The position numbers were made by a program, and so were the translations under genes. This document shows, one piece after another, positions 1-64,000 of a stretch of DNA of 64,000 nt. Numbering within the stretch: the first letter of the stretch is position 1; the number at the start of each line of letters is the position of its first letter. The DNA is from an uncultured Candidatus Poseidoniales archaeon (lineage in GTDB: Archaea > Thermoplasmatota > Poseidoniia > Poseidoniales > Thalassarchaeaceae): positions 25,352 through 89,351 of the forward strand of contig CAZUBQ010000002.1 in the NCBI GenBank assembly GCA_964618995.1, given 5' to 3'. The notes below the pieces were generated by a model that ran no database searches, was not told the DNA's origin, and saw only the letters and a list, made by a program, of their open reading frames with translations.

Positions 1-2
1 TC

Positions 3-227
3 GTGATCGCGTTCGTAACCCCGCGGACCCTCGACGAGGAATCGTTGCTCGATGCGCTTGACGCGTTCGCCACCATCATTCCCGGCAGGGGAGGGCGCAA
101 GCGACGCTTGCCAGTGATTCCTGTGGTGGTCTGTCCTGCCTGTTCTATGCGCAACCCGGTTGCCAGCGAAGAGCGCCCCTACCGAATGCCCTGTGGTGGC
201 TGTGGTGCGCGTCTGCGCATCGACTAA
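3..227 (+). CDS. C-terminal fragment of an upstream gene (partial); ends in a CPAC...CGGCG zinc-ribbon-like motif
   Basis: Open frame runs from the window edge to a TAA stop at 225-227. It carries a CxxC...CxxC pattern. No function can be assigned. Confidence 0.3.
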   Translation: MIAFVTPRTLDEESLLDALDAFATIIPGRGGRKRRLPVIPVVVCPACSMRNPVASEERPYRMPCGGCGARLRID

Positions 228-244
228 GGTTCGGCAGAAGGCGT

Positions 245-1126
245 TTGAACCACGGCGGGCTGCGGACCACGATGCACTCATTGCTCGAGACCGAGCCGTT
301 CCAGAGTCTGGCACCTGTGCTGAGAGCTGCGGCCGGTGCACTCAGGTCCAACTCACCGGTCACCTTGTGCGCTGAGACGACGACTGTCGGCGCGCTGGCT
401 CTGGCGCATCTGGAGGCATCCCTCTTGGATGCGGGAATCGCATACCGAAGACGTGTTCCACCTCGCGATGGACAGGCGTCATCAGTGATCATCAGCGAGG
501 AATCGCCTCAAACTGAACCGAAGCCGCTCGAATCCGAACCATTCAGGTTGATCCTCTCGCCACTCACCGTTCACGCGCTCTACGGTCATGATGGCAGTTC
601 TCATTCCGGCACGCTGTCACCGGTAGCACAGGCGGCAGCGCTGGCAGCGGAGATTGCACCGGATGGCAGGCGGGTGCGTATGCTGCGCCCCTGGTTGATC
701 GCTGGGAACTGGCACTCGGATGCACTCGACAACTCATATGACCCGGTCTACAGCAGGCTGCGCGACCATCTGCGAGATGAGGGAGCGTTTCGAGTCGTTC
801 CACTTCCGTCGGTGAGCGAACCGGATGACACCCTTCTACCCGACATCGATGACGAGATGCTGTCGGCCACCAAGGATTCGTGGAGTGTGCTCGACGAGCA
901 GCAGCGTGCAGAAGCCCTCTCGGAAATCGCCGCACCCGAGGTGTTCGGTGGCTCGCTCGGTACCGCACGCTTGGAGGAACTGGTCTGGCACAGGCTGGTG
1001 GTCTCGAATCGCCCTCGCGACATGCATTCGCAATTCGCCGCCCTGCAGACACGATTCTCTGACGACGCGCTTGAAGCAGCCAACACCTGCATCGACCAAC
1101 TTCTCTCCACGGGAGAGGTGGAGTGA
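245..1126 (+). CDS. hypothetical protein (probable ATG start at ~272, MHSLLETE...)
   Basis: 293-aa acidic ORF convergent with rps15. I recognise no diagnostic motif. The track start at 245 is a TTG. Confidence 0.4.
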   Translation: MNHGGLRTTMHSLLETEPFQSLAPVLRAAAGALRSNSPVTLCAETTTVGALALAHLEASLLDAGIAYRRRVPPRDGQASSVIISEESPQTEPKPLESEPFRLILSPLTVHALYGHDGSSHSGTLSPVAQAAALAAEIAPDGRRVRMLRPWLIAGNWHSDALDNSYDPVYSRLRDHLRDEGAFRVVPLPSVSEPDDTLLPDIDDEMLSATKDSWSVLDEQQRAEALSEIAAPEVFGGSLGTARLEELVWHRLVVSNRPRDMHSQFAALQTRFSDDALEAANTCIDQLLSTGEVE

Positions 1127-1134
1127 ATACCGAC

Positions 1135-1590
1135 TCAGTCGACTATGAGGCGAATCTGGTCACGCTTGTAGCGCCAGTCTGCCGGAAGCCGACCGGTGCC
1201 GATGTGGTAGCGGGCGTTTCGGCGAATCTTCGATTCGGTCAGTTCCAACTGCCGACGGTTGTGTAGATCCTTGCGGTTCTGCTCAAGGTGGTCTACGAGC
1301 CTCAAGGCCTTGCGCATCAGATTCATCATTTCGTCGGGGTATTTCGGAATCCTTTCATTGTCAACCAGCACTCCGGCCACCCTCTTGTTGAGTAGCAGAC
1401 GGACGTTGGGAACTGCATACTGGTCGCGCAGAATGGTGCCTATCATCGCCGTTGAATTGCCACTGTCATACAGTTCGCAGATGAGTTGTTCCACCTTCTC
1501 CTTGTCCTGCTCCGACCACTTCGGGACCTCGGTGAGCAGGGGCCTTGAGGAACCTGAGGAACCTTTGCCACTGCTGTGCATCCTTGCCAT
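1135..1590 (-). CDS. rps15: 30S ribosomal protein S15 (uS15; archaeal/eukaryotic S13e type)
   Basis: 151 aa, MARMHSSGKGSSGSSRP... A full-length match in pattern to archaeal S15P/S13e (N-terminal S13e extension plus C-terminal S15 helix bundle). Confidence 0.9.
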   Translation of the reverse strand: MARMHSSGKGSSGSSRPLLTEVPKWSEQDKEKVEQLICELYDSGNSTAMIGTILRDQYAVPNVRLLLNKRVAGVLVDNERIPKYPDEMMNLMRKALRLVDHLEQNRKDLHNRRQLELTESKIRRNARYHIGTGRLPADWRYKRDQIRLIVD

Positions 1591-1679
1591 GGTATCTCCT
1601 CAAGCGACCCGCCGACCTGCTCCCCCTTCATAACCGCTACGCTGCAAGGATGCATGCTCTCTTGTGTAACCTAGTCCAT

Positions 1680-3605
1680 TCACAGCCGGTGCTTGGCGCG
1701 GGCGAGTCTTCCAGGGGAACCAGAGTACTCCCACGCGGCGGCAAGCGAGCGGGCGGTGCCGAGTAGGCCTCCGTCACGCAGTACCAACACGTCATCACCG
1801 ACACGAATGTCTCCCTCGATGCTGTCGACCATCGGACCGAACACGTCACCTTTCCAATCAGGGCCGGGCTGCAGGTGGACGCGACTGAGTGTATTCGTGT
1901 CCGCCAGCAGAGGGAGACTCGCTTTGGCGAAGGCGAAGCGGCCGGCGCGCGGATGCCATTGTGCGAACTGCTCGTCAGCGACGAATATCTTCCATTCGGG
2001 AGGACGTCCGACCACCTTGGCGTCAGTAAGCCATTCGTCTGTGCCGTGGAACCAGCGCGACAGCGCGCGGAACTTGTCTAGCAGATGCTCGCGCTCACTC
2101 ATGCGCTCTCCTGAGTGATAGCGCTCTGCAGCGTCGTCGCTAGCCTGCTGCAATCTGGTGAGCGCAGCTTCTGACCCGGCTGTCTCTCCTAATCGGGTGT
2201 CGATTACCTCGACGCCGGCGTCGATGTCGACGCCAGAGTGGTTGATGACAAGTTCGTAGCCGATGCGGGATACTAGCGCACGTACGAGTCGGGTGATGTC
2301 CTCCAGTTCGGATGAGTTCCAGTCACCGGTGACCGGGATGTCGTAATGTGCGGCCGGCCAGAGATCCTCGAGCTCCCGGGGAACCAGACCGAGCGGAGCA
2401 GTTACCATCACCTCGTGCAGGTTTCTGTGTCTCAACGAACGGCGGAAACGCCAGTGAGAGTTGGACAACCGATACGGTTTGCGCTCACTGCATGGGAGCA
2501 GCACCAGCACCTTCGACTGCGTAGAAGGGGGGGTGTGAACATCCTCAATGCGCTGTATCCAGTCGGCGATGAGCGCGTCGTTGGTGCTGTTAGCAGAATT
2601 ACACCGCCAGCGTCTCCCGTCAGGAACCTTACGCGCCAGCGGGGGCGAAGGAAGGAGCGTGAGTGTCTGCTTATCCTCGGCTGTCAGTTGCTCGCGCTTC
2701 GCCGCTGATTCTCCCAACGAGGCTCGCATCAGGCGGTCATGGAACCTCAGATGCTCCACCAACCTCGAACTGTTCAGCGCTCGGCGCTCCACCAGTTCCC
2801 GCAGCGTCCCATCCCTGATCGCCTGGCGCACGTTGGCCAGTTCATCCACCCAAGCCGCGAACTGCCTGTCCATATCGGTGGACTCCTCGAGGCTGGCATC
2901 GGCTCTCCGAGGACCTGAGGAGGTGAGCAGTGCGCCGGCTGAGGCGGCCTGTCTGCTCCGTCCGAAATCGTGCAGATCGACTCCGAACCATGTCAACAGA
3001 GCGAGATTGTCAGGGCCTGACAGCCCAGGGCACCAGATGAGCGACACCGGGTGACTGGTGCGCAACACGGCTAGTGCACGCACAAGCCGGCCGGGGTGCT
3101 GTGCCAGTTGCAGCGCATCTGTAAGCACCAGAACACCGGGAATCGTCTGCGGATCGGCGAGCACCTCGTCGTGTAGCATACGTTGCCAGGAGACCGGCAT
3201 GACCTCACCCACTCCTGCGTGGGCGAGTCCGGAATCGGCGGTGGCGAGCGATGGCGGTAGTGTGTGACCGAGTGTGACACGCCATTCAGGAGCGGGGTCC
3301 TCGAACGGATGGGCTAGCGGAGCGCGGGCGCGCAGAACGAGTTCGGCAGGCAGGGAACTGGAATCGTGAGCGGAGACAAACGGCGCCAAGGCCACCGTCA
3401 GCGAATCACCTAGGTCGCTGATGTCGGCTTCAGAGGCGATCATACAGGGTGACTGCGCCGCTGACGACTTGCGATCACCCAACGCGATGATGCGTGCGTG
3501 GCGCATACGGTCCGTGACCGTGCGACCTAGATGCTGTTCTGACACGATGCGGCGACCTGTGCGCCATAATTGAACGATTCTATAACCGGCGAGCGGCGCG
3601 CGCAA
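1680..3605 (-). CDS. arcS: archaeosine synthase (ArcS / tRNA-guanine transglycosylase-like protein with C-terminal PUA domain); probable start at ~3506 (MRHARII)
   Basis: Contains LPCSERKPYRLSNSHW, which matches the strictly conserved ArcS motif PC-x3-KPY-x2-S-x2-H. A C-terminal PUA-like region is present (…GDIRVGDDVLVL…). The size is consistent with ArcS. The track's N-terminal ~33 aa would collide with the divergent neighbour. Confidence 0.75.
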   Translation of the reverse strand: MRAPLAGYRIVQLWRTGRRIVSEQHLGRTVTDRMRHARIIALGDRKSSAAQSPCMIASEADISDLGDSLTVALAPFVSAHDSSSLPAELVLRARAPLAHPFEDPAPEWRVTLGHTLPPSLATADSGLAHAGVGEVMPVSWQRMLHDEVLADPQTIPGVLVLTDALQLAQHPGRLVRALAVLRTSHPVSLIWCPGLSGPDNLALLTWFGVDLHDFGRSRQAASAGALLTSSGPRRADASLEESTDMDRQFAAWVDELANVRQAIRDGTLRELVERRALNSSRLVEHLRFHDRLMRASLGESAAKREQLTAEDKQTLTLLPSPPLARKVPDGRRWRCNSANSTNDALIADWIQRIEDVHTPPSTQSKVLVLLPCSERKPYRLSNSHWRFRRSLRHRNLHEVMVTAPLGLVPRELEDLWPAAHYDIPVTGDWNSSELEDITRLVRALVSRIGYELVINHSGVDIDAGVEVIDTRLGETAGSEAALTRLQQASDDAAERYHSGERMSEREHLLDKFRALSRWFHGTDEWLTDAKVVGRPPEWKIFVADEQFAQWHPRAGRFAFAKASLPLLADTNTLSRVHLQPGPDWKGDVFGPMVDSIEGDIRVGDDVLVLRDGGLLGTARSLAAAWEYSGSPGRLARAKHRL

Positions 3606-5876
3606 TGCATGCGCAGCACATCCGGGGCTTGTACGCTTCTGTGCTTGCTGCTGTTATCATCAGTGATGTTCGCGGTCCCTCCACAACCCCCCACCGAACC
3701 AGATAGGGAACTCACCTCACCAATGAATGCACAGACCGTCCTGTTGATTGACGCTCAGCAGGAGGTGAACTGGTCGATTGAGGTGCGCAGTGGCCCGTTT
3801 TTCGTGGCGGTCGATTGCTCGGCTGGAAGTGGCTGCCCTCAGACCACTCTGACAATCACAGAGGCGGGAGGGAATACCCATCAAGCGACCGAACGGTTCC
3901 GTATCGAGTTGTCCGGCAATCTCAGTGCAGGCACCCACACGCTGAGCATCAGCCGTGATTCATCCTCCGGTGACCTGTCGCTCACGCTGACCACCATCTG
4001 GCTCGACCCCATGGGAGGTGAATTCCTCGACGCGCCTTCTGTCCTGCCCGATCCGGGTAGCGATGCGAGCGCCTGGCCCGTGCTGTCCGCTGTGGGATGC
4101 GGGAACTACACAGCATGCGGGGTCACAGACAGGGGAGACATTGGTAGCGCATCGAGCTGGTGGAACGGAAGCCTGGCAGATGTCGATGATATTGACAGCC
4201 TGCTGCTTAACGGAAGCGAGGGCGACGTGTTCGAGTTCGAACTGGTGGCACATTCGACCGAGGTGACCATCGAGATCTGGAATCGAACCGATGACGACCT
4301 GCAGATGCTCTCGAGCATAACCCATGGCCTCGCACAACTCCCTGAATCGGATTCACGCCAGGTTCTCAGCCAACCTGTAGAAGGTGAACTGTGGCTGTTG
4401 CTAATCACCGCGGGAGGTGAAGGTGGAATGTACTCGCTGAACGTAGCGAGACATGTAGCGGGCCTAGAATCAGAATCCGGCGACCTTCCCGGAATTCCAT
4501 TCCTTTCACCAGAGCACACAACGGGGGTGGCAACATCAGGCCATCTGGGCTACGAAGACTACGCTGGTGACATGCTCAGATTCCCAGCCGGATCCCGCTC
4601 GCACATCCGCATCGAATGGACGAGCAGCGCGCCATGTGACCTCAGTCTGCATGTGCACAATCTCACATGGGATCTGTTCACCACGTATCCGTCGTCTGTC
4701 GGCTCCGGTATCGATATCGTTCTCCCCGAAGGAACGGATGGATTCTCAATCGGATTCGACAACCAGTCGTCTGCACTGATCTGGACGCTGTCGGCGACCG
4801 ATCTCGGACCACATGATGCAGGATATCTTGGTGATGCCACCGACCACCGCCCTACCGGAGAGGCTGCGGGAGCGGCGATGCAGGAACACACAGGATCCAG
4901 CGGAACAATCTCTGGCAGCCTGGATATCGTCGACCAGCGCGATGTCTATCTCATCGAACGGGAACTCGGATTCCCCGACCGCAGCTGGTTCTCAACCACG
5001 CTGGAATCAGAACCCGGCTGCTGCCGGGTGAGCATCGAGCAACTGAACACATCGGCGTACATCGGTTGGACGACAGTGGATAGCAACACGAGCGACTTGG
5101 TAGGCATGAGCACCAGTGTCGGCCTCGAATTGGATCACGGACGGCATCTTCTGGTGGTGGAACCGGTCGGCCCGCTAAATGAGCAGGTGGAGTACACCTT
5201 GTTGTGGGGCTGGGCGACACCGGAAGTAGAGGAGAACGATACAGATGGCGAATGGCAGGACCTGTCGGGAGACTTTCGGAATTTCTACATCCTCGTGGGA
5301 GTAATGTTTCTCTCCCCGTGGCTATTGATATTCTACTGGAGGTGGCAGGACCGCGGAACCCTCCGGTTGGAGGTACACGAGCGCAAACGATTGGCGCGCC
5401 TGCGCGAACGGCTGGTGGCGGCTGATGTGGACGATACCGAGGACCCGCACGCGCTTGAAGACGCACTGAACTCGCTGGCGGACACAGACTGGGAGGCGCT
5501 CATCTTGGAGTGGGGGGAGCCAGTGGTACGACATCTGACGGAGGGCATAGATCTCGCATGCTGGCGGCTTGAGAGCAACGATGACTCGGCACGGCTGGCA
5601 GTCGGAATCAGCACCGGTTCGGATTCATGGACCCTCGCCGCGCTGCGCTTCCAGGCGATCGAGGGGGCAGAATGGAAGGTAGGCACGGTCGTTCCCGAGG
5701 CAATGGCAGAGGGGGACGAACTGTTCCTCGGTGAATTATCGGCGAACAGCGACCGCTTCCTGAGAGTTGACCTCGAAGGCAGCGCGGAGGGTCTCGACAT
5801 CCATCTGTCCGGATTGGTTGGCGGTGAACCGATTGCCGCCATCCCGACACGCGCGGTGATGCTAGAGGAGGAGTGA
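3570..5876 (+). CDS. single-pass membrane protein with a large acidic ectodomain and a ~230-aa cytoplasmic domain (receptor-like); probable ATG start at 3609
   Basis: Signal-peptide-like MRSTSGACTLLCLLLLSSVMFAV, then a ~540-aa Asp/Glu/Ser/Thr-rich region. One TM helix (FYILVGVMFLSPWLLIFYW) is followed by a charged RxR stop-transfer and a C-terminal soluble domain. The track start at 3570 is a TTG. Confidence 0.5.
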   Translation: MNDSITGERRAQCMRSTSGACTLLCLLLLSSVMFAVPPQPPTEPDRELTSPMNAQTVLLIDAQQEVNWSIEVRSGPFFVAVDCSAGSGCPQTTLTITEAGGNTHQATERFRIELSGNLSAGTHTLSISRDSSSGDLSLTLTTIWLDPMGGEFLDAPSVLPDPGSDASAWPVLSAVGCGNYTACGVTDRGDIGSASSWWNGSLADVDDIDSLLLNGSEGDVFEFELVAHSTEVTIEIWNRTDDDLQMLSSITHGLAQLPESDSRQVLSQPVEGELWLLLITAGGEGGMYSLNVARHVAGLESESGDLPGIPFLSPEHTTGVATSGHLGYEDYAGDMLRFPAGSRSHIRIEWTSSAPCDLSLHVHNLTWDLFTTYPSSVGSGIDIVLPEGTDGFSIGFDNQSSALIWTLSATDLGPHDAGYLGDATDHRPTGEAAGAAMQEHTGSSGTISGSLDIVDQRDVYLIERELGFPDRSWFSTTLESEPGCCRVSIEQLNTSAYIGWTTVDSNTSDLVGMSTSVGLELDHGRHLLVVEPVGPLNEQVEYTLLWGWATPEVEENDTDGEWQDLSGDFRNFYILVGVMFLSPWLLIFYWRWQDRGTLRLEVHERKRLARLRERLVAADVDDTEDPHALEDALNSLADTDWEALILEWGEPVVRHLTEGIDLACWRLESNDDSARLAVGISTGSDSWTLAALRFQAIEGAEWKVGTVVPEAMAEGDELFLGELSANSDRFLRVDLEGSAEGLDIHLSGLVGGEPIAAIPTRAVMLEEE

Positions 5877-5882
5877 GCAACT

Positions 5883-7076
5883 TCACCGGTTGCGGCGCCT
5901 TTCCTGTGCTTCACGTCGAACTTCTTCCTCGACGTCATCCTTCGGGATGCTCAATTCATCTCGCAGCGCCTCGACCTGCTCCTTGATTTTCTTCGACGGC
6001 TTCTGGGGGACGTGCATCTTCAGCAGCACGGTGATGTCGCCCTGACCCCTTCCCCTACGGTGAGGCAATCCACGGCGACTGATGAGCAGCGTGTCCCCGG
6101 GTCGCGAACCGGCAGGGACTACGATGCGCAGTGGTTCGCCATCGATGTGCGGCAACTCGACTGTGGTGCCGAGCAGCAGTTCTGGATATCCGAGCGGGAG
6201 GGCCATCAGCAGATCGGCGCCGTCACGCTCGAACCATTCGTGGTCGTCGATAGAGAGTTGGATGTATAGATCACCGGCCCGACCTCGGCCACCTTGTGAA
6301 GGTTCACCCTTCCCCGACATTCGCAGGCGCGTCCCATCGAGTACACCTGGGGGGACGTTGAACCTGAGTGTTCGCGTTCTGGTCTGGCATCCATCGCCGC
6401 GGCAGGCCGAGCAGGGTTTGTCGATGATTCTCCCTTCCCCCCTGCAATGTGAGCAGTCCGAGACCATCTGCTGCAGGAACGGGCCAACCTTTCGGCTCTG
6501 CGCAATTCTCCCCTCGCCGCCACACGGCTCGCAGGAACTGATTGCATCAGAGCTGGCAGCTCCGTTGCCACCACAATCCTCACACGCTTCGAGAAGCTCG
6601 ACCTCGGCCTCTCGTTCGCCGCCGCTCTGCACCATCTCGAAAGGTATCCGGTGATGCATCAGAACGTCATGGCCGCGGCTCGTCCGCACTCCTCTTTGTG
6701 ATGCGCCGGAGAAGAAGTTGGAGAAGAACGACTCGAAACCGCCGTTGAACAGGTCCTCCATGGAGATGTTCACCCCTTGGAAGCCACCGGATCCGAACGG
6801 ACTTCCCCCGGGATGCTCGTGACCGAACATGTCGTAGTTACGTCGCTGCTCTGCGTTCGACAGAACCGCGTACGCCTCCTGAATTTCCTTGAAGCGCGTC
6901 TCGGCATCAGGATCATCGGGGTTCTTGTCCGGGTGATTCTTGCGCGCCAGAATACGGAAAGCGTCCTTGATGTCCTTGTCCGAACCGTCGCGGCTGACCC
7001 CGAGGACTTCGTAGTAGTCTCGCTTGGTCATCGGTGGTTCACCGACCCGCGCTGCTCGGCCGACCGTTTTCAACAC
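5883..7076 (-). CDS. dnaJ: molecular chaperone DnaJ (Hsp40); probable true start at 7031 (MTKRDYYEVLGV)
   Basis: J-domain with HPDKNP, a Gly/Phe-rich linker, four CxxCxGxG zinc-finger repeats, and a C-terminal substrate-binding domain. Confidence 0.9.
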   Translation of the reverse strand: MLKTVGRAARVGEPPMTKRDYYEVLGVSRDGSDKDIKDAFRILARKNHPDKNPDDPDAETRFKEIQEAYAVLSNAEQRRNYDMFGHEHPGGSPFGSGGFQGVNISMEDLFNGGFESFFSNFFSGASQRGVRTSRGHDVLMHHRIPFEMVQSGGEREAEVELLEACEDCGGNGAASSDAISSCEPCGGEGRIAQSRKVGPFLQQMVSDCSHCRGEGRIIDKPCSACRGDGCQTRTRTLRFNVPPGVLDGTRLRMSGKGEPSQGGRGRAGDLYIQLSIDDHEWFERDGADLLMALPLGYPELLLGTTVELPHIDGEPLRIVVPAGSRPGDTLLISRRGLPHRRGRGQGDITVLLKMHVPQKPSKKIKEQVEALRDELSIPKDDVEEEVRREAQERRRNR

Positions 7077-7116
7077 AGCGACAGCGAAATGCTCAGGATG
7101 TCCCAGTAGCGCTGCC

Positions 7117-8034
7117 TCAAGTCAGTAGAGCACTGCAGCTGGAGCAGTAGTCCCTGCTGATTGAGTTTCGCGCACCGCAGTCGAGGCAGAACTTCGTCTC
7201 CTTGCCGACGTCCCCTCCACCACCTGTTGAGGCTGCGAGCGATGCCAGGTCCTTGTCACCCTCAACCGTGACTCCCGCAGGCTCCTTGCCACCACCATAG
7301 ATCTGTTCGTACTCCTGTGGAGATGCTGCCTTCGGTTCGGGTTTCGGTTTTGGCTTCGGCTTGGCGACCACCGGTGCTGGCGCCGCCGTCTCCTTCACCT
7401 TCTGCTTCCTCGCTGAGTCCTCATCTTTCAGGGCCTGCTGGAGACTGGCATCGACATTGGATGGACTGGCCGCCTGCTTGCGCTCGTGCGCCAGGTCAGA
7501 TGCGGCCATCGCAGCCATAGGATCTTCCTGACCTTCCCCTGACATGCGGCTGGTGGAACGACGCACATGATCCTGTTCCGAGAGCATGCGAACCTCGAGT
7601 TCTTCCTCCTTCTCTGGACTATCGGACATGGACCTGCCTGCCAGTTCGTCGGTGCGCTTGCCTCGGTCCCTGCCAGCATCATCGTCTGAGGCGAGATATC
7701 CCTCAGCGTCCCGCTCAAGTTGAGCCATAGCCGAATCAGCCTTGGTCCAAAGGCCACGGTCCTCGGCGGTGTACGCCTTGCGCAGACCCTTGATGCTCTT
7801 GGCGCGGAAGAACTCGTGGTCGAGCACCTTTCGCGAACGACGGAAGAGCAGGAATCCTAGAGCCAACGCGATGAGGTACATCACTACCTTCTCCCAAGTC
7901 AGGTCGACGTAATGGCTCGCTGCCGGAATAATCGAATGCAGTATGGCGACGATGATTGCCGGAGTGATGAGCAGCGCCCACGCGGTCAACTCGTTCTTGT
8001 CCTCAGCCATGCGAACCAAACGCTTCGACGCCAC
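7117..8034 (-). CDS. membrane protein with two N-terminal TM helices, an acidic/Lys-Pro-repeat linker and a C-terminal zinc ribbon
   Basis: N-terminal hydrophobic helices. A KPKPKPKPEPK repeat. C-terminal FCLDCGARN...CSSCS (CxxC...CxxC). Confidence 0.5.
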   Translation of the reverse strand: MASKRLVRMAEDKNELTAWALLITPAIIVAILHSIIPAASHYVDLTWEKVVMYLIALALGFLLFRRSRKVLDHEFFRAKSIKGLRKAYTAEDRGLWTKADSAMAQLERDAEGYLASDDDAGRDRGKRTDELAGRSMSDSPEKEEELEVRMLSEQDHVRRSTSRMSGEGQEDPMAAMAASDLAHERKQAASPSNVDASLQQALKDEDSARKQKVKETAAPAPVVAKPKPKPKPEPKAASPQEYEQIYGGGKEPAGVTVEGDKDLASLAASTGGGGDVGKETKFCLDCGARNSISRDYCSSCSALLT

Positions 8035-8089
8035 AGTTCCCGTTCAATGTTTGGTGCCAGCGAATGGCAGTACCAAGGCGTCAAACCGG

Positions 8090-9232
8090 TCAACTGACGC
8101 GGTCCTTGGGGGCACGCCCCTTACGGATGAGCCCGTCGAGAAGCCCGATGGAAAATGTTGTGTGAAGCAGCAACAGCATCAATGGCATCCCGAGCAGCAG
8201 AGTCGGTTGCTGCCGCGTAACCGATTCGAACAGGCCGTGGAGAGTGAGCACCACGGCATAGGTGAGTGGAGGGATCAACCAGATGGGAACACCGGTGAGC
8301 CCGAGACCAGTGAACTTCAGACCAGTGCAACAAAGGAACACGGTTGTGAGCAACCCAATCCATGGAAGGAACTCCAACATCGAGGCACGACTTGGAGCGG
8401 AACGAAGATGCTTCATCCGCCAGAATCCGTAGCGATGACCGAATTTCAGCCACCCACCCAGAGTCCTCCGCTTCGCCATGCGACAAGATGAGACATCAGA
8501 GCGCCACAACTCCCAGCCTGACTGCTCGAGCCGATGATTCAACTCTGAATCCTGCGTGGTGATGAACCGCTCATCCCAGCCGCCCACCTCATCGAGCGCC
8601 CCTCGTCGGTAGAGGGTGAACGGAGGGACACGCGTCCGCTCGCGACCGCGGAACTGGGCGAACTGCCCCCTGCCGCTGGCCATCGGATTCTGCAAGGTCG
8701 CCTCCACCCAGCGGCCGACCAAACCCAGATCCTCGTCTGATTCGCGCACGAGAGTGCCGATTCCCGCCAATCGCCGCCCTTCCTTCGTCAACTCTGACTC
8801 CAAGTCCAACAGATCCGCCACCCGTCGACTCAGGTGGTTCGCGGGCACCCATACATGTCCAATCATCTCCAGCACGAGTTCCACTTCGTCGGGCAAGCTT
8901 ACGAGGCTCTGGTTGCGCGCGTGAGGGACATATCTGTCGGGATTATCCAGCAATTCGACTCGCGGACCTCCCGCAGTTACACTCTCCTGTGCCAATCGCT
9001 TCACGATATCACGCGTACCATCGCTGCTACCTCCATCAATGACCTGAATGAGATGTCTGTCGGCCGGCCAATCCTGTGCGATGAACGATGTCAGGCAGCG
9101 TTCGAGGTGATCGACCTCCTGCCACACCGGGATGACAGTCGCAACCAGAGGATGTTCAGCCATGCGCTTCGCCGATGCTGCTGGCGGACCGGTTGTGAAG
9201 ATTGTCACTGAGCAGTAGGCAGGATTCATCAT
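8090..9232 (-). CDS. family 2 glycosyltransferase (GT-A fold) with a C-terminal multi-TM region
   Basis: N-terminal VIPVWQE...CL.S...Q, then the VIDGGSSDGT (DxD-type) signature of GT2 enzymes. The C-terminal third is hydrophobic, like dolichyl-phosphate sugar synthases and AglD/AglJ-type enzymes. Confidence 0.7.
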   Translation of the reverse strand: MMNPAYCSVTIFTTGPPAASAKRMAEHPLVATVIPVWQEVDHLERCLTSFIAQDWPADRHLIQVIDGGSSDGTRDIVKRLAQESVTAGGPRVELLDNPDRYVPHARNQSLVSLPDEVELVLEMIGHVWVPANHLSRRVADLLDLESELTKEGRRLAGIGTLVRESDEDLGLVGRWVEATLQNPMASGRGQFAQFRGRERTRVPPFTLYRRGALDEVGGWDERFITTQDSELNHRLEQSGWELWRSDVSSCRMAKRRTLGGWLKFGHRYGFWRMKHLRSAPSRASMLEFLPWIGLLTTVFLCCTGLKFTGLGLTGVPIWLIPPLTYAVVLTLHGLFESVTRQQPTLLLGMPLMLLLLHTTFSIGLLDGLIRKGRAPKDRVS

Positions 9233-9266
9233 CCGACGGGGTCTCGCATGTCACCGAGGTCGAACG

Positions 9267-9758
9267 ATGGTCACGGCGAGCGTGGAGGCGGGACTGGCGC
9301 CCACTGACGACGCCGTATTGGTGCGCAACGCCCTGTTGGAACTGTTTCCCAGCTCCGAACTGCCCGATGTAGAACCTAGGCCGGTCTTCCCGACTTCAGA
9401 GACGACAGGTGTGCTGTACGCACGCAACGTGGAATTGACCCGGCTGCAGGAGCGGTTGCAGGAACAACGAATCTGTGACACGGCTCTCGATACGATGGCG
9501 TTCGCACTCGATGAGGACGGCCAGAGCACCTGCTTTTCGATCTCACGCCAGGCGGCGCTGGCAGGCAAGGTTGCATTCGTCCTCCCTGGAGAGAGGGTGC
9601 TCGGTGGCACGTTTGAGGTGAGCATCAGTGGGGAAGGTCTGGCTGAGTGGATCGAAGAGTTCACCTGGCATCCCGGGCGCGGCTCCGTGCCTCGGAACGT
9701 TGCGGATGAAGTGGCGATGCGCAGCGATGGTAGTTCGCGTGACTGGTTCGATGACTGA
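9267..9758 (+). CDS. UPF0201 / COG1931 family protein (predicted RNA-binding, archaea-specific)
   Basis: MVTASVEAGLAPTDDAVLVRNALLELFP..., ...RLQEQRICDTA..., and the F...SRQAALAGKV.F.L block fit my recollection of the UPF0201 consensus. Confidence 0.55.
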   Translation: MVTASVEAGLAPTDDAVLVRNALLELFPSSELPDVEPRPVFPTSETTGVLYARNVELTRLQERLQEQRICDTALDTMAFALDEDGQSTCFSISRQAALAGKVAFVLPGERVLGGTFEVSISGEGLAEWIEEFTWHPGRGSVPRNVADEVAMRSDGSSRDWFDD

Positions 9759-9763
9759 GGCAC

Positions 9764-10828
9764 TCAGACCGGCCGCCGGAGGTTGGACAAACCATCTGAC
9801 TGCAGCATACGGATGAAGTCAATGTCCGGCTCCAGCCACTCAACGCTGGTCAGCTCTTCATTCTCCAGCCAGCGTGTCTGGTCGTGGACGGTCAGGCGCA
9901 ATTCATCCAACGAGCCCACAGGCTCGCACAACCAGAAGGAGAGTTCGACGACCATCGACGGGTAGCCATGCTCCAACCGTTCAAGACAGCGTATAGGCCG
10001 AACCTCAACCCCCAGCTCCTCGTTGATCTCACGCGCCACCGCACCAGCCTCTGTTTCACCTGGCTCGACCTTTCCACCAGGGAACTCCCAGTTTCCTGGC
10101 ATCGCCTCATCAGGAGCCCGGCGGGCGGCCAGAACGCGGTCGTCGTCTGCGAGGATGATGCCCGCAACGACCCTCACCCGAGGTCTCTGAGTAAGCAGCG
10201 CTCCAACCCGTCGCACCAATTCCACCTGCCGCTCAAAGGGCACCTGTTCGGCGGGAGGCACGTGGACGAAGATGGCGGGCAGGGGTCTTCCAAGACGGTC
10301 ACGACAATCTAAGCGGTCGATCATGCGCAGGGTGCGGTAGCAGGTCTCGTTGCACACGAACCTGCCCGCATCGTCGGACCTGCGCACGTCCGAATCTGAA
10401 CTGAATTCAGACAGGAGCATCTTCAGGGGAGCGGTGGTCAACTGCAACGGGAGGCCATCTTCGTCGATGAACGACTCTGATGGCTGACGCCCGCTATTGT
10501 CTGGAATGCGGAAATTGGCTTCGTTGACGGCTCCCGACTCAAGACATAGTCGTCGACGTCGCTCGGCGAAGCCGAGATGTAGAATCGCGTCCCATCCTGG
10601 TTCGTCAACAAGCAGGTCGGCGACCTCGCGGCTACCCGCCTCATCGACGCTCAGTACACGGCATTCCCATTCCACCGCGACCGTACGCGATTCCGCACCC
10701 TGTTGCGCAGGGGAATCTCCGAGGTCGACCGTCTCTGTCGCTCCATCCAGATGCTGTGCGATCTCCCCCGAGATGTTGTGCTCATTGCCTTCGAACGGCT
10801 CGAATCCGGTCACCAACACCCTGCGCAT
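9764..10828 (-). CDS. pcp: pyrrolidone-carboxylate peptidase (Pcp, peptidase C15) fused in-frame to a NUDIX hydrolase domain
   Basis: MRRVLVTGFEPFEGN...AGRFVCNETCY is the Pcp signature, including the catalytic Cys in GxFVCN. It is followed directly by GNWEFPGGKVEPGETEAGAVAREINEELGVEV, a NUDIX box (Gx5Ex7REUxEExGU). There is no stop between the domains. An ATG was checked at 10826-10828. Confidence 0.75.
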   Translation of the reverse strand: MRRVLVTGFEPFEGNEHNISGEIAQHLDGATETVDLGDSPAQQGAESRTVAVEWECRVLSVDEAGSREVADLLVDEPGWDAILHLGFAERRRRLCLESGAVNEANFRIPDNSGRQPSESFIDEDGLPLQLTTAPLKMLLSEFSSDSDVRRSDDAGRFVCNETCYRTLRMIDRLDCRDRLGRPLPAIFVHVPPAEQVPFERQVELVRRVGALLTQRPRVRVVAGIILADDDRVLAARRAPDEAMPGNWEFPGGKVEPGETEAGAVAREINEELGVEVRPIRCLERLEHGYPSMVVELSFWLCEPVGSLDELRLTVHDQTRWLENEELTSVEWLEPDIDFIRMLQSDGLSNLRRPV

Positions 10829-10916
10829 CCGCGTCACCACCAGCAATCCAGCGCGCGGGCGTGTAGGCAGGACATAGATTATCGCTGGCAAGGAAGGAGA
10901 ACCAAGTGGAGTTGGG

Positions 10917-11480
10917 GTGATGGACGACTGGGACCACCTGACTGACGAAGACTTGGACCGGTTCGCCCTAGCCGGAACAAGAGATGCGATGCAGGATGAG
11001 GAGAGCGGCGTCAGGGAGTACTCGAGCTTGATGCTCGCTGACGGGCTGTTGTACGCTGTAGGAGTGATTGCTGTCATGAATTCGGTGCTCGAAGCAGACA
11101 TGTTCCTGTTCTTCTGCGGATCGGGGCTGTGGCTCTGTTCACAATCCATCAACCGTTTTCGGCGATTACTACCCTTGTGGTTGCGTGCAGCCTTGAACAT
11201 GGAGATTGACCCTCCCGATTGGGAGATTCTGACATCCAAGCAGAAGAAGCGCCGTATCGTGACCGTGTTCGTTGCCGCTGCACTGTCCGGCCTCACCGCC
11301 TGGCGCTTCACGGTCGGGTTCGATGAGATCGCCACTCGCAGCGGAGTACCGTTCCACCTCGTCATCTTCACACTGGCTGGGATGTTGGCCCTGCTCGGAC
11401 TGCACTGGATCCGTTTGCTGATGGCTGACGAGGGCATCTACGAACCCCATTCCATGGAGCACGAAGAGCCGTGGGGCTGA
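10917..11480 (+). CDS. hypothetical polytopic membrane protein
   Basis: Acidic N-terminus, then four or more hydrophobic helices. Divergent from pcp. Confidence 0.5.
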   Translation: MMDDWDHLTDEDLDRFALAGTRDAMQDEESGVREYSSLMLADGLLYAVGVIAVMNSVLEADMFLFFCGSGLWLCSQSINRFRRLLPLWLRAALNMEIDPPDWEILTSKQKKRRIVTVFVAAALSGLTAWRFTVGFDEIATRSGVPFHLVIFTLAGMLALLGLHWIRLLMADEGIYEPHSMEHEEPWG

Positions 11481-11504
11481 AGGCGAATGGGTGTGCACGG
11501 GTGA

Positions 11505-11867
11505 ATGAAGATGGCGTCCGACGGCATACATGATGGATTCCAGCGGCGGGTGGCTGAGAGGCTGGCTGATTCACCCCGATGGCAGACTCCTTTCCGGGTA
11601 CTGCTGGTCATCTGGAGTGAATTCACCGGTGGCCTCGGTGCTTGGGGGGCACTACGTCCGCTGGTCGCCACCGCGTTGGCGTTCGTCCCGTTCTTGTTCC
11701 TCGGACAGCACTTCAACCGCCAGCATCGCAAAGGATTCGACTGGGCGATGCTGCAGATTCCATTGCTCCTAGCGCTGCTCTGGCCCCTTCTCTGGTTCTG
11801 GTCCATCTTCGACGCCTACCAGACTGCGATGCTATCCGTAGCAGACGACTATTCGGTCGCCGCTTGA
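11505..11867 (+). CDS. small hypothetical membrane protein
   Basis: 120 aa with two hydrophobic segments. Immediately follows the previous gene on the same strand. Confidence 0.4.
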   Translation: MKMASDGIHDGFQRRVAERLADSPRWQTPFRVLLVIWSEFTGGLGAWGALRPLVATALAFVPFLFLGQHFNRQHRKGFDWAMLQIPLLLALLWPLLWFWSIFDAYQTAMLSVADDYSVAA

Positions 11868-11869
11868 CA

Positions 11870-12361
11870 TCAGAAGTCGTCGGGGTATTCCACCGGAGAG
11901 AACAAGGAACCGGGACCGCTTGCCCCAGAGAGTTGACTACGCACCAGATGTTCCCACTCGCGCATGAACAACAACGCGTCCGTCAATGGCAATTCACATT
12001 CGTTGATCACGTTGCGGATGATCGTGTCGAAGATGTCGATGCGATCCCCATCGACCATGTCAAGCACCTTGTCGAGCGCGAATTCGGTATCTTGCCCAAC
12101 ATCAGCAGCAGAATCCCCAGCCTCCAGCGGCCAAGGTTGGCTGAGTCGTTCTGGCAGCTCCTCTCCCTGCTCAGCAGCGTGTGCGGAGAGGTGCGTGCTG
12201 ATCTGCTTGGTGTATTTCGAAAGCACCAGGCTGACCTCGACGACGGGCATCGAATATTGCTGAGTGAAGTTCACCATTCGTTCCTGCAGGAACAGCAGTT
12301 TGCTGGAGGTGGGAGCGTCAACGGAAGGGGGTGATTCCGGCTCAGGATGTTCATTATCCAA
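11870..12361 (-). CDS. hypothetical acidic cytoplasmic protein
   Basis: 163-aa Asp/Glu-rich ORF. It is the last gene downstream of the giant surface-protein gene on the same strand. Confidence 0.4.
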   Translation of the reverse strand: MDNEHPEPESPPSVDAPTSSKLLFLQERMVNFTQQYSMPVVEVSLVLSKYTKQISTHLSAHAAEQGEELPERLSQPWPLEAGDSAADVGQDTEFALDKVLDMVDGDRIDIFDTIIRNVINECELPLTDALLFMREWEHLVRSQLSGASGPGSLFSPVEYPDDF

Positions 12362-12397
12362 TCAGACCCTCCCTGTCGCTACGGTTCAGAGAGCGGT

Positions 12398-15300
12398 TCA
12401 CTCGTCACCCTTGCCAGTGAACCAACGGGCAGCGCGTTCTAGTTCATCGGCGTTGAGGTAGTTGTTACCTTCAGAGTCAAACGCCACCGCGTATGTCAGG
12501 AATGCTTCGCGGTCGGCGATTCCGTGCTCGGTCATCGCCCGTTCGAGTACCGCTTCAGAGAAGTTCATCTTCGCCAACGCCGCCTTCCCTTCCTGCTGCT
12601 GCACCTTCCAGGCCTCCACCTGCTCATGCGTCCACCCCTTCGCCAGCAGTTGAATGTCAGTCCAGCCCTCCGAACCAGATTGTGTGGCCACATCACCCGA
12701 ATCCTGAGAAATCCCACCTCCCGGTGGAGGGGGTGGAGTCGCTCCGACGGGTATCGAGTTCGGATCGAACCCTTCAGGTGGTGCCGGGGCTTTCTCTGGC
12801 GGAGGGGCGTCGGGATCGAACCCTTCTGGTGGAGGCGGAGGAGCGCTCATGTCAGCGATGACGTCAACCGTCTGATCGTGAGTGGAACCTTCGGGTTCCA
12901 ACCGCCCGAGATTGCGATTCATCACGATGAGCACGACGATGACGATGAGTGCAACCATCAAGGAGATGTAGAGCACAATCGGGCCAATGTTATCGGTGAA
13001 CTGCTGGCTCATCGCGGCCGCGTCGCGTGCTACTGGGGGCTGGAGAATGAGCGGGTCGATAGAGATCCTATCGAGCACCACATGTCCGTCACGGACAACC
13101 AGACGGTAGCGTTCGACGGTCTCCTCCTCAACCTCATCAGTTTCGATGACAATCTCCCCGATGAAGCCTGCTTGTGGCCGCAGTGTCACCTCTGTCGATG
13201 CGTCCTCGACATCGACCCATACGCCGTTGCCTATCTTCCTCTGGAGAGCGAAGGTGAGGTTGCCCTCCTCGTCATTTGAATTGGTTCCGATGATCGTCAA
13301 CGTGACCGGGTCACCCGATTCAGGAGTAGCGTCCGACCAACTGATGTCCGTCTCAAACAGGTCTACGTCCGGGCCGACGCGAACGAGGCGCCAGGTTTCG
13401 AGCGGAGTTGCCTCAGTGTTGTTCTCTGACACATACGGATTTCCGGCAGCATCTGCACCTGTCACCCAGACATCCACCAAGTATCCCGGAAGAAGTTCAG
13501 TCACCCCACCGTCGGTGATGTCGATGGTGTCGGTCCAGTGTCCGTATCCGTACTGCTGCAACAAAGTGCGCAACTCGTAACTGCCACGTGCTACTTCCGA
13601 CTCGCCAGCACGCACGATGTAGTGCAGCACTGCCGGTCGGTTGGAATCGAAACCTGAGGCGTCGCTGGTGTTCAGGAACACCACAATCTCTCCAGCGTCA
13701 GTCAGAGGGATGTCTCCGGAGGGAAGAATGGAGTTGATTACTGGCAGAACGCCATCCACCTCGAGCAGGATGCGCGGCGGCTCAGGTGTCTGGTCAGTCG
13801 CCAGTCCAGGAAGGTTCTCCAGCCATGCGAACATGTCGAGGTGACCGCTACGCACGTTCGGGACGAGGATGTCGACGGTGAACTCCCCACCCTCGCGCGG
13901 CACTGCTCTCCATTCGAGTTCTAGGTTTCCGACGACGATGTCGAAAGCGCCTTCAGGCGCAGGTGCGTGGTCCTCGCTGAACAGGATGCGTCCGTTGACG
14001 CGGACGACCTGTCCGGCAGCGATAGTCCGTTGCTCTCCCTCCTCATTGTACAGGTTCTGGCCGGTGGCCAGATCGATGGCTGTGAAGTGACCCGGGTCGA
14101 GGTCGAAGCGGAGGTCATTGTCGAGGCTCCATTCGTCATTGCCCAACCCACCTCGTTCAGAGAAACATGGCTCCAGTGTTTCCGCGTAACAGGGCCAGTC
14201 GGATACTTCAATCACGGGAATGTAAGTGGACAAACCATCGGTATCCATCTCTTCCGGGAATTGCCATGTCAACTGGAAGCGGATGTTCAGGTCAATGATT
14301 GACTCATTGCCATCGACCAGAGTGTAATCGCTGTAGAGATTGGACACCGCTAATCCAAGACCCCCCGATTCAAGATACATGTCGAGAGTACCGTCCTCAA
14401 GTTTGGTGAAGTTGGCCCAGATTGAGCTCTCTGACTCGCTCAACTCGCCATTGAGAGAAATCTGGACATTGGAGATATCGTTCCAACCGTTACGATCGAC
14501 CACCCTCAGCCGCGCGATGTACTGCGTACCGGGATGCAGTGGTGCCTCGTCGTCGTGTCCAACGATCGTCGAGTTCTCCGATTCCAAGTATGGTTCAAAC
14601 TCCTCACGGATGTGATAGGTGACCAGGTCAGCTTCCCAATCAGGTTCCTCCTCGTTGAAGCCTACACCGCAGGGGTCAGCCTCTTCTGAACACACGGGAC
14701 CTCCACCCATCGCCAGCGCGTTACCCTGAGCATCCGCCCCCTCGATGTAGAGAGATACCTTCTCTCCATGGTGGTTCACGTTGTCCTGGATGAGCCCCTC
14801 GAAGATGTTCAAGCCGCCGGGTTGCACCTCGGGCGTGTTCAACGTCAGGTAACTGTACTCATTCCAATCGGGTATGCCATCGTAATCGAGGTCATGTTGC
14901 CCTTCGACCCAATAGCGCAGGTCGAGTTGTGTTGGCGGATCGACAGAGTCCTGCACGACGATGCGAATCGGCTGGCTGGGTGTGCCCTTGTGCACCTCAT
15001 CGCCATCAGAGGGCGTCGCGCCGATTACGAGCGGACTGTTGCCGTCGAGCACCAGTCGTACCGTGTTCCAACCCGGATTGACGAACTCTGAGTTGTTGAC
15101 GAGGCTGACCGCCTTGATGCGAAAGAGCATACCGCCCGGTGACGACTCGACCGGGCTGACAATCGTGATTGAGTACTGCCCGTGGGACGGATTCGGTTCG
15201 ATGTGGAACTGCTTCTCCGGCTCCATCGGTTCCCCATCCATTGTCAGGTTCTGGCCGGTCAGTTCCAGGCTGAACTGTCCTGCCTGTGGAGAGTAAGCCG

Positions 15301-17875
15301 TTCCATCGAAGGATATCGAACCGTGGAACGTCACCTCGAGTCCGCCACGTACCCAGTCACTTCCGGAGAGTACGCGACCGGTCTCGTCCTCGACGCCCAT
15401 ATCCATCAGTTGGATGTCGTTCTCCACTCGCATTCCAAGACTCTCAGTCTCCCAGCGGGTCACCTGCCTACCGATGTCATCGTCGACAGTGAGCAGAACC
15501 TCGATGCCGCTCTCGTCGTCCCAAGTCCAGTTCGAACGCAACGGGAGCAGCAAGGACAGGACTCCATCAGACGATTCCTGCGAGGTGCAGTTTGCAGCAT
15601 CGAAGGAGATCAGGTCGGCGTTGTCCGACACCAGCGAGCAGGCATTGCCGTTGGACCACCTGATGATGGGATTCTCCACGCCGGTCGCCTGTAACTCGAC
15701 GTCGACCTGGTTGATGCGGTCCGCCTCGTCACCCTCAGCGACCCTAGCCACCAACACACGGCTCACTCCGTCGGGGACGAGCATGCCCCCTTCGAGCGAG
15801 GCGTCGAGCGCCATCGTGGACATCTTGTAGGTTACATCCAGATTGGATACGCGTATGCGACCGGGAGAGCCTGCCATGAAGGTCAGAGTGACGTTGCTGA
15901 CTCCGACTCCGTTATCCAGAATGTTGTCGTTGAAAGCATCGACAAGGTTCTGCCCACTGAGGGTTACCGGTTGGTTGAGCAGGTCCGTGCCGACGTATTC
16001 GTAACTCCCATCATCCCCAATGTCGATTCTGACTGAACTCGGGTAGCCCTCCTCGTAGTCCAGAGTGAACGAAGATAGAGAGGGCGTAACGCTGGAGTCA
16101 GTTGACCCGAAGGTCACCCGGTAGGCCAATTGGTTCCCCTGTGAGGTGAACGTCACCATCTGATTGTTCGTCACCGTCTGCCAGTTGCTGCCGTTGTCAT
16201 TGCTCACCTCCACACCCACTGTCGTCCCCGGTGGAGTGGATTCCACCCAGGACACCTGCATCTGCCCTACCTGTGTGCTCGTCGTGACCGTGGGCGAGGT
16301 CCAACTCCCCGCTGTGTTGTAATCAGTGGAGTAGTTGAGCGACATCCACCACGATACCGAGGTCGACCCTACCATCTGCAGCTTCCAGCGCAACTGCTGG
16401 CCGGGATGAGGGAAGTGCACCGTCTGGTTGTTCACCACCTGAACCCAGTGAGTTCCGTTGTCCGCGCTCACCCAGTAATCGACTCGGTCACCCGCGGCCG
16501 TCGCCGACCAGACCGTCTCGATGTTCGCCACCAGCACGTCGCTGTTCGTGTCGATGGGCTCACTGATCCAGTTCGAAGTCCCCGGTTGGGGAGATATCGG
16601 ATAACTCCAGCCAGTGCCGAATTCCCGGTAGTAGCGATTGGTGTAGTGGTAGTGATCATGCGTCAGAAGTCGCTGGCCATCGTGGTAAATCCCGTAACCG
16701 TTGGCGGGAATGGATGCCTCTCCGGTCTGCTTTGCGAGGGTGGTAGAGGTACCGCTGACAGCGAACACCTCGATTCTGTCCTGATAGTACTGGAAGCGGC
16801 TGCGCATGAAGAACAGGTTGTCCTCGACTGCCAACCCGTGCTGTTGGTTGTAATTCGAGAAGTAAGCGTACTGCAGGCTTCCGTCTCGCTCAAACGTGCC
16901 GTCGTCGGAGAAGGAGTAGGGAAGAATGGTCCGCCTGGTGGGGTGGAGTACCCAGAAGATATCCCTGCTGCGGTCGAACGAGATGCCGGTGTAGGAGCCG
17001 AACTGCTGGCCGGAGAGATCGTAGGACTGGATGCACTCCCAGTTGTTCTCGTAGCGAATGTCAAGCACCCATAATCGGAGATACTGCGCTTGGTAGTTGT
17101 AGGCGTCAGAACCGATGATGGCGTAGAGCCGCTCATCGTCTCCGACAGTCCACCCTCGGAATCCATACTCCCCCCACTGCGACATTGTTGGGAAGGCGCA
17201 GTTACCTGACTCGATCATGACCGAGGAGTGTACCGACATGTTGTTCGGCCAGACCTTCTTCACCACCTGATTGATCTGCTTCGAGTCGAAAGTCGAGACG
17301 TAAAGCCAGTCGCGGTGCTTCATCACCGCGCCGGCATAACTGCCAATCGACGAGGTGAGCGTTCGCTGAGCTGAGAGGCGGGTCTCGGTCGAGTTCGAAG
17401 TGTGCGGCTGGCGGATGCTGAACGAACCGTTGTCATTCCAAGCACTGCCGGACGAGGCGTTGTCATCCATGCTATGCGGGACGAACTCCTTGACGGGGGA
17501 ATCCATCGCCAGCGTGAGTTCATCAGAGCGAGTCTCTACAGATGTGGCCTCACCAGATTCCCAGTCCGGTCGAGATTGATGTACGATCTGGTTCCAGCCG
17601 GTCGACGAGGCGCCGGCAATCGTCATCTCCACATCTGTGACCTCCGCCCCCCGCGGCATCGAGACTTGCACGTTGCGAGCTGGAGTCCCCATGTGGTAGA
17701 CAGCAATCGCCTCGGTGCTGCCATCCGAGAACGAGTACTGGTGGCGGGTTCCACCTCCGGCAGCACTCACGTCGTCAGCGATGAAGGATAGGGCGGGGAC
17801 TCCGATGGAGCAAAGGAACAGCAACAGCAGTGTTCCTGAGAGGAGTCGCTTGCTATGTTCCGGGTCCATGGACAA
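12398..17875 (-). CDS. giant cell-surface protein (1825 aa): Sec signal, ~1600-aa ectodomain, one C-terminal TM, Pro-rich linker and a ~90-aa cytoplasmic domain
   Basis: N-terminal signal LLLLFLCSIGVPALS. Thr/Ser/Asn/Trp-rich beta-type domains. TM IVLYISLMVALIVIVVLIVM. PPPPPEGFDP(x2) linker. Terminal domain with an EF-hand-like DSEGNNYLNADE loop. Confidence 0.8.
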   Translation of the reverse strand: MSMDPEHSKRLLSGTLLLLFLCSIGVPALSFIADDVSAAGGGTRHQYSFSDGSTEAIAVYHMGTPARNVQVSMPRGAEVTDVEMTIAGASSTGWNQIVHQSRPDWESGEATSVETRSDELTLAMDSPVKEFVPHSMDDNASSGSAWNDNGSFSIRQPHTSNSTETRLSAQRTLTSSIGSYAGAVMKHRDWLYVSTFDSKQINQVVKKVWPNNMSVHSSVMIESGNCAFPTMSQWGEYGFRGWTVGDDERLYAIIGSDAYNYQAQYLRLWVLDIRYENNWECIQSYDLSGQQFGSYTGISFDRSRDIFWVLHPTRRTILPYSFSDDGTFERDGSLQYAYFSNYNQQHGLAVEDNLFFMRSRFQYYQDRIEVFAVSGTSTTLAKQTGEASIPANGYGIYHDGQRLLTHDHYHYTNRYYREFGTGWSYPISPQPGTSNWISEPIDTNSDVLVANIETVWSATAAGDRVDYWVSADNGTHWVQVVNNQTVHFPHPGQQLRWKLQMVGSTSVSWWMSLNYSTDYNTAGSWTSPTVTTSTQVGQMQVSWVESTPPGTTVGVEVSNDNGSNWQTVTNNQMVTFTSQGNQLAYRVTFGSTDSSVTPSLSSFTLDYEEGYPSSVRIDIGDDGSYEYVGTDLLNQPVTLSGQNLVDAFNDNILDNGVGVSNVTLTFMAGSPGRIRVSNLDVTYKMSTMALDASLEGGMLVPDGVSRVLVARVAEGDEADRINQVDVELQATGVENPIIRWSNGNACSLVSDNADLISFDAANCTSQESSDGVLSLLLPLRSNWTWDDESGIEVLLTVDDDIGRQVTRWETESLGMRVENDIQLMDMGVEDETGRVLSGSDWVRGGLEVTFHGSISFDGTAYSPQAGQFSLELTGQNLTMDGEPMEPEKQFHIEPNPSHGQYSITIVSPVESSPGGMLFRIKAVSLVNNSEFVNPGWNTVRLVLDGNSPLVIGATPSDGDEVHKGTPSQPIRIVVQDSVDPPTQLDLRYWVEGQHDLDYDGIPDWNEYSYLTLNTPEVQPGGLNIFEGLIQDNVNHHGEKVSLYIEGADAQGNALAMGGGPVCSEEADPCGVGFNEEEPDWEADLVTYHIREEFEPYLESENSTIVGHDDEAPLHPGTQYIARLRVVDRNGWNDISNVQISLNGELSESESSIWANFTKLEDGTLDMYLESGGLGLAVSNLYSDYTLVDGNESIIDLNIRFQLTWQFPEEMDTDGLSTYIPVIEVSDWPCYAETLEPCFSERGGLGNDEWSLDNDLRFDLDPGHFTAIDLATGQNLYNEEGEQRTIAAGQVVRVNGRILFSEDHAPAPEGAFDIVVGNLELEWRAVPREGGEFTVDILVPNVRSGHLDMFAWLENLPGLATDQTPEPPRILLEVDGVLPVINSILPSGDIPLTDAGEIVVFLNTSDASGFDSNRPAVLHYIVRAGESEVARGSYELRTLLQQYGYGHWTDTIDITDGGVTELLPGYLVDVWVTGADAAGNPYVSENNTEATPLETWRLVRVGPDVDLFETDISWSDATPESGDPVTLTIIGTNSNDEEGNLTFALQRKIGNGVWVDVEDASTEVTLRPQAGFIGEIVIETDEVEEETVERYRLVVRDGHVVLDRISIDPLILQPPVARDAAAMSQQFTDNIGPIVLYISLMVALIVIVVLIVMNRNLGRLEPEGSTHDQTVDVIADMSAPPPPPEGFDPDAPPPEKAPAPPEGFDPNSIPVGATPPPPPGGGISQDSGDVATQSGSEGWTDIQLLAKGWTHEQVEAWKVQQQEGKAALAKMNFSEAVLERAMTEHGIADREAFLTYAVAFDSEGNNYLNADELERAARWFTGKGDE
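12690..12850 (-). repeat. coding Pro-rich direct repeat (PPEGFDP x2 within PPPPPEGFDPDAPPPEKAPAPPEGFDPNSIPVGATPPPPPGGG)
   Basis: Near-identical GGATCGAACCCTTC(A/T)GGTGG units at ~12754 and ~12805. This is the cytoplasmic linker of the 1825-aa giant. Confidence 0.6.
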
Positions 17876-18011
17876 GCCTGCCTAGCAATGCCACCATTTC
17901 GGCTGACTATCAATGCTCTGCACAATGGACACACGCCTACGGCGGGTGTCTTGTGACGATTTTCGTCTGTTTCCCAGAGAACACACAACACTGGAAAGTG
18001 AGGGTGCTCAC

Positions 18012-21000
18012 TCAGCCGATGTTCGTCTTACGGTCATCCCAGCGTAGTGGAGATGGGCCGTTCCCACGGACGTTGTCGAGCATGTCGTTCTCAATCTCGA
18101 ACCAATCATTCAGCCAGTCACCATCGGAATCCCAGTTCAATGGGTTCGTCCCATCGGCTATCTGGTCACCATCCATGTCGATGCGCCACCAGCCCCACAC
18201 GTTCTCGCCGATTCCGGTGTTGGGGAAGTGGTACTGGTCACCGAACACCCTGCCGTACTCGTCGGTCCAGTCCCCCTTCACAAGGTGGATGTCATTGCCG
18301 TTGTCGATGGTCATGTAGTCCGGGTCCATGTCGTTGATGACCAGAGCATAGAGCTCATCAGTGGAATTGGTGCGATACATGCGCATGTAGTTCACCAGGT
18401 AGGAACTCGGCTGTCCCAATCCAAGCAGCGTCTCACGTAATTCCCACCATTCGCTGACCACCACGTTGATCGGTGGGCTGGTCCCAGCAATCGGTATCGG
18501 TGTCGAGCGCACCAGCGTGGGCGAGACCAACGAGGCGTTGGTGATGCCGTAGAACTCCTGGAAGTTGTTGTAGGAGGTGTAGGTACAACCGGCATTAGTG
18601 CATTCCCAATCTCCATCTAGGTCCGGATCCTCCATCGCATCGGCAGGGTCGGTAGCGTTGAACGTGTACCAGGTCCAATTCATCAATGGCCGTTCGAGCA
18701 GACCCATGCCGTTGTCGTGCAGCGGGCGCAAGACAATGCTGCCCAGCACTGTGTACTGCTCCCAGACAGTCTCGATTTGGGCGTACGATGACCAGTTGTC
18801 ATTAGATTCGTTCCAGCCCATCTTGTACTCGTACCAGTCGGGCAGCATGTCCCAGTCGGTGTCGTTGTCGAGCGCGTTGGTGCCGTACTTGAACACCTCT
18901 CGACCGTCGAGCAGCGCCCAGTCCCTCTCATAGCTGAGCGTGATGTTGTCGTCGCTCGGATCGCTGATGTGCGTGTAGGTGATGGCGTCTTCGTCGGTGT
19001 CGTTCAGGTCTGGTCGAGTGCCGTTGTCGTACTCCATCCAGTTGGTGAAGAACAGCGGAGAGTTGCCCGCTGATATCTGGTCCTCTATTCCCCCAGAGGT
19101 GAACACATGACTGCTCCATTCCCCTTGAGTTGCCACCCTGTCTCCGGAGGTGCGGTCGAACCAGCCGTCAAGATCAGGGTCGTAGTCGATGTCCAAGGGG
19201 TTCACAGGATTGGTAGCCCAGCGCCAGTCGTCGACTGGGAACACGGTCTGGTATGTCCCGTAGCAGAACTCCCATCCGTCGGGGATGCCATCGGAGTCAG
19301 AGTCGGAGTGAGTCGGGTCGGATATTCCGATGAGACTGAGATTGAAGTTGTCTGAATAAGCGGAGTTGATACGATTCATACGGTTGGAACTGGTGACATC
19401 CTTGGCCGCGAACGTTTGCACCAGTTGCGCGCGAGCATCCCCCCAAGAGAGACCCTGCTCATCCATGTAGGCGTTGATGGCGTCCTCACCGTAGTCGACG
19501 ATGCCGAATCCCGGCGGGAAGGAGTAGCGCATCGACTCCTTTCCGTAGACCCGGGCTTCATACTCGCGGAGGTTCGAGTAACGCTCGTCAGGCGCTATCT
19601 GTCCATCCTGGTTGCAGTCATACGAGTCGTCGTCACTATCGGCGAATACATCGGTGATGGTCAGCGGATTCATCGACCAACGGTTTCCGTCGAGGTCCCA
19701 TTCTGTGAACCAATACTCGTAGCCGTCGATCATGCCATCATCGTCGGTGTCATTGTTGGTCGGGTCGGTGATGCCGATCAATGTAGAGAAAAACGGTTGG
19801 GCTATGCCAGTTACTTCCCAATTCCAGTGTTGCTGTAATGCGATGAACGCTCTTCCAGATCTCCCTTCGAGCATGTCCTCGATGCGTTCGGAGAAATTCG
19901 CTGACTCGAGCACGAGCGCCTCTTCCCACATCTTGGGCGCGTCCGGTGGTGCAAGGCCACCGTTGAGGGGGTTCTCGTACGTCAGGTTCAGCTCCTGCAG
20001 GTCTGTGAGTGCGTCTTGGTCACCGTCCGCGCCTCCATCCCCAGCAACCAGAGGGTTGAGGGTCCAGTTGAGGAAAGACAGGTTCCACTCGGTGAACAGC
20101 AGTTCGATGCCATCGAGCAGGCCGTCACCGTCACTGTCTCCATTGTTCGGGTCGCAGGTCGGCCCGGACAGATTGTACTGGTCTGAGGACATGAACGCAC
20201 CGAAAGAGGGCGCGCCCACACCCTGAGCCCATGGCTGGAGTATGATCTGGTTGCCGCTCCTGAACGGGAACCATTGTGGCGAGGTCTGGTTGGCGTCGGT
20301 CTCAGACAAATTGGCTGAAATGGAGTTGTACTCCTCCCAGTTAGTCATGCCGTCGCCGTCCGGGTCGTTGAAGCGGTCGGACGAGTTCATCGGGTTGAGC
20401 ATCCACTGCGCATCGAAAGTGTCCCAGCGGGCGAACCATACCTCCCAGCCGTCAGGCATGCCATCAGTGTCGCTGTCGGCGGACAGTGGGTCCGATGCAC
20501 CCTCGTCAGTGAGGATGATTCCTGGAACATTGCTGATGGCATTGAAACCGGCACGCTCGCCGAACGGCAGCGTCGCACCGCTCGTCCAACTATCGTTCCA
20601 CAGAGAAGTGACGAAACCTGCGGGGAGCGGGGTGCCGTCATCGGTCATGTTCCCAAAGATCTGCTTGTCCTTGATGTGGTACTCCATCCAGTTGTTGAAC
20701 CACTCGTCCTCGGTCAACTCACCATCGTGATTAGCGTCGTAACCATCACCGTCGGGGTTGTTGAGGTAGTCACTGCCGTTGAGGGGGTTGATGCCTACGT
20801 TAGCCATGCTCCACACGCACGCGTAGCGAGCCTCCCATCCATCGGGAAGCGAGTCACCGTCCGAATCCGGATTGTTGGGGTCGATCTTCGTCCAGTTCTG
20901 TGCGGCCTCGGCACTCTCACCGTGGCTCGGCAGCCCGTTCGCCCGTGAATCGAGCAGAAGGAGTTCCCACTGGTATTCACAGTAGTTCGTCAGCCCATCG

Positions 21001-23759
21001 CTGTCCGCGTCCTCATCACGATCGGTCGGGTCCATCGGATCAAGGGTCCATTCGTTGCCGCCGTGGAAGGTGGTGCCAATCCAGCGCCGATTCTCAATCT
21101 CCCAACCATCTGGCATGCCGTCTCCGTCACTGTCCCACACGGTAGGGTCGGTCGCCCGGTCGGTGGCGCCCGAGGAGCCTGTGCCTTGCCAACCGAGCGC
21201 GTAGACCTGTTCGGCTATCTCGCCTTCGGAATCGTCACAGAGGTACTCACCAGTCTCGTAGTGACAGGTGAAATTCGTCTCGGAGAAGAACCAGCCCCAG
21301 TACTCCGCACCATCCAGCAGACCGTCACCGTCGGTGTCGGATAGACGTGGATCCGTCCCGTTGAAGCCTTCGGGAACTATCGCCAGATAGCGGAACTCAT
21401 CGAGATTGGTCCAGTTGTGGTCAGGGATATCATCCACGTAGGGATTGAGATTGATGCCATCGACGTCGAGGTCCTCGTCCCTGTCGAACGGATCGGTCGG
21501 GTCGAGACCATGCGCATTCTCCCAACCGTCAGGCATACCGTCGAGATCCGAATCGTTGTTGAACGGATTGATCAGCATGCGGTTGGAATAGCGTCCGGGG
21601 TCGAGGCCAGCGAACACAGTCTCATTGCCGTCCACGTTCATCACTGCTAGTTCAGTGACGAATCCGGGTATGCGGGTATGTCCGACGTCCACGCCGAGAG
21701 AACGTGCGTAGTCACCGTTGAGTACCCATGTGCCGAACGCGGAACCTATCAGCACCTCGTCGCCCAGAGGCAGAATGGCATGTACGTTGTTGGCACCCTC
21801 GGTGTTCCATTCATCGTTCTGCATCCGCTCGCGAGTGAAGGCGACCAGCGGGTCGGCGGCGTCCAGTAGTGAGAATTGGTGCACGCCGCCGGCGGTTCCC
21901 ACCCAGATGGTTTGGTGACTTGAGAGAGTTCCATCGGAAGCGCGTGGGCCGTCCACGACCAGTGTGCGGATGTTGGCTGAGTGCGACGCGTTGCTCGGGT
22001 CAGCGGCGCGCACGTAGAGTTCGGCCAAGGTCTCGTTGAAAATCCAGGTAATGGCGAAGTCGCCGCGCGCATCGGCGGTGTCTGCCACGAGCATCCCATT
22101 GTCAGTTCCGAGATACAGTTGCGGTGTCTGCCCATCCAAGGTCGCATGCGCCACTGCCTGTAGGGTGGCATTCTCCACCGCCAGCGCTTCGACCACCTTC
22201 TGCGCAGGAACCACCGCGCTCACCTGCCCGCTACCATCGACGCTGAACGTCCATGCGCTGCCAGCGGGTCCGCCGGCGAGCAGGTCGAGCGAGCCGCTTC
22301 CGGTGCTCAACCGGCTGAGCAGACTGACCTCTCCGAACTCAGCGGTGTTGACCGGCGCCGTAAGATCGAGCTTTCCGCTGTCGTCAAGGTTCCACACCGC
22401 TATGCTCTGGTTCAGTGCCAACACGAGGAATGATTCTCCTCCGCCATCTGTCCAATGGACCATGTCGTTGAGCTCCACCCCTGGTAGGAGTTTGTAGTGG
22501 TAGGTTGCTCCAGTGGCCGGCTCGAAAATGGTGACGCCACGCATTGAGGCCACGTAAATGAGGCCTAGTTCGGAATCGACATGCAACGCCCGAACATCAT
22601 GATGCAGGATGGCGGGAGATGTGCCTTGATCGTACATCTGGACTTCTGCGTCGACTTTACCCAACGGGGTGCTCTTCATGCCAGCGCGAACCCAGGTTCC
22701 TTGATCGATGAAGATGTAGTACTCCTCCAGATTGCTCAACGCCTCACCGAGGTAGATGGTAGCCCGCGAACCGTCTGGTAGCACCATACCGTCGCGATCG
22801 ATGTCCCAGCCGTCCTCGTCGCTGTCAAGCAGGCTGTCCGACTCGTTGCGCGGATCGAGCCCGAAGAAAACCTCCCAGCCATCGATGATACCGTCGCCGC
22901 GGTTTGACTTGGCCAACTCACGTGAGCCAGACCAGTAGAAGAAATCGGAGTCATTGCGCAATGGGTCGGTCCCCAGCCACCCGGGATATCCAGTGGGTCT
23001 TGTATCGAGGTCGGTGCAGGCGGGCATCAACTCGATGCAGCGCAGTCCGTGGAACTCGGTGGTCCAGTTCTCCCAGGCGCCGTAGTTGTACTCCTCTGCG
23101 TTGGTGTACCATTCGTGCACTTCTATGATACCATCACGGTCGACATCGAATCCGTCGCCACACCCCAGATCACCATCGATGCAGCGATCTGAGTCATTCT
23201 GACCATCGTACGAGTTCAACGGATCGAACGCGTTGCACTCCCAAGCGTCGCTCTCGTTGATGGAACCGGTCTCCATCATGCACATCCAAACCTCATAGCC
23301 GTCGGGGAGACCATCTCCGTCAGTGTCCGCCACACGCGGATCGAGGAACTCTCGTAGCCCCGATTCGCTCTCACCCGGGGGTTTGCCTGTCAGGCTTCTT
23401 CGGTTGGTGAAACAGTTGTCCAGGTCGTACGGCCAGCAATATTCTGCCAACGCGACCAAGCCATCGTTGTCGAAGTCAGACTGGTTGTCAGAACCATTCT
23501 CGAAATCGAGGCCATTGATGACGAGCGTTACATCGTCAAGAGTCAGATTAATCGCCTGGCTGAACGCCTCCTCGTGCAGGTCTGGGATGAGATCCTTATC
23601 GGTGTCCGTGATTGGTGGGCCTTCGCCCGTCGTGTCGTCTGGGTGGACCGATTCGACAGGTGAGTTGGGACGACTCTGCGACACGAAAACCATGCTGCCC
23701 AGAATGAGCAGAGTGACCAAGATGACAGTCTGCTTCCGGCGCACGAATAACACCCCCAA
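18012..23759 (-). CDS. giant secreted calcium-binding adhesin-like protein (1915 aa) with >10 thrombospondin-type-3-like D-x-D-x-DG-x-PDGWE repeats and a probable beta-propeller segment
   Basis: Signal anchor VILVTLLILGSMVFVS. Recurring DSDGDGMPDGWE, DTDGDGLPDGYE, DSDSDGIPDGWE and DTDDDGMIDGYE motifs. Trp-rich interrepeat modules. Confidence 0.8.
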   Translation of the reverse strand: MGVLFVRRKQTVILVTLLILGSMVFVSQSRPNSPVESVHPDDTTGEGPPITDTDKDLIPDLHEEAFSQAINLTLDDVTLVINGLDFENGSDNQSDFDNDGLVALAEYCWPYDLDNCFTNRRSLTGKPPGESESGLREFLDPRVADTDGDGLPDGYEVWMCMMETGSINESDAWECNAFDPLNSYDGQNDSDRCIDGDLGCGDGFDVDRDGIIEVHEWYTNAEEYNYGAWENWTTEFHGLRCIELMPACTDLDTRPTGYPGWLGTDPLRNDSDFFYWSGSRELAKSNRGDGIIDGWEVFFGLDPRNESDSLLDSDEDGWDIDRDGMVLPDGSRATIYLGEALSNLEEYYIFIDQGTWVRAGMKSTPLGKVDAEVQMYDQGTSPAILHHDVRALHVDSELGLIYVASMRGVTIFEPATGATYHYKLLPGVELNDMVHWTDGGGESFLVLALNQSIAVWNLDDSGKLDLTAPVNTAEFGEVSLLSRLSTGSGSLDLLAGGPAGSAWTFSVDGSGQVSAVVPAQKVVEALAVENATLQAVAHATLDGQTPQLYLGTDNGMLVADTADARGDFAITWIFNETLAELYVRAADPSNASHSANIRTLVVDGPRASDGTLSSHQTIWVGTAGGVHQFSLLDAADPLVAFTRERMQNDEWNTEGANNVHAILPLGDEVLIGSAFGTWVLNGDYARSLGVDVGHTRIPGFVTELAVMNVDGNETVFAGLDPGRYSNRMLINPFNNDSDLDGMPDGWENAHGLDPTDPFDRDEDLDVDGINLNPYVDDIPDHNWTNLDEFRYLAIVPEGFNGTDPRLSDTDGDGLLDGAEYWGWFFSETNFTCHYETGEYLCDDSEGEIAEQVYALGWQGTGSSGATDRATDPTVWDSDGDGMPDGWEIENRRWIGTTFHGGNEWTLDPMDPTDRDEDADSDGLTNYCEYQWELLLLDSRANGLPSHGESAEAAQNWTKIDPNNPDSDGDSLPDGWEARYACVWSMANVGINPLNGSDYLNNPDGDGYDANHDGELTEDEWFNNWMEYHIKDKQIFGNMTDDGTPLPAGFVTSLWNDSWTSGATLPFGERAGFNAISNVPGIILTDEGASDPLSADSDTDGMPDGWEVWFARWDTFDAQWMLNPMNSSDRFNDPDGDGMTNWEEYNSISANLSETDANQTSPQWFPFRSGNQIILQPWAQGVGAPSFGAFMSSDQYNLSGPTCDPNNGDSDGDGLLDGIELLFTEWNLSFLNWTLNPLVAGDGGADGDQDALTDLQELNLTYENPLNGGLAPPDAPKMWEEALVLESANFSERIEDMLEGRSGRAFIALQQHWNWEVTGIAQPFFSTLIGITDPTNNDTDDDGMIDGYEYWFTEWDLDGNRWSMNPLTITDVFADSDDDSYDCNQDGQIAPDERYSNLREYEARVYGKESMRYSFPPGFGIVDYGEDAINAYMDEQGLSWGDARAQLVQTFAAKDVTSSNRMNRINSAYSDNFNLSLIGISDPTHSDSDSDGIPDGWEFCYGTYQTVFPVDDWRWATNPVNPLDIDYDPDLDGWFDRTSGDRVATQGEWSSHVFTSGGIEDQISAGNSPLFFTNWMEYDNGTRPDLNDTDEDAITYTHISDPSDDNITLSYERDWALLDGREVFKYGTNALDNDTDWDMLPDWYEYKMGWNESNDNWSSYAQIETVWEQYTVLGSIVLRPLHDNGMGLLERPLMNWTWYTFNATDPADAMEDPDLDGDWECTNAGCTYTSYNNFQEFYGITNASLVSPTLVRSTPIPIAGTSPPINVVVSEWWELRETLLGLGQPSSYLVNYMRMYRTNSTDELYALVINDMDPDYMTIDNGNDIHLVKGDWTDEYGRVFGDQYHFPNTGIGENVWGWWRIDMDGDQIADGTNPLNWDSDGDWLNDWFEIENDMLDNVRGNGPSPLRWDDRKTNIG

Positions 23760-23978
23760 CTACGTTGGTGGTGTCTAACCACATTCTTTCCCTTATGATG
23801 CTGATGGAGCACAGTTCGGACACTGCGACTCGTCGCGGTGGAGCGAATACCACAGGTACTTCAGGTGAGAGTCCACAGGGTAACACGCGCTTCCCATGGA
23901 TTCGTTCGGAGGGTGGAGGGGTATCTGAAAACTGACGTCCTCTAATGTCAGCAAGAGGTGAATTGAAGGTGTGACTGT

Positions 23979-24806
23979 GTGCCCGAAGCGCTCGCGATGA
24001 CCCTACAACTGACCCATCTCGGAACAGGCAGCCGTGGCAACGCCACCTTGCTATGCTCTGAAGAGGCAAACATACTGCTGGACTGCGGATTCTCAGGCAA
24101 GGAGTTGGAACGTAGACTAGCCTTGCTCGAACTGAAGCCGGAAGACCTGGATGCGATCGCCGTGAGCCACCACCACAACGACCACTCCAAGGGGGCACTA
24201 ATCGCCAACCGTCGCTGGGGCATTCCTCTGCACATGAACTTCGATACCTGCGCCCGGCTTGGGCTTGACCCGGTCAACGACTGCACCCTGTTCGAAGCAT
24301 TGGGACGCGTCGAATTCGCCGACGACTTGTCGCTGCTGCCAGTACCTGTGGAACACGGAGATGCGGACAATGTCGGATTCATCGTCAGCCATCGTGGAGA
24401 GAGAGCTGCGGTGGTGACGGACCTCGGTTCATGGTCAACCGAATTGGTGCGTCACCTCGGCCAATGCACGCACATTTCGCTCGAGGCGAACTACGACCAC
24501 GGGCGCCTGTTGGGCGGCCCCTATCCTGACCGCTTGAAACAGCGTATCATGGGTCGCGGCGGACACCTGTCTAACGAGCAGGCGGCCGATCTGCTCTCTG
24601 AAGTCTGCGGCCCCGCCACGAGAAGTATCGTACTCTGTCATCTCTCAGAGCAGAACAACCAGCCACACCTCGCCGAGAGCGAGGTTCTGATGAACATAGA
24701 CAACCAGTTCGATGGGGATCTGTCCATCAGTCTGCAGTCAGGACCGGAATTCAGCCACTACCTGGGTCAGGTAGAGCCAGAACGACTCTCGAGTGCGCAT
24801 ATCTGA
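23979..24806 (+). CDS. MBL-fold metallo-hydrolase (metallo-beta-lactamase superfamily)
   Basis: AVSHHHNDHSKG (the HxHxDH zinc motif), plus downstream His and Asp ligands. ~270 aa. Confidence 0.75.
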   Translation: MPEALAMTLQLTHLGTGSRGNATLLCSEEANILLDCGFSGKELERRLALLELKPEDLDAIAVSHHHNDHSKGALIANRRWGIPLHMNFDTCARLGLDPVNDCTLFEALGRVEFADDLSLLPVPVEHGDADNVGFIVSHRGERAAVVTDLGSWSTELVRHLGQCTHISLEANYDHGRLLGGPYPDRLKQRIMGRGGHLSNEQAADLLSEVCGPATRSIVLCHLSEQNNQPHLAESEVLMNIDNQFDGDLSISLQSGPEFSHYLGQVEPERLSSAHI

Positions 24807-24858
24807 GCAGTAGGCTCAGGTGCTCTCCTCGGCGAAGTCATAAGAACGGCAGGAGAGA

Positions 24859-25902
24859 GTGGGGAACGTGCGCCAGCGGAGCGGCTCTCTCGCCCGTCGA
24901 GATGTTGGCGGTGTCAGCGAGATTCTCGGCGTGACGATGCTGCTGGCGATGGTCGTAACCGTGCTAGGAGCTGTGTTCGTGCTGCTCGCGCCATTGGTGA
25001 ACGACATCAACGACAATAGAGAGTGGGCAGCGGGCAGCGTGGCTGCCACTCAATTGAATGACAGAATCTTGGTCGTGGCTGATTCACCTGCAGGAACCGG
25101 CGTCGTGCATCACAGCGCGCAACTCGCCAATACAATCGACTGGCTTCCAAGGGCGGAAACTTGGACGATTGCTGCCGATCTGGCCGGAACTGACCGGGTG
25201 ACCGTACAACTGGACCCGGGCGAGGTAAATGTCACCAGTTTGAACCGCACCGCCAGCAACGTGACAGTTGTCACCGAGACTGCTACTTACCAATTCGACC
25301 TCGTGAACGGAACGGGAAACCTCAGCATCGGCAGCGCCATGCACGGGAAGGTCAGCGTGGAGGTGAAAGACATTCATGGGAGCACGATTCACCGCCTAGT
25401 GCGCATCTCCATCGACGGCATTCGCCTGAACAACCAGATGAGCGGGGGTGTATTCAGCGTGGATCTCGTGAATGGGGCGCGCATAGAGAAACTCCCCGGG
25501 CAGGGTATCGAAGTGCAGCAGTATCCGCGGCTGCGACATGATGTCCTCATCGACGGGACTCATCGCGTCAGTCTGGTACTGCTCAACATCGATGTCGGCG
25601 AAACCCTGACGCGGCACATGACCACTGTGAACCTCGGTTCGCTTGGAACCGAGGCGCTGTTCGAGGCTCAGTCGCGCAATCTCCTGCTGAAGTCTGAGTT
25701 CGTTACTGAAGCGACCATCGGCGCACGCTACACCCATCACTGGGCTGGAGACCACGATCTGTGGCTGGCCAGCGGACAGATAGACGACTACAATGGATTC
25801 GGCCCCCGCCAGCGCCTCTCTGGGCTCGATGGGCTGACACTGTTCCCTGCCGACGAGACGTTCACCCTTGAGGTCACGTTGCAGAAGGTGGTGGTGAGTT
25901 GA
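24859..25902 (+). CDS. protein with an archaeal type-IV-pilin/FlaF-FlaG-like N-terminal domain (class III signal-like)
   Basis: N-terminus RRDVGGVSEILGVTMLLAMVVTVLGAVFVLLA resembles the (K/R)G-VSEVIG-hydrophobic motif of archaeal pilin-like proteins. The rest is a beta-rich, Asn/Thr/Val-rich ectodomain. Confidence 0.55.
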   Translation: MGNVRQRSGSLARRDVGGVSEILGVTMLLAMVVTVLGAVFVLLAPLVNDINDNREWAAGSVAATQLNDRILVVADSPAGTGVVHHSAQLANTIDWLPRAETWTIAADLAGTDRVTVQLDPGEVNVTSLNRTASNVTVVTETATYQFDLVNGTGNLSIGSAMHGKVSVEVKDIHGSTIHRLVRISIDGIRLNNQMSGGVFSVDLVNGARIEKLPGQGIEVQQYPRLRHDVLIDGTHRVSLVLLNIDVGETLTRHMTTVNLGSLGTEALFEAQSRNLLLKSEFVTEATIGARYTHHWAGDHDLWLASGQIDDYNGFGPRQRLSGLDGLTLFPADETFTLEVTLQKVVVS

Positions 25903-28148
25903 TGCGTCGACGTATGGATGACGAAGCGGTCTCGGCAGCCATCGCGACCGTGCTGCTGTTCGCTGGTACGCTGGCCATCATTTCAGGAATGATGGTGACG
26001 ATCACTCCGATGGTCGACGAGATGCACGGCGCGGTCGAGCGCCAAGCGATGTCGAGCCAGATGACCGATCTGGCCTTGGAGACAGTGCGCCTGTCCGAGA
26101 CGGGGCTTCCGGGCGATTCCGCCACAGTCCAGTTGCGGCCACACACAGGGGAGTTGAACTGGGACCTGAAACACGGTGGGACCTGGTACTCAGCGAGCCA
26201 TGTCGAAGGCGGAACCCTTCGTCTGGATGGAGTACTGGATCTAGACGATCGAGCGCGCTTCCGCTATCCCACAAGCGAGGTTTCCTCAATCTGCTTCGAT
26301 GACCTGCGAGGAGGCCCGGGGGCCTTGTGGCAAGTGCGTCTGCCCGACATCGATGGGACGTGGGCAGCAACTCCCGTATCGACCTTGGAACTGCCTTTGG
26401 CGAGTACCAGTTTGAACATAGATAACGAGGGGGTCGAGACAGATGTCCGTCTCCCGTACGGGGTGTCATTGACTGGGAGTCTGTCCGCTGGAGGTGGTGA
26501 CACATGGTTACACGCCGATGGCCCCGTCAGAGTCCTTGCTTGGATGGGAGATGGAGGTGCTGCGCTCATCGCACCCGATCTGGCCGCACCGGCTGACGGC
26601 ACGGGACGTGGCTGGACGCTTCCCGTACCACCAGGTTCCGTCACTGCTCATCTTGTGACGGCACGACCTGCGAGCATCGAATGGACCATCGGCGAACAAT
26701 CCGGTAGTGGGGTAACTAGCGGGAGTACGGCTGCATGGAGTAACACCTGGCCTACAGGTTCAGGAGACGTACTCATGCTGCGCAGCAGCGCACCGGGACG
26801 ACTACTGCTGCAATGGGGGTCTGATGCCGCCGAATCCGGTTCGGCTGCTGGCTCGACCATGTGGCCGGATGATACAGGTTCTTTCGTCGGACGTAACTTC
26901 AGCCTACCAGCAGCGAGCGGCAGCCTGTTGCTGGAGAACTCTGCCACCCAGCCCGTCACAGCCAGCATCCACGGACTGTTTCACATGGTTCCCGCTCAGG
27001 GTCAGTTGCGTGTCGGCTGGACGAGCGGTAGCGGAGACATCACTGTGAGCGGCCCGGTGCAGTTGCACTGGCTCGCGGATGCGACCGGAGCACATGCCTG
27101 GCGTCCCGGAAGCCTCGACCTCGTGCGCGCTCTCGACACCGGTCAGACCAGCGGACTAGAGCATCGTATCGGAGTGCCAGTCAGCAACGGTGACATCGAC
27201 CTGTTGCTACAACCAGCCGCGCCTCAGACCCGAGTACGCCTGCTTACCAGCCTCTCTTCTGGGGAGGAATATGACGTACTGCTCAACCATACAGGCAGCA
27301 CACATACCGCCAGCCTTGCTGCCGGCGCATCGGGACTCGTGCGCATCGAAGTGAACAACAGCGACGCATTCCCTGACATGCCGATTCGCGTCTACGCCTC
27401 AAGTGGTACTGATGGATTAATCGAGGTACGCTCGGACGGCGAGGGTCGTTGCCTCCATCTGGGAGTCCGCGCGTCGGGTTGGATTGACGTAGATCTCCCT
27501 TGGAGCGATGTCAGTAAACTCGGAGACCGAGGGCTCAGGACAGCATGGGCTGATGGCACCCACATGCTGGGATTCGCTCTCAAGGTACGCGGCCCCCTAG
27601 GTGATTCCCCACACTCGGTTCTCGCTTCGGCATGGGGAGTTCATCTCCCACGGCTGAACTACGAGTTCAAAAGCAGCGTCAGCGGGATGGAGATCGGCTT
27701 CCGCGGTGGGTTCGTAGGTACCAACCATCCCGAATTTCACGCTGATGTAATCGTCCCGCCACCTTCGCGCGAAGGGCCGGGACCGCGTCTCGCAGTGACC
27801 ATGCAGATGACCATGCCAACGGCTGATTCAGCCCTTGGCAGCAGCGTGGTTGAACTTGAGTTCAACCTCGACAAGCGTGATCAGCTCACCTCCACCAAGG
27901 CATGGGAGATACGCAGAGGGTGGGACGGCCCCTATGGACCGGCAATCGCTGCAGACGCCTCTGAAGATCTCGCATTCTCGGATGATTGGCTCACCTTCCC
28001 TGGCCAACTCGACCTGCTCGACGACCATGTCGGTTGGGTGCAACTGGTTCCTTCAAGTTCCGAATCGATCTACCACGCTGGCGGGAAGCAGATCCTGTTC
28101 AACCTGCAACTAGCTCAGATTACATCGTCGATGGTGGTGGTCGTTTGA
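25899..28148 (+). CDS. large (749 aa) protein with a pilin-like N-terminal hydrophobic domain; candidate tip or minor-pilin-like adhesin
   Basis: N-terminus DDEAVSAAIATVLLFAGTLAIISGMMV. Its start overlaps the previous stop by 4 nt (operon-like coupling). Long Gly/Ser/Thr-rich beta region. Confidence 0.55.
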   Translation: MMRRRMDDEAVSAAIATVLLFAGTLAIISGMMVTITPMVDEMHGAVERQAMSSQMTDLALETVRLSETGLPGDSATVQLRPHTGELNWDLKHGGTWYSASHVEGGTLRLDGVLDLDDRARFRYPTSEVSSICFDDLRGGPGALWQVRLPDIDGTWAATPVSTLELPLASTSLNIDNEGVETDVRLPYGVSLTGSLSAGGGDTWLHADGPVRVLAWMGDGGAALIAPDLAAPADGTGRGWTLPVPPGSVTAHLVTARPASIEWTIGEQSGSGVTSGSTAAWSNTWPTGSGDVLMLRSSAPGRLLLQWGSDAAESGSAAGSTMWPDDTGSFVGRNFSLPAASGSLLLENSATQPVTASIHGLFHMVPAQGQLRVGWTSGSGDITVSGPVQLHWLADATGAHAWRPGSLDLVRALDTGQTSGLEHRIGVPVSNGDIDLLLQPAAPQTRVRLLTSLSSGEEYDVLLNHTGSTHTASLAAGASGLVRIEVNNSDAFPDMPIRVYASSGTDGLIEVRSDGEGRCLHLGVRASGWIDVDLPWSDVSKLGDRGLRTAWADGTHMLGFALKVRGPLGDSPHSVLASAWGVHLPRLNYEFKSSVSGMEIGFRGGFVGTNHPEFHADVIVPPPSREGPGPRLAVTMQMTMPTADSALGSSVVELEFNLDKRDQLTSTKAWEIRRGWDGPYGPAIAADASEDLAFSDDWLTFPGQLDLLDDHVGWVQLVPSSSESIYHAGGKQILFNLQLAQITSSMVVVV

Positions 28149-28633
28149 GAACAGATGATCTCGAGCAGGCGTCAATTCGCAGGGACGAGGCGGCGGCGGC
28201 GACTGAACTAGGATACGTGTTCACATTCCTTCTGGGACTGCTGTTCCTCTCGATGTTCAGCGTCTGGACCTGGGACCTCGAATCCTCGCGACAGAAGTCA
28301 TGGACGGCGGAGGCGATGGACCAGAACCTCGACGCAGTGGCTGCTGCAGTGGAACGGGCTGATTCGGCGAGTCACCTCGGGGATGACGTCACTTACGCGG
28401 AACCAGTGCCTCTGCTGCTCTCTCAGGCGACCCGGCTGGAACTCAGGATGCTCCTCGATGACGAGGGGCTGCTGCTGCAAGATGGGAGTCGAGAGTACAC
28501 TTCGCGCAGACCCATCAGCGCGGGGGCTGCGACCAATCACACTGGAGAGGTGTCCTTGAATGGAATCGATACCGTCTGGGTGGTGCTCCACGACGGAGAA
28601 GTGCGACTACAGGTTTCCCAACCGGGCATCTAG
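28145..28633 (+). CDS. small pilin-like N-terminal domain protein (start uncertain; the track's start at 27986 overlaps the previous gene by 160 nt)
   Basis: DEAAAATELGYVFTFLLGLLFLSMFSVW hydrophobic N-domain just after the previous stop. A TTG at ~28145 overlaps the TGA stop (TTGA coupling). Confidence 0.4.
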   Translation: MRTDDLEQASIRRDEAAAATELGYVFTFLLGLLFLSMFSVWTWDLESSRQKSWTAEAMDQNLDAVAAAVERADSASHLGDDVTYAEPVPLLLSQATRLELRMLLDDEGLLLQDGSREYTSRRPISAGAATNHTGEVSLNGIDTVWVVLHDGEVRLQVSQPGI

Positions 28634-28648
28634 GCTACAAGGAAGTCC

Positions 28649-31198
28649 TCACTCACCCATGAGCGCTCGGTGCACCTTCGCTTGCACATCGCGCATACGG
28701 TCCTGGGCGCCGAGTTCCTGGAAGACTGTGAGTGAACGCTGCAGGTATTCCATTCGATGTTCCCTATCCCGTGCGGCTTCTCCTAGACGGGCGAGCAACT
28801 CGCCGATGAGTACTCTGTAGTCGTTTGATTCTGCGAGAGCGAGAGCTTCTCGATACTGTTCAAGAGCCTCGTCCTGTCGACCTGCGTCGACGAGCACCTC
28901 CCCAAGCAGCAACTTGATCTCGACTGCGGAGTGCTGGTCAGCCTCCTCGCTCATCTGCTCGAGTGCCTCAGAGTAGTGGAGCAGTGCCAGTTCTGGATCA
29001 CCGCTGCGAGCGTAGAAGCGGCCGAGTACTGCCCTAGCGCGCGCATGGAGCGACTTGTCCCCTGTGGCAAGAGTCTCGTCGTGAGCCACCATCGCGTGCT
29101 CACGAGCGCGATCGAGTTCGTCCATCTCAAGCAACGATGCAGCCAACTTGATGCGCGCGGCGGCGAACGAAGGATCCTTCTCTGAACCCAACAGAACTTC
29201 GACGTTCTCGCATGTCTCCAGAGCACGCTTCAAATCCTTCTGACGCCTGTAGATGTAGCCCATGTTGTTGTACGTCCGCGCCGCTCCAAGTGCATCATCC
29301 AGTTCGATGAACTGCACCAGAGCGTCACGATGCATTTCGAGTGCTGTGTCTATGTCTCCACGCATCATGTTGATGTCCGCTTGGCTGGAGTAGATGCGCG
29401 CGGTCGCCAACTTGCCGTCATCGCTCTTGTCAAGCAACTCCAGCGCCTCGGAGTAGAGTGCGCCCGCTTCTTCCCATCTACCTTGGATTGAGAGGATGTC
29501 ACCGCGCAGTTCCAGTACCACAGCCCACGCTGAATCCTCAACATCGCTCTTTTCGACAACGTCGAGGATTCCCAGCAGTTCCATGTGACCTGATGCCACC
29601 AAGGCGCGACCAGTGGTTGCTATCTCGGCACCCAACTCCTCACTGTCTCCGGTGTAGCGCAGATGGTAGAGGAATTCGATATTCTGCGATGGTTCCCGTC
29701 GGTGGTTTCGGTACCATTCTACAGCCGCCGCGTGCAGGTCTCGACGTGTCTGATCGTCATGAGAACGTGATAGGAACTCGCGGACCAGATCGTGTACGTC
29801 GTAATTCTCAGTGTCCGCTTGCCGTGCCAGCCCCTTGTCAACCAGATCGTCAAGTAGGTCTGTCTCCAATTCCTGCATTGTCAATGCCTCCAACGGCATT
29901 GGTTCGCGGAACACGGCCAACGCCCCCAGAAGACGCTTCTCTCCACCGGAGAGCTTGCTGAAAATCTCCTGCTCGACATACGTCTCAAGAGTCTCGTGGA
30001 AAGTGGCGCCAATCGACCCACGGTTGATCAGTTCCAATACCAAGGGGTGACCGCGTGACAGACCGTAGATGTGCATGTAGGTGACCTCGTCCATGTCAGG
30101 AAGTGCGGTCAGCAATTCCCGTGAAGATTCTCGATCCAGCCCTTCCAAGTGAACGACCAGCGTCATGATGTTCCCCTCGGCGTCAGTCAGAGGCATCACT
30201 GGGCGGAACGAACGAGAGAACAGCACGATTCCGACATCATCCATCTCTTCCATCCTCTGCGAGAGGCCACGGATTACTGAGAACAGCACCTCGTCGCCCA
30301 ATTTGTGCAGGTCGTCGATGACAATCAGCGCCGAAGTGTTCGCGAGTCCTCCGACTATCAGGTTGACTGACATAGGGGCCGAGGGGACCGGCGTCGTGGA
30401 CAGATAGTCAGACAATCCGTCATCACCAATGGCTGACAGCCAATCCGAGGCCACCTCGAGGAACGAACGCGCGCCCTCCCAGTCCTGCACTCGGTGGTAG
30501 AGCAGGTTTCTCTTGTGGGTGAACCTCTCGACCAGTTTGGCGGCCAATGAGGTCTTGCCGATGCCCGCTATTCCGGGCACAAGAATAGTGGTGGAGCGAG
30601 CATCGAGGAGGTCAACCATGGTCTTCAACTCGGCATCACGCCCCACGAAATGACGCATCCTGGGAAGGTCGCCGAGCACGGTCACCAACTGCTTCTCTAC
30701 GTGCTTCGACAGATCCCTTTCAATCAAGTCGGGAGTCAAATTGCGCATATCCAGCACGCCGTTGTCATCTAGATAGCGTAGCACGTCGGTGGGCCTGATT
30801 GCGAACGGAGACTGCTCGACGGAGCCGGCGAGGGTAGTGGATTCAGTCGAGCCATCTTGGACGATTAGGCGTACAGGGTGTTCAGCCAGCCGCTCCCATG
30901 TCTCCTCAGCCAGTTTCATTCCGGATTCAGTGAGGAAGTAGGCCTTCCGTTTGCGGGTCACTCCAGATACGTGTGCCTGCCTCTCGATGAGCAGATTCTG
31001 GTCCTTCAGTCCAGCGATGGCGCGCGGGACGTTGCTGCGAGCGATGGCGACAGCGTTAGCGATGCCCATCTGTGACAGAGAGAACGGTACCTCGACCTTG
31101 TCGGAGTAATCGGCGTAGTCCCACAAGTGGAGCAGGATGCGCTCCTGCACCCCCGGCTTCACCTGCACCATTTCATTCACCTCGTCCGAGTTCATCAC
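28649..31198 (-). CDS. STAND-class signal-transduction NTPase: N-terminal winged-HTH DNA-binding domain, NB-ARC-like P-loop NTPase and C-terminal TPR array
   Basis: wHTH (…LSQMGIANAVAIARSNVPRAIAGLKDQNLL…). Walker A GIAGIGKT, Walker B LIVIDDLH, and a GHPLVLEL motif (the GxP/'GLPL' motif of NB-ARC). Multiple C-terminal TPR-like repeats (…AARTYNNMGYIYRRQKDLKRALE…). Confidence 0.75.
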   Translation of the reverse strand: MMNSDEVNEMVQVKPGVQERILLHLWDYADYSDKVEVPFSLSQMGIANAVAIARSNVPRAIAGLKDQNLLIERQAHVSGVTRKRKAYFLTESGMKLAEETWERLAEHPVRLIVQDGSTESTTLAGSVEQSPFAIRPTDVLRYLDDNGVLDMRNLTPDLIERDLSKHVEKQLVTVLGDLPRMRHFVGRDAELKTMVDLLDARSTTILVPGIAGIGKTSLAAKLVERFTHKRNLLYHRVQDWEGARSFLEVASDWLSAIGDDGLSDYLSTTPVPSAPMSVNLIVGGLANTSALIVIDDLHKLGDEVLFSVIRGLSQRMEEMDDVGIVLFSRSFRPVMPLTDAEGNIMTLVVHLEGLDRESSRELLTALPDMDEVTYMHIYGLSRGHPLVLELINRGSIGATFHETLETYVEQEIFSKLSGGEKRLLGALAVFREPMPLEALTMQELETDLLDDLVDKGLARQADTENYDVHDLVREFLSRSHDDQTRRDLHAAAVEWYRNHRREPSQNIEFLYHLRYTGDSEELGAEIATTGRALVASGHMELLGILDVVEKSDVEDSAWAVVLELRGDILSIQGRWEEAGALYSEALELLDKSDDGKLATARIYSSQADINMMRGDIDTALEMHRDALVQFIELDDALGAARTYNNMGYIYRRQKDLKRALETCENVEVLLGSEKDPSFAAARIKLAASLLEMDELDRAREHAMVAHDETLATGDKSLHARARAVLGRFYARSGDPELALLHYSEALEQMSEEADQHSAVEIKLLLGEVLVDAGRQDEALEQYREALALAESNDYRVLIGELLARLGEAARDREHRMEYLQRSLTVFQELGAQDRMRDVQAKVHRALMGE

Positions 31199-31229
31199 CG
31201 GTTAGCAATCAATGTGCGCACGGCACCGT

Positions 31230-34200
31230 TCACTGCTGGGGTGGGCCACCTGACTGGTCTGGAATCCATTGGTTACTTGCCGCATCCCACTGCCATCCAG
31301 GATAGGCCGGTTGCGCTGCTGGCTCTGCTGCTGGCTGTGCTGCAGCATGTGCCGCTGGTTGAGCAGCAGCCTGTTCCTGCGGCGCCTGCTTGCCCCACGC
31401 GTATACGTCCTCATCCTCTTGGGACTCCTCAGACATCAGTAGCGACTCGTCGTCCACCTCTTCGAACTCGACGAAGAAGAACACGAACACACCGCCGAGC
31501 AGAGCGACGATGACCACCAAGAGTAGCGCCCAGAGGATCCAACCGAATTTGCTCCCATCATCCGCGTCACCTACCTGGATGCTGTAGCTCGTTTCGGTCA
31601 TACGCTCATTGTCATAGTCGAACACCACGATGTTGCTGCCTCTCTCCAACTTGGATGCGGGCACGTCGATGGTCCAACTGCCATTTTCGGAGATTTGCGC
31701 ACTGCCTAGACGCATTGCGTTCAACCCAGAGCGCGCGACCACCTCAACGCCGGGTCTGCCGGTGCCAGCGAACGTGACTGTACCATCGACGTCGATGTTT
31801 CCGCTGCCAACTCGCTGGACACTGAAACTCACCGCGTTCACCACGAAATCGACTTCGAGCGAGTACGCCTTGCTGTTGTGTGGATCCTTGGCGAGGAACT
31901 TCATCCCCGAGCAGGACCATTCGGCCATGTCGGGTGAATAGAACGACATCGCAACCGGGTTGTAGGTCGCTTTGCCATTGACGTCTATCTGGATTTGCTC
32001 TGCACACTGGTCGTCATCGTACGTTTGCGGGTCATCCCACACCTCAATGCTCAGATCCTCGCCCTCAGGATCGTAGAACCAACCCGCGAGTTCGACACTG
32101 GCTCCATCACCACAGCGATCCGGAGCCTGACTGTTCTCTTCACAGAAGATGACGTGCGTGCGCTGCCAACTCTGCTCCTGAGTCACCGAGGAGCCGTCGA
32201 GCAAATCGACCGTCTCTCCCTCGGCGAGATATATTGGAGCGAGATTGTTGGCATCGGGTGGGTTATCGATGATAATCTCCCTCTGAACCCAATCACTGTA
32301 CAGTTGTCCGTCCTTGGAGCGCGCCTGCACGAGATAGTGGAAATCGTGCACCAGCCTGGAGGTGTCCCAAGTAGTCGACCATGCGCCGTTGGGAGCGATG
32401 GTGGTGATAACGGAATGAGGTCCAGGGGGGCGCTCATTCATGGCGTCCTGCGGATCAAGTATCCTGATCTCGACCTTGGAAACGTCACCATCCGTGTCGC
32501 GGGCGACGCCGGAGATGATCGTGTCCGGTCCGGCACGAACGACCTGCATGTCATAGGGTTCAATCAACGTGATGAGCGGGGGTGCATTCGTATTGTCGAT
32601 ATCGAGGGTGAGCTCAACCGGAGTACACTCACCAATCACCCCGCGGCAGAACGATGAGTCGGACGCCCAGATGCGGAACATCCAATCTGTACGCACTTTC
32701 GGCATCCCGGAGAAGTTCCAGTCCCACGACCAAATCGGCCCTCCTACCACTGGGACCGTTGTCGTGTTGAATACAGATGAACTGATTTCGAAGTGGATCT
32801 GATCGATGTCACTACCATAGACGCCGTTGTACGGGTCACTGGCTGTGCCGCTGAAGGTGACGATGCCCGAATCGAACAGCGAACCGTCCGTCGGCGTTAC
32901 CACGTGGATGACTGGGGCCACCGTGTTGAGTCTGATTGTTCGCGTCACGACTGGACTGTAGTCGACACCATCCCAGGCGCGGAACTCGAAGGTGTAGTCG
33001 TTCTCTGGTTCCAGTGACATGTCATACTCGAAGTGCCAGATGCGGAATGGCCTGTTATCACTGGTCACTTCACCGTTCGCGTTGCTGTCGTCCACCGCGT
33101 AACGGGTGTCATTCCACGAACTGGATGCGGGCGTCTTAATCTCGATGCGCTCGATAGCACCCTTCTGCTCCCAGCGCGCCTGCTCGTCGGAGTTGAATAT
33201 CCCTGTGCCGATGTTTCCATCCCAACCCGAGCCAGTGAAGTTCACCTGACGCTTGAAAGAATGTCCGTCGAGTTGGGTGACAGTGACTGTGGGAGCCATA
33301 TTGTCGAGGGAAATGACCTGGTCCAAGGTCCCTGTCAGGTTGAACCAGTGCTTCTCGTATCCCTTGCCGAACTTGTATGTGGTCACGTAGTACTTCGACA
33401 ACTCACGCGTCGCCGACCCCTGCTGGCAATCTGGGTCATCCGAGTCGTAAAGCAAATCTCCGTCGTTGTCGATTCCGTCGCTGCAAGAATTCTCACCCGG
33501 ATCCCCTGCGAAGTCGTTGGGGTTGTCACCATTGCCTCTGATGTCAAGATGGAAGTCCGAGGGGAGTGCCACCCACGGCGTGAAACCGAACGGATCGGTG
33601 TCCATATCGTACATGTCGTTGCCGTGCGCATCTTCCAGCAACACCGTCGCACCTCCGACGCGCACACCGTTGACGGTGGCACGGAAGCGCACCAGTTCTG
33701 CCCTCCTCAGTTGAACCGACCACGTGCCGGCAGCTTGGGCGATATGTGCTTTGGAGAGGTCGAAGTTCGTCAGGTTGGCGAAAGTCAACACCGTCGAGTT
33801 GTTCACCAGTTCGAGTGACAACGGGAAGTTGCGAGGCGGAATGATCTGAGTAGGGGCGAGGTCGAGTTTGTTGCCCCAACCGTTGTTCGGATCGGCGTCT
33901 GCACTAATCCAACGGAGTTCCATCGGATAAGTCGTGGACGAAGTCGGATTAGGAATCAACTCAGACTGAACCGTCACCGAACTCTCTGAGATGTTGTACA
34001 CCTGCGATACGTTGTTCCAAGTGTTACCCGAGAAAAAGGCGAGCGAACCGTATTGTGGACCGCTCGGCACATCGTGCTGAACGACTCGTGCGCCCACTCC
34101 TGCAGCAGTGAACGAGTTGTCCTGGACGTCGATGATAGCTCCAATCGCTCTGATGGCATCACCCTGAGCGTTGTTCACAGTGTTGCGATGGATGCTGACA

Positions 34201-35630
34201 CTGGAGCGGAACAGGTGGAACACAGGGCAGGTGAATTCACTGTCCCACACCTTCTCACTCTGACACGTGCCGCTCACGTTACTGAAGGTGTTGTCCGCGA
34301 ACCATCCCCGAGCAGGCTGTGGACCAGACACAGTCCAGCCCTGGTCCCCGAAGTGGTACTCGCCGAGAATGACCGGTTCGCGGTTGATGTCCTGGAATGT
34401 GTTGTTGTCAGCGATGATGTCAACATAGCCGACACCCCAGATTCCATTGTAGCCACCAATCGGGCCGATGATGTTGCGGCTGAACTTGACCTCTGCCAAT
34501 TCCGGGTAGTTTGACACGACCTGGATTCCAGACCCATCATCAGCACCCTCCATCACGTTGTCCTCGAAGGTCACCAGAGCGCCGTCATAGGCGGTGAGCG
34601 GTGAGTTGTCTGCGGTTGAAATGCTGTTATGGTTAGCAAACAGTTCGTAGTCGTAGCCAAGAATCGTTCGCCTTCCATTGACATCGATTCCTGTGCAATC
34701 AGTCTGGAGCGTGTTGCTTGATATCGTTCCCGCGGAATCAGTGTAGCGATAACCGTAGTCCGCGCTGGCAACCACACCGTGGTCGATGTTCAGGAACGAC
34801 TTCTGCGCCCAGACGACGTGGCGGCCGTTGTCCTGTGAACTACATCCAGAGGATGTGCCAGAGAACACGGGGCTGTCAAGAGTCACCGGGTTGTTTGGCG
34901 TGCCCGCGCCGTAAGCCTGGATGGCCTGTCCAAGCAGAGACTCGACGCGCTCCTCGCTGCCGACGGTGAACGTACCACCGACGAAATGTGGTGAGGCAAG
35001 ATCGAGGATGAGCACACTTGAGGTGTTGATATCCTCAAACAACAGCCCTGTCGATGTCGGGCTGGCACCATCGAAGACCAGCGCGCCGTAGCGCACCTCG
35101 CTGATGTCAGTGGCGAAGCGGGGGATTCCATACGCATTCTTGATCTCAAGGTGATTCAACTTGGTCTGCTGCACATCGATGGTATCCCTGATTAGGATGC
35201 CTTCGTAGCAAGAGGGGTCCGCGTTGTAGAGCGGCTGGCCGTTGGACGGGTTGTTCAGCCAGTAGCAGTTTCCGCGGGCCGACCAGTTGCTCGGATCGCT
35301 CCAAGTGAATGTGGCCTTGCTCGAGTTGCTCCCCATGCCATTTGCGCCACAGCCAGTGTCCGCCGCGCATAAGTTGCCCCTTACGTGTAGGAACGTACCG
35401 TTCGCCATGGTGACCGTAGTCCCGGGCTGGATGATCAGTTTCGCCCCGGGCGCCACCTCCACGTTACCGGTGACCGTGTGTGACCCCTGCCATATCTCGG
35501 TTCCAGATATGACTCCGCTCTGGGTTTCATTCGAAGCGACGGCGGTCGGCAGAGCCAACAACAGCGCGCTCAGCGAGGTGAGCACCATGAGGCTCACCAG
35601 CGTGAAACTCTTCATTCGATTGTCATTCAT
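31230..35630 (-). CDS. giant (about 1470 aa) surface protein with right-handed parallel beta-helix (PbH1) repeats, Ig-like/CARDB-like domains, one C-terminal TM and a Gln/Ala/Pro-rich cytoplasmic tail; probable start MNDNRMKSF, or MKSF at ~35615
   Basis: Signal peptide MKSFTLVSLMVLTSLSALLLALPTAVAS. Repeated N-x-x-x-G-x-A-I motifs typical of pectate-lyase-fold repeats. A DGIDNDGD calcium-type loop. TM ILWALLLVVIVALLGGVFVFFFV. Tail with AAAQPAAHAAAQPAAEPAAQPA and YPGWQWD...NQW. Confidence 0.8.
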   Translation of the reverse strand: MNDNRMKSFTLVSLMVLTSLSALLLALPTAVASNETQSGVISGTEIWQGSHTVTGNVEVAPGAKLIIQPGTTVTMANGTFLHVRGNLCAADTGCGANGMGSNSSKATFTWSDPSNWSARGNCYWLNNPSNGQPLYNADPSCYEGILIRDTIDVQQTKLNHLEIKNAYGIPRFATDISEVRYGALVFDGASPTSTGLLFEDINTSSVLILDLASPHFVGGTFTVGSEERVESLLGQAIQAYGAGTPNNPVTLDSPVFSGTSSGCSSQDNGRHVVWAQKSFLNIDHGVVASADYGYRYTDSAGTISSNTLQTDCTGIDVNGRRTILGYDYELFANHNSISTADNSPLTAYDGALVTFEDNVMEGADDGSGIQVVSNYPELAEVKFSRNIIGPIGGYNGIWGVGYVDIIADNNTFQDINREPVILGEYHFGDQGWTVSGPQPARGWFADNTFSNVSGTCQSEKVWDSEFTCPVFHLFRSSVSIHRNTVNNAQGDAIRAIGAIIDVQDNSFTAAGVGARVVQHDVPSGPQYGSLAFFSGNTWNNVSQVYNISESSVTVQSELIPNPTSSTTYPMELRWISADADPNNGWGNKLDLAPTQIIPPRNFPLSLELVNNSTVLTFANLTNFDLSKAHIAQAAGTWSVQLRRAELVRFRATVNGVRVGGATVLLEDAHGNDMYDMDTDPFGFTPWVALPSDFHLDIRGNGDNPNDFAGDPGENSCSDGIDNDGDLLYDSDDPDCQQGSATRELSKYYVTTYKFGKGYEKHWFNLTGTLDQVISLDNMAPTVTVTQLDGHSFKRQVNFTGSGWDGNIGTGIFNSDEQARWEQKGAIERIEIKTPASSSWNDTRYAVDDSNANGEVTSDNRPFRIWHFEYDMSLEPENDYTFEFRAWDGVDYSPVVTRTIRLNTVAPVIHVVTPTDGSLFDSGIVTFSGTASDPYNGVYGSDIDQIHFEISSSVFNTTTVPVVGGPIWSWDWNFSGMPKVRTDWMFRIWASDSSFCRGVIGECTPVELTLDIDNTNAPPLITLIEPYDMQVVRAGPDTIISGVARDTDGDVSKVEIRILDPQDAMNERPPGPHSVITTIAPNGAWSTTWDTSRLVHDFHYLVQARSKDGQLYSDWVQREIIIDNPPDANNLAPIYLAEGETVDLLDGSSVTQEQSWQRTHVIFCEENSQAPDRCGDGASVELAGWFYDPEGEDLSIEVWDDPQTYDDDQCAEQIQIDVNGKATYNPVAMSFYSPDMAEWSCSGMKFLAKDPHNSKAYSLEVDFVVNAVSFSVQRVGSGNIDVDGTVTFAGTGRPGVEVVARSGLNAMRLGSAQISENGSWTIDVPASKLERGSNIVVFDYDNERMTETSYSIQVGDADDGSKFGWILWALLLVVIVALLGGVFVFFFVEFEEVDDESLLMSEESQEDEDVYAWGKQAPQEQAAAQPAAHAAAQPAAEPAAQPAYPGWQWDAASNQWIPDQSGGPPQQ
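31290..31385 (-). repeat. coding low-complexity repeat (AAQPAA x4)
   Basis: CTGCTGGCTSTGCTG-type units on the plus strand. They encode the cytoplasmic tail of the beta-helix giant. Confidence 0.6.
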
Positions 35631-35699
35631 GTTCACATACTCCTGATGTGAGCGGCCGATGGAGGGACTGAATATAAGCAAGAAGGCTCGACGCAATAG

Positions 35700-35790
35700 T
35701 ATTTGTATCAATTATCACTGTTTGTATCAATATTTTCTCGCTAATTTTCCTTACACTGTATCAATTTCAATGAAATGTATCAATTATTAA
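35700..35790 (-). promoter_or_regulatory. AT-rich upstream regulatory island with four direct copies of TGTATCAAT (candidate transcription-factor binding sites) upstream of the beta-helix giant gene
   Basis: Copies at ~35704, 35723, 35757 and 35776, arranged as 19-bp-spaced pairs 53 bp apart. Local GC is ~28% versus ~62% for the window. A TATA-like CTTATAT lies ~45 bp upstream of the ATG. Confidence 0.5.
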
Positions 35791-35861
35791 TATCATACCT
35801 AGGATGAAATATCAGAATTGGTCTAATGACTGGTTGGATATTACCGGAATCAGGTGTGATG

Positions 35862-37163
35862 TCACGTGGAAGAGGCAAGTCTGACCTCGACCTCTTCAAG
35901 CCAGGAGGTAGCATTCAACACCCCGTACCCGTAGCGCAGGTGGTGATCATCCAGCATCAACGGACTGGGGTCACATGAGTCGGCCAGAGCCTGCTTCACC
36001 AGGTCAATCGGCGCGCGATCACCCTCAGCAGCAGGTTGCAGCGCACCATGGTCTCGATGCCGCTCGAGGATCAATGCCAGCGCCCCGGTCACGAACACGG
36101 TCGCATCGCTTGTACCATCGCTGCGTGACCAAGTCGCACCTAGCTCCGTGGAGACGAAGGTGGAGTGGATCATCACCCCTGGGGCAACGACCTCAGGCTT
36201 CTGGTCAGGGGTGGACCTAGAACTCCCATCCGCCAATGTTGTTGCTCCGGCGCTGCTCTCTGACCACAGTGTCCGGTTACGGTGCACTGCTCCGACAGCG
36301 ATCACGTCATCGATATTCGCCGGGACGCTGACGTCCGGGTAATCCTGACCCGCCCCACCATGGTTACCAGCTGCCGCGACCACGAACACTCCGTTGTCGA
36401 GCGCCACATCCACAGCTTGCTCCGTACGTGTCCCGAGTTCAGTCACGAAGTCGGGCTTCCCCCCCAGACTCAGGCTGATGATGTGTGCCTGTTTCTCCAG
36501 CCAACACCATTCGATCGCATCCGCCACTACATTCTCAGCCCCGGATGAACCGTCGGCACCGAGCGCGGCTGCCACGATCAATTCGATTCCGGGCGCCGCT
36601 CCCGTGAACGTACCCTGAGCAGCGAGAATGCCCGCCATCATCGTGCCGTGCGAATGGGTTGCATCATTGTCGTGTGGATCTCCTTCCGTGTCGTGGACGA
36701 AATCCCGGAAGGCAACCAGATTGACATCAGATAGGTCCGGGTGGCTCGTGTCGATTCCTGTATCCACCAAGCATACTCGTACTCCCGCTCCTGTGAGGCC
36801 GATGTCGTTGAGGTCGCGGATGCCTGTTTCCTCGTATGCCCACTCAGAGTTGGGGATCAGGTCCTCGATGTAACTGGTCAGTAGATTCTGCGTGACCAGC
36901 AGCACAGCCAGCAGGATGATGATTATCCACAACCCCCATGGAAGGATGAGTGGGGGGCGCACTGGTCTGGCTGCGTCCGCCTCCTTCCAGCCACCAGGGT
37001 CCCGGTCGGAGGGCAGTCCGTAATCCTCAGCGGGGTATCCGGGTGCCTCGGGGTCGATTGCCGACAGCATTCTCGGTTCTTCAGGCTCTGGCAGGAACTC
37101 GACATCTTCCAGACCGAGTACCATCTGCTCCTCTCCGTACACTCCGAGGAGAGTACGCTTCAT
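35862..37163 (-). CDS. subtilisin-like serine protease (peptidase S8, halolysin-like) with an N-terminal signal-anchor (type II membrane topology)
   Basis: Catalytic Asp in VCLVDTGIDTSHPDL, catalytic His in HSHGTMMAGILAA, and a Ser motif near DGTSDAT. N-terminal cytoplasmic ~70 aa followed by TM LILPWGLWIIIILLAVLLV. Confidence 0.8.
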   Translation of the reverse strand: MKRTLLGVYGEEQMVLGLEDVEFLPEPEEPRMLSAIDPEAPGYPAEDYGLPSDRDPGGWKEADAARPVRPPLILPWGLWIIIILLAVLLVTQNLLTSYIEDLIPNSEWAYEETGIRDLNDIGLTGAGVRVCLVDTGIDTSHPDLSDVNLVAFRDFVHDTEGDPHDNDATHSHGTMMAGILAAQGTFTGAAPGIELIVAAALGADGSSGAENVVADAIEWCWLEKQAHIISLSLGGKPDFVTELGTRTEQAVDVALDNGVFVVAAAGNHGGAGQDYPDVSVPANIDDVIAVGAVHRNRTLWSESSAGATTLADGSSRSTPDQKPEVVAPGVMIHSTFVSTELGATWSRSDGTSDATVFVTGALALILERHRDHGALQPAAEGDRAPIDLVKQALADSCDPSPLMLDDHHLRYGYGVLNATSWLEEVEVRLASST

Positions 37164-37220
37164 CCACTCTTCGCACCGGTGAGTGGTTCGATTGTCCGAA
37201 CTGAGACCTACTCGCGGTGG

Positions 37221-40200
37221 TCAGAAAGGCGCGGCTCCGGTCATACCGGACCTGACTCTCCTGTAGAGGAGGAATCCTATGAGGAACATGGCGATGATGA
37301 TCATCGGAACCCATGTGTTGACGGATTCAGGAGCGGGTGTGGCGACATGGATGGTCTCCATCTCATTGGTATCTGAAGATGCATCCAGATCATCCAGTTC
37401 CGAGACGATGATGGTGAAGTTGAACTTCTGGTTCCCGATACCAACCCCTTCCAAATCGAGGAACAGCATGTAGTCGACTGTCTTACCCGCTGGAATGGCC
37501 AGATTGTCAGATTCAGTGAAGAGTTCGGGGTATTCGGGCATGTCAAGCCGTATCTTCACTTCGCGTGCATCGACAAGACCGTCGTTTTTCACGCGCACGA
37601 CGAACTGGTTGCGTGAGCCTGTGATCGCATCTCCTCCGCTGAAGGTGTCGATGTCCTCAAATGACAACAGTGGCCGAGCCGCCTTGACCTCTATGGAGAT
37701 CGGCGGGTAACTGGTGTTGTCCTCACTGCTGATATTCAGATGCAGCTCAAAGGATTCATCGCCTGCGTCCGCGGGTGCGAACACGGTGAACGAGTAGGTG
37801 CGCGCCTCACCGCTGTTGTACGGGGACTCCTGCGGCCCGGTTGCGCTCCATCCCTCTGGCAGCCAAGTCGTGTCAATCTCAAACTGGATGGTGTCATGAC
37901 CGTTTCCTGCATTCTCAATCAAGAACTCCACTCGTTGCTCATCACCGGGATAGACCCCTGTTGTACCCTCAGGCTGCTCGAGCACGTTCACCTGGTAGGT
38001 CTGTGGAATGCGGACCGTCAACACATGCTCGCTGGAGGAGCCGTCAGTATGAGTCAGTCTGAGCGTGATTCTGTGACCATCATCCAATGAAGTGGAATTA
38101 CTGAGGTTCGCCGGTTGGACACGCATGGTGAGGTCGAGGGTGCCCGCGCTGTCCAAGCCAAGTTGAATCTTCTGCTCCTCCACCCATTGGATAGTACCAT
38201 TGGCATCGGTGCCATTGTGGAACTCGACCGACCAGTACTCGATGTCCTCGGCGGAGAAGACGGTCGTGACGTTATACTCGTCAAGTGCCTCATTGCCTGT
38301 GTAATCAATCTCGATTGTGAACTCGATCACCTCGAACACATTGCTCTCGTTCGATTCCACGACATCGACGTCGTTGTTCATCTCCTCGTGCTGAGTTGCC
38401 CCAGTGACCGAGGTGACATTGAACTGAACTCCGTGGTTAAGGTGGCGATTGAAGCGCAGGGTGTTGACCGGCGTCTCCTGTTCGGAGGCGATATCGATCG
38501 AAAGGCCGGCGCTGTAGGTCATGTTCAGCCCGTGTTCAAACGTCTGGAATTCACTCTCGAGGAACAATGTCCCCTCGGGTAGCAACAGGTCTACGTTGCC
38601 TTCGGAATCGACACCGACCACCCATTTGCGGTTGTCTCCCATATCAAAATCGATGGACGGTGTATCGAGCATCTCAGCACCCGGTACATTCGAGTCTCCG
38701 AGGTGATGGTTTTCGCCCTCGAAGTCAATCCATGAGGTGGCGATGTGCAGGATGCCGCCTGGCTCCAGCGTCAGGTTCACCTCCGCGCCTTCGTGCACGC
38801 TTGCATCCACGAGAATCACACCGACCACGCCGGCGGCTTCGTTTGTGGCAATCAACACCCATTCTCCGGGTTCGACATCCGCACTCCACGAGCCGTTCCA
38901 GTCACCCCCGTTATCGAGTAGTTTTTCGGGTGTGTGGGAATCTCTCTCGATTCCAGTGTGCGGTACGAGCTGAAGAACAACGCCTCCAGAGATATCGTCC
39001 CACACCTCCATCTGCACGTAATCTATCAGGCCCACCACAGTGACGTTTCCTGCCAGCAATTCCAAATCGGTCGAGTTCGAAGTCTCGGCGATGACGATTG
39101 TGGTGTTTACAGGGGCGAATCCGATACGGGTTGCTTCGATGGTGTAGTTGCCGAGAACGGGTACGAACAATTGCCATGTTCCGAGTTCGCTGCTGGTCAA
39201 GTTGACGTCCTCTGGCAGGCCGCCTCCGCTGACGCTGATGTTCGCACCTTCGACGCCTTCACCCTGATCGTATTCACCGTCGTCATCGAGATCCCAGAAC
39301 AGATTCCCGCCGAGGGTGACCCAATGCTCCAAGATTATCGAACTGTTGTCCGGTGTCTGTTCTCCGTCGCTGAGTTCAGCCAAGGTCTGTGATTCGAGTA
39401 GCCAACGCTCCTGAGAGAACGTAGCGTTCAGGGACAGCGACCACGTCCCTGGCCATATGTAGGCGTCGAGCACGCCATCCGAGTTGGTCGCGGGCAGCGT
39501 TATGTTACCCAGACCATCCTCGCTGTGGGCGATTAACTCGAACCCGGTCATATTCTCCCCGCTACCCTCCTCGAAGAAGGATATCAGCAGATGAGCAGAT
39601 TCCTTAGTACGCCAAGAGATTCCATCGAGGCTGGCGTTGCCGTCGATGACTAGCAGGCCACGGAACTCCTCATGTGTCACGCCGGTGTTGAATCGCTCAA
39701 CAGTGACTATCCACTCGCCTTCGGGAAGATAGTCGAGCAGGGTACCGTTCTCGTCTGTGAAGCGAATGAACTCGATTTCGCCGTCTACAGATTCAAAGTT
39801 CACCTGTCGCTCTGCCACCGCTCCGCTGGAGAAATTGGTCAGTTCAGCGTTCACCCGCCACATGGGCAAGAAGGGCATCTCAACTACCTCGCTCACGTTG
39901 TTCACGCCAAGTGCCAGCACGATGTTTTCTGCGGCCGCCAACTGGGTGTCGTAGGCGCTGCCGTTGGTGGCATTCTGCGGCTCTACGGCAATCGTGTAGA
40001 CACCAGGTTCCACGTTCACGGTGATGCGACCATCGGTGAACTCGGCGGAGGTGACGTTCAGGCCAATCCCCAGACCACCCGCTGAAATCGGTACGAAAGC
40101 CAGGTCGATGTCGATGAGCGTGCCGTTGCTGACGTTCGCATCACCCTCATGGTCGATGAAGGCGGTGATGTCGACGGTGATGTTGTCCGGTTGCGCCATC

Positions 40201-43200
40201 AGCACTAAGTTCAGAAGGTTCTCACTGTTGTTGAGCGAGACGTTGATGTCCATCGATTCGAGGTTGAACCAATCATCATCTATGCTCAGTGTCCAGAGAC
40301 CTTCCTGCAATTTGTTTCCGAAGCGGCCGTCCGAGTCCACCTCTAGGAACCAGTGTACATCACGGGCGTGGTCGTATGCGTGAATCTCCACCGGTCGGTA
40401 GAAGGGGAAGTTACTGGTGTACAACGTCAGGTTGCGATTGATGAACATAGTGCCAGAGAAAGGCAGACCATTCTCGAGGAAGAGCACGATTGGATCCATC
40501 CCCTCAAGCACCTCGAACTGGGTTCCGTTGGACAGTTGGCTGGCAATCGAACGAGCGGTCATGTTGACGACGGCATGTTCGGGAAGCAGCAACGAGAAGT
40601 TGCCCTCCATATCTGTCGTCACCGACGTCTCTATGCCACCCCATTGGAACTCAACCACTAGGTTGTGCGCCGGATCGAATGGGTCATCCTCCTTCTGGGT
40701 GTGCACGAGAATCGTGCCGTTCACCTCGACGCTGCGAACAAGCGTCCACTCCAAGCCGCTCATGTCCTCGATTACCTCGAACTCCTCCCAGAGCATCAGG
40801 CCATCTGCACCTGTGCTGTTGGCCACCCATCCACCCATGGGCAACTCGATGTGGTAGGAACTCGTGTTGTTGTCATAACGAGCTTGCAGGTACTCATCAT
40901 CGAGCAACAACTCGCTGTGGAACCACACTTCGGAGTCACTCACTGGCTCGACCGTTCCTCCGCCCAATTCGGTCCAGACCGTGAACTCGACATCATAGTG
41001 CACCGGAACCGGGTTGGCGCTACTGATGAGTGAGAACTCCTGCGCATCGATGATGGCTGAGATATGCGCGACTCCGTTGCACACACCGTATCCAGTACCG
41101 TTCCACGGAACGCACTCGTTGAATCCATCACCATCGTAGTCCATGCTCAACGAGTAGTTGCCGTCAGGGAGAGGACCGAAACCGAACGAGCCGTTCTCAT
41201 CTGCGGTAATGATGCATGGGGCGAAGAAAGTGACCTCGCATGGCTCGATGGCAGGGCTATCCGGCAGGCTGTTGTCGAGAATCTCCAGTGGAGCATCGCT
41301 GACCATCGAGCCATTCATCCACTTCAGTTCGCCACTGATGTGTGACCCTGGCATCAGCAGTTCGACATCAGCGATAGGTTCTGTTTCGACATCGAGGGAC
41401 GTCGACAGTCGAGTGCGCTTGCCATTGCCGAGTATGACCTCGACTCGATAGGTACCGGGCAGAGCATCGACGAGATGGAACGATCCCGGCTCCACCATTT
41501 CCCCAGTGAAGATACCGACTCCGCTGAACAATCCCGTGCCATTGAACACTCCGTACGTCTCAAGTTGATCGTCGCTGGTGTTGGTGATGAAAATTCCTGC
41601 ACCGACAAACGTCTCCCTGTACATCTCTGTAGTGAAGTCCAGAGTGCCATTGGCGGTGACCCTGCCACTGCCATCCAACTGATTGATGAACACGTACTTC
41701 GGCGGATTACTACCGAGAATCAAACATATCTCATCGTCCTCCGGAACAGTCTCGTTCACGCAGTTGGAGAGGTTGGATGGCGGGTTAACAAGCGTACCTT
41801 CGAATGTGCCCGCGCCCTTGAACTCGCCACTACCGGTGAAGGAGTGGTTGTGTAGTATCTGGCGAGTGAAATTGCCCGTGAAGTCAGAGACGAGCACAGT
41901 ACCCTCAGATTGCATCACGCCAATTCCGGTGAAGGTTACCTCACCTGTTCCGCGGAAGGTTCGCGGATGCTCTTCATCTGATTCAACCGTCCCATTGGTG
42001 GTCCAGATGTGCGGGAGTTCCCGCTGAGTCCAGATCTCTGTTAAGATGAGTTCGTGAGAAATGAGTGGCTCACCGTCGAATGAGGCGTGACCATCCCAGG
42101 CAACGGTGCCCGAGGCGCTAGATGCCGCGATGACAAGTGTCTGCTCGATAACCTGCTCACCGTTCGAGTCGGCTTGCTCTCCGGTGACATTGAACTCTAT
42201 CTCGCCAATCCACTTCCCTCCTGAGACATTCGCCAGCAGCGCGGTGACCGGATTGATGGTTCGTCCATCTTCCGGCTGGTCTCCAAGCACGTCTGTGAGC
42301 CAAGTTTGCCAGGTCTGGAAGTTGCTCTGTGCTTGAGTGATCTTATCGATTGACACCTGACGCGCCTCGGTCTCCTCTCCTGTGAACCCGGTGAACGCTG
42401 TGACGCGGATGTGGCCTGCAGGTACCCTGAACTCGAAGTGACCGTCATCGTCTGCATCGACGGTGCCGATTGGAATCCAGTATTCACGCGGATCGTCGTC
42501 GTTAGAACTCTCGCCACTGTAGGCATCGCGCTCGATGAGGAGGCGCGCATTGGGCACAGTGGAGATGTCTCCAAGTTGGACTTCACCCGACAAAGTCGCT
42601 CCAGAATAGTACTTCAGAATCTTGACCGCGGTGTTCGCATCATACCATGGCTTCGTTCCGTCGTCATTGTCCTCGTCATACCAGTTGGCGATCACGAAGT
42701 GGTTCATCATCGCCGCTGGAAGCGGGAAGGCGTACTGCAGTGAAGAATTCGACGTGCCGCGCATATCGAAGTGCTGCCCTGGCTGAGCAGGGTCTGTGTT
42801 GAGCACGTCATCGAGACCAAGCTGAGGAGAACCGTAGCCGATGTAGGTACGAGCGACCATCGTGTCGAAGAACTCCGCCTCATGATCCACCCTGATATCC
42901 ATGAGTTGTATAATCTCTAAATCGTTCTGCGACTGGCTGCGCACGACGTCATCCTTGTACTCCGCTTCGTACTGCTCGGACGACATTTCTACAGGATAAC
43001 CTGACGCGCCGCGCTGAGTGACGTACAACGTCTCGAAGTATGTGTCAGGATCGAGCCCTGAGAGTGTGGTCGGGGCGTAGAAGATACCCGTGGGGTTGCC
43101 TCCGCTGGAGGAGTAGGCGCCCGCAACGGGGTAGAGACGATTGTCTACTGCAAAGTAGCGGATCTCGTGGTTACGATCGATCGTGTCTCCGGGCTTGCCG

Positions 43201-46200
43201 CCAGAATCGTCGACGGTGTAGGTGATCTCATTGGACACCTCATGGTTGAGCGTGACCAACTCGTCGAGTGTGAGTGCGGTGGACAGGAAGGTACGCCCCA
43301 GCGCCAGCCGTGCATTCTGCCGGTGAAGCGAGGTCGTGGCGTCGGCGAAGTCATCGACGATGTCCTTGGTGTACCAGTAGTCACCGATGATGTAGTGCGT
43401 CACTTCCTCCGTTACCACGTCGTTGCGGTGCTTTGTTGAGTTGAGTGATCCCATTGCATCGGACAGAACATTGTGTTCTGTGCCATCCCACTCCCGACTG
43501 TCGTAGACCCGGTAGGATTTCGTGAGAACAGGCATGCCGATGTCGTTGAGGTGATATCCTTCTCCGAGGGAGATGCTGCCCGCTGTGTGAGTGATGGTGA
43601 ACGAGTGATCGACGACAACCGATTCGCCATCAACCCCCAAGGTCGTCAGCAGCACGAATTCGTCGTACTGGGTGTCTGACAGGGCGCGGTGCAGGGCGTT
43701 GTCGAATCCTGGTGTGAATCCTCCGTCACCGCTGTAGCGCAAATCGCCCTCGGCGAGCGTCAGTATCCAGAGTGCCAGCAAATCCTCCTCTGACTGAGCG
43801 AGCAGCATGTTCCCTGAATTCGGAATACCGCTCTGGAAGTTGTCCGCCACAGTCGGGTGTTTCCCCTGAGCGAGCGCCTGGAATCCATAATCCCACCAAG
43901 AGACGAACGCCGGGCGTTGCGCGAACGGCATTTCCTGATCCTGTTCTTCGAGCCACTGGTAGCCATCGTTCCAATAGCGTCCATTGAAGCCTGAACCGAA
44001 AGACCCCATGTACCAACAACTGGTCGACTTGCTGGAGCCGCGACAACCGCTTGACGGGTTGTACTGGGTGTCGTCGAACACAGAGAATCCGAAAATCGGG
44101 TCAGCGGTGCGCAGCAGCCGCGGCGTGATGTTGTAGATTGATGAATCGACATCCTTGGCTGCGGAGTTCCCCTGCGGGATGCCGGCATCCAGTCCGTAGG
44201 TGGCGTGCTGGCTGACGAGCAGCATGAACACAAGCAGGATGGCCCCCACAGCAGGGTGCTTCTTCAGCGCCTTGGTACCAGAAGTGAATCGTGCCTTCGG
44301 AGTGCCAACCCCGAACCTGCGCCATGATTTGGCAATCTGGTCGCCGCCACACATGCTCCACAAGAGAGTGATCGACCACGCCCCCATGACCGCCACCGGA
44401 GGAGTCGCATTGAACACGAACCGTCCGGCGCGCCATGCCATGAAACCGGCAACGAGCATCCACACCGCCAGCACCAGTTTCACCCGGTCCTGCTGGCGCA
44501 CACCCTGCCACAACGCCGCGAGTCCTGAACCGACGGCCAGCAGCGCAACGAGCGGCCCGAATGAACCGAACAACATCCCGCGGCTGGGAGCCTGTGCCTC
44601 AGCGATTGTCCCGAATATCTTGTTCTTGCTGAAGTAGTAGCCACCCGTGAACAGCACCTCCCATGCAGAGGTGTCCTGCAACACATCGACGATGAACCAG
44701 CCAGCCGCGCCGATGATGCCGAGTACGAGCACGATGGATTGCGGATTGATCTTGGATTCGTAGCTCGCGAGGAACATCCAGATGAACAGCAGACCGGCGG
44801 CGAGCGCACCGAAGTACCATTCGATGGAGAAGTTCACACCTCCTGCGATGATCAGCATACCTATGATTGCCGGTCCGGCGATGACCAACCACGGCAGATC
44901 ACGACTGGCGGATGCGATGTATCCCGTGACGAACGTGAATGCGAGGATGTAGAACATCGGCTGGAATCCGCTGGCGTCCCACACGAGTTTCAACTCCATG
45001 TGAGCGTAGAACGGGAGTGGCAGAAGGAAGGCACTGATCATCATAGCCAATGCAGCGACCGTGAGTGGCATGCTGTCACGACGCCGGAACATGTTCAGCA
45101 GTACCTGAGTGAAGAAGGCTGCATACAAGATGGCGAGACCATAGACGAATCCCTTCCACCCAAGTGCAACAGTGGCAAACGCGAAGCCTGCAAGGATAGC
45201 ATTGGAAACCGCAGTCGGGCGTTGCTCAATGGTCGCCTTCACACCCCTGAGGAAGTACGAGGGGCGCCACGAGGAGTTGGCTACGAGTTTGTCGCTGCCC
45301 GCCGCCTCGACCGCCTTCAACCAGAAGTAGAACCCGAGCGTCAGGAACAGGATGACGAACGCGTCGTGGTCCGCCATCGCGAACGTGCTCTTGGAGACGT
45401 GCCCCGGCATCAGGGCAATCAGCCAAGCGGCCACTGCCCCGGTGCCCTTGCTGAAGAATCGCCGACCGATTGCCGCCATCGGCAACACTGTGAGAGAGCC
45501 GTAGATGACAGGCAGAGCGGACACCGACCACCAGACCGATTCTTCTGCAGGTACTCCGAGAATCGGGGCGAGCAGCAATCCTCCGACAGCCATGCTCCAT
45601 GCGAACAGCGGTGGCCGCGGATTAATCGCTCCGAGCGGATAGGAGCGATCCATGTCGATCAGGAAGTGGCTGTGCTGGGCGAGAACGTACTCCACGGCGC
45701 GCATCATGTACCACGGATCAGAACCTCCGGTCAGATCCCACTCATGGGTCCCGCTGGCGTTCATCGCCGGTATGACGCTCCATACTGAGCGAATGATCAG
45801 CGCAACCAACATCGCGGTGAACACTGTGATTCCGTACCAGTGTGCGGACCACCAGAGACGAGCCGGGCCGGGTAAGCGCCGCGGTGATGTGTCTCCGAGC
45901 TTGCCCATGACGCCGAGAATGATGGCGACCGAATTCACCCAGAAGAAGATGAAGAACCAGACGAACAGGCCATTGCTTCCCCCGAAGTATGAATGCCAAT
46001 CAGATGATCCTGTCAGGATGAGGCCCTTCTCCTGCAATCCCGAGAGAGAGAACAGCAGCCAATTTGCGAGTAAGAGCGTTGCCCGGGTCTTCCAGCGCTC
46101 GGATACGAAGAACATCGCCAGCAGCGAGAGGATACCGGTGAACAGAGCCCACCAGATGCTCATGTGATCGCCAGCCAGCCGCGCACCTTCATCGGATGAG

Positions 46201-47036
46201 AAGAAGGAGGCGAGTACGGTGACGTGGGCGAGCATCCAGAGTGCGAACCCGGCGTAGAGCGGCCACGTCGAGCGGGAATCCAGACGTTCTGGGAGGTTGA
46301 CGAACCAGCCGCCGCGACCAGCGGGCAGCAGTCTGCCGCGCAGGGCGAACGTGGCGAGCGCACCGGCCAGCATGCTGACCATCCAGGTGTTGAAGAACAG
46401 GAAGCCGACCTCCTGTCGGTGACTGTCCAGATGTCCCCAGTAGGAGCTGTCAGCAACATCGAGAGCCGGCAACCAAGCGCCGCCCACCCACTGTGAACCG
46501 TCGAATGTCGGTGCAGCCACGGCTGCGAACGACAGCGCGGCGTAGAACCCCATCACGGTCCAGGTGAGGATGTTCGCTTCCTCGAAACGACCTGCTCTGT
46601 CAAACAGATGCACGCCGAGTGCGAGTACGACGAAAAGCAGACCGAGAAGCGTGTCGCCGATGACCAACTGCGGTATGGCTGCAGCCAACACAAGCGGCGC
46701 GAAAATGAACAGCGTGACATGCGAAGGCTTGACGCTGAGGCCGGAGAAGATGATGCGGGGGGTTACCCCTAGCAGGGCTCCGATCGTCAGTAGAACGAAC
46801 GGAAGCACCTGATTCATCACGGCTTCTTGGCTGTCATACGTCACGCCCAGCGGGTACATCGTCATCGTCAACAGCAGTAGCACGACCCCGGCTAACGGGG
46901 CCGCGAACAGACTGCGCACGGTGCTGACACCCGAGGACGTGCTGTCGTTGTCGTCCATCGTTTTCCCTCTTGATTGACAGTCGTCAGACTGTCGGCGTCG
47001 CCGCCACCTAGCAATGTGGTTTAACGGTTGCCACAC
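37221..47036 (-). CDS. aglB: giant (about 3245-3271 aa) STT3/AglB-type oligosaccharyltransferase fusion. It has an extra N-terminal polytopic membrane domain, an STT3 catalytic core, a ~2200-aa extracellular beta-rich C-terminal region and a C-terminal TM anchor. Probable ATG start at ~46958 (MDDNDSTSS).
   Basis: STT3 signatures appear in the right order. First GSDPWYMMRAVEYV (the DPW(Y/F)xxR motif). Then AMADHDAFVILFLTLGFYFWLKA (the DxD block, compare eukaryotic SYDNEGIAIF...FYLWIKA). Then FVSWWDYGFQ (WWDYG), followed by VADNFQ (the DNNTW/DK region). The remainder is Ig/CARDB/carboxypeptidase-regulatory-like beta domains. It ends in WVPMIIIAMFLIGFLLYRRVRS. Confidence 0.75.
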   Translation of the reverse strand: MWQPLNHIARWRRRRQSDDCQSRGKTMDDNDSTSSGVSTVRSLFAAPLAGVVLLLLTMTMYPLGVTYDSQEAVMNQVLPFVLLTIGALLGVTPRIIFSGLSVKPSHVTLFIFAPLVLAAAIPQLVIGDTLLGLLFVVLALGVHLFDRAGRFEEANILTWTVMGFYAALSFAAVAAPTFDGSQWVGGAWLPALDVADSSYWGHLDSHRQEVGFLFFNTWMVSMLAGALATFALRGRLLPAGRGGWFVNLPERLDSRSTWPLYAGFALWMLAHVTVLASFFSSDEGARLAGDHMSIWWALFTGILSLLAMFFVSERWKTRATLLLANWLLFSLSGLQEKGLILTGSSDWHSYFGGSNGLFVWFFIFFWVNSVAIILGVMGKLGDTSPRRLPGPARLWWSAHWYGITVFTAMLVALIIRSVWSVIPAMNASGTHEWDLTGGSDPWYMMRAVEYVLAQHSHFLIDMDRSYPLGAINPRPPLFAWSMAVGGLLLAPILGVPAEESVWWSVSALPVIYGSLTVLPMAAIGRRFFSKGTGAVAAWLIALMPGHVSKSTFAMADHDAFVILFLTLGFYFWLKAVEAAGSDKLVANSSWRPSYFLRGVKATIEQRPTAVSNAILAGFAFATVALGWKGFVYGLAILYAAFFTQVLLNMFRRRDSMPLTVAALAMMISAFLLPLPFYAHMELKLVWDASGFQPMFYILAFTFVTGYIASASRDLPWLVIAGPAIIGMLIIAGGVNFSIEWYFGALAAGLLFIWMFLASYESKINPQSIVLVLGIIGAAGWFIVDVLQDTSAWEVLFTGGYYFSKNKIFGTIAEAQAPSRGMLFGSFGPLVALLAVGSGLAALWQGVRQQDRVKLVLAVWMLVAGFMAWRAGRFVFNATPPVAVMGAWSITLLWSMCGGDQIAKSWRRFGVGTPKARFTSGTKALKKHPAVGAILLVFMLLVSQHATYGLDAGIPQGNSAAKDVDSSIYNITPRLLRTADPIFGFSVFDDTQYNPSSGCRGSSKSTSCWYMGSFGSGFNGRYWNDGYQWLEEQDQEMPFAQRPAFVSWWDYGFQALAQGKHPTVADNFQSGIPNSGNMLLAQSEEDLLALWILTLAEGDLRYSGDGGFTPGFDNALHRALSDTQYDEFVLLTTLGVDGESVVVDHSFTITHTAGSISLGEGYHLNDIGMPVLTKSYRVYDSREWDGTEHNVLSDAMGSLNSTKHRNDVVTEEVTHYIIGDYWYTKDIVDDFADATTSLHRQNARLALGRTFLSTALTLDELVTLNHEVSNEITYTVDDSGGKPGDTIDRNHEIRYFAVDNRLYPVAGAYSSSGGNPTGIFYAPTTLSGLDPDTYFETLYVTQRGASGYPVEMSSEQYEAEYKDDVVRSQSQNDLEIIQLMDIRVDHEAEFFDTMVARTYIGYGSPQLGLDDVLNTDPAQPGQHFDMRGTSNSSLQYAFPLPAAMMNHFVIANWYDEDNDDGTKPWYDANTAVKILKYYSGATLSGEVQLGDISTVPNARLLIERDAYSGESSNDDDPREYWIPIGTVDADDDGHFEFRVPAGHIRVTAFTGFTGEETEARQVSIDKITQAQSNFQTWQTWLTDVLGDQPEDGRTINPVTALLANVSGGKWIGEIEFNVTGEQADSNGEQVIEQTLVIAASSASGTVAWDGHASFDGEPLISHELILTEIWTQRELPHIWTTNGTVESDEEHPRTFRGTGEVTFTGIGVMQSEGTVLVSDFTGNFTRQILHNHSFTGSGEFKGAGTFEGTLVNPPSNLSNCVNETVPEDDEICLILGSNPPKYVFINQLDGSGRVTANGTLDFTTEMYRETFVGAGIFITNTSDDQLETYGVFNGTGLFSGVGIFTGEMVEPGSFHLVDALPGTYRVEVILGNGKRTRLSTSLDVETEPIADVELLMPGSHISGELKWMNGSMVSDAPLEILDNSLPDSPAIEPCEVTFFAPCIITADENGSFGFGPLPDGNYSLSMDYDGDGFNECVPWNGTGYGVCNGVAHISAIIDAQEFSLISSANPVPVHYDVEFTVWTELGGGTVEPVSDSEVWFHSELLLDDEYLQARYDNNTSSYHIELPMGGWVANSTGADGLMLWEEFEVIEDMSGLEWTLVRSVEVNGTILVHTQKEDDPFDPAHNLVVEFQWGGIETSVTTDMEGNFSLLLPEHAVVNMTARSIASQLSNGTQFEVLEGMDPIVLFLENGLPFSGTMFINRNLTLYTSNFPFYRPVEIHAYDHARDVHWFLEVDSDGRFGNKLQEGLWTLSIDDDWFNLESMDINVSLNNSENLLNLVLMAQPDNITVDITAFIDHEGDANVSNGTLIDIDLAFVPISAGGLGIGLNVTSAEFTDGRITVNVEPGVYTIAVEPQNATNGSAYDTQLAAAENIVLALGVNNVSEVVEMPFLPMWRVNAELTNFSSGAVAERQVNFESVDGEIEFIRFTDENGTLLDYLPEGEWIVTVERFNTGVTHEEFRGLLVIDGNASLDGISWRTKESAHLLISFFEEGSGENMTGFELIAHSEDGLGNITLPATNSDGVLDAYIWPGTWSLSLNATFSQERWLLESQTLAELSDGEQTPDNSSIILEHWVTLGGNLFWDLDDDGEYDQGEGVEGANISVSGGGLPEDVNLTSSELGTWQLFVPVLGNYTIEATRIGFAPVNTTIVIAETSNSTDLELLAGNVTVVGLIDYVQMEVWDDISGGVVLQLVPHTGIERDSHTPEKLLDNGGDWNGSWSADVEPGEWVLIATNEAAGVVGVILVDASVHEGAEVNLTLEPGGILHIATSWIDFEGENHHLGDSNVPGAEMLDTPSIDFDMGDNRKWVVGVDSEGNVDLLLPEGTLFLESEFQTFEHGLNMTYSAGLSIDIASEQETPVNTLRFNRHLNHGVQFNVTSVTGATQHEEMNNDVDVVESNESNVFEVIEFTIEIDYTGNEALDEYNVTTVFSAEDIEYWSVEFHNGTDANGTIQWVEEQKIQLGLDSAGTLDLTMRVQPANLSNSTSLDDGHRITLRLTHTDGSSSEHVLTVRIPQTYQVNVLEQPEGTTGVYPGDEQRVEFLIENAGNGHDTIQFEIDTTWLPEGWSATGPQESPYNSGEARTYSFTVFAPADAGDESFELHLNISSEDNTSYPPISIEVKAARPLLSFEDIDTFSGGDAITGSRNQFVVRVKNDGLVDAREVKIRLDMPEYPELFTESDNLAIPAGKTVDYMLFLDLEGVGIGNQKFNFTIIVSELDDLDASSDTNEMETIHVATPAPESVNTWVPMIIIAMFLIGFLLYRRVRSGMTGAAPF

Positions 47037-47130
47037 GCGGGCGCGAGGTGCATCGCCTCAGTGCCACGATTACACCTAGGATTCCCGAGCTTTGGCAATA
47101 ATGCTCTCCCGGTAGTATGTCATACTCAGA

Positions 47131-48399
47131 TTACAGCGCACGGTGTCCGATATCCCTGCGGTAATGCGAGCCCTCTAACTCGATGCCTGCGAGCAGGTCG
47201 TAGGCGGCATCGCGCGCCCCTTCGAGGCTGGAGGCGATTCCTGTGCTGGCGAGTACTCTTCCCCCTGACGCCACCAGCCGTCCCTGATTATCGTGGCCCG
47301 TACCTGCATGATGCACCAACGCGCTGCTTCCGGCGTCGACCAACACTTCAGAGGCAAGTGAGATTGGGAGTCCTGTTCGCGGAGGACCGGGGTACCCTTG
47401 GGCGGCGAGCACCACTGTCAGCGCGTGAGAATCAGAGAACTCGGGAGTCATATCAGCCACCCTTCCTTCCGCGACCGAGAGTAACAACTGGTAAAGATCG
47501 CTGGAGATGAGCGGAATCGTCACCTGCGTCTCCGGGTCGCCGAAGCGGACGTTGTACTCCACCACGTACGGGTCATCATCGTCATCGATCATCAGTCCGA
47601 CGTAGAGGCATCCGCGATACGGGGTCTCCTGTGTTGAGAGCCATGCATGCATGGGCTCCACAATCCGCTCGAACACCTTGTCGCGCACTGCATCCGTCAC
47701 CACTGGAGCGGGAGCGTAGGCACCCATCCCCCCGGTGTTCGGCCCGCTGTCGCCTTCACCCACTCGCTTGTGGTCCTGGCTGGATGGCAGGGCGACCCAA
47801 CCAGATTCATCGAGCATCACGAGCATACTCGCCTCCTCGCCCGTGAGGAACTCTTCGAGCAGCACGAACGAGTCCGCGGCTATGGCTGATGAAATCGCCT
47901 CGCGGGCGACGTCACGCTCATCAGTCACAGTCACCCCTTTCCCGCCGGCGAGAACATCCCGCTTCACAACCCACGGAGATTGGAAACTGTCCAGAGCGTC
48001 TTCTATCTGGCCGGCATCGTCGATGACCACCACGCCCCCTGTGGGTACTCCATTCAGCTGCATCACCTGTTTGGCGTGCAACTTGCTCCCCTCGAGTTCT
48101 GCACCGGCGGAGTGGGGACCGAAGCAAGGGATGTCCTTCGTTCTCAACAGATCGGCAAGGCCGGCGACCAGAGGGCCTTCGGGGCCGACCACGACAAGGT
48201 CGCAGTCGAGTTCCACGGCCAACTCTACCAGCCCCTCGACATCGCTGTCCAGAAGCGCATGGTTGCTCGCCATGGAGGCGGTGCCAGCGTTGCCCGGAGC
48301 GACGTGCACCTCAGCCACCGATGGTGATGCGGCTAGACCGATGGCGAGCGCATGCTCACGCCCCCCCCCTCCTACGACGAGGACCGTTGCGGCAGGCAT
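47131..48399 (-). CDS. purD: phosphoribosylamine--glycine ligase (GAR synthetase)
   Basis: MPAATVLVVGGGGREHALA... with ATP-grasp fold motifs. Full length, 422 aa. Confidence 0.9.
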   Translation of the reverse strand: MPAATVLVVGGGGREHALAIGLAASPSVAEVHVAPGNAGTASMASNHALLDSDVEGLVELAVELDCDLVVVGPEGPLVAGLADLLRTKDIPCFGPHSAGAELEGSKLHAKQVMQLNGVPTGGVVVIDDAGQIEDALDSFQSPWVVKRDVLAGGKGVTVTDERDVAREAISSAIAADSFVLLEEFLTGEEASMLVMLDESGWVALPSSQDHKRVGEGDSGPNTGGMGAYAPAPVVTDAVRDKVFERIVEPMHAWLSTQETPYRGCLYVGLMIDDDDDPYVVEYNVRFGDPETQVTIPLISSDLYQLLLSVAEGRVADMTPEFSDSHALTVVLAAQGYPGPPRTGLPISLASEVLVDAGSSALVHHAGTGHDNQGRLVASGGRVLASTGIASSLEGARDAAYDLLAGIELEGSHYRRDIGHRAL

Positions 48400-48442
48400 T
48401 ATGCGGTATCGGAACCCAAGAGGTCATAGGGTTTCCCAAGCA

Positions 48443-49144
48443 TCAATATGGAACTGACTTGAGTCCCAACCTGTATCCTAGGATATTGAATGCGCGATGG
48501 ATCAGAGGGGTCGCTATCAGCAATATCCCCATGCCCATCAGCAATTCTGAACTGCTGACTATTGATGGAGCGAGACATACCTGTCCGAACAGAAAGGCGA
48601 AGATTGCAAACGGCAATGTGTCCAGCAACGGGGCCTGGCTCGAAACATCGCCTTCGCGCTTCAACCCGCGCCGCCGCTTGGCGAACGACCCGACCGAGTC
48701 GCCGACCATGCACCCGAACCCTAGAACACATCCAAGAATGAATGCAGCTCCGAGATCGCCGCCGATCCAGAACCACGCCTCCTCCACAGATACACTGGAA
48801 GTTCCGTAAGTCGCCAACGGATCAAGGAACGGGGCTGAGCTGATTTGGTTGCCAACGGCGATACTGTGGGTAAGCATTCCCAGAAGACCACCCCCCACTG
48901 TTCCCCCGATGAATCCGTTCCACGTCTTGCCGTCCCCCAGTATCCGGTTTCCATCGGACAGCACCTTCCCACCATCCATCGGAATAACCCGCATCCCTGT
49001 AAATTCAGGAATCCACTTCCCGCCGAACATCGCCGCAGTGTTCGACAGATATCCCGGCAGGTAAAGCCACAGAACCAGCAGGGGGGCGAGGACGAAATTG
49101 TCCCATGGAAGAACGGAGGACGACATCAACCGGGGCACCCCCAC
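48443..49144 (-). CDS. carS: CDP-archaeol synthase (CDP-2,3-bis-O-geranylgeranyl-sn-glycerol synthase)
   Basis: LAPLLVLWLYLPGYLSNTAAMFGGKW matches the CarS N-terminus (…LWLLLPAYVANASAVLFGG…). The DGGK...DGKTWNGFIGGTVGG motifs also fit. Alternative ATG start at 49126. Confidence 0.7.
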   Translation of the reverse strand: MGVPRLMSSSVLPWDNFVLAPLLVLWLYLPGYLSNTAAMFGGKWIPEFTGMRVIPMDGGKVLSDGNRILGDGKTWNGFIGGTVGGGLLGMLTHSIAVGNQISSAPFLDPLATYGTSSVSVEEAWFWIGGDLGAAFILGCVLGFGCMVGDSVGSFAKRRRGLKREGDVSSQAPLLDTLPFAIFAFLFGQVCLAPSIVSSSELLMGMGILLIATPLIHRAFNILGYRLGLKSVPY

Positions 49145-49211
49145 GAGGCGATTGAACCTTCGTACAGCGTGCGGCGGCGAATTGATGGTGCGAGTCTATA
49201 TCGGAGGGGCA

Positions 49212-50933
49212 ATGAACCCGAAGACCAGCCCCCTGATCATCTGCCTGCTGATGCTCTCAATGCTCTGTTTACCCGCCCCTCCAGCGGAGGCGACCGGACC
49301 GCCCGGCGGAAGCGATGCGATCAACATCACCGAAGACACGACATGGGACGAAGCCGGCAGCATCGACCAGCAACTGACCATCTCCGCCGGCGCGACACTC
49401 ACCATCTCCAGCGACATCCAGGTCGGACCAGCCACGAACATCGTGGTCTCAGGTACGCTCGACCTCGACGGCGGCTCACTCGTAGCTACCGACCCACCCT
49501 CCGACCTGCAGTGGTGGAACGCGGGAGAAGCCTCCACCCTATGGCTGCCGACGGATGAGGTCAGCGGCAGCGGCGCGATCATCATCATCAGCGCTGCGGG
49601 TTACAACCTGTCTGGTTTCACGGTGGCATGGGGGGACGGAGCCTCCGAGCAGATGGACGGAGAGCAGCACGAGATTACCCTCAACTCGTTCCCGAACGAC
49701 GGAGACTGGCTCACATTCGAGATGGAGATCGGCAGTTGGGGTGAACTGGTGCTGGACAGGATCGAGATCAGGACCGCTTCCACCATCCCGTTCGAAGCGG
49801 CGGATCTCGACGGGTCGGGTTGGGTGCTGCGTGGTGATTTCGGATTCTCTCTCGGCGTCGCCGACGGGGGGTCCCTAAGCGCCACCGATGCGGAGATCAT
49901 GGGGGCTGATGTCCTGATCAGTGGCACCGCAGTGGGACAGAATAGTTGGTTCAAGCGCTCGGGACCAGTGAATGTGATGGGTGCACAGTCCTCTCTGACT
50001 TGGAACGGAGGGGGTTTCGACAGCACACTCGATGACCATGACGTGCGCGCGGACGGTGTGGCCGCGCTCTCCTTCACAGGCGTGACCGACAGTGGAGGAT
50101 TCGTCGACCTGTGGGAGAGACAGATTCCAGCACAGGTTCTCCATTTCCCTGGAAGTGGGGCTCAATTCACTTTGAATGGGGTCGGACCGAATGCACGTAC
50201 CATCCCCGGCATCAGCACGGCGGAGGGCATATCCAACGTACCCGGAGATGATGGCCCGACCACTCGTGTCGTGGAGATAGGTCAGTCCGACGGCACGGTC
50301 TGGACCGAGAGCGCCACGATTGACAGCATCTCCTGGTTCACCGCATGGGGGACGTACACGAGTGATGGGATTCCACTGACTCACTCATCCGACGTGGTAG
50401 TCGATTTCCCGCTGCCATCGGTATCCATCTCGCAGGTGGAGATCGAGGATGCAGCACCCACAATCGGAAGGAGGGCATCGGTCACAGTCACACTGGAGAA
50501 TACTGGTGAGGTCCCAGCCAACGTTCCCATCGAGTGCTATGATGGAGCCGAGCGAGCGGACATCTCCCCTACATACCCGAGCGCCACGGTCGGTGCTGAC
50601 TCGGAGGCGGATATCGACCTGAAATGGGGCCATACAGGAACTGGTAATTCCACCCTGACCTGCTCTCCGATGTTGCCCACGCAACTCACCCGCGACGGTG
50701 CCTTCGGTGGCGGCTCAGGTGATTCGACCGTGGTCGTTTGGGAGGTGCAGCAGGAAACGGGGATGGACCCGATTGTGATCGCACTGATCGTCGCACTCGT
50801 TGTAGGAGTACTGCTCGTTGCCGGGTTCGCCAGCATGCAGGCTCGCGAGAGCATGGTGAAGGCCGAGGAACCTGATGACATCGAACTCGTCGAACTCGAC
50901 GATGAGCTGGAAGAACTCGATGACGACGACTGA
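49212..50933 (+). CDS. surface protein: Sec signal, ~540-aa Gly/Ser/Thr/Asp-rich ectodomain, one C-terminal TM and a poly-acidic tail (track start 49098; ATG candidates at 49185 and 49212)
   Basis: Signal MNPKTSPLIICLLMLSMLCLPAPPAEA. TM IVIALIVALVVGVLLVAGFA. Tail EPDDIELVELDDELEELDDDD. Confidence 0.55.
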   Translation: MNPKTSPLIICLLMLSMLCLPAPPAEATGPPGGSDAINITEDTTWDEAGSIDQQLTISAGATLTISSDIQVGPATNIVVSGTLDLDGGSLVATDPPSDLQWWNAGEASTLWLPTDEVSGSGAIIIISAAGYNLSGFTVAWGDGASEQMDGEQHEITLNSFPNDGDWLTFEMEIGSWGELVLDRIEIRTASTIPFEAADLDGSGWVLRGDFGFSLGVADGGSLSATDAEIMGADVLISGTAVGQNSWFKRSGPVNVMGAQSSLTWNGGGFDSTLDDHDVRADGVAALSFTGVTDSGGFVDLWERQIPAQVLHFPGSGAQFTLNGVGPNARTIPGISTAEGISNVPGDDGPTTRVVEIGQSDGTVWTESATIDSISWFTAWGTYTSDGIPLTHSSDVVVDFPLPSVSISQVEIEDAAPTIGRRASVTVTLENTGEVPANVPIECYDGAERADISPTYPSATVGADSEADIDLKWGHTGTGNSTLTCSPMLPTQLTRDGAFGGGSGDSTVVVWEVQQETGMDPIVIALIVALVVGVLLVAGFASMQARESMVKAEEPDDIELVELDDELEELDDDD

Positions 50934-52097
50934 TTAGCAAGCCTCAGTCGGCTTGTAGGGCTCACCTGTTTGAGGGCCTTCGCCATCGGGGTCCGATGTG
51001 TCACGCTCCTCGTTGTAGTCCCATGAAAACTGGTACCCTTGACTGGCTGTGCCACTGAACACTTCTCCGAATGGAGTATCATGGGTTACCGTGATCTCGA
51101 TGGTGTAGCACCCATCACCATCGTAGAAGTCGGCTCGTGGGATGTAGTTCTGCATCACACCGAAGCCATCCAACTTCTCGCCATCACCGTCGAGATCGAG
51201 CCATGCGCTCTCGACCAGACCACCACCCCCAGTCCAAGTGGCGGTTGAGCCATCAACTGTGACGGTTGGGAAAACGAAGACTTCTGAACCTTCGAAGTCG
51301 ATCGTCGCTTCGATGGTGTAGTCCGAGTTGACGTGGAGCATCATGCCGGTTGTGTTGCTGGTCACCGGGTCCTCCACGCCCGCGCCTACGCGCAGCGACG
51401 CGCCGAGGTGATCGAGGCCGTTCTTCGGGCACTCACCTGTTTCCTCATCACAGGTGGTTGCTTCCGTCAGAGTGGAAAGTTCTCCGTCGACCGCGGTGAT
51501 GGTGCGATCCATGATTTCCGGAGATATCGGGTAAGCGCTGGCAACCGAGCCGCCCTGCGTCACCTCGATTGTATAGTCGATATCGGTCAGATCGCTGGCG
51601 GCCGCACGGGAATTGCCTTGGTAGAAATCGCTGAACGGAATCTCGTACCATGACAGTTTGTTCTTCGGCGTGAACGAACCGTTGTACGCCACGACCTCTC
51701 CATATGTGATTCTCACCTCTAGTGGGTCGTCAGGCGTACCCCCAAGCATCGGTGTGCCGATGAACATCTGCACTCGCAGCACATCGTCCGACTCATCGAC
51801 CTCGACGGCGGACACTGAGATCGAGTACTCCCCCAAACTGAACCCCATAGCCATCTGGGCGGCGATGAACACAATCAGCAGAACAACGAGGCCTGCAGCG
51901 ATGCCTTTCTTGGCATTCGATGAGAGAAAGGACGATTCTTGACCAGTACTCCTTGACGAATCCGCGCGAGCCAGCAGTCCACCCGAATCGACGACTTGTG
52001 TCGCTTCCTCGACATCAGCGTCATCGTTTACGTCGGGAGCGACTACATCCTCGTCATCTTGGATGTCCTTTGCCTTCTCGAGCAATCCCCCAGACAC
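50934..52097 (-). CDS. type II membrane protein: acidic N-terminal cytoplasmic region, a signal-anchor and a ~280-aa ectodomain
   Basis: DDEDVVAPDVNDDADVEE N-terminal region. TM GLVVLLIVFIAAQMAMGF. Beta-rich Thr/Gly ectodomain. Confidence 0.5.
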   Translation of the reverse strand: MSGGLLEKAKDIQDDEDVVAPDVNDDADVEEATQVVDSGGLLARADSSRSTGQESSFLSSNAKKGIAAGLVVLLIVFIAAQMAMGFSLGEYSISVSAVEVDESDDVLRVQMFIGTPMLGGTPDDPLEVRITYGEVVAYNGSFTPKNKLSWYEIPFSDFYQGNSRAAASDLTDIDYTIEVTQGGSVASAYPISPEIMDRTITAVDGELSTLTEATTCDEETGECPKNGLDHLGASLRVGAGVEDPVTSNTTGMMLHVNSDYTIEATIDFEGSEVFVFPTVTVDGSTATWTGGGGLVESAWLDLDGDGEKLDGFGVMQNYIPRADFYDGDGCYTIEITVTHDTPFGEVFSGTASQGYQFSWDYNEERDTSDPDGEGPQTGEPYKPTEAC

Positions 52098-52203
52098 AGT
52101 CCCACCTCAGTCAATATGTAATGCCACTCAACAGGTTATCAACCCGTTGGCGAACAGCATTAGCCTCGCACAGCAGTTCTCGATGGGCGCGAGAGAAGAC
52201 TCG

Positions 52204-53151
52204 TCACAGTAACGGTTCGGGCGGTTCCGCCCCAATGAACTCAGTATAATCCTCTTCCACACGGCGACGATGGAGGACAGCAGCACCCAAGGCGAGCATC
52301 GTCATCCCTGGAATGACCTCGAATCCAGGAAGGTAGACACCGCGCACGTAGAGCGTCACCATCTGCGTCTGGTAGTTGGCCACACCTTCTGTGCGTACCG
52401 AGAACTCACTGGTCGCCTTGAACTGCAACTGGTAGTAGTGGTCCGACCAGCCCTGCTTCTTCGGGGTGCGGATCATCACGCGCATCTTGTCCGGAGGGGC
52501 CTGAGGCTCAATCTCGGTGCTGATTGCAGGAAGTGTGATCTGGAAGTCGGCGTCCTCGAGGACGTCGCGGTTGGCAATCTCGATGTTGAAGCGGTCGTAG
52601 GCGTTACCGTCGTTGTAGACCTTGAACTCGAAGATGTAGTCGACCTTCGGCCTGAGTTGCTTGAATGGTTCCTCGGCCTCGACACGCAGTCGGCTGTACT
52701 GCATGATGGTCACGAGCGCGTTCACGGTGTTCGAAGTGCAGGACGGGCAGGCGACGCCGTTAGCGGTGTCCACGGTCGCTGAGACGGTCACGGTACGGCT
52801 TCCTTCCGCCATTCGGTCATCTCCGCGAACGACCACCTCGAACACGGCGTCGTCATATGCTCCGACGATCACCGAACCGGGTGCGGCGAACGAAAGTCCA
52901 CCTGCTGTGACTTGGATACGCACCTTCTCGGTGTACTGTGTCGGGTTGGTAGCGGTACAGAAGGTGGTGCCGACTCGCGTGGCTCCGGGGTAGACATCAA
53001 CAGGAATCGAGGCTGGCGAGCAAGCTACGTTGATCTCTGGGTTCGGGGAAATCCCCTGAGCCGAGACTGAGCCAGCAGCACCAGCCCACAAGCCCAGGAC
53101 ATACACAAGCATGAGGAGGGACATCCTCCGAACAGCACTTCGATTCATCAT
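52204..53151 (-). CDS. secreted Cys-containing surface protein with a C-terminal TM (paralog A of a tandem pair)
   Basis: Signal LLMLVYVLGLWAGAAGSVSAQG. Conserved C...P...V.V.PG...GTT.CT.TN...Y.E.V.I.V. C-terminal IPGMTMLALGAAVLHRRR plus a short tail. Confidence 0.55.
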   Translation of the reverse strand: MMNRSAVRRMSLLMLVYVLGLWAGAAGSVSAQGISPNPEINVACSPASIPVDVYPGATRVGTTFCTATNPTQYTEKVRIQVTAGGLSFAAPGSVIVGAYDDAVFEVVVRGDDRMAEGSRTVTVSATVDTANGVACPSCTSNTVNALVTIMQYSRLRVEAEEPFKQLRPKVDYIFEFKVYNDGNAYDRFNIEIANRDVLEDADFQITLPAISTEIEPQAPPDKMRVMIRTPKKQGWSDHYYQLQFKATSEFSVRTEGVANYQTQMVTLYVRGVYLPGFEVIPGMTMLALGAAVLHRRRVEEDYTEFIGAEPPEPLL

Positions 53152-53259
53152 CTGTCACCTATGGTGAACGGTCGCCGAAAGACTCCTATAAGGATTCGGG
53201 GACAATGCCCGGCTTCGACGTGCTACGCACGTGTTTCCGCCATATACGAGGGCGTCGGT

Positions 53260-54300
53260 CTAGAAATCGTCTAAGTCGAGGTCATCGAGATCCAGGTCAT
53301 CATATTCATCGTCATCGAAATCGAGATCGTCGTCGTCGAAATCGAAGTCATCGGCCGCCAGGGAGCGCCGGTTGGATACCAGTTTGACCACGACGACGAT
53401 TGCACCCACGACAGCCAACAGCAGGAGAATGCCAGCCACTGAGACAGCCCACGTTGGCACACCCGCCACCGAAAGAATGAGTTCCTGCTTGGCGACGGTC
53501 TCCAGCCGGAACACATCGTTGATCGTCCACGAGTTTCCTTCATCCACGCTGTGTTGGCTGGTTGCGGTGATCTCGACCTCGAAGATGCCGTCACCCACGT
53601 CATCCGTGGTCGTCACGGTCAGCGTTACATCGGCAGTGGCATCCGCCTCCAATTCAAACGATGAAGAACTGAAGGAGAACTGTACTCCGAACTGTTCCAA
53701 ACCACTCCTATTCACGATATCAAGGTTGATGGTGTCCTTGTCGTTACCCTCGTTCTGCACCTTGAACACTATCTCTCCAGACTGACCCGCGTCGAGCAGT
53801 AACTCCTGCGGATTTATGACCAGCCCCGGCCTTCCGAATTGCTGTATGGCCACAGTTACTCGGAAAGTCTCCTCGGTACAGGTCGGACATGCAATCCCAC
53901 CAGTGATCGTTTGGACGATGGCGTTGATGTCCGATTGGATGTTATTCGCGGGGTCCCCCAACTCAGCGCGATAGACCACCTGGAAGGTCGCGTCACCATT
54001 GGGTGGAACATCGACTTGCTCTGGAGCGGCATACACCAAATCGACCACATCGACTGTGATGTTCACCTCTTCTTGGTAGATGGAGTCGTTTGTCAGGGTA
54101 CACGTTGTGGTTCCCGTGGCAGGGCTGCCTGGAGCCACCTCGACGGATACCTCAACTGGAGTGCACTCTATTTCCACGCCAGGCGAGAGTTGTTGAGCCT
54201 GTGCAGCCGGGATGGTCCCCAAGAGCAAGAGCAGAGAAAGCAAGGTGAACACCCATGTGTGCTCACGCCGAGGAACTGTTGCAATGCTTGACTGCACCAC
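53260..54300 (-). CDS. secreted Cys-containing surface protein with a C-terminal TM and an extreme poly-Asp tail (paralog B)
   Basis: Same N-terminal module as paralog A (ECTPVEVSVEVAPGSPATGTTTCTLTNDSIYQEEVNITV). TM, then a DDFDFDDDDLDFDDDEYDDLDLDDLDLDDF tail. Confidence 0.55.
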   Translation of the reverse strand: MVQSSIATVPRREHTWVFTLLSLLLLLGTIPAAQAQQLSPGVEIECTPVEVSVEVAPGSPATGTTTCTLTNDSIYQEEVNITVDVVDLVYAAPEQVDVPPNGDATFQVVYRAELGDPANNIQSDINAIVQTITGGIACPTCTEETFRVTVAIQQFGRPGLVINPQELLLDAGQSGEIVFKVQNEGNDKDTINLDIVNRSGLEQFGVQFSFSSSSFELEADATADVTLTVTTTDDVGDGIFEVEITATSQHSVDEGNSWTINDVFRLETVAKQELILSVAGVPTWAVSVAGILLLLAVVGAIVVVVKLVSNRRSLAADDFDFDDDDLDFDDDEYDDLDLDDLDLDDF

Positions 54301-54393
54301 GTTTTCCTGCCCATCCGTGGTTTATCAGCGTATGTGGACGAGGTGCCTGTGCCCGCCCAATCTTCATGTGCGGGGGCCGAGAGCGGCAGGGGA

Positions 54394-54468
54394 GGGCCCG
54401 TAGCTTAGTCTGGTTAGAGCGCCCGGCTCATAACCGGGTGATCATCGGTTCAAATCCGGTCGGGCCCA
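54394..54468 (+). tRNA. tRNA-Met (anticodon CAU); elongator type (G1:C72). It could alternatively be the agmatidine-modified tRNA-Ile2.
   Basis: Hand-folded cloverleaf with a 7-bp acceptor stem GGGCCCG/CGGGCCC, D arm GCTT/GAGC, anticodon stem CCCGG/CCGGG with loop CTCATAA, T arm ATCGG-TTCAAAT-CCGGT, and discriminator A. Confidence 0.85.
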
Positions 54469-54470
54469 CA

Positions 54471-55775
54471 TCACTGCTCGATCAGTTGCGCCGCGAGTTG
54501 CTCCGCTTCGGCACGAATTGATTCGGGAACGAAGTACATCGTGCTGCTGAATTCTCCGGAGATGGACTTGATCATAGCCGATGATACGAGAATATCGCTG
54601 CCGTCTTCGAGTTGTATTCCGCCGACATACGGCAGGTATCCTTCCTTGCGCATCCGTGCGTGGATGAGGTCGTGCTGCGCATCGAATCCTGCTTCTGAAA
54701 CTAACACGGACAGCGGGTCGAGCAACTTCTCCGCCTGCTCAGGGGTGTGTTCGGGAAGTCGCACCCGCTTGTGGAATCCATCGCGGCTGGCCAGACGAGT
54801 TGCATATCCTGACAGAACTGGATCTGCGAGGTCAGCCCAAGCGAACACGTCTGAGATAACGAACGCATCCGTCAGTTGGGAATAGCGCAATGGCGTGAGT
54901 TCGCGGTTCGACAGCATGTCGCGCATTCTCAAGGACAGCGGAAGGCCCTCATGTTCGTGCAGGTGCCGCGCCCGCGCTAGGGAGCGCACGTAGTACGCTT
55001 GGGTCAGCAGATTCAGTTTGTGGAAGTAAACGAGTTGGTACATGTGCCAACGAGTGACGAGGTAGCCTTCGACCACACCTACCCTGTCCTGCCTCACGAC
55101 CAAACGCCCATCATCCGAGATGCGCAGTGAGCGCAGGATTCGGTCCAGGTCGATGCTGCCCACATCCGCTCCGGTCACGAACTGGTCGCGCTTCAGGTAG
55201 TCGAGTCGATCGACATCTAACTGGCTGGAGATGATCTCGGAGAGGAAGCGGGGCTCGACGCTGCCCCCCATGATGGCGATCAGGCGGTCCACTGAATCGC
55301 CCAGCAATTCCGTCAGAACTCCTGACAAGTCGCACTCATCGTCCTGCATCAACAGGCGACCCCATTCCTCGTGCCCGCGGAAAGTGGCGAAAACCTCGGG
55401 TGTCTCGAACATGTGCGAGAAGGGGGGGTGCCCGACATCGTGCAGCAGGGCCGCGATCGGGACCAGTCGTGCATCCTCGTCAGAGATTGCATCAGGGTAC
55501 AGTTCGCGCAGACGTCCAATCAGCCGAGTCGCCAGATGATGCGCACCCAACGAATGTGAGAACCGGGTGTGGGTAGCCGAAGGGAATGCGTAGTGACTGG
55601 TGGCGAGCTGTTGGATGTAGCGCAGCCGCTGAAAGGTGCGCGTGTCGATGATGCGGCGGACTTCTTCGCTAATCTCGATGTCACCGTGCAGCGCGTCGCG
55701 GATGATGCGCCCGTCACCCATCACAGTGTCTCCAGCGTGTGCCGGGACCGGCGCGCTCGCTTCAATCCACCGCAT
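54471..55775 (-). CDS. HD-domain phosphohydrolase (dGTPase/SAMHD1-like dNTP triphosphohydrolase family); probable start at 55721 (MGDGRII)
   Basis: …RFSHSLGAHHLA… and LLHDVGHPPFSHMFE are HD motifs. ~415 aa, typical for archaeal dNTPase-like HD proteins. Confidence 0.75.
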   Translation of the reverse strand: MRWIEASAPVPAHAGDTVMGDGRIIRDALHGDIEISEEVRRIIDTRTFQRLRYIQQLATSHYAFPSATHTRFSHSLGAHHLATRLIGRLRELYPDAISDEDARLVPIAALLHDVGHPPFSHMFETPEVFATFRGHEEWGRLLMQDDECDLSGVLTELLGDSVDRLIAIMGGSVEPRFLSEIISSQLDVDRLDYLKRDQFVTGADVGSIDLDRILRSLRISDDGRLVVRQDRVGVVEGYLVTRWHMYQLVYFHKLNLLTQAYYVRSLARARHLHEHEGLPLSLRMRDMLSNRELTPLRYSQLTDAFVISDVFAWADLADPVLSGYATRLASRDGFHKRVRLPEHTPEQAEKLLDPLSVLVSEAGFDAQHDLIHARMRKEGYLPYVGGIQLEDGSDILVSSAMIKSISGEFSSTMYFVPESIRAEAEQLAAQLIEQ

Positions 55776-55813
55776 TCGCCAGACGTGAGGTCTCTGCGGG
55801 AAGATTCAGTGCT

Positions 55814-56668
55814 CTAGTCGGCCTCAATCCCCGCTCGCTGTCGCAGCCACAGCCAGGTGGGGAGATTCACGGCAGCCACCGCCAGCAACCACCCCGCGAC
55901 ACACGCGCCCGCGAGGGTGAGCATGTTCGAGGACATCGGATAGAAGGCTGCGATCAACAGTGCGTACACCGAGACGGACATGGCGCCGAGCATCATCGGA
56001 CCGATTGCTCCAGTGGGAACTGCTTCACCTTGTGAAATCCATAGTGCCACCATGCTGGTGGTGAATATCGCCGGGAAGATGCTCATCAGTCCGCTCGCCA
56101 GCGTGTCCCCCGACCCGGCGAGATGGACAGCGATTCCGATTGCCAGAGAAGCAGCCAGCCCCCGCGCCACCAAGGTACCCGGCCCCACCGGATTATCTCC
56201 GGGAGGTGCAGGAACGTGCTTCCAGCAGGTGGCCACGCCGATGCTGACTCCCAGCGCCAGCGCCAGCCAACCGATGAGCAGTGAAGAGGTGCCTCGCCCG
56301 AGCAGGAAGTCCACGCCGAGCATCGCGAGCGCCGCGCAGGCCAACCAAACAGCGAGGGTGATGAAGGTGATGGCGACCAGTCGAGTGCCCAATCCCCAGC
56401 CGGGAAGCATGTCTGGAACGATGCGCCACAACCAGAGGAAGCCGGCATTCAGCAGCAACCCGACCGGAACGATGCCCATCGCACGTTGGAACTGCTCGAC
56501 ATCGCCGGCGGTGGCTACCCATATCCCCAATCCCGCAGGAACCAATGTCGAAGGCACGGTTCCCAGAACACCGCCATGAATCCCACCCCAACGCTCGATG
56601 GCAAGGGTGACCAGCACGGCCACAATTCCAGCGAACAACGCAGAGAGTAGCAGTGAGGTGCTCGGCAT
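55814..56668 (-). CDS. hypothetical polytopic membrane protein (8-10 TM; start MPSTSLL at 56668; the track extends to 56800)
   Basis: Continuous hydrophobic helices rich in Gly/Ala/Leu. The longer track start would overlap the neighbouring protease gene. Confidence 0.5.
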   Translation of the reverse strand: MPSTSLLLSALFAGIVAVLVTLAIERWGGIHGGVLGTVPSTLVPAGLGIWVATAGDVEQFQRAMGIVPVGLLLNAGFLWLWRIVPDMLPGWGLGTRLVAITFITLAVWLACAALAMLGVDFLLGRGTSSLLIGWLALALGVSIGVATCWKHVPAPPGDNPVGPGTLVARGLAASLAIGIAVHLAGSGDTLASGLMSIFPAIFTTSMVALWISQGEAVPTGAIGPMMLGAMSVSVYALLIAAFYPMSSNMLTLAGACVAGWLLAVAAVNLPTWLWLRQRAGIEAD

Positions 56669-56699
56669 GTTGACACCTCGCACGAACAGAAGACCTCGC

Positions 56700-58721
56700 C
56701 TAACCGCCGGGTTCCTTGTTGTCCGATGTCTGCTCGAGTTCCGCGTCATGCGGGGCGTCATCTCCACCCATCGGCCATAGGCCGGCCTCCTGCCAACCAC
56801 CGTGCTTCTGCCTCGCGTTGGCGACCATCAGCCCGGTGATCACCACTCCGATGAGCAACAGCAGCACCAGCGCTGCGAGGAAGAACACCAGACCGGAAAG
56901 CCCACCCGCGTCATCGGTGACAGAGATTGGTTGTTCACCCATCACATGGAGGTGAACCACAGCGTTGGTCGAGGAGTTGTCGTCCTTGATAGCGCGCAGC
57001 ATGATCGTCTGGTTTCCCGTCAGGTTGTTACCCGGCAGGTAGCGCAGCCGGTCGAGCAGCATCTCATGAGTCACTTCAACCGAGGTCTCTCCCGGTTCGT
57101 AATGCGGGTGGTCGGACCAGTAGTCGCGCATGTCCCATGTGCGCCACTGGATCTTCATCGGACCACCCAGAAGTGAGAAGACGACGCCTCCACCCGGGCC
57201 GATGTGCACCTTGTTGTCTCCTCCTATCTCGCTCACCAGTGATACGTTCATCGCCAGCGTCAGGCCGTAGACCTCGTTGGCCGCCTCCATCACCGCGGGA
57301 ACCGCCTCCACCTGCCCATGGCCGTAGACGTTGTTCTGCCGATTCTTGGGGATGAGATCCTCTACACAAGGCTCGTTGGCGGCCATATAGATGCACAAGC
57401 GATAGGTCGATGTCTCCTGCATGATGTTGCGCACATCGAACGGAGAAAGGTCGGGATTCGCCTGGTACATCAGCGCCGCCACTCCGGCGGCTCCAGGGGT
57501 CGCCATGCTCGTGCCGGACATCGCGGTGTAGCCGGTTCCGGTGTTGGCCTCGACCGACATCACGCTGCTGCCGACGAAGGCGATATTCGGCTTGATGCGC
57601 CCCTCCTCGGTCGGCCCTTGACTGGAATAGATTGCGATGGCGGTGTCCTTGTCGAGCGCCCCTACGGTGACGACATCCTCCGCACTCCCTGGTGTGCCAA
57701 TCTGGAATGAGACGGCGGAGTTGCCCGCGGCGATGAACAGCGAGATGCCGTTGCGCACCATCTCGTTGGCCATCCTGTTGACGCTGTCCTCCTCGGATGC
57801 GGTGAACTCTGACAGGCCCGGACCGCCGAGGCTCATGCTCGCCGCCCGGATGTTGAACTCATGCCGGTAGTCAACCGTCCACTGCATCCCACCCATGACC
57901 TGAGCAAAAGAACCCGACCCGCTCCCGCTGAGAACCTTCACCCCCACTAACTGCGCCTGTGGTGCCACCCCGATGTGCTCGTAGGTGGGTGCACCCGTGC
58001 CTGTGGTGATGCCCGCACAATGGCTCCCGTGTCCATGGTCGTCATATGGCTCGACATCGCTGCCGTTGACCTTGTCAGGGTTGTTGATGGCGTCGTAGAA
58101 GGCGATGACCTTCGGGTCGTATGTGCTGTTGTCATCATCCAGATCATCGATTCCCGAGTGATTGCCATCGATGCCGGTGTCGATGATAGCGACTACTGAG
58201 CCCGCGCCCGTGTAGCCGGTGTCCTCCCAGACTGTGGTGACGCCGTGCACCTCATTGACATCCTCCATGGCGATGGTGAGGATGCCATCCAGTTCCACCA
58301 TGACGACTCCCGGCAGGTTGGCCAAGGTACCCAGCCTGCTCACCTCGACGGGGCCGGCGAGAGCATCGATGAGCGGGAAGCGCCATTCAGTTTCGAAATT
58401 GACGTGGTCGGCGAGCATCTTCTCGTCTGCGGCGCTCGGTTGATGGTCGAAATCAACGATGACCCCGATACGCCCCTCGTCATCCACCCAGTCGTGCAAT
58501 TCGCTGGCAATCGCTATCGGAATCGCATCGGAGATGCCGTCACGGTCGCGATCCATGTTCGTAGTCTCCCACCACGGCTCCTCTTCGACGTCCGTGGGCA
58601 GTGGTGCCACTTCTGGCGTGACCGCCGCACCTAGGCTGGGCAGGAACAGGAGAGCGAACACCGCAAGGCTCGCCCACAGCATGCGGATGCGGCGCGATAC
58701 GTCACTACGACCGTCAATCAT
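56700..58721 (-). CDS. subtilisin-like serine protease (S8) with an N-terminal Sec signal, a C-terminal TM anchor and a short cytoplasmic tail
   Basis: AIIDTGIDGNHSGIDD (Asp), DDHGHGSHCAGITTG (His) and GTSMATPGAAGVAALM (Ser) are canonical S8 motifs. Signal MLWASLAVFALLFLPSLGAAV. TM GLVFFLAALVLLLLIGVVITGLMV. Confidence 0.8.
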   Translation of the reverse strand: MIDGRSDVSRRIRMLWASLAVFALLFLPSLGAAVTPEVAPLPTDVEEEPWWETTNMDRDRDGISDAIPIAIASELHDWVDDEGRIGVIVDFDHQPSAADEKMLADHVNFETEWRFPLIDALAGPVEVSRLGTLANLPGVVMVELDGILTIAMEDVNEVHGVTTVWEDTGYTGAGSVVAIIDTGIDGNHSGIDDLDDDNSTYDPKVIAFYDAINNPDKVNGSDVEPYDDHGHGSHCAGITTGTGAPTYEHIGVAPQAQLVGVKVLSGSGSGSFAQVMGGMQWTVDYRHEFNIRAASMSLGGPGLSEFTASEEDSVNRMANEMVRNGISLFIAAGNSAVSFQIGTPGSAEDVVTVGALDKDTAIAIYSSQGPTEEGRIKPNIAFVGSSVMSVEANTGTGYTAMSGTSMATPGAAGVAALMYQANPDLSPFDVRNIMQETSTYRLCIYMAANEPCVEDLIPKNRQNNVYGHGQVEAVPAVMEAANEVYGLTLAMNVSLVSEIGGDNKVHIGPGGGVVFSLLGGPMKIQWRTWDMRDYWSDHPHYEPGETSVEVTHEMLLDRLRYLPGNNLTGNQTIMLRAIKDDNSSTNAVVHLHVMGEQPISVTDDAGGLSGLVFFLAALVLLLLIGVVITGLMVANARQKHGGWQEAGLWPMGGDDAPHDAELEQTSDNKEPGG

Positions 58722-58798
58722 CTCGCTCGGTACATTGTGGCCGTAGACACGCCTTCAACCTGACCCTTCTCGGCGGCATACTGAAAATCCGGCCTCTG

Positions 58799-59869
58799 GT
58801 GTATGTCAGCATGCGCCCGCGGACGCGAACGGCTCCGTCGTCGATGGAAACCGGTTCAGCAGTGCTCGCGCTGCTGCTGGCCCTGCTGCTGTTCCCACTG
58901 CCCACGGCCAGCGCTGCCTCCTTCCGACTGGACGAGCCAATCTACCATAGCGGTGACGAGTTCGTCTATGAAGGGTACACAGTAGAACTGCTCAACCGTC
59001 TGCGAACCACCTGGGAGAGCGACGGCGACCTGCTGAGCGTAGAGGTAACGGCCTCGGAGGAGTTGACCGTGAGTCATCTCGGTAGCGAGGGCTGCAGCAT
59101 CCTAGGCTGGTCGGGTGACTGCGACCGAGCCCGGATCAGCCACTCTGTGAACGTCACCATCACTTGGGTGGAGAACACTACCGCGTTCACCAATGACACG
59201 CTGAACATGTCCATCGTGCATACTGCTGACCACTGGAAGGCGCGCGGTACCCATCGTTACGAGAAACTCGCTGCCGTGACCAACACCGAGACCTATTTCT
59301 CGGGCGGCGGTGAGGACAATGTCCTCGAACACGAACTTCGCAAGACAACCCAAACGGAGCGAGTGGGAGACTGGCCAGATGTCGTCGAGGTGCGAAGTTC
59401 GTGGGACGTGGAGATGTCCGAGACATCGAACGTGACTGAGCGCACACGGGAGAACAAAGGTCCGTGGTCGGAAAGTTGGCGGGACGAGATGAACACGCAG
59501 CAGGTGGCCTATCGAGCACTCAACCTGACGACGGTGCACTACGGAGTGGCCAACGAGAAGTCGCATGACACCATCATCATCCGCCGCGACCATCTGGGTG
59601 ACAACCTCACCTTCCACGACCACTTCAGGGAGGAGGGGTTCCTCGCTCGCACTGAGATGTACGATGGGGAGACCCTGCTGCTCTCCACTACATTGGTGGA
59701 GTACAGTTACTACGAAACAGAGCCGCATTCGCTGACCAGCAGCTCCAATTGGATGTTGCCGACGATTTTCGTCGGGCTTGTCGTTCTGGCGATTATCGCC
59801 GCCGGTGCTGCCTTAGCTGTCGTCAGTAGCGCACCGCGGGCTCGAAATCCTGAACAAGATGAGCCATGA
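58799..59869 (+). CDS. surface protein: signal peptide, ~300-aa ectodomain and one C-terminal TM
   Basis: Signal AVLALLLALLLFPLPTASA. TM PTIFVGLVVLAIIAAGAALAVV. Tail SSAPRARNPEQDEP. Confidence 0.5.
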   Translation: MYVSMRPRTRTAPSSMETGSAVLALLLALLLFPLPTASAASFRLDEPIYHSGDEFVYEGYTVELLNRLRTTWESDGDLLSVEVTASEELTVSHLGSEGCSILGWSGDCDRARISHSVNVTITWVENTTAFTNDTLNMSIVHTADHWKARGTHRYEKLAAVTNTETYFSGGGEDNVLEHELRKTTQTERVGDWPDVVEVRSSWDVEMSETSNVTERTRENKGPWSESWRDEMNTQQVAYRALNLTTVHYGVANEKSHDTIIIRRDHLGDNLTFHDHFREEGFLARTEMYDGETLLLSTTLVEYSYYETEPHSLTSSSNWMLPTIFVGLVVLAIIAAGAALAVVSSAPRARNPEQDEP

Positions 59870-61211
59870 CCTCGCTCGCCTCGGCGGCCAGCGAAAGTGC
59901 CCGAATCCTGAGCAAGCCGCCGATGGCACTCCCCTCGAGAGTCAGCGTGTCCACGCCGACGACCTGGCTGGACAGCATGATCGCCACGACACCGTGCGTC
60001 CCCCAATCGTACTCTGTCGGCGTGTCGTCCATGGAGTTGCCAATGGGCAGCATCAGGCGCGCCGTGCCGTTGGACACGGTCGACCAAGCAAGCGTCGTAC
60101 TTCCGTGATATACGATTCCAGACGCATTCGTCACCGGCTGCCCCGCCGAATCATTGACCCAGATGGTCAGGTTGACTTCAGCGTTCAATGGCGACCAGTC
60201 GGGTTGTACCGAGACCTCGATGACCTCGGCTGGTGAAGCAGGAGAGTATCCGCTCAGAACTAGTGTCGCGTTCACTCCGCCAAGTGCGATGTCGTCTGTC
60301 CAGCGATGCGTGTACTGGCGTACGGCAGGACACCACCAGCGCCATTCCTCAGGCTCTCCAGTTCCGTCGTGCATCCACACCTCAGTGCTGTTCTCACACC
60401 CGGGCCACGGGGAATCGACCTGCCTCGCCACGGAGAAGTCCCACTCCTCGTTGCTGTGCTCAGGCCCATCCGGAACCTCAATCAATCCACTCTCCCCGCC
60501 CGAGTAGTTGCTGGAGTGGTTAATCTCCTCGTACCAGGTGTCGTTGAGTGCTAGTGGGAAATCATAGAACTCCCTAGGCGGATCAAATACCGAATCCTCA
60601 GTGAAGTCGGTGATCTCGATATCAGGGCCTTCGATAATCACCTGCGGAGTGAAGGTGAATGCCAACCGCTTGGAGTAGCCGGTCATTGCCAAATCACCGA
60701 CGCGATACCATTCAGTCAGTTCGAACACCACATTGAGCGTGCCATCCACATCGCCGATGACCGGAGCGGGAAAGTCGCGCCCCTGGCCGACGAAGTTGCC
60801 ACTGGTGAAGGTCTGGTAGACCGGAGTCAGCACTCCGTCCACCTCCTGCTCCTGAATCGCCTGCACGGTCATCACGCCGGTACCGTACAGGAAGTCAAGT
60901 TCCGCACCCTCGAGTTCGGCGGTCTCCTCGACCATCTCGATCGCATCGAGTACGACATCGAAGGTCCACTGGTCTCCGACATTCCATACCGGTATATGCG
61001 CAGTCCAGTTCCACTGCACACTCTCGTTATCGGTCGTGTTATCCTGTGTAGCATTCCCCTCATCTTCGGTGCTGAAGGAGAACTCACTCATTGAGTGATT
61101 CACATGTGAACCGAGGGGGGAGGTGAACGAGGTGACCAATAGCAGGAGAAGCGCACAGGAAACTACCTGCCGTACACCACCCATGGCATGCCGAGGAGGA
61201 GGTTCGCACAT
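59823..61211 (-). CDS. secreted/extracellular protein (track extends to 61580; probable ATG at ~61184-61211 preceding the signal peptide VVSCALLLLLVTSFTSPLGS)
   Basis: The N-terminal 120 aa of the track ORF are Arg/Ser/Pro-rich and overlap a divergent gene, so they are probably not translated. The mature part is Trp/Asn/Thr-rich and beta-type. Confidence 0.5.
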   Translation of the reverse strand: MCEPPPRHAMGGVRQVVSCALLLLLVTSFTSPLGSHVNHSMSEFSFSTEDEGNATQDNTTDNESVQWNWTAHIPVWNVGDQWTFDVVLDAIEMVEETAELEGAELDFLYGTGVMTVQAIQEQEVDGVLTPVYQTFTSGNFVGQGRDFPAPVIGDVDGTLNVVFELTEWYRVGDLAMTGYSKRLAFTFTPQVIIEGPDIEITDFTEDSVFDPPREFYDFPLALNDTWYEEINHSSNYSGGESGLIEVPDGPEHSNEEWDFSVARQVDSPWPGCENSTEVWMHDGTGEPEEWRWWCPAVRQYTHRWTDDIALGGVNATLVLSGYSPASPAEVIEVSVQPDWSPLNAEVNLTIWVNDSAGQPVTNASGIVYHGSTTLAWSTVSNGTARLMLPIGNSMDDTPTEYDWGTHGVVAIMLSSQVVGVDTLTLEGSAIGGLLRIRALSLAAEASEVMAHLVQDFEPAVRY

Positions 61212-61282
61212 GAAGCGAGCGCCGTCTTGAAGCACAAATGGTCCTCCCTGACGTTTAAGCCACCATTCGTCATAGCGCAGCC

Positions 61283-62866
61283 ATGAGCAAACTGTGGGCG
61301 ATGTTCTTCCTGAGCATCCTGCTTGTGAGTGTGATGAACTTCTACGCAGAGGTTCGAGAACCCGACCGTGTGGACATAGCCGAAATCCACGAGCACATAC
61401 GTGAGTCGGTGAAAGTGCAGGGAGTGCTGACATCGTACGTACGCGATCCGTACTCCGATGGGTCAGACCGAATCGACCTACTGCTCGAGGATGAGTACAA
61501 CGTCGTGGAGATTCGCTGGACCGAGACCGGCATGCGCCAATCTGGCCGTGATGATGGACTTCCGGTGACCCTGCCGCCAATCGGAACAGTGGTCGAGGGA
61601 GTGGGGGAAGTCGTCGAATGGAACGGTAAGATATGGATTCAATCGCAGGGCGCGGGTGCCATCACCTACGATGCCAGTTGGGTGCCCGATGTTCACGTGC
61701 TCGACCTGACAGCACTTTCGCACAGTCCGAGTAATTACGCAGGCGACCTGATCACGCTCACTGGCTACGCCGGCGGAGTCATCGAAGCGAACATCACCCG
61801 TCAGACCTTCTCGCTGATGGATTCGCCCTCGTACAGCAACGCTGACCACATCGTGTCCGTATCGATGGAAGGGCGACTCACCCAGGCGCTCGAATCAGGC
61901 AGCAAGATCACAATTACCGGATGGCTGCGCTGGGACGAACGCTCGTTCCGCTGGCAATTGCAGACCCACGCCACGCAGATCGAAGTTCTGTGGGCGGCGG
62001 GAGCGAAGCGACTCTCATGGAGCTCGGACGCAGTCTATTGGTCGTACGATGTGGGTGCGTTGGTCACTCTGGAAGGGACGAGTTCCAATCAATCGGACGG
62101 TTGGTGGATTATGGGTCCGGGAGACGCGGGCGTGAATCGACTCTGCCTGCTGCCCTCACCTACTGACCAAGACGGTATCACACAGGACTGGACCGGCCGG
62201 CTGGTGTGGGAGGAACAGAAGGTGCAACTATGCCTCGACCACGGTTACGATGCTGAGTTCACCAACCCGACAGGAGAAATCGGCGAGGGTATGGTACCTC
62301 TGGGAGATGTGGTGCGCGACCCGAATGCGTATCGCAACCAGACGCTGAACTTCGAAGGTTGGAGCACCGACCCCATCTCTCCTGACTACAACAAGGGCTA
62401 CTTCGCCGACGGGCCTGACTACTTCACCCGCTCCACGCGCGTGCGCATGGTTCTCGAGGGTGCCCGGGCTGAATGGCTGGAAGCCGACACCATGGTGCGC
62501 ATCAACGCAACAGTCGTTTGGGATACTGCAGACGCACGTCTCATCCTACAGGTACACGCAATCACGGTCGTTGGGCCAACTCCCAACCCAATCACACTCT
62601 CCTGGACCGAGGGTTTCGATGACTGGCAATGGGACATCAACAAGCGGGTCAAAATCAGCGGTATCGCAACCAACGGTTCCAACGGAACGTTGTGGATTGC
62701 TCGCGAGGGGAGCGCCATCGGTGAACGACTCTGCCTGCTCGGTGACGGAACCGAACTTACTGCGCAGACCGCGGCAGGCTCGCAACCGCTTGACTGGGTA
62801 GGCCGGTTGACCACCGAAGAGAACGTGGCCGACCGAGAAGTGAAACTCTGTCTGGACCGTCGTTGA
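61283..62866 (+). CDS. secreted protein with a signal-anchor and four internal ~120-aa repeats (OB-fold/BOF-like?) carrying a recurring (R/K)LCL(L/D) motif
   Basis: N-terminal LWAMFFLSILLVSVMNFYA. Repeats end in ...NRLCLLPSP, ...VQLCLDHG, ...ERLCLLGDG and ...VKLCLDRR. Confidence 0.5.
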   Translation: MSKLWAMFFLSILLVSVMNFYAEVREPDRVDIAEIHEHIRESVKVQGVLTSYVRDPYSDGSDRIDLLLEDEYNVVEIRWTETGMRQSGRDDGLPVTLPPIGTVVEGVGEVVEWNGKIWIQSQGAGAITYDASWVPDVHVLDLTALSHSPSNYAGDLITLTGYAGGVIEANITRQTFSLMDSPSYSNADHIVSVSMEGRLTQALESGSKITITGWLRWDERSFRWQLQTHATQIEVLWAAGAKRLSWSSDAVYWSYDVGALVTLEGTSSNQSDGWWIMGPGDAGVNRLCLLPSPTDQDGITQDWTGRLVWEEQKVQLCLDHGYDAEFTNPTGEIGEGMVPLGDVVRDPNAYRNQTLNFEGWSTDPISPDYNKGYFADGPDYFTRSTRVRMVLEGARAEWLEADTMVRINATVVWDTADARLILQVHAITVVGPTPNPITLSWTEGFDDWQWDINKRVKISGIATNGSNGTLWIAREGSAIGERLCLLGDGTELTAQTAAGSQPLDWVGRLTTEENVADREVKLCLDRR

Positions 62867-62903
62867 GACCTGATGGCGTTTGGAGAACTTGTGAGGTGAA
62901 ACA

Positions 62904-63999
62904 ATGGAGGTGTGGCTGGCGGAATACCTCTGGTTGATGGGGGCGTTCTTCATCGGCGTCTTCCTCGGATGCATGACCGGCCTAATCCCCGGGTTCCACG
63001 TCAACAATGTAGCCCTCATTGCGCTCAGCATGTCGCCGCTGGCGGTGGGAATCGGAATCCCTCTGTCTGCGGTGGCAGCGATTATTGTGGCGATGGGCTG
63101 TGTGCACACCTTCCTCAACTACATTCCTAGCGCACTGGTTGGTGCCCCCGACGGTGACACCGCGCTCGCGCTGCTCCCGGGGCACCGCATGCTGCTCGCT
63201 GGTCACGCCACGCAGGGTGTCTGCTACTCGGCGCGCGGCTCGCAACTCGGAATGATACTCGCGGTATGTCTGCTGGGGTTCGCCCGCTTACTATTCGGCG
63301 TGGACCCCGGGCTCGGCCTGTACGCCGAGAGTCGGGAGCTCCTCCCGTGGCTGCTGCTGGGGATCTCGTCCTTCCTGATTCTCACGGAGACGACCAGACT
63401 GCCCTGGCCGATATGGATGCGCGCCATGAGCAAGTCGTGGAAATTCGAATTGGCGGGCCGGACAATCAATCTGAGTTTCGGTGAGGATTCAAGAGTCGCC
63501 GGCATACTGGCGGCCACTGGTTTCTTCCTTCTGTCCGGGTTCTACGGCTGGGCTGTATTCGAACTGCCAGGCCGCTCACCAGTTGGAATGCCGAACGCCA
63601 CCATGCTGATGCCTGGGCTTGCGGGCCTATTCGGTATCGCCAACCTGATTGACATCTACGTCACCACCTCCGAGATGCCTCCTCAGGAGGATGACTGGGA
63701 GATGCCCGCGATCAAACCACTGCTCATACCATGCTTCCTCTCATCGATCTGCGCTTCTGTGATGGCCATCCTTCCCGGGATGACCGCCGCTCAGGCGACT
63801 GTTGTAGTGATGAGCGCACGCAACTTCGTTGGTAAATGGAGGGATCCTGACTACATTCCCGCCGACTTCGAATACGGCCCTGGGCAGCAGGCGCACCCGG
63901 CGATGCTGGCGATGGCGGCTCGTCAAGAGGCTGAACAGGAGGCTGCAGGAGGCCCCCCGCCACTAGACCCATCTTCACCACCAGATGACTCCTTCTCCG
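62904..63999 (+). CDS. partial (3'-truncated by the window) polytopic membrane protein, TctA/DUF112-like
   Basis: ATG at 62904, open to the window end, absent from the track. Repeated Gly-x-x-Pro-G motifs on TM helices (GLIPGFHVNNVAL, LLPGHRML, LMPGLAGLFGIAN, ILPGMTAAQATVVVMSARN) as in DUF112/TctA permeases. Confidence 0.45.
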   Translation, partial: MEVWLAEYLWLMGAFFIGVFLGCMTGLIPGFHVNNVALIALSMSPLAVGIGIPLSAVAAIIVAMGCVHTFLNYIPSALVGAPDGDTALALLPGHRMLLAGHATQGVCYSARGSQLGMILAVCLLGFARLLFGVDPGLGLYAESRELLPWLLLGISSFLILTETTRLPWPIWMRAMSKSWKFELAGRTINLSFGEDSRVAGILAATGFFLLSGFYGWAVFELPGRSPVGMPNATMLMPGLAGLFGIANLIDIYVTTSEMPPQEDDWEMPAIKPLLIPCFLSSICASVMAILPGMTAAQATVVVMSARNFVGKWRDPDYIPADFEYGPGQQAHPAMLAMAARQEAEQEAAGGPPPLDPSSPPDDSFS

Positions 64000-64000
64000 C

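Follow-up and report, generated by a model that had tools for sequence, protein, structure and literature searches.

The locus and its proteins

The window (the whole stretch of 64,000 nucleotides analyzed here) comes from an uncultured marine Ca. Poseidoniales/Ca. Thalassarchaeaceae MAG (MGIIb, Thermoplasmatota), and the exact matches of its proteins fall in marine metagenomes (exact-protein look-ups). It appears to hold a cluster of predicted Sec-type signal-bearing surface proteins, with giant adhesin-like proteins, two subtilases, and two choice-of-anchor T paralogs (Table 1). The Poseidoniales-related sequence covered amounts to ~0.7 Mb surrounding these genes.

Table 1. Proteins of the locus with predicted TM segments and tails (ORF or listed limits in brackets where they differ)
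Protein	Coordinates	Strand	Assignment	Basis	TM segment	Tail
A	3609..5876 (ORF 3570-5876)	+	Signal-bearing surface protein	TM scan, tail sequence	5283-5339	5340-5873, 178 aa
B	12398..17875	-	Surface protein, 1825 aa	TM scan, printed termini	12923-12979	12401-12922, 174 aa
C	31230..35630 (ORF 31230-35711)	-	Surface protein, ~1466 aa, Big_7 Ig domain	TM scan, termini, domain match	31470-31526	31233-31469, 79 aa
Second subtilase	35862..37163	-	S8 subtilase, opposite topology	Peptidase_S8 1.8e-42	residues 72-90	N-terminal, 71 aa
D	37221..46958 (listed 37221-47036)	-	Giant STT3/AglB oligosaccharyltransferase	Pfam, hydropathy	37266-37322 (extra C-terminal)	14 aa
E	49212..50933 (ORF 49098-50933)	+	Surface protein, 573 aa	TM scan, termini, tail composition	50772-50828	50829-50930, 34 aa
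J	50934..52097	-	N-terminally anchored protein	termini, TM scan		
F	52204..53124 (ORF 52204-53151)	-	Choice-of-anchor T family protein	NF041740, 280 bits	52261-52329 (tripartite element)	52207-52260, 18 aa (~18-21)
G	53260..54276 (ORF 53260-54300)	-	Tandem paralog of F, choice-of-anchor T family	NF041740, 150 bits	53389-53445	53263-53388, 42 aa
H	56700..58721	-	S8 subtilase	Peptidase_S8 1e-49, TM scan, termini	56838-56894	56703-56837, 45 aa
I	58844..59869 (ORF 58799-59869)	+	Surface protein, 341 aa	TM scan, termini	59765-59821	59822-59866, 15 aa

A preliminary description had seen a recurring architecture (signal peptide, ectodomain, single C-terminal TM helix, acidic tail) in at least 10 proteins, among them the nine ORFs A to I. 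The topology stands for eight of the nine, with a signal-like N-terminal segment, an ectodomain, and one C-proximal TM helix. In seven (A, B, C, E, G, H, and I), the Kyte–Doolittle hydropathy scan and the termini give a signal-like N-terminal segment and a single strong C-proximal hydrophobic segment; in F, that segment is shorter and weaker, under the threshold of 1.6. The ninth, D, is polytopic (more than 20 hydrophobic segments in the same scan) and falls outside the single-TM class. It matches STT3 (4.8e-16) and CarboxypepD_reg (1.4e-17) in Pfam, is 3245 aa long in the public gene call, and ends, after its extra TM, in the basic tail YRRVRSGMTGAAPF (net charge +3). The count is thus eight proteins with a signal and a single C-proximal TM helix, plus the oligosaccharyltransferase. 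ORF 18012-23759 has a signal and no C-terminal TM helix; 35862-37163 and 50934-52097 are anchored at the N terminus, with the opposite topology. No known family is matched by E or J, and none in Pfam or NCBIfam by A.

Basic residues immediately follow the TM helix in eight of the nine proteins (a positive-inside flank). The exception is C, with FVEFEE straight after the helix, as in 25/25 of its relatives. Orientation is predicted from hydropathy and flanking charge only; from these we infer signal-peptide cleavage and retained tails facing the cytoplasm, where they might bind partners. The second subtilase starts with an acidic, Pro-rich cytoplasmic tail containing GGWKEA, ahead of its single TM helix, and J with the acidic cytoplasmic stretch DIQDDEDVVAPDVNDDADVEE. 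From J, it follows that acidic cytoplasmic stubs are not limited to C-termini.

Length, composition, and motifs of the tails

The nine tails range from 14 to 178 aa. Their D/E content reaches 47%–48% only in E and G, stays at 17%–21% in A, B, C overall, H, and I, near the background of 15%, and is 0% in D. Cytoplasmic reference proteins have 15% D/E versus 10% K/R, and the ectodomains 13%–17% D/E. In A, there is no short tail; its cytoplasmic C-terminal region has 21% D/E and 10% K/R. In C, the poly-acidic part is limited to the first ~27 aa. Stretches of 25 aa with at least 52% D/E occur only twice in 19,930 residues (29 ORFs of the window), in the tails of E and G. A last segment of 30 aa with at least 40% D/E is found in 0/114 non-TM ORFs of at least 200 aa (window and loci), the comparison being with 45 ORFs whose TM helix is C-proximal. 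The poly-acidic tails are real and not due to chance.

In E, the tail finishes with ELEELDDDD; the tails of its orthologs are also acidic and end in ELDDLDDL$ in one clade and in RVDRFAxMMDEDED$ in another. In G, VPTWA precedes the TM helix and the tail consists of KLVSNRR, a poly-Asp run, and the end DDLDLDDF. The last residue is L or F in an acidic context in 27/28 orthologous G tails, with ectodomain identity down to 25%. For E and G alike, tails and endings are kept in orthologs whose ectodomains share as little as ~25%–30% identity.

The C tail runs from the acidic stretch starting with FVEFEE to DVYAWGK, an A/P/Q linker, and YPGWQWDAASNQWIPD. It matches nothing in Pfam, and its plan, FFFVEFEE ... 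DPYAW[GA]K ... [YH]PGWxWDxxxNxWxPD, is kept in 25 metagenome relatives (35%–87% identity). In the B tail, PPPPxGFDP repeats make up part of a Pro-rich linker; the motif GWTD..L.A.GWT..QV..W and a loop resembling an EF-hand are also present, and these motifs are kept in two homologs found with BLASTP (P0410, 40% identity; P0411, 35%). The EF-hand matches in Pfam are weak (E 0.02–0.09, under the cut-off). The AF2 model has a helical C-terminal part (pLDDT 65–81) and a disordered linker, with no significant fold match in the PDB. In H, the tail carries GGWQEAGLWP, replaced in distant orthologs by PEW[AG]PF and an acidic stretch. In I, SNWMLPT stands before the TM helix and the tail ends in RARNPEQDEP; some orthologs have longer tails with an LDDL-like end, and those of other genera the C terminus NGLPAPS, TM helix, RSKSE$.

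An all-against-all BLAST gives no motif common to the nine tails, and the matches obtained are only between TM segments or compositional. Such a set fits neither the short charged tail first described nor one alternative sorting logic shared by all. Poly-Asp/Glu tails apply to E, G, and the start of C and not to the others; the Trp motifs do exist, and C and B each conserve their own, different one.

Tails as probable family-specific modules

The surface proteins would be kept on the cell as type I bitopic proteins by a single C-proximal stop-transfer TM helix. We think it probable that one TM helix anchors the proteins of the cluster and that the tails are family-specific, retained, and selected cytoplasmic modules and not a common sorting tag. 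The modules would be poly-acidic tails with an acidic-hydrophobic C terminus in E and G, an acidic juxtamembrane stretch with two Trp motifs in C, cytoplasmic regions of ~175 aa in A and B, and short stubs in D, I, and H. F is an exception, with a PGF/short-TM/Arg-cluster element of the archaeosortase-signal type and a short acidic extension. The type of tail is conserved inside each family (C, B, E, G, F) over 25%–90% ectodomain identity, which argues for retained functional modules as opposed to a single sorting system. The proposal that the acidic tails interact with a cytoplasmic partner is kept in a weaker form: given the conservation within families and the recurring acidic-hydrophobic ending, the tails would matter and may meet such partners.

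Anchors of the choice-of-anchor T paralogs

F and G, aligned as paralogs (alignment A2), both pass the curated NF041740 cut-off of 70 bits over nearly the full profile, and their Thalassarchaeaceae orthologs are already named choice-of-anchor T by NCBI. A profile search of 1.84e9 representatives yields 910 relatives. Among the 99 full-length relatives within the best 150 of the 910, the C terminus is an extreme-C-terminal PGF-type signal in 19, PGF with a longer tail in seven, an LPxL/LPAP-type in nine, a TM helix and a tail with acidic-hydrophobic ending in 24, a plain TM helix with a basic stub in 19, and another long tail in 17; four are without C-terminal TM helix. The ectodomain is thus joined, across lineages, to at least four types of anchors (PGF-type, LPxL/LPAP-type, TM helix with basic stub, and acidic-hydrophobic-ended tail). 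Alternative anchors among relatives are what the family name implies, and there is no difference at the family level. What is new is the adjacency of two anchor types in the tandem paralogs F and G, conserved across Thalassarchaeaceae, and the counts for each class of anchor, one of which consists of acidic tails whose C-terminal ending is conserved.

The C terminus of F reads ...YVRGVYLPGFEVIPGMTMLALGAAVLHRRRVEEDYTEFIGAEPPEPLL. Its tripartite element (LPGF, a short Ala/Gly-rich TM segment, and RRR) adjoins the final conserved ectodomain segment and is followed by an acidic tail ending in PEPLL. The element, P-G-F included, is invariant among the aligned relatives (alignment A1), and all complete orthologs inspected have it, so that the earlier statement that none of these tails has a PGF motif does not hold. 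The premise behind it, taken from Halobacteria, does not apply either. The titles of the 38 GTDB loci with an F ortholog give Poseidoniales, Thalassarchaeaceae, MGII, or some wider archaeal name, and 0/38 are haloarchaeal; with a host from Thalassarchaeaceae, the lack of haloarchaeal PGF-CTERM usage is therefore no anomaly.

With such a signal, at least one protein could be processed and not TM-anchored. F, and the LPAP/LPxL-type relatives of other genera, might then be substrates of an archaeosortase-like enzyme: PGF would be cut, the TM helix and acidic tail lost, and the ectodomain lipid-anchored as with PGF-CTERM/ArtA in Haloferax. The organism would thus use sortase-type logic for some proteins, a possibility that we hold with considerable doubt. 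As in PGF-CTERM/ArtA of Haloferax volcanii and in the archaeal sorting-domain models Heimdall- and Loki-CTERM, the PGF signature of F abuts the helix without spacer and an Arg cluster follows; the N-terminal signal and the homologs with other anchors are further shared attributes (for attributes of such sorting signals, see bioRxiv 10.1101/2023.06.07.544157). The F-family C-termini match Heimdall-CTERM in 14/20 cases (best E 1.9e-4) and Loki-CTERM in 5/20, while none of the other eight C-terminal TM segments of the window matches a CTERM model below E 0.1 or has any such signature. At homologous positions, the extreme-C-terminal PGF[DE]P signals of relatives match Heimdall-CTERM (10/22), Loki-CTERM (9/22, best E 1.9e-5), and PGF_CTERM (4/22). 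F itself, however, stays under every curated cut-off (15–18.5 bits for Heimdall-CTERM, cut-off 24; Loki-CTERM also sub-threshold). In ~0.6 Mb (window and loci), the PGF-type signal is found in one protein family only, where a sorting signal should mark numerous unrelated proteins of a genome. An archaeosortase gene, of PF09721 type or other, does not occur in the window, in the 10 kb downstream, or beside the PGF-type relatives, and we found no report in the literature tying archaeosortases to MGII.

In F, 18 residues stand past the Arg cluster; some relatives have just four there (P0103, ...KRYRRDDEE$). In H. volcanii, ArtA processes HVO_0405, whose tripartite signal is central and has a cytoplasmic domain behind it (PMC7157517, PMC9263693); an archaeosortase can therefore act despite sequence past the basic cluster. 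HVO_0405 differs from F, a candidate substrate, in being exported by Tat, in having a strain-specific fusion of domains, and in coming from a haloarchaeon whose ArtA is proven. On the other hand, the F-family tail after RRR has a conserved end (P..PL[FL]$, APGL$), which would be odd in a discarded peptide.

The acidic-hydrophobic ending

G and E, whose ectodomains belong to unrelated families, both have an acidic-hydrophobic C-terminal ending, which makes at least two such families; some I orthologs end in a similar way. In the choice-of-anchor T relatives, it includes DDL$, DEFDFL$, and ...FGLDDL, and basic, Pro-rich tails (9%–16% D/E) still end in DEFDFL$ (P0259, P0286, P0296) or LDFDF$. Its presence in unrelated families, even on basic Pro-rich tails, is a hint that the tails share an element for recognition, to which a description by family-specific modules gives too little weight. 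The tails of G, E, some I orthologs, and many choice-of-anchor T relatives might carry a docking or sorting tag, [DE]-[FL]-[DE]-[DE]-[FL]-COOH, read by a putative cytoplasmic partner (DDLDLDDF, ELDDLDDL, DEFDFL), with the poly-acidic run as a flexible spacer. The near-invariance of the G ending, the clade-specific ends of the unrelated E orthologs, the 24/99 relatives, and the lack of such acidic ends in the non-TM ORFs speak for it; we nevertheless judge it unlikely. The motif is missing from A, B, C, D, F, and H, and E of the window ends in non-hydrophobic DDDD. The independent ectodomain families are just two or three, the orthologs being non-independent observations, and the ending was counted with a permissive regular expression without a formal null model. 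Convergent drift could also produce it in low-complexity acidic repeats with interspersed L/F.

That the acidic tails are a functionless low-complexity by-product of an acidic marine-archaeal proteome, on a default archaeal surface anchoring, is improbable: the acidic background, the N-terminal acidic stubs of J and the second subtilase, and the large variation in length and sequence among orthologous tails fit it, but the confinement of poly-acidic stretches to the tails of E and G, the 0/114 non-TM ORFs, the terminal residues kept over deep divergence, and the strongly conserved non-acidic motifs of C and B do not.

Comparison with other surface proteins and acidic tips

Type I bitopic proteins with stop-transfer anchors are the classical hold for many archaeal surface and S-layer proteins. 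The proteins read here as carrying family-specific modules share with them the N-terminal signal, the large ectodomain, the C-proximal TM helix, and the inner basic residues. The tails of the window families are, in contrast, unusually elaborate and conserved, with runs of 50%–60% D/E that close on a fixed hydrophobic residue, motifs rich in W, cytoplasmic regions of ~175 aa, and, in C, an acidic inner flank.

Acidic C-terminal tips recruit proteins in bacterial SSB (...DDDIPF) and in the ribosomal stalk P-proteins (...DDDMGFGLFD). These tips combine an acidic run with one or two hydrophobic or aromatic end residues, a plan that G (...DDLDLDDF) and its relatives (...DEFDFL, ...FGLDDL) seem to resemble; here, the tails belong to membrane proteins and the likeness is an analogy, with no homology claimed. 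Finally, GGW[KQ] occurs twice in the whole window, once in the tail of each subtilase.

Lineage of the source and topology of the proteins

The source belongs to the lineage Thermoplasmatota; Poseidoniia; Poseidoniales; Thalassarchaeaceae. A search of the GTDB species representatives with the ORF of F, a choice-of-anchor T protein, retrieves 38 loci (the closest 95%–98% identical), and every record title names Candidatus Poseidoniales, Thalassarchaeaceae, or Marine Group II, or else gives a broader archaeal label. The G+C content of the window is 56%–61%, and sequences identical to PurD and to a further ORF (Table) are present in marine metagenomes. The preliminary description had assumed a haloarchaeon; the lineage, the labels of all 38 loci, and the marine matches contradict this, and a haloarchaeal origin is rejected. 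Since the source is not haloarchaeal, a dominance of PGF-CTERM and ArtA is not to be expected. The archaea of Marine Group II, still uncultured, count among the most abundant in the plankton. The searchable literature contains no account of surface-protein anchoring in them, and the genome papers of the group are silent on anchoring.

All long ORFs were translated and scanned for hydrophobic segments. In A, B, C (a Big_7 surface protein), E, G (the tandem paralog of F), H (an S8 subtilase), and I, a signal-like segment at the N-terminus is combined with a single strong hydrophobic segment close to the C-terminus; the C-proximal segment of F is shorter and weaker. Seven proteins (A, B, E, F, G, H, and I) have the features of type I bitopic proteins: a signal-like N-terminus, one C-proximal TM, and a net positive inner flank. 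Neither C nor D conforms to this type: the inner flank of C is acidic, and D, the giant STT3/AglB, is polytopic with >20 hydrophobic segments, the last helix lying 14 residues before the end. The architecture of a signal and a single C-terminal TM, previously attributed to all nine, is thus retained for all except D, with F the weakest case. D also has a long extracytoplasmic C-terminal extension, which includes a CarboxypepD_reg domain, and has in addition the terminal TM helix. One neighboring ORF has a signal and no C-terminal TM; the second S8 subtilase and J are anchored in reverse, with acidic N-terminal cytoplasmic stubs.

Positions of the ORFs, tails, and motifs discussed, with the length and Asp + Glu content of the C-terminal tails
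Feature	Coordinates (strand)	Tail (aa)	D/E in tail
A	3570-5876	178	21%
B, 1825 aa	12398-17875	174	17%
Tail of B	12401-12922		
C, Big_7 surface protein	31230-35711	79	20% overall, 48% in first ~25 residues
Tail of C	31233-31469		
D, giant STT3/AglB, ~3245-3271 aa	37221-47036 (-)	14	0%, net +3
E	49098-50933	34	47%
F, choice-of-anchor T	52204-53151	~18-21	29%
G, choice-of-anchor T	53260-54300	42	48%
H, S8 subtilase	56700-58721	45	18%
C-terminal tail of H, with GGW[KQ]	56703-56837		
I	58799-59869	15	20%
Second S8 subtilase	35862-37163 (-)		
N-terminal tail of second subtilase, with GGW[KQ]	36951-37163		
J, N-terminally anchored	50934-52097 (-)		
ORF with signal, no C-terminal TM	18012-23759		
ORF with identical sequences in marine metagenomes	61283-62866		
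M, 8 TM segments	55814-56668 (-)		
Three genes with N-terminal hydrophobic segments	24859-28633 (+)		
Peptidase_C15 and NUDIX ORF	9764-11437 (-)		
LTD and PLDc_2 protein, just downstream of the window	L049 13438-18315		

The most likely mechanism is ordinary type I membrane anchoring of proteins A to I, apart from D, at the surface of a Poseidoniales archaeon. The C-proximal helix, followed directly by basic residues in eight of the nine proteins, would be the stop-transfer anchor, and the tails would stay in the cytoplasm as family-specific modules. The locus points to a heavy use of single-helix anchors with conserved cytoplasmic tails in Marine Group II. For now, the result is mainly the correction of a mistaken taxonomic premise; the anchoring mode recorded here is ordinary, although a few of its details are unusual and open to test.

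Tails conserved family by family

The tails had been described as short and charged, several of them poly-Asp/Glu. The truly poly-acidic ones are E and G; in the set as a whole, lengths range from 14 to 178 residues, D has no acidic residue, and several tails lie near the 15% D/E of the cytoplasmic reference proteins of the window. Among the 19,930 residues of the window ORFs, just two 25-residue windows reach at least 52% D/E, the tails of E and G, and an acidic C-terminus occurs in none of the 114 non-TM ORFs of the window and the retrieved loci. With such confinement, the poly-acidic tails of E and G are not due to chance.

An all-against-all BLAST of the TM-plus-tail segments gave only hydrophobic or compositional matches (E against G reaches 1e-5 only with composition correction off), and one motif common to every tail is rejected. 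There is no single alternative sorting system: the alternative anchoring or sorting logic proposed earlier does not exist as one system. The observation behind it is partly confirmed, and its interpretation has partial support only.

Within its own family, each kind of tail is conserved. Orthologs of G have [VI]P.WA, the TM, K..RR, and then a D/E-rich run; in 27 of 28 such tails the last residue is L or F, with acidic residues around it (DDLDLDDL, FGLDDL, DDFEF), down to 25% identity in the ectodomain. Orthologs of E keep acidic tails, with ELDDLDDL at the very end in one clade and RVDRFAxMMDEDED in another. In three choice-of-anchor T proteins (P0259, P0286, and P0296), the tails are overall basic and Pro-rich, yet they end with DEFDFL, which points to the terminal residues, and not the bulk charge, as the conserved element. 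The acidic-hydrophobic ending may be a recognition motif common to several families.

For C, the tails of 25/25 metagenome relatives (35%–87% identity) keep, in order, FFFVEFEE with an acidic stretch behind it, DPYAW[GA]K, a linker of Ala, Pro, and Gln, and [YH]PGWxWDxxxNxWxPD; the tail has no family match in Pfam. In the tails of C and L050-L076, FFFVEFEE lies directly behind the TM, which makes the inner flank acidic, contrary to the positive-inside rule. The C-terminal [YH]PGWxWDxxxNxWxPD looks like a Trp-rich hairpin. In the tail of B, PPPPxGFDP repeats, GWTD..L.A.GWT..QV..W, and a loop FD[ST][DE]GNNYLN..ELE.AA are kept in two homologs. The GWT motif is duplicated and the loop is EF-hand-like. 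An EF-hand is not supported (13–15 bits in Pfam against cut-offs of 25–30; no Foldseek match in the PDB at E ≤ 0.001); the AF2 model of the tail is of moderate confidence and without a fold match.

Distant orthologs of H share PEW[AG]PF. GGW[KQ] (GGWQEA, GGWKEA) has only two copies in all window ORFs, both in cytoplasmic tails of S8 subtilases, and is not kept in the distant orthologs of H. Choice-of-anchor T relatives P0276, P0310, and P0331 have cytoplasmic tails of 60–80 residues ending with a WW-domain-like DENGYEW....DG.N[WF]YR......W, with no Pfam match. Pfam gives no support to a reading of the Trp motifs in C, in H, and in these three relatives as WW domains or DUFs, and this reading is rejected. 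The Trp motifs noticed earlier as GWxxxW are genuine in several tails; they differ from protein to protein.

A PGF element in F

The C-terminus of F reads ...YVRGVYLPGF-EVIPGMTMLALGAAVLH-RRR-VEEDYTEFIGAEPPEPLL, and the earlier statement that no tail has a PGF motif is wrong. In an alignment of 20 F relatives, L14 is at least 90% conserved and is followed by an invariant P15, G16, and F17; none of the complete F orthologs in the 38 GTDB loci lacks P-G-F, nor do the relatives inspected from databases. A PGF-type signal is present in this lineage.

Archaeosortase-type sorting signals are defined by a tripartite design, with a signature motif abutting a hydrophobic helix and then an Arg cluster, and F was compared with the attributes listed for them (Haft 2023, bioRxiv 10.1101/2023.06.07.544157). 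The helix EVIPGMTMLALGAAVLH followed by RRR corresponds to the hydrophobic helix with a cluster of 2–5 basic residues, and [RK]R is kept in relatives. The N-terminus of F, MSLLMLVYVLGLWAGAAGSVSAQG, is hydrophobic with an A-x-A-like end, as for a signal peptide. Homologs with another signal or with none occur as F relatives with LPxL-type, plain-TM, and acidic-tail anchors. The location differs: 18 residues follow RRR in F, and 4–30 in relatives, where the ending after the basic cluster is itself conserved (P..PL[FL] or APGL at the very end). In H. volcanii, HVO_0405 has a tripartite signal that is likewise followed by further sequence and is processed by ArtA (PMC7157517; PMC9263693); the C-terminal extension of F is by itself therefore compatible with processing.

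The Heimdall-CTERM model (NF045529, NCBIfam) matches precisely the PGF stretch of F, at a sub-threshold 15–18.5 bits against a cut-off of 24, and the F of the window reaches none of the curated cut-offs (TIGR04126 PGF_CTERM, NF045529 Heimdall-CTERM, NF033507 Loki-CTERM). Among the 20 relatives, Heimdall-CTERM matches 14 (best E 1.9e-4), Loki-CTERM five, and PGF_CTERM one (E 0.96). The eight remaining C-terminal TM segments in the window, taken as an internal control, give no CTERM-type match below E 0.1, and the signature motif of the tripartite class is absent from these eight proteins. All ORFs of the window and of 42 loci (~0.6 Mb) were scanned with a regular expression for P[GE]F, a hydrophobic stretch, and basic residues. 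The 29 matches are all of the F family and all Y[LV]PGF; no PGF/PEF signal of this kind occurs there outside the family. A scan of the window and loci for any TM signal at the extreme C-terminus finds only the I orthologs of other genera.

No exosortase/archaeosortase-family gene (PF09721, TIGR04125, TIGR04178) was found among the window ORFs scanned against Pfam and NCBIfam, nor was one found in the 10 kb downstream on the source contig; the literature searched does not mention archaeosortases in Marine Group II. Four points speak against counting F in the sorting-signal class: the sub-threshold score, the residues with a conserved ending after the basic cluster, the restriction of the signal to one protein family in the ~0.6 Mb scanned, and the lack of an archaeosortase gene in the sequence searched. 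A sortase-type enzyme may nevertheless act on F and on its LPAP-type relatives in other genomes, a possibility that is compatible with a recognition role of the acidic-hydrophobic ending.

Anchor swapping in the choice-of-anchor T family

Against NF041740 (choice-of-anchor T, cut-off 70 bits), F scores 280.3 bits over profile positions 2–259 of 259 and G 150.1 bits over positions 3–246, so that both belong to the family. They align across the whole ectodomain, with several invariant Cys, and the ectodomain has no relatives in the PDB. The gene order H - M - G - F recurs in larger loci, with a gap of ~1.3 kb from M to G that is occupied in the window by an HD-domain gene.

A profile of F and G retrieves 910 relatives from 1.84 billion representative proteins, and the C-termini were classed for the 99 full-length relatives among the best 150. 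A PGF[DE]P-type motif with TM and basic cluster at the extreme C-terminus is found in 19, and a PGF-type motif with a longer, F-like tail in seven. Nine have LPxL/LPAP, a TM, and a short polar end; 24 a TM and a tail with an acidic-hydrophobic terminal motif; 19 a plain TM with a KKRR-type stub; 17 other long tails; and four lack a C-terminal TM. The family, a widespread one among surface proteins, amounts to a natural experiment in anchor swapping. Among 22 extreme-C-terminal PGF-type signals, Heimdall-CTERM matches 10, Loki-CTERM nine (best E 1.9e-5), and PGF_CTERM four. For two PGF-type relatives, the contig is archaeal and carries genes of an archaellum and an A-type ATPase; neither relative has an exosortase-family neighbor.

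The LPxL/LPAP class does not match the curated CTERM models. Protein I is unrelated, yet its orthologs from other Thalassarchaeaceae genera also have an LPAP-type ending (NGLPAPS, TM, RSKSE at the very end). LP[AS]L/LPAP, ~16 hydrophobic residues, and an R/N-rich stub at the extreme C-terminus are thus found in two unrelated ectodomain families (I orthologs L028, L034, L035, and L041; relatives P0246-P0251, P0255, P0262, P0295, P0320, and P0359). Such a C-terminus is a candidate for an undescribed sorting signal.

It is conceivable, although we consider it unlikely, that in Poseidoniales and related archaea bitopic surface proteins are tagged by a ...DDL-COOH/...DEFDFL-COOH motif read by a cytoplasmic protein, alongside sortase-type signals. 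The motif usually follows a poly-Asp/Glu spacer, and its reader would position, cluster, or turn over surface proteins; the sortase-type signals (PGF-type and the uncurated LPAP/LPxL-type) would act on the same ectodomain family. This would be an archaeal counterpart of the cytoplasmic-tail sorting signals of eukaryotes. If either the acidic-hydrophobic ending or the PGF/LPAP-type signals are truly read by a machinery, they would open a way to study how the envelope is built in an organism that is so far beyond cultivation.

Protein M and other genes of the locus

M, of 284 residues with 8 TM segments, lies directly downstream of the subtilase H and follows an S8 subtilase in 19 GTDB loci; it belongs to no family of Pfam or NCBIfam and is the only polytopic protein left without an assignment. 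Homologs ~47%–50% identical are present in MAGs of Myxococcota, Bradymonadia, and Alphaproteobacteria, which suggests cross-domain transfer. The conserved residues GG..GG..T.P.TIVPA and S.FPAIF.T.M..LW hint at an internal repeat. M as a hidden archaeosortase is rejected: no model matches, no Cys or His is invariant in 43 homologs, and the neighbors of the bacterial homologs are unrelated.

Three consecutive genes with N-terminal hydrophobic segments and weak DUF7289/DUF7266 matches resemble a set of archaeal genes for pilin-like proteins (class III signal). Peptidase_C15 (pyroglutamyl peptidase) and NUDIX domains are joined in one long ORF, of which the first ~200 residues resemble non-coding read-through, so that translation probably starts further in, or the ORF spans two genes. 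A TctA transporter is followed, immediately downstream of the window, by another giant protein of 1625 residues with LTD and PLDc_2 domains, and the surface-protein island therefore continues past the window.

Follow-up and report, generated by a model that had tools for sequence, protein, structure and literature searches.

Two adjacent giant genes, here called A and B, are co-inherited across the archaeal order Candidatus Poseidoniales (Marine Group II, MGII) and probably encode a core cell-surface structure of this group. The reading we favor, at a probability of roughly 0.45, is that their products build one constitutive surface complex that is stabilized by Ca2+, N-glycosylated and anchored through B. 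MGII archaea rank among the most abundant in the surface ocean and are uncultured; we know of no strain in culture. The window, by which we mean the whole 64,000-nucleotide stretch that was analyzed (GCA_964618995.1, CAZUBQ010000002.1:25352-89351), comes from an uncultured member of the order, and positions are counted from its first nucleotide.

A conserved pair of giant genes

The pair consists of the following open reading frames.

18012 to 23759, minus strand: gene A, 1915 codons, predicted to encode a Ca2+-loop-rich giant protein that is secreted or N-terminally anchored
12398 to 17875, minus strand: gene B, 1825 codons, predicted to encode a giant surface protein with type I membrane anchoring

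The sequence-only reading had claimed two adjacent same-strand giant frames of 1825 and 1915 aa spanning 12398 to 23759, and they lie exactly there; its view that both encode giant secreted or surface proteins is likewise supported. As drawn, both frames begin at TTG. Alignment with orthologues suggests that the true start of B is the ATG at codon 3 (17869), giving a protein of 1823 aa, which is also the length of an orthologue 92% identical to it (P0001), and that the true start of A is the GTG at codon 6 (23744), giving 1910 aa, the length of its orthologue P0121. The genes are separated by 142 bp, and that a separate promoter could fit in this gap counts against the idea of a single A-B complex. 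BLASTP among the large proteins of the window detected no paralogy between A, B, a 1493-aa Big_7 protein and a giant AglB, nor any long internal repeat. Scanned at full length against Pfam and NCBIfam, A and B matched no family above threshold, and the sub-threshold bacterial thrombospondin type 3 (TSP3_bac) and EF-hand matches described below surfaced only when segments were scanned.

In a scan of genomes, 324 species genomes proved to contain relatives of B. Among the best 80 B loci, which were those covered by the synteny count, every locus with enough flanking sequence has A immediately upstream of B, in both families of the order, and the pair sits within a conserved block (p749-p347-MBL / A-B-h163-...-GT2-...-dnaJ). 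Orthologues of A, at 1,890-1,920 aa, are 44-94% identical across Poseidoniales, and those of B, at 1,750-1,880 aa, are 42-92% identical; over all the loci compared for length, the ranges are 1,817-2,039 aa for A and 1,753-1,883 aa for B. Between the two families A and B are each conserved at 43-47% identity, compared with 46-56% for DnaJ and 39-46% for GT2 from the same loci. The suspicion that these giants might be strain-specific is thus not borne out: because the two genes stand side by side wherever the flank can be read, they are probable components of a core surface structure rather than an adhesin peculiar to a strain or to salt lakes. In remote relatives of B, at 24-28% identity, the A partner is lacking, so that B-type proteins can function alone, which weighs against the complex.

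Protein A is rich in predicted calcium-binding loops

Protein A divides into four regions.

23661 to 23744, minus strand: N-terminal RRK and hydrophobic segment, a putative signal peptide or uncleaved signal anchor (hydropathy peak at residues 11-29)
22680 to 23660, minus strand: Ca2+-loop region near the N-terminus, aa 34-360, holding some 8 DxDxDG loops as well as conserved pairs of Cys
21585 to 22679, minus strand: central region, aa 361-725, a probable beta-propeller and the least conserved part of A
18015 to 21584, minus strand: array of Trp-rich modules at the C-terminus, aa 726-1915, every module with a DSDGDG(M/L)PDGWE-type loop

Across the order the N-terminal segment shows unusual conservation (consensus MRRKQTALLxTLLILxSLxFVSQxRP), a hint that the mature protein may retain it. 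For the central region, the profile of the A family gave a weak match in the PDB to the WD-repeat protein Utp9 (E 0.004), and this region is probably a beta-propeller; conservation falls to 0.40-0.55 there, as against about 0.7 elsewhere in the protein.

The Asp-rich loops dominate the remainder of A, whose composition is 4.0% Trp and 12.2% Asp. Loops fitting the strict pattern DxDxD[GSDAM]xxDxx[ED] number 11, where 2000 residue shuffles gave a mean of 0.02 and a maximum of 1, and the looser DxDxDG pattern occurs 25 times (2.9 +/- 1.7 in shuffles). The medians for the A family are 11 strict and 28 loose loops, and the Asp, Gly and Glu residues of the loops of A are invariant in 21 orthologues. 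An earlier count of more than ten repeat copies holds at 11 when variants are included (LLDGAE, LLDGIE, MIDGYE, LPDWYE, LNDWFE and IIDGWE), but only 6 carry the literal PDG[WY]E. In most modules a second loop, of the form DxDxDG...EY, follows the first at a distance of 37-43 aa. We infer that the DxDxDG-type loops are Ca2+ binders.

Whether these loops belong to a known repeat class has a mixed answer. The sequence-only reading had called them TSP3/OmpA-linker-type; the best Pfam match is indeed to the bacterial TSP3 repeat, but it is sub-threshold, and the eukaryotic family is unmatched. PF18884 (TSP3_bac) scores 16.4-20.4 bits on segments of A (E 5e-4 to 8e-3) against a gathering cutoff of 25, aligns over profile positions 1-13 of 22 only, and gives no match in the full-length scan. 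A precomputed PF18884 match is present in 17 orthologue clusters of the A homologue list, some orthologues exceed the Pfam threshold, and one is named 'thrombospondin type 3 repeat-containing protein' by NCBI. The resemblance to TSP3_bac lies in the 12-13-residue loop, D-(S/T)-D-x-D-G-(L/M)-P-D-x-(W/Y)-E, and the copies at aa 736 and 288 extend into the G-L-D-P tail of that repeat. Most loops of A differ in that they are followed by a Trp-rich insert, WFxxWxxxxxxWxLNP, and the second DxDxDG...EY loop about 37 aa further on makes a bipartite module of a kind undescribed for TSP3_bac.

With the 'wire' of eukaryotic thrombospondin and COMP, A shares the tandem Asp-rich DxDxDGxxDxxD/E logic and, on our prediction of its glycosylation, the setting of an extracellular glycoprotein. 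It lacks the pairs of Cys that are conserved in eukaryotic repeats: the repeat units of A are mostly without Cys, and its 14 conserved Cys lie outside most loops. PF02412 (eukaryotic TSP_3) matched neither full-length A at E <= 1 nor any of six segments at E <= 10, and thrombospondin or COMP chains were not retrieved from the PDB by the A-family profile (E <= 1) or by a profile of the module (E <= 10). The inter-loop spacing of 37 aa is that of an EF-hand pair, and the modules give weak matches to calmodulin pairs (E 0.02-0.2).

Protein B has an all-beta ectodomain, a membrane anchor and a conserved tail

Protein B is organized as follows.

17762 to 17869, minus strand: predicted signal peptide, aa 3-38, poorly conserved
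12986 to 17761, minus strand: ectodomain, aa 39-1630, about 1,600 aa, predicted all-beta
12917 to 12985, minus strand: predicted transmembrane helix, aa ~1631-1653, hydrophobic and followed by basic residues
12674 to 12916, minus strand: juxtamembrane DQTxxV motif and Pro-rich linker, aa 1654-1734, with two PPEGFDP(D/N) units
12596 to 12673, minus strand: tail motif WTDxQLLxxGW(T/S)xxQ, aa 1735-1760, in which G1746, W1747 and Q1751 are invariant
12401 to 12568, minus strand: EF-hand module, aa ~1770-1825, present only in Thalassarchaeaceae-type orthologues

Poor conservation of the signal peptide is as expected if it is cleaved. An AlphaFold2 model of aa 31-1230 (pLDDT 86) is all-beta. The ectodomain begins with an N-terminal beta-sandwich, a propeller-like domain and two Asp-box (SxDxGxxW) sandwiches (aa 434-609), and continues as a chain of Ig-like sandwiches with one TSP3-like loop (aa 995-1006); nearest the membrane is a CARDB-like domain. 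On the remote relatives of B, CARDB and Reelin-subrepeat-B matches were obtained. Foldseek with the aa 31-1230 model retrieved generic multi-domain beta proteins at TM-scores of about 0.1, giving no functional assignment, and a PDB profile search with the B family alignment returned nothing useful. The basic residues C-terminal to the transmembrane helix (NRNLGRL) fit the positive-inside rule, and the simplest reading is that B spans the membrane as a type I protein whose tail is cytoplasmic.

The C-terminus proved to be as first described, with a transmembrane helix, a PPEGFDP linker and a region of about 90 aa carrying an EF-hand-like loop. Two features of the tail are order-wide, namely the DQT motif, in which Q1667, T1668 and V1671 are nearly invariant while the linker varies in length and sequence, and the C-terminal GW(T/S)xxQ; of 120 clusters of the B family, 118 have GW[ST]xxQ within their final 130 aa.

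The EF-hand-like loop, DSEGNNYLNADE, occupies aa 1800-1811 (window positions 12443-12478) inside the 91-aa C-terminal region. Structure prediction, proposed earlier as a check on this region, yields a confident fold for these 91 residues (AlphaFold2 pLDDT 85) with a helix at 55-65, a loop at 66-74 and a second helix at 75-85 (pLDDT about 90). Searched against the PDB, the tail profile matched calbindin (1.5e-7) and calmodulin (about 5e-4), all 60 of the chains listed being one or the other, and hhalign aligned the tail with EF-hand 3 of calmodulin at 88% probability. For the EF-hand families (PF13405/PF13499/PF00036), Pfam scores for the tail are below cutoff (EF-hand_6 15.1 bits against 25, EF-hand_7 15.4 bits against 30), and EF-hand_6 is matched by 17 of 21 orthologue tails, with a best E of 1.4e-3. 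The loop in the window, DSEGNNYLNADEL, has Glu at position 3, outside the [DNS] set of PROSITE PS00018; position 3 is Asp or Asn, with a fit to the pattern, in 19 of 21 aligned tails (the window's included), and D1, Y7, L8, E12 and L13 of the loop are invariant across the 21.

The orthologue loop, FD(S/A)DGN(N/R/K)YLxxxEL, thus resembles an EF-hand both in fitting the PROSITE pattern and in its predicted helix-loop-helix. Unlike calmodulin or calbindin, the tail has a single canonical loop without a recognizable pair, and its motif forms part of a giant archaeal surface protein, joined to that protein's cytoplasmic end. A Foldseek search with the tail model found no significant match, to an EF-hand protein or otherwise (best E 0.75), and a homologue search with the tail profile retrieved only C-terminal fragments of B orthologues, on short contigs, and no other family with this tail. 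Judged by its sequence, the EF-hand motif is real; the earlier description of an EF-hand-like tail domain stands to that extent, but the domain is not general, being restricted to the Thalassarchaeaceae (MGIIb) branch and absent from Poseidoniaceae.

Neighboring genes and glycosylation

One further gene closely accompanies the pair.

11870 to 12361, minus strand: h163, a small acidic protein without a signal peptide, encoded 36 bp beyond the end of B

In both families h163 directly follows B in most loci whose flank reaches that far. Its identity is 41-53% outside near-identical genomes, several MGIIb loci have no h163 match, and Pfam has no match to the protein. Speculatively, h163 is a candidate member of the operon and may be what the B tail interacts with.

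Of the sequons, 13 in A and 12 in B are conserved in 70% or more of orthologues, all of them outside the tail, and the A of the window is 2.5-fold enriched in sequons. The conserved Cys number 14 in A and 8 in B. A giant AglB oligosaccharyltransferase and a GT2 are encoded in the same window. A and B are probably N-glycosylated at the conserved sequons.

A model for the A-B complex and its alternatives

In the reading that we favor, B would be the membrane-anchored stalk, with a cleaved signal peptide, a chain of beta-propeller and beta-sandwich domains of about 1,600 aa and a single transmembrane helix, and its cytoplasmic DQTxxV and GW(T/S)xxQ motifs would dock a cytoplasmic partner. Protein A would be the distal or lateral partner, either secreted or held through its conserved N-terminal hydrophobic segment. 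At the roughly 10 mM Ca2+ of seawater its approximately 25 invariant DxDxDG loops would be saturated, making A rigid, and the central propeller would form the variable, outward-facing part. The EF-hand of the B tail would be a later addition in Thalassarchaeaceae that could make the cytoplasmic linkage Ca2+-sensitive. The complex itself, the topology in the membrane and the part played by the pair in the envelope or in adhesion are all inferred from the sequences and models. We found no expression or proteome data for A or B in the literature and no MGII cryo-ET data, and the top-expressed MGII genes listed in a Red Sea metatranscriptome study are other genes. PDB profile searches, and Foldseek with B, gave no sequence or fold match of A or B to a characterized S-layer protein or adhesin.

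A rival proposal takes the pair to be the S-layer itself, built of two components, with A as the Ca2+-dependent outer lattice and B as its anchor. In the Sulfolobales S-layer, SlaA forms the canopy and SlaB the membrane-anchored stalk, and several archaeal S-layers are stabilized by divalent cations. The MGII pair resembles SlaA/SlaB in being tandem genes for a large secreted part and a part with a C-terminal transmembrane helix, both with N-glycosylation sequons and universal in their clade. Its constant length, signal peptide, acidic low-Lys composition and nearby glycosylation genes also suit an S-layer, and the searchable literature reports no S-layer protein for MGII. Neither A nor B, however, has sequence or fold similarity to SlaA/SlaB; both are about 1,800-1,900 aa, and they are far better conserved than S-layer proteins generally are. 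S-layer proteins usually diverge fast, whereas A and B are as conserved as DnaJ. No solved S-layer protein appeared in the profile searches or among the top 50 Foldseek hits of B aa 31-1230, Pfam and NCBIfam S-layer families did not match A or B, and evidence of very high expression was not found. The roughly 170-aa cytoplasmic tail with conserved motifs sets B apart from SlaB and is atypical of S-layer anchors. We regard an S-layer in the strict sense as unlikely.

That the two proteins are independent adhesins for particles, algae or other cells, adjacent for co-regulation only, we consider equally unlikely. Thrombospondin genes are widespread in Poseidoniales and have been read as adhesion factors (Rinke et al. 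2019, PMC6461757), an interpretation that favors this view. The propeller and Ig-like stalks resemble those of adhesins and receptors, and the variable propeller of A could be a ligand-binding head. Weak NCBIfam matches point to the Myxococcus surface proteins CglD (NF033765; 27.4 bits against a cutoff of 400, 7e-7) and MtsD (NF047639; 18 bits against 800, 6e-4), but these scores lie far below the cutoffs and are confined to Asp-loop stretches, indicating that only the Asp loops are shared. Accessory adhesins as a rule occur patchily, differ in copy number and evolve fast, whereas this pair is present, syntenic and length-invariant in free-living and particle-associated lineages alike.

An extended version of the favored complex is also conceivable, in which A-B is the principal MGII envelope, an S-layer-like Ca2+-dependent canopy whose B motifs couple it to a cytoplasmic partner (possibly h163), with an EF-hand that in Thalassarchaeaceae would render the coupling responsive to Ca2+. 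We think this combination quite unlikely.

Less probable again is that B is a transmembrane receptor, with A as co-receptor, in which ligand- or Ca2+-dependent ectodomain changes are relayed through the tail with the EF-hand as a Ca2+ switch, in a manner comparable to integrins; this is the outside-in coupling that the sequence-only reading had suggested. A type I surface protein that bears conserved cytoplasmic motifs and a folded EF-hand module would suit such a role, as would the small acidic conserved protein encoded just downstream, and the remote relatives of B swap tail modules while keeping the ectodomain constant, as signaling receptors do. Foldseek matches to the ectodomain include integrin alpha and Sevenless (E about 1e-7 to 3e-6). 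For integrins alphaX, alphaM and alphaV the E-values are 2e-7 to 3e-6, but the TM-scores are only 0.08-0.15, and scores near 0.1 imply generic architecture only. The likeness to integrin alpha extends to the gross architecture of B and to predicted Ca2+ loops tied to a propeller-containing partner; B differs in having no FG-GAP or integrin Pfam match and no beta-subunit-like VWA partner, and the resemblance is architectural only. Furthermore, the B tail and the conserved neighbors contain no known output domain such as a kinase or cyclase, the EF-hand is absent from the whole Poseidoniaceae branch and non-canonical in the window, and no fold significantly matches the tail model.

Finally, the pair had been placed at a hypersaline exterior, which would make A and B acidic Ca2+/Mg2+-binding adhesins of a haloarchaeon; although A and B are very acidic and Lys-poor (D+E 15-18%, K+R about 5%), every homologue comes from a marine Poseidoniales MAG or ocean metagenome, and the acidic composition is confined to surface proteins within the window, whose cytoplasmic proteins are charge-balanced (DnaJ has 15.6% D+E and 14.4% K+R), so that taxonomy and the composition of the cytoplasmic neighbors lead us to reject this reading, whose probability is close to nil.

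Significance for Marine Group II

On A, B or the MGII envelope, the only literature we found is the brief remark on 'thrombospondin genes' by Rinke et al. The adjacency of A and B, their constant length and their housekeeping-like conservation make them concrete candidates for an envelope scaffold. They are candidates, too, for the particle or algal attachment that has been inferred from those thrombospondin genes, and for virus receptors. Both proteins could serve to mark the whole lineage, or be targeted by antibodies, FISH-tagging or metaproteomics. If Ca2+ in the approximately 25 loops is structural, the integrity of the MGII surface would be tied to the Ca2+ of seawater. The modular tail of B (DQT and GWT, with or without the EF-hand) offers a handle on coupling between surface and cytoplasm in archaea. 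Should the extended version of the complex be true, it would constitute an archaeal linkage from envelope to cytoplasm akin to an integrin-type transmembrane connector, in very abundant ocean archaea.

Two giant proteins kept together across the Poseidoniales

The two giant surface proteins are encoded in tandem at 12398-23759, with exactly the coordinates and lengths proposed in the sequence-only reading:

12398..17875, minus strand: protein B, 1825 codons, drawn from a TTG
18012..23759, minus strand: protein A, 1915 codons, drawn from a TTG

Orthologue alignments indicate different start codons for both. B begins at an ATG at codon 3, giving a protein of 1823 aa, and A at a GTG at codon 6, giving 1910 aa; these are the lengths of their respective closest homologues, P0001 and P0121.

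Scanning a single genome for each GTDB species identified 324 loci encoding a B relative. The best 80 of these are all from Poseidoniales except for two contigs labelled Yoonia sp. (L044, CAXRJJ010000019.1) and Deltaproteobacteria bacterium (L050, JAOMAZ010000002.1). Both carry a full Poseidoniales A-B block, and their labels probably reflect binning or SAG contamination. Within the best 80, every locus with sufficient upstream flank, in both families, has A immediately 5' of B and on its strand, which answers in the negative the question of whether these giants are strain-specific. The wider block, p749-p347-MBL on the divergent strand followed by A-B-h163-...-NUDIX/pyroglutamyl-peptidase-...-GT2-h305-dnaJ, is also kept in both families and is present in the composite MG-II genome CM001443. 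Lengths range only from 1,817 to 2,039 aa for A and from 1,753 to 1,883 aa for B, and between-family identity is 43-47% for both proteins, as compared with 46-56% for DnaJ and 39-46% for GT2 from the same loci. Given this synteny, near-constant length and DnaJ-like identity, A and B are core, strongly constrained genes.

All homologues of A and B come from Marine Group II, from both Thalassarchaeaceae (MGIIb) and Poseidoniaceae (MGIIa), in ocean metagenomes and MAGs. The closest genomes are Poseidoniales MAGs at 90-95% identity, one of them from Station ALOHA. Among the window proteins, strong acidity with low Lys is limited to those of the surface, and the window DnaJ is charge-balanced (D+E 15.6%, K+R 14.4%). 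These observations rule out the haloarchaeon with a hypersaline exterior that had been envisaged. The medium relevant to A and B is seawater, in which Ca2+ is ~10 mM.

Genes surrounding the pair

The neighboring features are as follows:

9251..9763, 11438..11806 and 23596..24198, minus strand: ORFs h170, h122 and h200, Ser/Arg/Pro/Cys-rich and wrong-frame-like
9764..11437, minus strand: 557-aa ORF with pyroglutamyl peptidase (Peptidase_C15) and NUDIX domains
11870..12361, minus strand: h163, 163 aa, 36 bp downstream of B
24859..25902, plus strand: p347, 347 aa, N-terminus GVSEILGVTMLLAMVV resembling an archaeal class III (type IV pilin-like) signal
25899..28148, plus strand: p749, 749 aa, N-terminus EAVSAAIATVLLFAGTLAI of the same signal-like type
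28649..37163, minus strand: three genes separating the A-B block from the giant AglB
37221..47036, minus strand: giant AglB ORF, 3271 aa, STT3/AglB domain aa 439-777, AglB core ~aa 1044

The h163 product is very acidic (D+E 18%), lacks a signal peptide and has no Pfam match. Its gene lies 3' of B in most loci with a long enough flank in both families, with no match in several MGIIb loci, and it is a candidate cytoplasmic partner of the B tail. Proteins p347 and p749 match DUF7289 weakly, are transcribed away from A on the opposite strand, and are syntenic with A-B in both families; the scanned window ORFs included no PilB/PilC-type ATPase. The N-terminal ~200 aa of the 557-aa ORF have no domain match and homology elsewhere is often confined to the C-terminal ~1 kb, so the frame may be over-extended or a fusion. 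Despite their composition, h122 and h170 match other Poseidoniales at 40-57% by tblastn. Of the three intervening genes, one encodes an 849-aa STAND-type NTPase that has TPR repeats as well as an HTH domain, another a 1493-aa Big_7-domain surface protein with 18 sequons, and the third a 433-aa secreted-type S8 subtilase; a second S8 subtilase lies at 56700-58721. The giant AglB, 14 kb from the A-B pair, has a ~2,200-aa extension after STT3/AglB that includes a CarboxypepD_reg domain. It contains 65 N-x-S/T sequons against 22 expected and is probably self-glycosylated.

Protein A carries bipartite modules of predicted calcium loops

A comprises a conserved RRK-plus-hydrophobic N-terminal segment, an N-terminal region with ~8 Asp loops and conserved Cys residues, a central ~360 aa of the lowest conservation in the protein (0.40-0.55 vs ~0.7 elsewhere), and a long C-terminal run of Trp-rich modules. 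In the central region, the family profile weakly matches the WD-repeat protein Utp9 in the PDB (E 0.004), and this region is probably a beta-propeller. A representative module has the form (T/S)DPxxx-DSDGDG(M/L)PDGWE-xWFxxWxxxxxxWxLNP-...-DxDxDG(M/L)TNxxEY, with the starts of its first and second loops 37 aa apart in four modules and 41-43 aa apart in two. The claimed Asp-loop repeats are borne out: the pattern DxDxD[GSDAM]xxDxx[ED] occurs 11 times, where 2000 shuffles average 0.02, and looser DxDxDG loops 25 times, where shuffles average 2.9. PDG(W/Y)E is literal in six copies, the remainder being close variants, and the Asp, Gly, Pro, Trp and Glu of the loops are invariant in 21 orthologues across the order.

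The attribution of these repeats to the thrombospondin type 3 family stands only in part. Full-length A has no Pfam matches; on A segments the best family is bacterial TSP3 (PF18884), which reaches 16-20 bits (cutoff 25) over profile positions 1-13 of 22 only. Eukaryotic TSP_3 (PF02412) is absent from full-length and segment scans alike. Far below threshold, NCBIfam also matches CglD and MtsD, two Myxococcus proteins that contain TSP3 repeats. Some A orthologues carry a precomputed PF18884 match, and one is named 'thrombospondin type 3 repeat-containing protein' by NCBI. Compared with the PDB, the module profile matched no thrombospondin, and gave weak matches (E >= 0.02) to the C2 toxin/anthrax PA Ca2+ site and to calmodulin EF-hand pairs. 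On these formal family tests, the predicted loops fall in the broad DxDxDG class of Ca2+-binding loops. Their closest counterpart is bacterial TSP3, with which they share the part of the repeat at positions 1-13, but they form a derived variant in which the module is bipartite.

Protein B is predicted to be membrane-anchored, with a modular tail

B runs from an N-terminal signal peptide to a hydrophobic helix at ~aa 1631-1653; after the helix come basic residues, a Pro-rich linker with two PPEGFDP units and a 91-aa end containing DSEGNNYLNADE. The reading frames, the repeats and these parts of B were all found as first described, and that description is therefore accurate. An AlphaFold2 model of aa 31-1230, built with 62 aligned orthologues, is confident (pLDDT 86), all-beta and multi-domain. 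An N-terminal sandwich precedes a propeller-like domain (~aa 169-430), two sandwiches with the Asp-box motifs SADNGTHW and SNDNGSNW (aa 434-609) and a chain of Ig-like domains. Other giant proteins, matching Pfam Reelin_subrepeat-B and BNR, contain as many as 16 copies of the Asp-box domain. Foldseek against the PDB returned only generic multi-domain extracellular proteins at TM-scores of ~0.1 (mastigoneme, complement and alpha-2-macroglobulin MG arrays, PorU, integrin alpha and Sevenless). B has a single conserved TSP3-like loop (aa 995-1006), 8 conserved Cys and 12 conserved sequons, the latter in the ectodomain only.

Four elements make up the tail across the order. The TM helix is followed by a DQTxxV motif that is nearly invariant and by a Pro-rich linker that varies; the fourth element, a GW(T/S)xxQ motif, is present in 118 of 120 clusters and forms the C-terminus of B in Poseidoniaceae. 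From the signal peptide, the single TM helix with basic residues after it, and a tail free of both sequons and Cys, we infer that the tail is cytoplasmic. An EF-hand module of ~60 aa is restricted to Thalassarchaeaceae-type orthologues; in one of these, P0016, it precedes the GWTxEQ motif rather than following it, so the two elements are separable modules.

The EF-hand-like loop claimed for this module is partly upheld. The orthologue consensus FD(S/A)DGN(N/R/K)YLxxxEL matches the PROSITE EF-hand pattern, and the tail profile matches calbindin (1.5e-7) and calmodulin (~5e-4) among solved proteins, with an hhalign probability of 88% to calmodulin EF-hand 3. Against this, Pfam EF-hand models, although consistently the best matches (17 of 21 tails), are all sub-threshold, and loop position 3 is Glu in the window protein and its closest relative. 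The tail is predicted by AlphaFold2 to be folded, as a confident five-helix domain (pLDDT 85) in which helices 55-65 and 75-85 flank the loop; two strands of 2 residues each occupy the place at which paired loops would meet. Foldseek found no significant match to this model, and a canonical paired EF-hand domain is thus not established.

Exhaustive phmmer searching recovered remote B relatives at 24-28% identity that keep the plan of signal peptide, ~1,600-aa ectodomain, TM helix and tail. Both relatives scanned, P0254 and P0265, have a CARDB domain before the membrane, and no A-like neighbor was found for P0265. The tails vary, being poly-acidic (poly-Asp/Glu/Tyr), W-rich repeats (GWWQDEHGQWWQK...) or EF-hand. 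These relatives (P0254, P0258, P0265, P0268, P0326, P0362, P0363; locus L081) represent a broader family of type I surface proteins from marine archaea, 1,600-1,800 aa long, that retains the ectodomain and TM helix but swaps the cytoplasmic tail.

Discussion

We infer, with a probability of roughly 0.45, that A and B form a constitutive surface complex, and regard its Ca2+ binding, glycosylation and function as putative. In favor of this reading, the two genes are strictly adjacent and retained together, both are under housekeeping-level constraint, the anchoring of their products would be complementary, the predicted Ca2+ loops are invariant, and the sequons are conserved, with AglB and GT2 genes nearby. 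In such a complex B would serve as a stalk anchored in the membrane and as the link to the cytoplasm, and A would be a partner stiffened by Ca2+ whose variable propeller is exposed; the C-terminus would anchor B, and A would be unattached or retained through its N-terminal segment, which is unusually conserved.

A true two-component S-layer of the SlaA/SlaB kind is unlikely; the top 50 PDB matches to B aa 31-1230 include no S-layer protein. We consider it equally improbable that A and B are independent adhesins, as is implied by the 'thrombospondin genes' noted in Poseidoniales by Rinke et al. (PMC6461757). A Ca2+-responsive transmembrane receptor, for which the EF-hand-like loop might speak, is more doubtful still, that module being confined to Thalassarchaeaceae-type B.

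Calcium-loop surface proteins and thrombospondin-like genes in MGII were already known in outline. In the searchable literature we found no expression, proteome or imaging data for A or B, and no description of the order-wide pair, of the bipartite module of A, or of the modular B tail with its conserved DQT and GWT motifs and lineage-specific EF-hand. Though ordinary in kind, the finding bears on the cell envelope of an archaeal order that is abundant worldwide and has not been cultured, and it is directly testable.

Follow-up and report, generated by a model that had tools for sequence, protein, structure and literature searches.

In the agl clusters of Haloferax volcanii and Methanococcus, aglB is flanked by glycosyltransferases, a flippase and sugar-modifying genes. 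The AglB gene described here is likewise part of a conserved neighbourhood that includes candidate envelope glycoproteins, but its neighbours are purD and a subtilase. Annotation of the interval's genes placed no glycosyltransferase, flippase, sugar-nucleotide or sortase-like enzyme next to it, and the sole GT2 lies about 38 kb away and has been lost in one clade. The DNA analysed (the window, 64,000 nucleotides, with positions 12398-62866 as the interval under study) comes from a marine Candidatus Poseidoniales (MGII) archaeon. Its PurD is 87-92% identical to those of Poseidoniales MAGs, an identical protein is present in marine metagenomes, and each of the 80 related loci comes from a record labelled Poseidoniales or MGII; an earlier, sequence-only reading was thus mistaken in looking to related halophiles.

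Within this order, a further conserved gene cluster, with more than 10 members, has been reported (PMC10877094). The searched passages of Rinke et al. 2019 (PMC6461757) report thrombospondin genes as widespread in Poseidoniales, treat them as scattered adhesion markers and do not contain the term "synten". Neither the fixed gene neighbourhood nor the giant AglB nor the promoter element of G3, all presented below, was described in any paper found in our literature searches. Our results suggest, with good though not complete confidence, that the interval is the middle of a vertically inherited Poseidoniales backbone of at least 55-60 kb, composed of independent modules, and not a discrete island or a regulon. 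Such a backbone would have been inherited since before the split of Poseidoniaceae and Thalassarchaeaceae, and would house many of the large envelope proteins conserved in the order, together with an unusual AglB of ~3200 aa and some housekeeping genes, namely purD, carS, tRNA-Met and the dNTPase-like HD gene. Most likely, the region's proteins serve to construct or decorate the cell envelope of MGII, itself still uncharacterised.

Gene content and borders of the interval

Every gene named in the sequence-only reading was found in its place: four giants (1466-3271 aa), two S8 subtilases whose catalytic triads are complete, the STT3/AglB fusion, a regulator and three pilin-like genes. The run of surface genes is interrupted solely by purD, carS, a tRNA-Met, an HD hydrolase and an MBL hydrolase, and genes occupy 97% of the interval. 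From left to right, the features are:

Left of the interval: a secreted 768-aa protein (sec768), a TM protein and a GT2
11870-12361, minus strand: h163, small, acidic and cytoplasmic, 36 bp downstream of G1
12398-17875, minus strand: G1, 1825-aa surface protein
18012-23759, minus strand: G2, 1915-aa secreted protein
23979-24806, plus strand: cytoplasmic MBL-fold hydrolase (Pfam Lactamase_B_2, 5.9e-15)
24859-28633, plus strand: pilin-like trio (347, 749 and ~162 aa) with class III-like signal-peptide N-termini
28649-31198, minus strand: STAND regulator with N-terminal wHTH-like region, P-loop NTPase and TPR sensor
31230-35711, minus strand: G3, ORF of 1493 aa, likely true start ATG at 35630 (1466 aa)
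35631-35861, minus strand: G3 promoter region, AT-rich (64%) and intergenic
35862-37163, minus strand: S8a, 433-aa subtilase (Pfam Peptidase_S8, 1.8e-42; Asp/His/Ser motifs)
37221-47036, minus strand: G4, giant AglB/STT3, ORF of 3271 aa, probably 3245 aa from 46958
47131-48399, minus strand: purD, phosphoribosylamine-glycine ligase (GARS_N/A/C domains)
48443-49144, minus strand: carS, CDP-archaeol synthase (Pfam CarS-like, 7e-28)
49212-50933, plus strand: sec611, type I membrane protein of 573 aa whose cytoplasmic tail is acidic
50934-52097, minus strand: h387, 387 aa, acidic N-terminus and signal-anchor TM
52204-54300, minus strand: sec315 and sec346, tandem paralogues, choice-of-anchor T family surface proteins
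54394-54469, plus strand: tRNA-Met (CAT)
54471-55775, minus strand: HD-domain dNTP-triphosphohydrolase-like protein (Pfam HD and HD_assoc_2; weak dGTPase matches)
55814-56668, minus strand: TM328, 284 aa, 8 TM segments, no family assignment
56700-58721, minus strand: S8b, 673-aa subtilase (Pfam Peptidase_S8, 1e-49; Asp/His/Ser triad motifs)
58799-62866: sec356 (plus), h585 (minus) and sec527 (plus), secreted or anchored, no family assignment
Just right of the interval: TctA and a secreted 1625-aa LTD/PLDc giant

Membrane-bound or secreted proteins, scored with our own hydropathy and signal-peptide heuristic rather than a trained predictor, are encoded by 18 of the 22 protein genes of the interval (88% of its coding bases), against 7 of 25 in the flanks (~32 kb of the same scaffold). 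This is a significant enrichment (Fisher one-sided p=2.6e-4), in a test whose genes are not fully independent given the tandem paralogues and the pilin operon. Genuine selection for clustering could lie behind it, and a pure inherited-backbone reading leaves this unexplained.

The same count bears on the possibility that the clustering has no functional meaning, MGII being rich in large exported proteins and slow to rearrange, with ancestral order kept by inertia. In support of this, exported giants also occur outside the interval (sec768 on the left; the 1625-aa LTD/PLDc protein and proteins of 682 and 761 aa in the flanks), the flanks are as collinear as the interval, and there is the other long conserved cluster published for Poseidoniales (PMC10877094). 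However, the enrichment is unlikely by chance, and the short gaps and conserved pairings (57 bp for AglB-S8a, 31 bp for G3-STAND, 36 bp for G1-h163, 4-bp overlaps in the pilin genes) suggest operon-level links. The promoter architecture of G3 is also conserved, and we regard inertia alone as quite an unlikely explanation. What did not hold was the idea of a discrete island: exported proteins continue on both sides and, since the housekeeping flanks are equally collinear, its borders are arbitrary.

Conservation of gene order in Poseidoniales

The gene order from DUF5591 (1.7 kb) to HD (55.8 kb) recurs in both families, as three overlapping pieces. On the purD side, the order HD, choice-of-anchor-T gene(s), h387, sec611, carS, purD and giant AglB was present, among 86 loci, in every one that has the DNA, spanning Thalassarchaeaceae and Poseidoniaceae and purD identities down to 57%. 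The left half (pilins, MBL, G2, G1, h163, NUDIX, GT2, DnaJ and DUF5591) is collinear in loci L096-L099, which include one whose G1 is named Poseidoniaceae by NCBI. The centre (AglB, S8a, G3, STAND, MBL and G2) is collinear in seven loci, none of them assignable to Poseidoniaceae; its central join (STAND-G3-S8a) was seen only in Thalassarchaeaceae-like lineages, with one clade member named Thalassarchaeaceae, and the pilin-STAND join only outside Poseidoniaceae. Note that the collinearity of the surface genes was judged against the adjacent housekeeping flanks (DUF5591, DnaJ, C15-NUDIX), not against a genome-wide baseline, and that these flanks are as collinear as the surface genes.

Since this gene order recurs in both families, whose split has been dated to ~1.1 Ga (PMC10877094), the proposal that the region is ancient and chromosomally fixed, rather than a recent mobile island, is strongly supported. 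The synteny comparison suggested with it, run here in Poseidoniales relatives, showed that gene order is kept. The tRNA-Met is also in place in 13/13 relatives scanned, lying beside HD except in L040 (which lacks HD and has it beside a relocated sec527); its strand varies.

The view that the region is a genomic island, mobile or acquired horizontally and put together piece by piece, is effectively refuted. It could draw on the tRNA gene inside the region, on the pilin trio, G1 and GT2 missing from some relatives, and on a GC content slightly lower over the giants (0.55-0.58). However, that tRNA is conserved in place order-wide, and the region is collinear across the order. Although the pilin trio, G1 and GT2 occupy three separate positions, one clade is jointly without them; they stand at the same positions in both families, and this absence is therefore a derived loss in one clade. 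Moreover, as had been anticipated, there are no mobile-element genes: profile annotation of the interval's genes gave 0 transposase or integrase genes, and no flanking repeats, integrase or transposase were found for the region. Codon and GC usage also proved native, the RSCU of the four giants correlating at 0.89-0.94 with that of housekeeping genes and GC3 being 0.63-0.77 throughout. Because codon usage is native and mobile-element genes are absent, there is no sign of a foreign origin.

The giant AglB, its neighbours and N-X-S/T sequons

The best PDB match of G4, by sequence and by fold, is A. fulgidus AglB (AglB-L, PDB 3waj/7e9s; 1.6e-10, with the alignment starting from ~aa 392). Like this enzyme, G4 scores above the STT3 gathering threshold (Pfam STT3, 59.7 bits vs a cutoff of 24.5), carries the catalytic WWDYG motif (residue 1047) and an EL1 "DPWY" acidic motif, and has a polytopic GT-C domain, after which comes an external domain that matches AglB_core weakly. 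Foldseek returned AglB/STT3/PglB matches for a weak model (pLDDT 57.8), and the TIGR04154 score (178.9) is below the cutoff of 450. Unlike it, G4 is ~3200 aa, roughly four times longer (relatives are annotated at 3245 aa). A polytopic N-terminal extension of ~390 aa and ~9-10 helices, with no homologue outside the giant-AglB family, precedes the STT3 TM domain, and the ~2100-aa beta-rich ectodomain, which contains CarboxypepD_reg and a choice-of-anchor-T-like domain (NF041740-related, 1.1e-8), ends in a second membrane anchor, a C-terminal TM. The N-terminal 420 aa match 32 of 1.84 billion cluster representatives, the complete ones all being 3146-3228 aa; by sequence comparison, the extension is thus apparently confined to the giant-AglB family.

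In each of the 80 loci that extend far enough past purD, the next gene downstream is the giant AglB, and carS adjoins purD order-wide, although inverted in the Poseidoniaceae-named and other lower-identity loci. S8a, with a cytoplasmic N-terminus of ~66 aa and a signal-anchor TM, begins 57 bp downstream of the AglB gene and follows it in 7/7 centre loci and in ~15 purD-anchored loci with DNA reaching S8a. The same-strand run carS-purD-AglB-S8a would form a first module. In it, AglB, with its WWDYG motif, would N-glycosylate exported proteins rich in sequons, among them G2, h585, sec356 and the AglB ectodomain itself, and the membrane-anchored S8a is its conserved downstream partner, with a putative role in processing. 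The envelope theme suggested for carS and GT2 is weak: the flanking housekeeping genes show the same degree of synteny, and AglB has no glycosyltransferase beside it.

In support of a glycosylation role, N-X-S/T sequons are in excess in exported proteins (z=12, vs z=1.3 in cytoplasmic ones), and strongly so in the G4 ectodomain (59 observed vs 20 expected, z=10), G2 (41 vs 16, z=7.5), h585 (z=7.3) and sec356 (z=2.7). The proposal that the OST glycosylates the giants is nevertheless circumstantial: this excess speaks for it, but G1 and G3 show none. Since the excess also extends to sec768, outside the interval, AglB would therefore act genome-wide rather than locus-specifically. Circumstantial, too, is the maturation of the giants by a protease, for which the conserved AglB-S8a adjacency is the sole evidence.

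The G3 promoter and the other proposed modules

G3 has a signal peptide, Big_7/Ig-like domains (Pfam Big_7, 7.6e-9), a TM at ~aa 1385 (ORF numbering) and a cytoplasmic tail rich in Pro, Ala and Gln, with weak NCBIfam matches to the acidic disulfide repeat and Ca_tandemer; its orthologues (42-56% identity) also contain Beta_helix. Its promoter region is the window's only long AT-rich intergenic region and holds six TGATA[CT] sites, as three pairs with 19-nt spacing, upstream of a TTATAT box. All four exact copies of TGTATCAAT in the window (plus strand) lie at 35704-35784, in this single intergenic region. TTGATAC pairs spaced 19-20 nt are conserved upstream of G3 in 6/7 lineages: the paired repeat was also found in L090, L092, L093, L094 and L105 (inverted in L090, L094 and L105), and is degenerate in L100.

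The STAND gene begins 31 bp downstream of G3 and is directly downstream in every locus covering both. Its product resembles STAND/MalT-type NTPases (Pyrococcus PH0952, PDB 6mfv; E. coli MalT): the TPR sensor matches PH0952 at 6e-28, the value also of the NTPase-domain match, Pfam detects TPR_12, TPR_MalT, AAA_16 and a weak HTH_Crp_2 in an N-terminal HTH-like region, and the gene adjoins one with repeated upstream sites. Unlike them, its HTH is N-terminal and weakly detected, and the protein is unusually conserved across the order (59-95% identity and 821-863 aa among the orthologue matches listed). G3 and STAND would form a second module, in which G3 has its own AT-rich promoter. There, the TTGATAC repeat pairs immediately preceding the TATA-like box are predicted to be an activator site, the simplest candidate for its activator being the wHTH-STAND-TPR protein.

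These sites had been proposed to switch on one co-regulated envelope-remodelling system under the overall control of the STAND factor, with maturation of the giants left to the S8 proteases and their glycosylation or scaffolding to the OST. The enrichment of exported-protein genes, the AglB-S8a and G3-STAND adjacencies (conserved order-wide or clade-wide) and the sequon excess in several members would fit such a system, and the joint absence of the pilin trio, G1 and GT2 in one clade hints at functional coupling. However, the TGTATCAAT sites, although real and conserved at the G3 promoter beside the STAND gene, occur at no other promoter of the interval, so that an island-wide switch finds no support. 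Judged from strand, gaps and motifs, the genes appear to be independently regulated: a minimum of 10 transcription units follows from the strand changes alone, and no 8-mer is common to at least 4 of the 22 upstream regions. Moreover, the housekeeping flanks are equally syntenic, and gene-order conservation is therefore not specific to surface genes; no glycosyltransferase, flippase or sortase-like enzyme lies beside AglB; and the co-loss, being confined to one clade, counts as a single observation. We consider a single co-regulated system unlikely, and favour a backbone of independent modules, of which three more may be proposed.

The third would comprise G2, G1 and h163: a secreted giant with Ca-binding TSP3 repeats, a beta-sandwich giant anchored by a TM, and a small protein of the cytoplasm. 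G2, without a C-terminal TM, has ~10 thrombospondin-type-3-like Ca-binding motifs and weak CglD/MtsD TSP3 matches; its orthologues (45-97% identity) keep the same position. Given these motifs, it is probably among the "thrombospondin" genes that the searched passages of PMC6461757 report for the order. G1 begins with a signal peptide, followed by an all-beta ectodomain, a TM at ~aa 1626 and a Pro-rich cytoplasmic tail of ~175 aa with a double GWT..Q motif. Sequence searches of Pfam, NCBIfam and PDB gave no match, and its 178 homologues come from across Poseidoniales (the 120 listed span 1753-1883 aa). An AF2 model of aa 1-1150 (pLDDT 82.6) shows beta-sandwich arrays, with generic Foldseek matches only (mastigoneme, alpha-2-macroglobulin, contactin). 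h163 sits just beyond the left border of the interval, and a gene of 140-177 aa follows G1 (or G2, where G1 is absent) after a short gap in all relatives examined.

MBL and the three pilin-like genes would be the fourth module. The MBL gene, at a conserved position, is divergent from G2 and heads the pilin-like genes; its orthologues also match PF23023 (Apyc1-like). The starts and stops of the pilin-like genes overlap by 4 bp, and their weak matches to DUF7289 and DUF7266 are below gathering, with the same weak matches recurring in their orthologues; the trio is missing from the STAND "group C" clade.

The fifth would consist of anchored proteins, the choice-of-anchor-T pair among them, whose genes probably each have a separate promoter. 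Both paralogues score above the NF041740 cutoff of 70 (sec315, 1e-83, 280 bits; sec346, 4.8e-44, 150 bits), and the AglB ectodomain has a related domain. Unlike the family, one has a PGF/Heimdall-CTERM-like "PGM...RRR" segment plus 19 residues and the other a TM with a poly-Asp tail; no sortase-like enzyme was found near them. As queries they match a single gene in most relatives, with separate matches in the window's wider clade and L066. The position of sec611 is conserved order-wide (21-47% identity in other species, 89-99% in close relatives), with no family match in Pfam/NCBIfam-type profile searches, and that of h387 is kept in most relatives. S8b has a signal peptide and a C-terminal TM anchor, and h585 likely starts at 61184 (453 aa). 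Only in a subset of Thalassarchaeaceae-like loci does TM328 separate HD from S8b, and sec527 adjoins HD in Poseidoniaceae.

Gene content and host of the interval

The interval 12398-62866 belongs to the core chromosome of Poseidoniales and contains many conserved envelope proteins; it is not a mobile island, nor a demonstrated regulon. Long ORFs were taken from the window (GC about 58-60%) and scanned against Pfam and NCBIfam, and their starts were corrected by the gene calls on identical contigs before counting. After this correction the interval holds 22 protein genes, which fill 97% of it. ORF extraction and these scans located in it every item of the gene list drawn up in the sequence-only reading.

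Main features of the interval
12398-17875, minus strand: G1, giant surface/secreted protein, 1825 aa
18012-23759, minus strand: G2, giant surface/secreted protein, 1915 aa
24859-28633: three pilin-like genes
28649-31198, minus strand: STAND protein (HTH/AAA_16/TPR)
31230-35711, minus strand: G3, giant surface/secreted protein, ORF of 1493 aa; translation probably begins at the ATG at 35630, which would leave 1466 aa and a typical signal peptide
35862-37163: S8a, S8 subtilase with Asp/His/Ser motifs
37221-47036, minus strand: G4, giant AglB/STT3 fusion, ORF of 3271 aa, 3245 aa as called in identical contigs
56700-58721: S8b, second S8 subtilase with Asp/His/Ser motifs
Other members: MBL (metallo-beta-lactamase-fold hydrolase), purD, carS, a tRNA-Met and HD (dNTPase-like protein)

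The tRNA was the sole match in an Rfam scan of the window. By a simple hydropathy and signal-peptide heuristic, 18 of the 22 interval proteins are membrane or exported proteins, compared to 7 of 25 in the flanking DNA of the same scaffold (116.9 kb long), of which about 32 kb was scored (Fisher p=2.6e-4). The interval has soft borders: its left neighbours include a secreted 768-aa protein, a TM protein and a GT2, and immediately beyond its right end come TctA and a 1625-aa LTD/PLDc giant, also secreted (L101 13438-18315, just right of the window).

The host had been assumed to be a halophile, and this was wrong. An identical copy of the window purD protein is present in marine metagenome contigs, and the best 80 purD relatives in a species-representative genome set all belong to Candidatus Poseidoniales / Marine Group II, the closest being 87-92% identical; the host is thus a marine member of the Poseidoniales. 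No member of Marine Group II is in culture, and few archaea of the surface ocean are more abundant.

Conserved gene order and loss in one clade

All window proteins were compared by tblastn with 86 purD-anchored loci. In these, HD, the choice-of-anchor-T gene(s), h387, sec611 (like h163 and similar names, working names of window ORFs), carS, purD and the giant AglB keep the same order wherever the DNA is present. AglB comes next after purD in 80 of the 80 loci having more than about 600 bp downstream, and S8a follows AglB in the approximately 15 loci reaching that far. This synteny spans records named Thalassarchaeaceae (purD identity about 64-71%) and Poseidoniaceae (57-61%).

For the left half, three anchors were used: MBL, STAND orthologues and G1 orthologues. 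The metagenome scan using MBL returned 5 loci only, the informative one being L090. The window order DUF5591, sec768, DnaJ, TM305, GT2, RNA-binding protein, C15-NUDIX, h163, G1, G2, MBL, pilins was found again in L096 (a Thalassarchaeaceae MAG), L097, L098 and L099, whose G1 homologue carries the NCBI name Poseidoniaceae. The order AglB, S8a, G3, STAND, (pilins), MBL, G2 is repeated in L090, L092, L093, L094/95, L100 and L105; the join between pilins and STAND was seen only in loci not assigned to Poseidoniaceae. Note that the C15 (pyroglutamyl-peptidase)-NUDIX fusion is kept across the order, and that its window ORF (9764-11437) is over-extended at the N-terminus; the extra stretch is occupied by two short genes on the plus strand, 10917-11480 and 11505-11867, whose counterparts are 186/187-aa and 120/129-aa genes of the identical scaffold and of one relative.

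Some details vary. In Poseidoniaceae-named and other lower-identity loci, carS is inverted and sec527 is shifted to the HD side. Separate matches to sec315 and sec346 occur only in the wider clade of the window and in L066, and S8b-TM328 lies beside HD in some Thalassarchaeaceae-like loci only. In those loci TM328 (55814-56668) lies between HD and S8b; this conserved 284-aa protein has 8 TM segments and could be assigned to no family. The idea that it is an archaeosortase-like enzyme was dropped for want of a family match in Pfam or NCBIfam. Among the relatives scanned, the tRNA-Met always adjoins HD (or sec527 in L040, which is without HD), and its strand flips.

The sequence-only reading had called the region ancient and chromosomally fixed, and proposed comparative synteny as the check. 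In relatives the region is collinear. Since this collinearity is order-wide and the split between the two families has been dated to about 1.1 Ga (PMC10877094, which also reports a further conserved cluster, of more than 10 genes, for the order), the claim is well supported. Equally, there is no transposase or integrase among the 22 protein genes or elsewhere in the window, the tRNA-Met is fixed in position, and composition is native, as had been stated for codon usage (RSCU correlation of the giants with housekeeping genes, 0.89-0.94). What did not survive is the word "island": because the housekeeping flanks are as collinear as the interval itself, conserved gene order marks out no surface island.

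One large Poseidoniales clade (L090, L093, L094/L095, L100, L105) is without GT2, G1 and the pilin trio, which occupy three separate window positions (8090-9232, 12398-17875 and 24859-28633, respectively); the rest of the region is collinear. Within this reduced clade, STAND proteins share 71-78% identity (for members with a locus that was read), as against just 59-63% with those of the window clade. Loci L090, L093 and L094 had suggested that the missing genes were lineage-specific insertions, accreted piecemeal in the window lineage. This possibility was rejected, since the G1 homologues (178 found) are order-wide among the matches listed and the genes occupy the same positions in L096-L099, including the Poseidoniaceae-named locus. 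The full arrangement is thus present in both families, and the genes missing from the one STAND-defined clade were lost secondarily there. The joint absence raises the possibility that GT2, G1 and the pilin-like trio may work together, although, being confined to one clade, it counts as a single observation.

The G3 promoter element and the STAND protein

The word TGTATCAAT occurs 4 times in the window (0.17 expected). All copies lie at 35704-35784, inside the 231 bp separating S8a from G3. This is the window's only long AT-rich (64%) intergenic region and the sole one with the TGATAC core. On the G3 strand, six TGATA[CT] sites form three pairs, 19 nt apart (TTGATACA pairs), with a TTATAT box downstream of them, about 45 nt before the G3 ATG. 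The paired design is kept upstream of G3 in relatives even though G3 itself is merely 42-56% identical.

The repeat upstream of G3 in relatives
L092: pair spacing 19/34/19, same as the window
L093: one pair, 19 nt apart
L090, L094, L105: one inverted pair, 19-20 nt apart, then a CGAGCC-N3-GGCTCG hairpin
L100: degenerate repeat

Judged by their conservation in sequence, the pairs are a real conserved cis-element, which would serve G3 and possibly also the STAND gene 31 bp downstream; the latter accompanies G3 in every locus. Archaeal activators usually bind just upstream of the TATA-like box, where these pairs sit. We infer that the STAND protein is a candidate binder of the repeats. Its NTPase region matches PH0952 (6e-28 over aa 178-498), TPR_12 scores 96 bits, and AAA_16 scores 30.1, just under the 32.6 cutoff. 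The HTH match is weak (HTH_Crp_2, E=0.001, 19.4 bits; cutoff 27); some orthologues are labelled PadR-type by JGI.

The sequence-only reading went further and had these sites and the STAND factor switch on the whole 50 kb. The sequence data do not support such a single switch. Of the 32 intergenic regions, only the G3 promoter has the motif; no 8-mer is common to at least 4 of the 22 upstream regions, so no shared operator was found; and strand changes alone divide the interval into at least 10 transcription units. The interval would rather be made of small modules: carS-purD-AglB-S8a; G3-STAND with the operator pairs; G2-G1-h163; MBL-pilins; and anchored singletons.

In the reduced clade, the CGAGCC-N3-GGCTCG inverted repeat separates the GTATCA pair from the TATA-like box and is followed by a conserved CCCTATGATTAAATC (L090 17780-17815; L094 about 5680-5700; L105 5640-5656). 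The window retains only half of it, at about 35665-35685.

The giant AglB and the other envelope proteins

G4 is an STT3 protein (PF02516, 59.7 bits; cutoff 24.5). Its catalytic motif WWDYG is at residue 1047, and in a consensus built from 16 family members the flanking columns are conserved. Its first external loop carries GGSDPWYM (about aa 436-443), in which D, P, W and Y are invariant in the family alignment; SDPWY matches the acidic divalent-cation-binding first-loop motif of AglB/STT3. The best PDB sequence match, A. fulgidus AglB (1.6e-10), begins near residue 392, so the first approximately 390 residues, with 9-10 predicted helices, are an extra module. A word-indexed search with the N-terminal 1300 aa gave 12 matches only, and 1.84 billion cluster representatives had to be searched exhaustively. 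This search found the module in only 32 clusters; since every complete member is 3146-3228 aa long, the module is specific to this giant AglB family. The catalytic domain is followed by a stretch of about 2100 residues that includes CarboxypepD_reg and choice-of-anchor-T-like domains and, at the C-terminus, a TM. Residues 1-1174 gave only a weak AF2 model (pLDDT 57.8); Foldseek still retrieves AglB/STT3/PglB with it, and gives no information on the N-terminal extension. The ~2200-aa STT3 fusions P0130-P0132 are 28-31% identical to the AglB core and carry SdrD_B/SpaA/CarboxypepD_reg domains, so giant AglB fusions exist in at least one other lineage.

G4 scores 178.9 bits against the 450-bit cutoff of TIGR04154, the archaeosortase-A-associated AglB subfamily, and no archaeosortase was seen in the window. 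Because of this low score, and because no glycosyltransferase or flippase adjoins G4, the locus differs from a classical agl cluster, where these lie beside aglB.

In exported proteins, N-X-S/T sequons number 204 against 95 expected from composition (z=12); cytoplasmic proteins have 15 against 11 (z=1.3). The excess comes from G2, the AglB ectodomain, h585, sec356 and sec768, and is absent from G1 and G3. As read from sequence, this pattern fits N-glycosylation of some neighbours by AglB. However, sec768 lies outside the interval, so genome-wide action of AglB fits equally well.

AglB has membrane anchors at both ends, a ~2100-aa ectodomain with predicted glycosylation and the lineage-specific 9-10-helix N-terminal module. 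These features suggested an envelope scaffold or "ruler" that would couple N-glycosylation to the assembly of G1, G2 and G3, with the adjacent subtilase processing them and the gene order selected as an envelope "supercluster". We consider this quite improbable. If true, it would define a new archaeal cell-surface type in the surface ocean's most abundant planktonic archaea.

In the literature searched, we found no described MGII giant AglB or envelope cluster, nor the G3 promoter element or the extent of collinearity. What is new is the description of the order-specific giant AglB, of this conserved element and of how far the collinearity extends. The order-wide candidate envelope parts are the ~3200-aa AglB with its family-specific extension, the three conserved giants, two anchored subtilases and choice-of-anchor-T proteins; together with the one conserved promoter element, for which there is a candidate regulator, they are direct targets for metatranscriptomics, metaproteomics/glycoproteomics and cryo-ET.

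Sequence searches of G1, G2 and G3 against the PDB gave nothing useful, and G1 had no family match either. Conservation of G1 is strong, and many of its Trp, Gly and Asp residues are invariant; the AF2 model of its N-terminal 1150 aa (pLDDT 82.6) consists of chained beta-sandwich domains with generic structural neighbours only. G2 has about 10 TSP3-like calcium-binding motifs and is probably among the 'thrombospondin' genes that PMC6461757 reports for Poseidoniales. G3 has Big_7, and its orthologues Beta_helix. The same doubled motif ends the cytoplasmic tails of G1 ('EGWTDIQLL..KGWTHEQVEAW', C-terminus, 12398-12930) and of the LTD/PLDc giant ('FEGWTPKQVQEALASGWTIEQLREHY'), and the G3 tail carries 'YPGWQWDAASNQW'. 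It could be a docking module that surface giants share on the cytoplasmic side.

S8a and S8b score 146 and 170 bits (Pfam S8 cutoff 21.8) and have the DTG, HGT/HGSH and GTS motifs. Sec315 and sec346 are choice-of-anchor-T proteins (NF041740, 280.5 and 150.4 bits; cutoff 70). The C-terminus of sec315 (52204-52300, 'IPGMTMLALGAAVLHRRR') resembles a PGF-CTERM/Heimdall-CTERM sorting signal, with a weak NF045529 match (E=0.02), followed by 19 further residues. Two type I membrane proteins, sec346 (53260-53360, '...DDFDFDDDDLDFDDDEYDDLDLDDLDLDDF') and sec611 (50860-50933, '...EEPDDIELVELDDELEELDDDD'), end in extreme poly-acidic tails on the cytoplasmic side.

The pilin-like N-termini resemble class III signals, and their family scores are below the cutoffs of 27-27.6 (DUF7289, 18 bits; DUF7266, 19.6 bits). 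No pilus assembly ATPase, PilC/FlaJ-like platform or prepilin peptidase is present among the window's genes. Between G2 and the pilin/STAND genes lies MBL (23979-24806), whose orthologues in L092-L100 have precomputed matches to PF23023, the Anti-Pycsar Apyc1-like cyclic-nucleotide phosphodiesterase fold.
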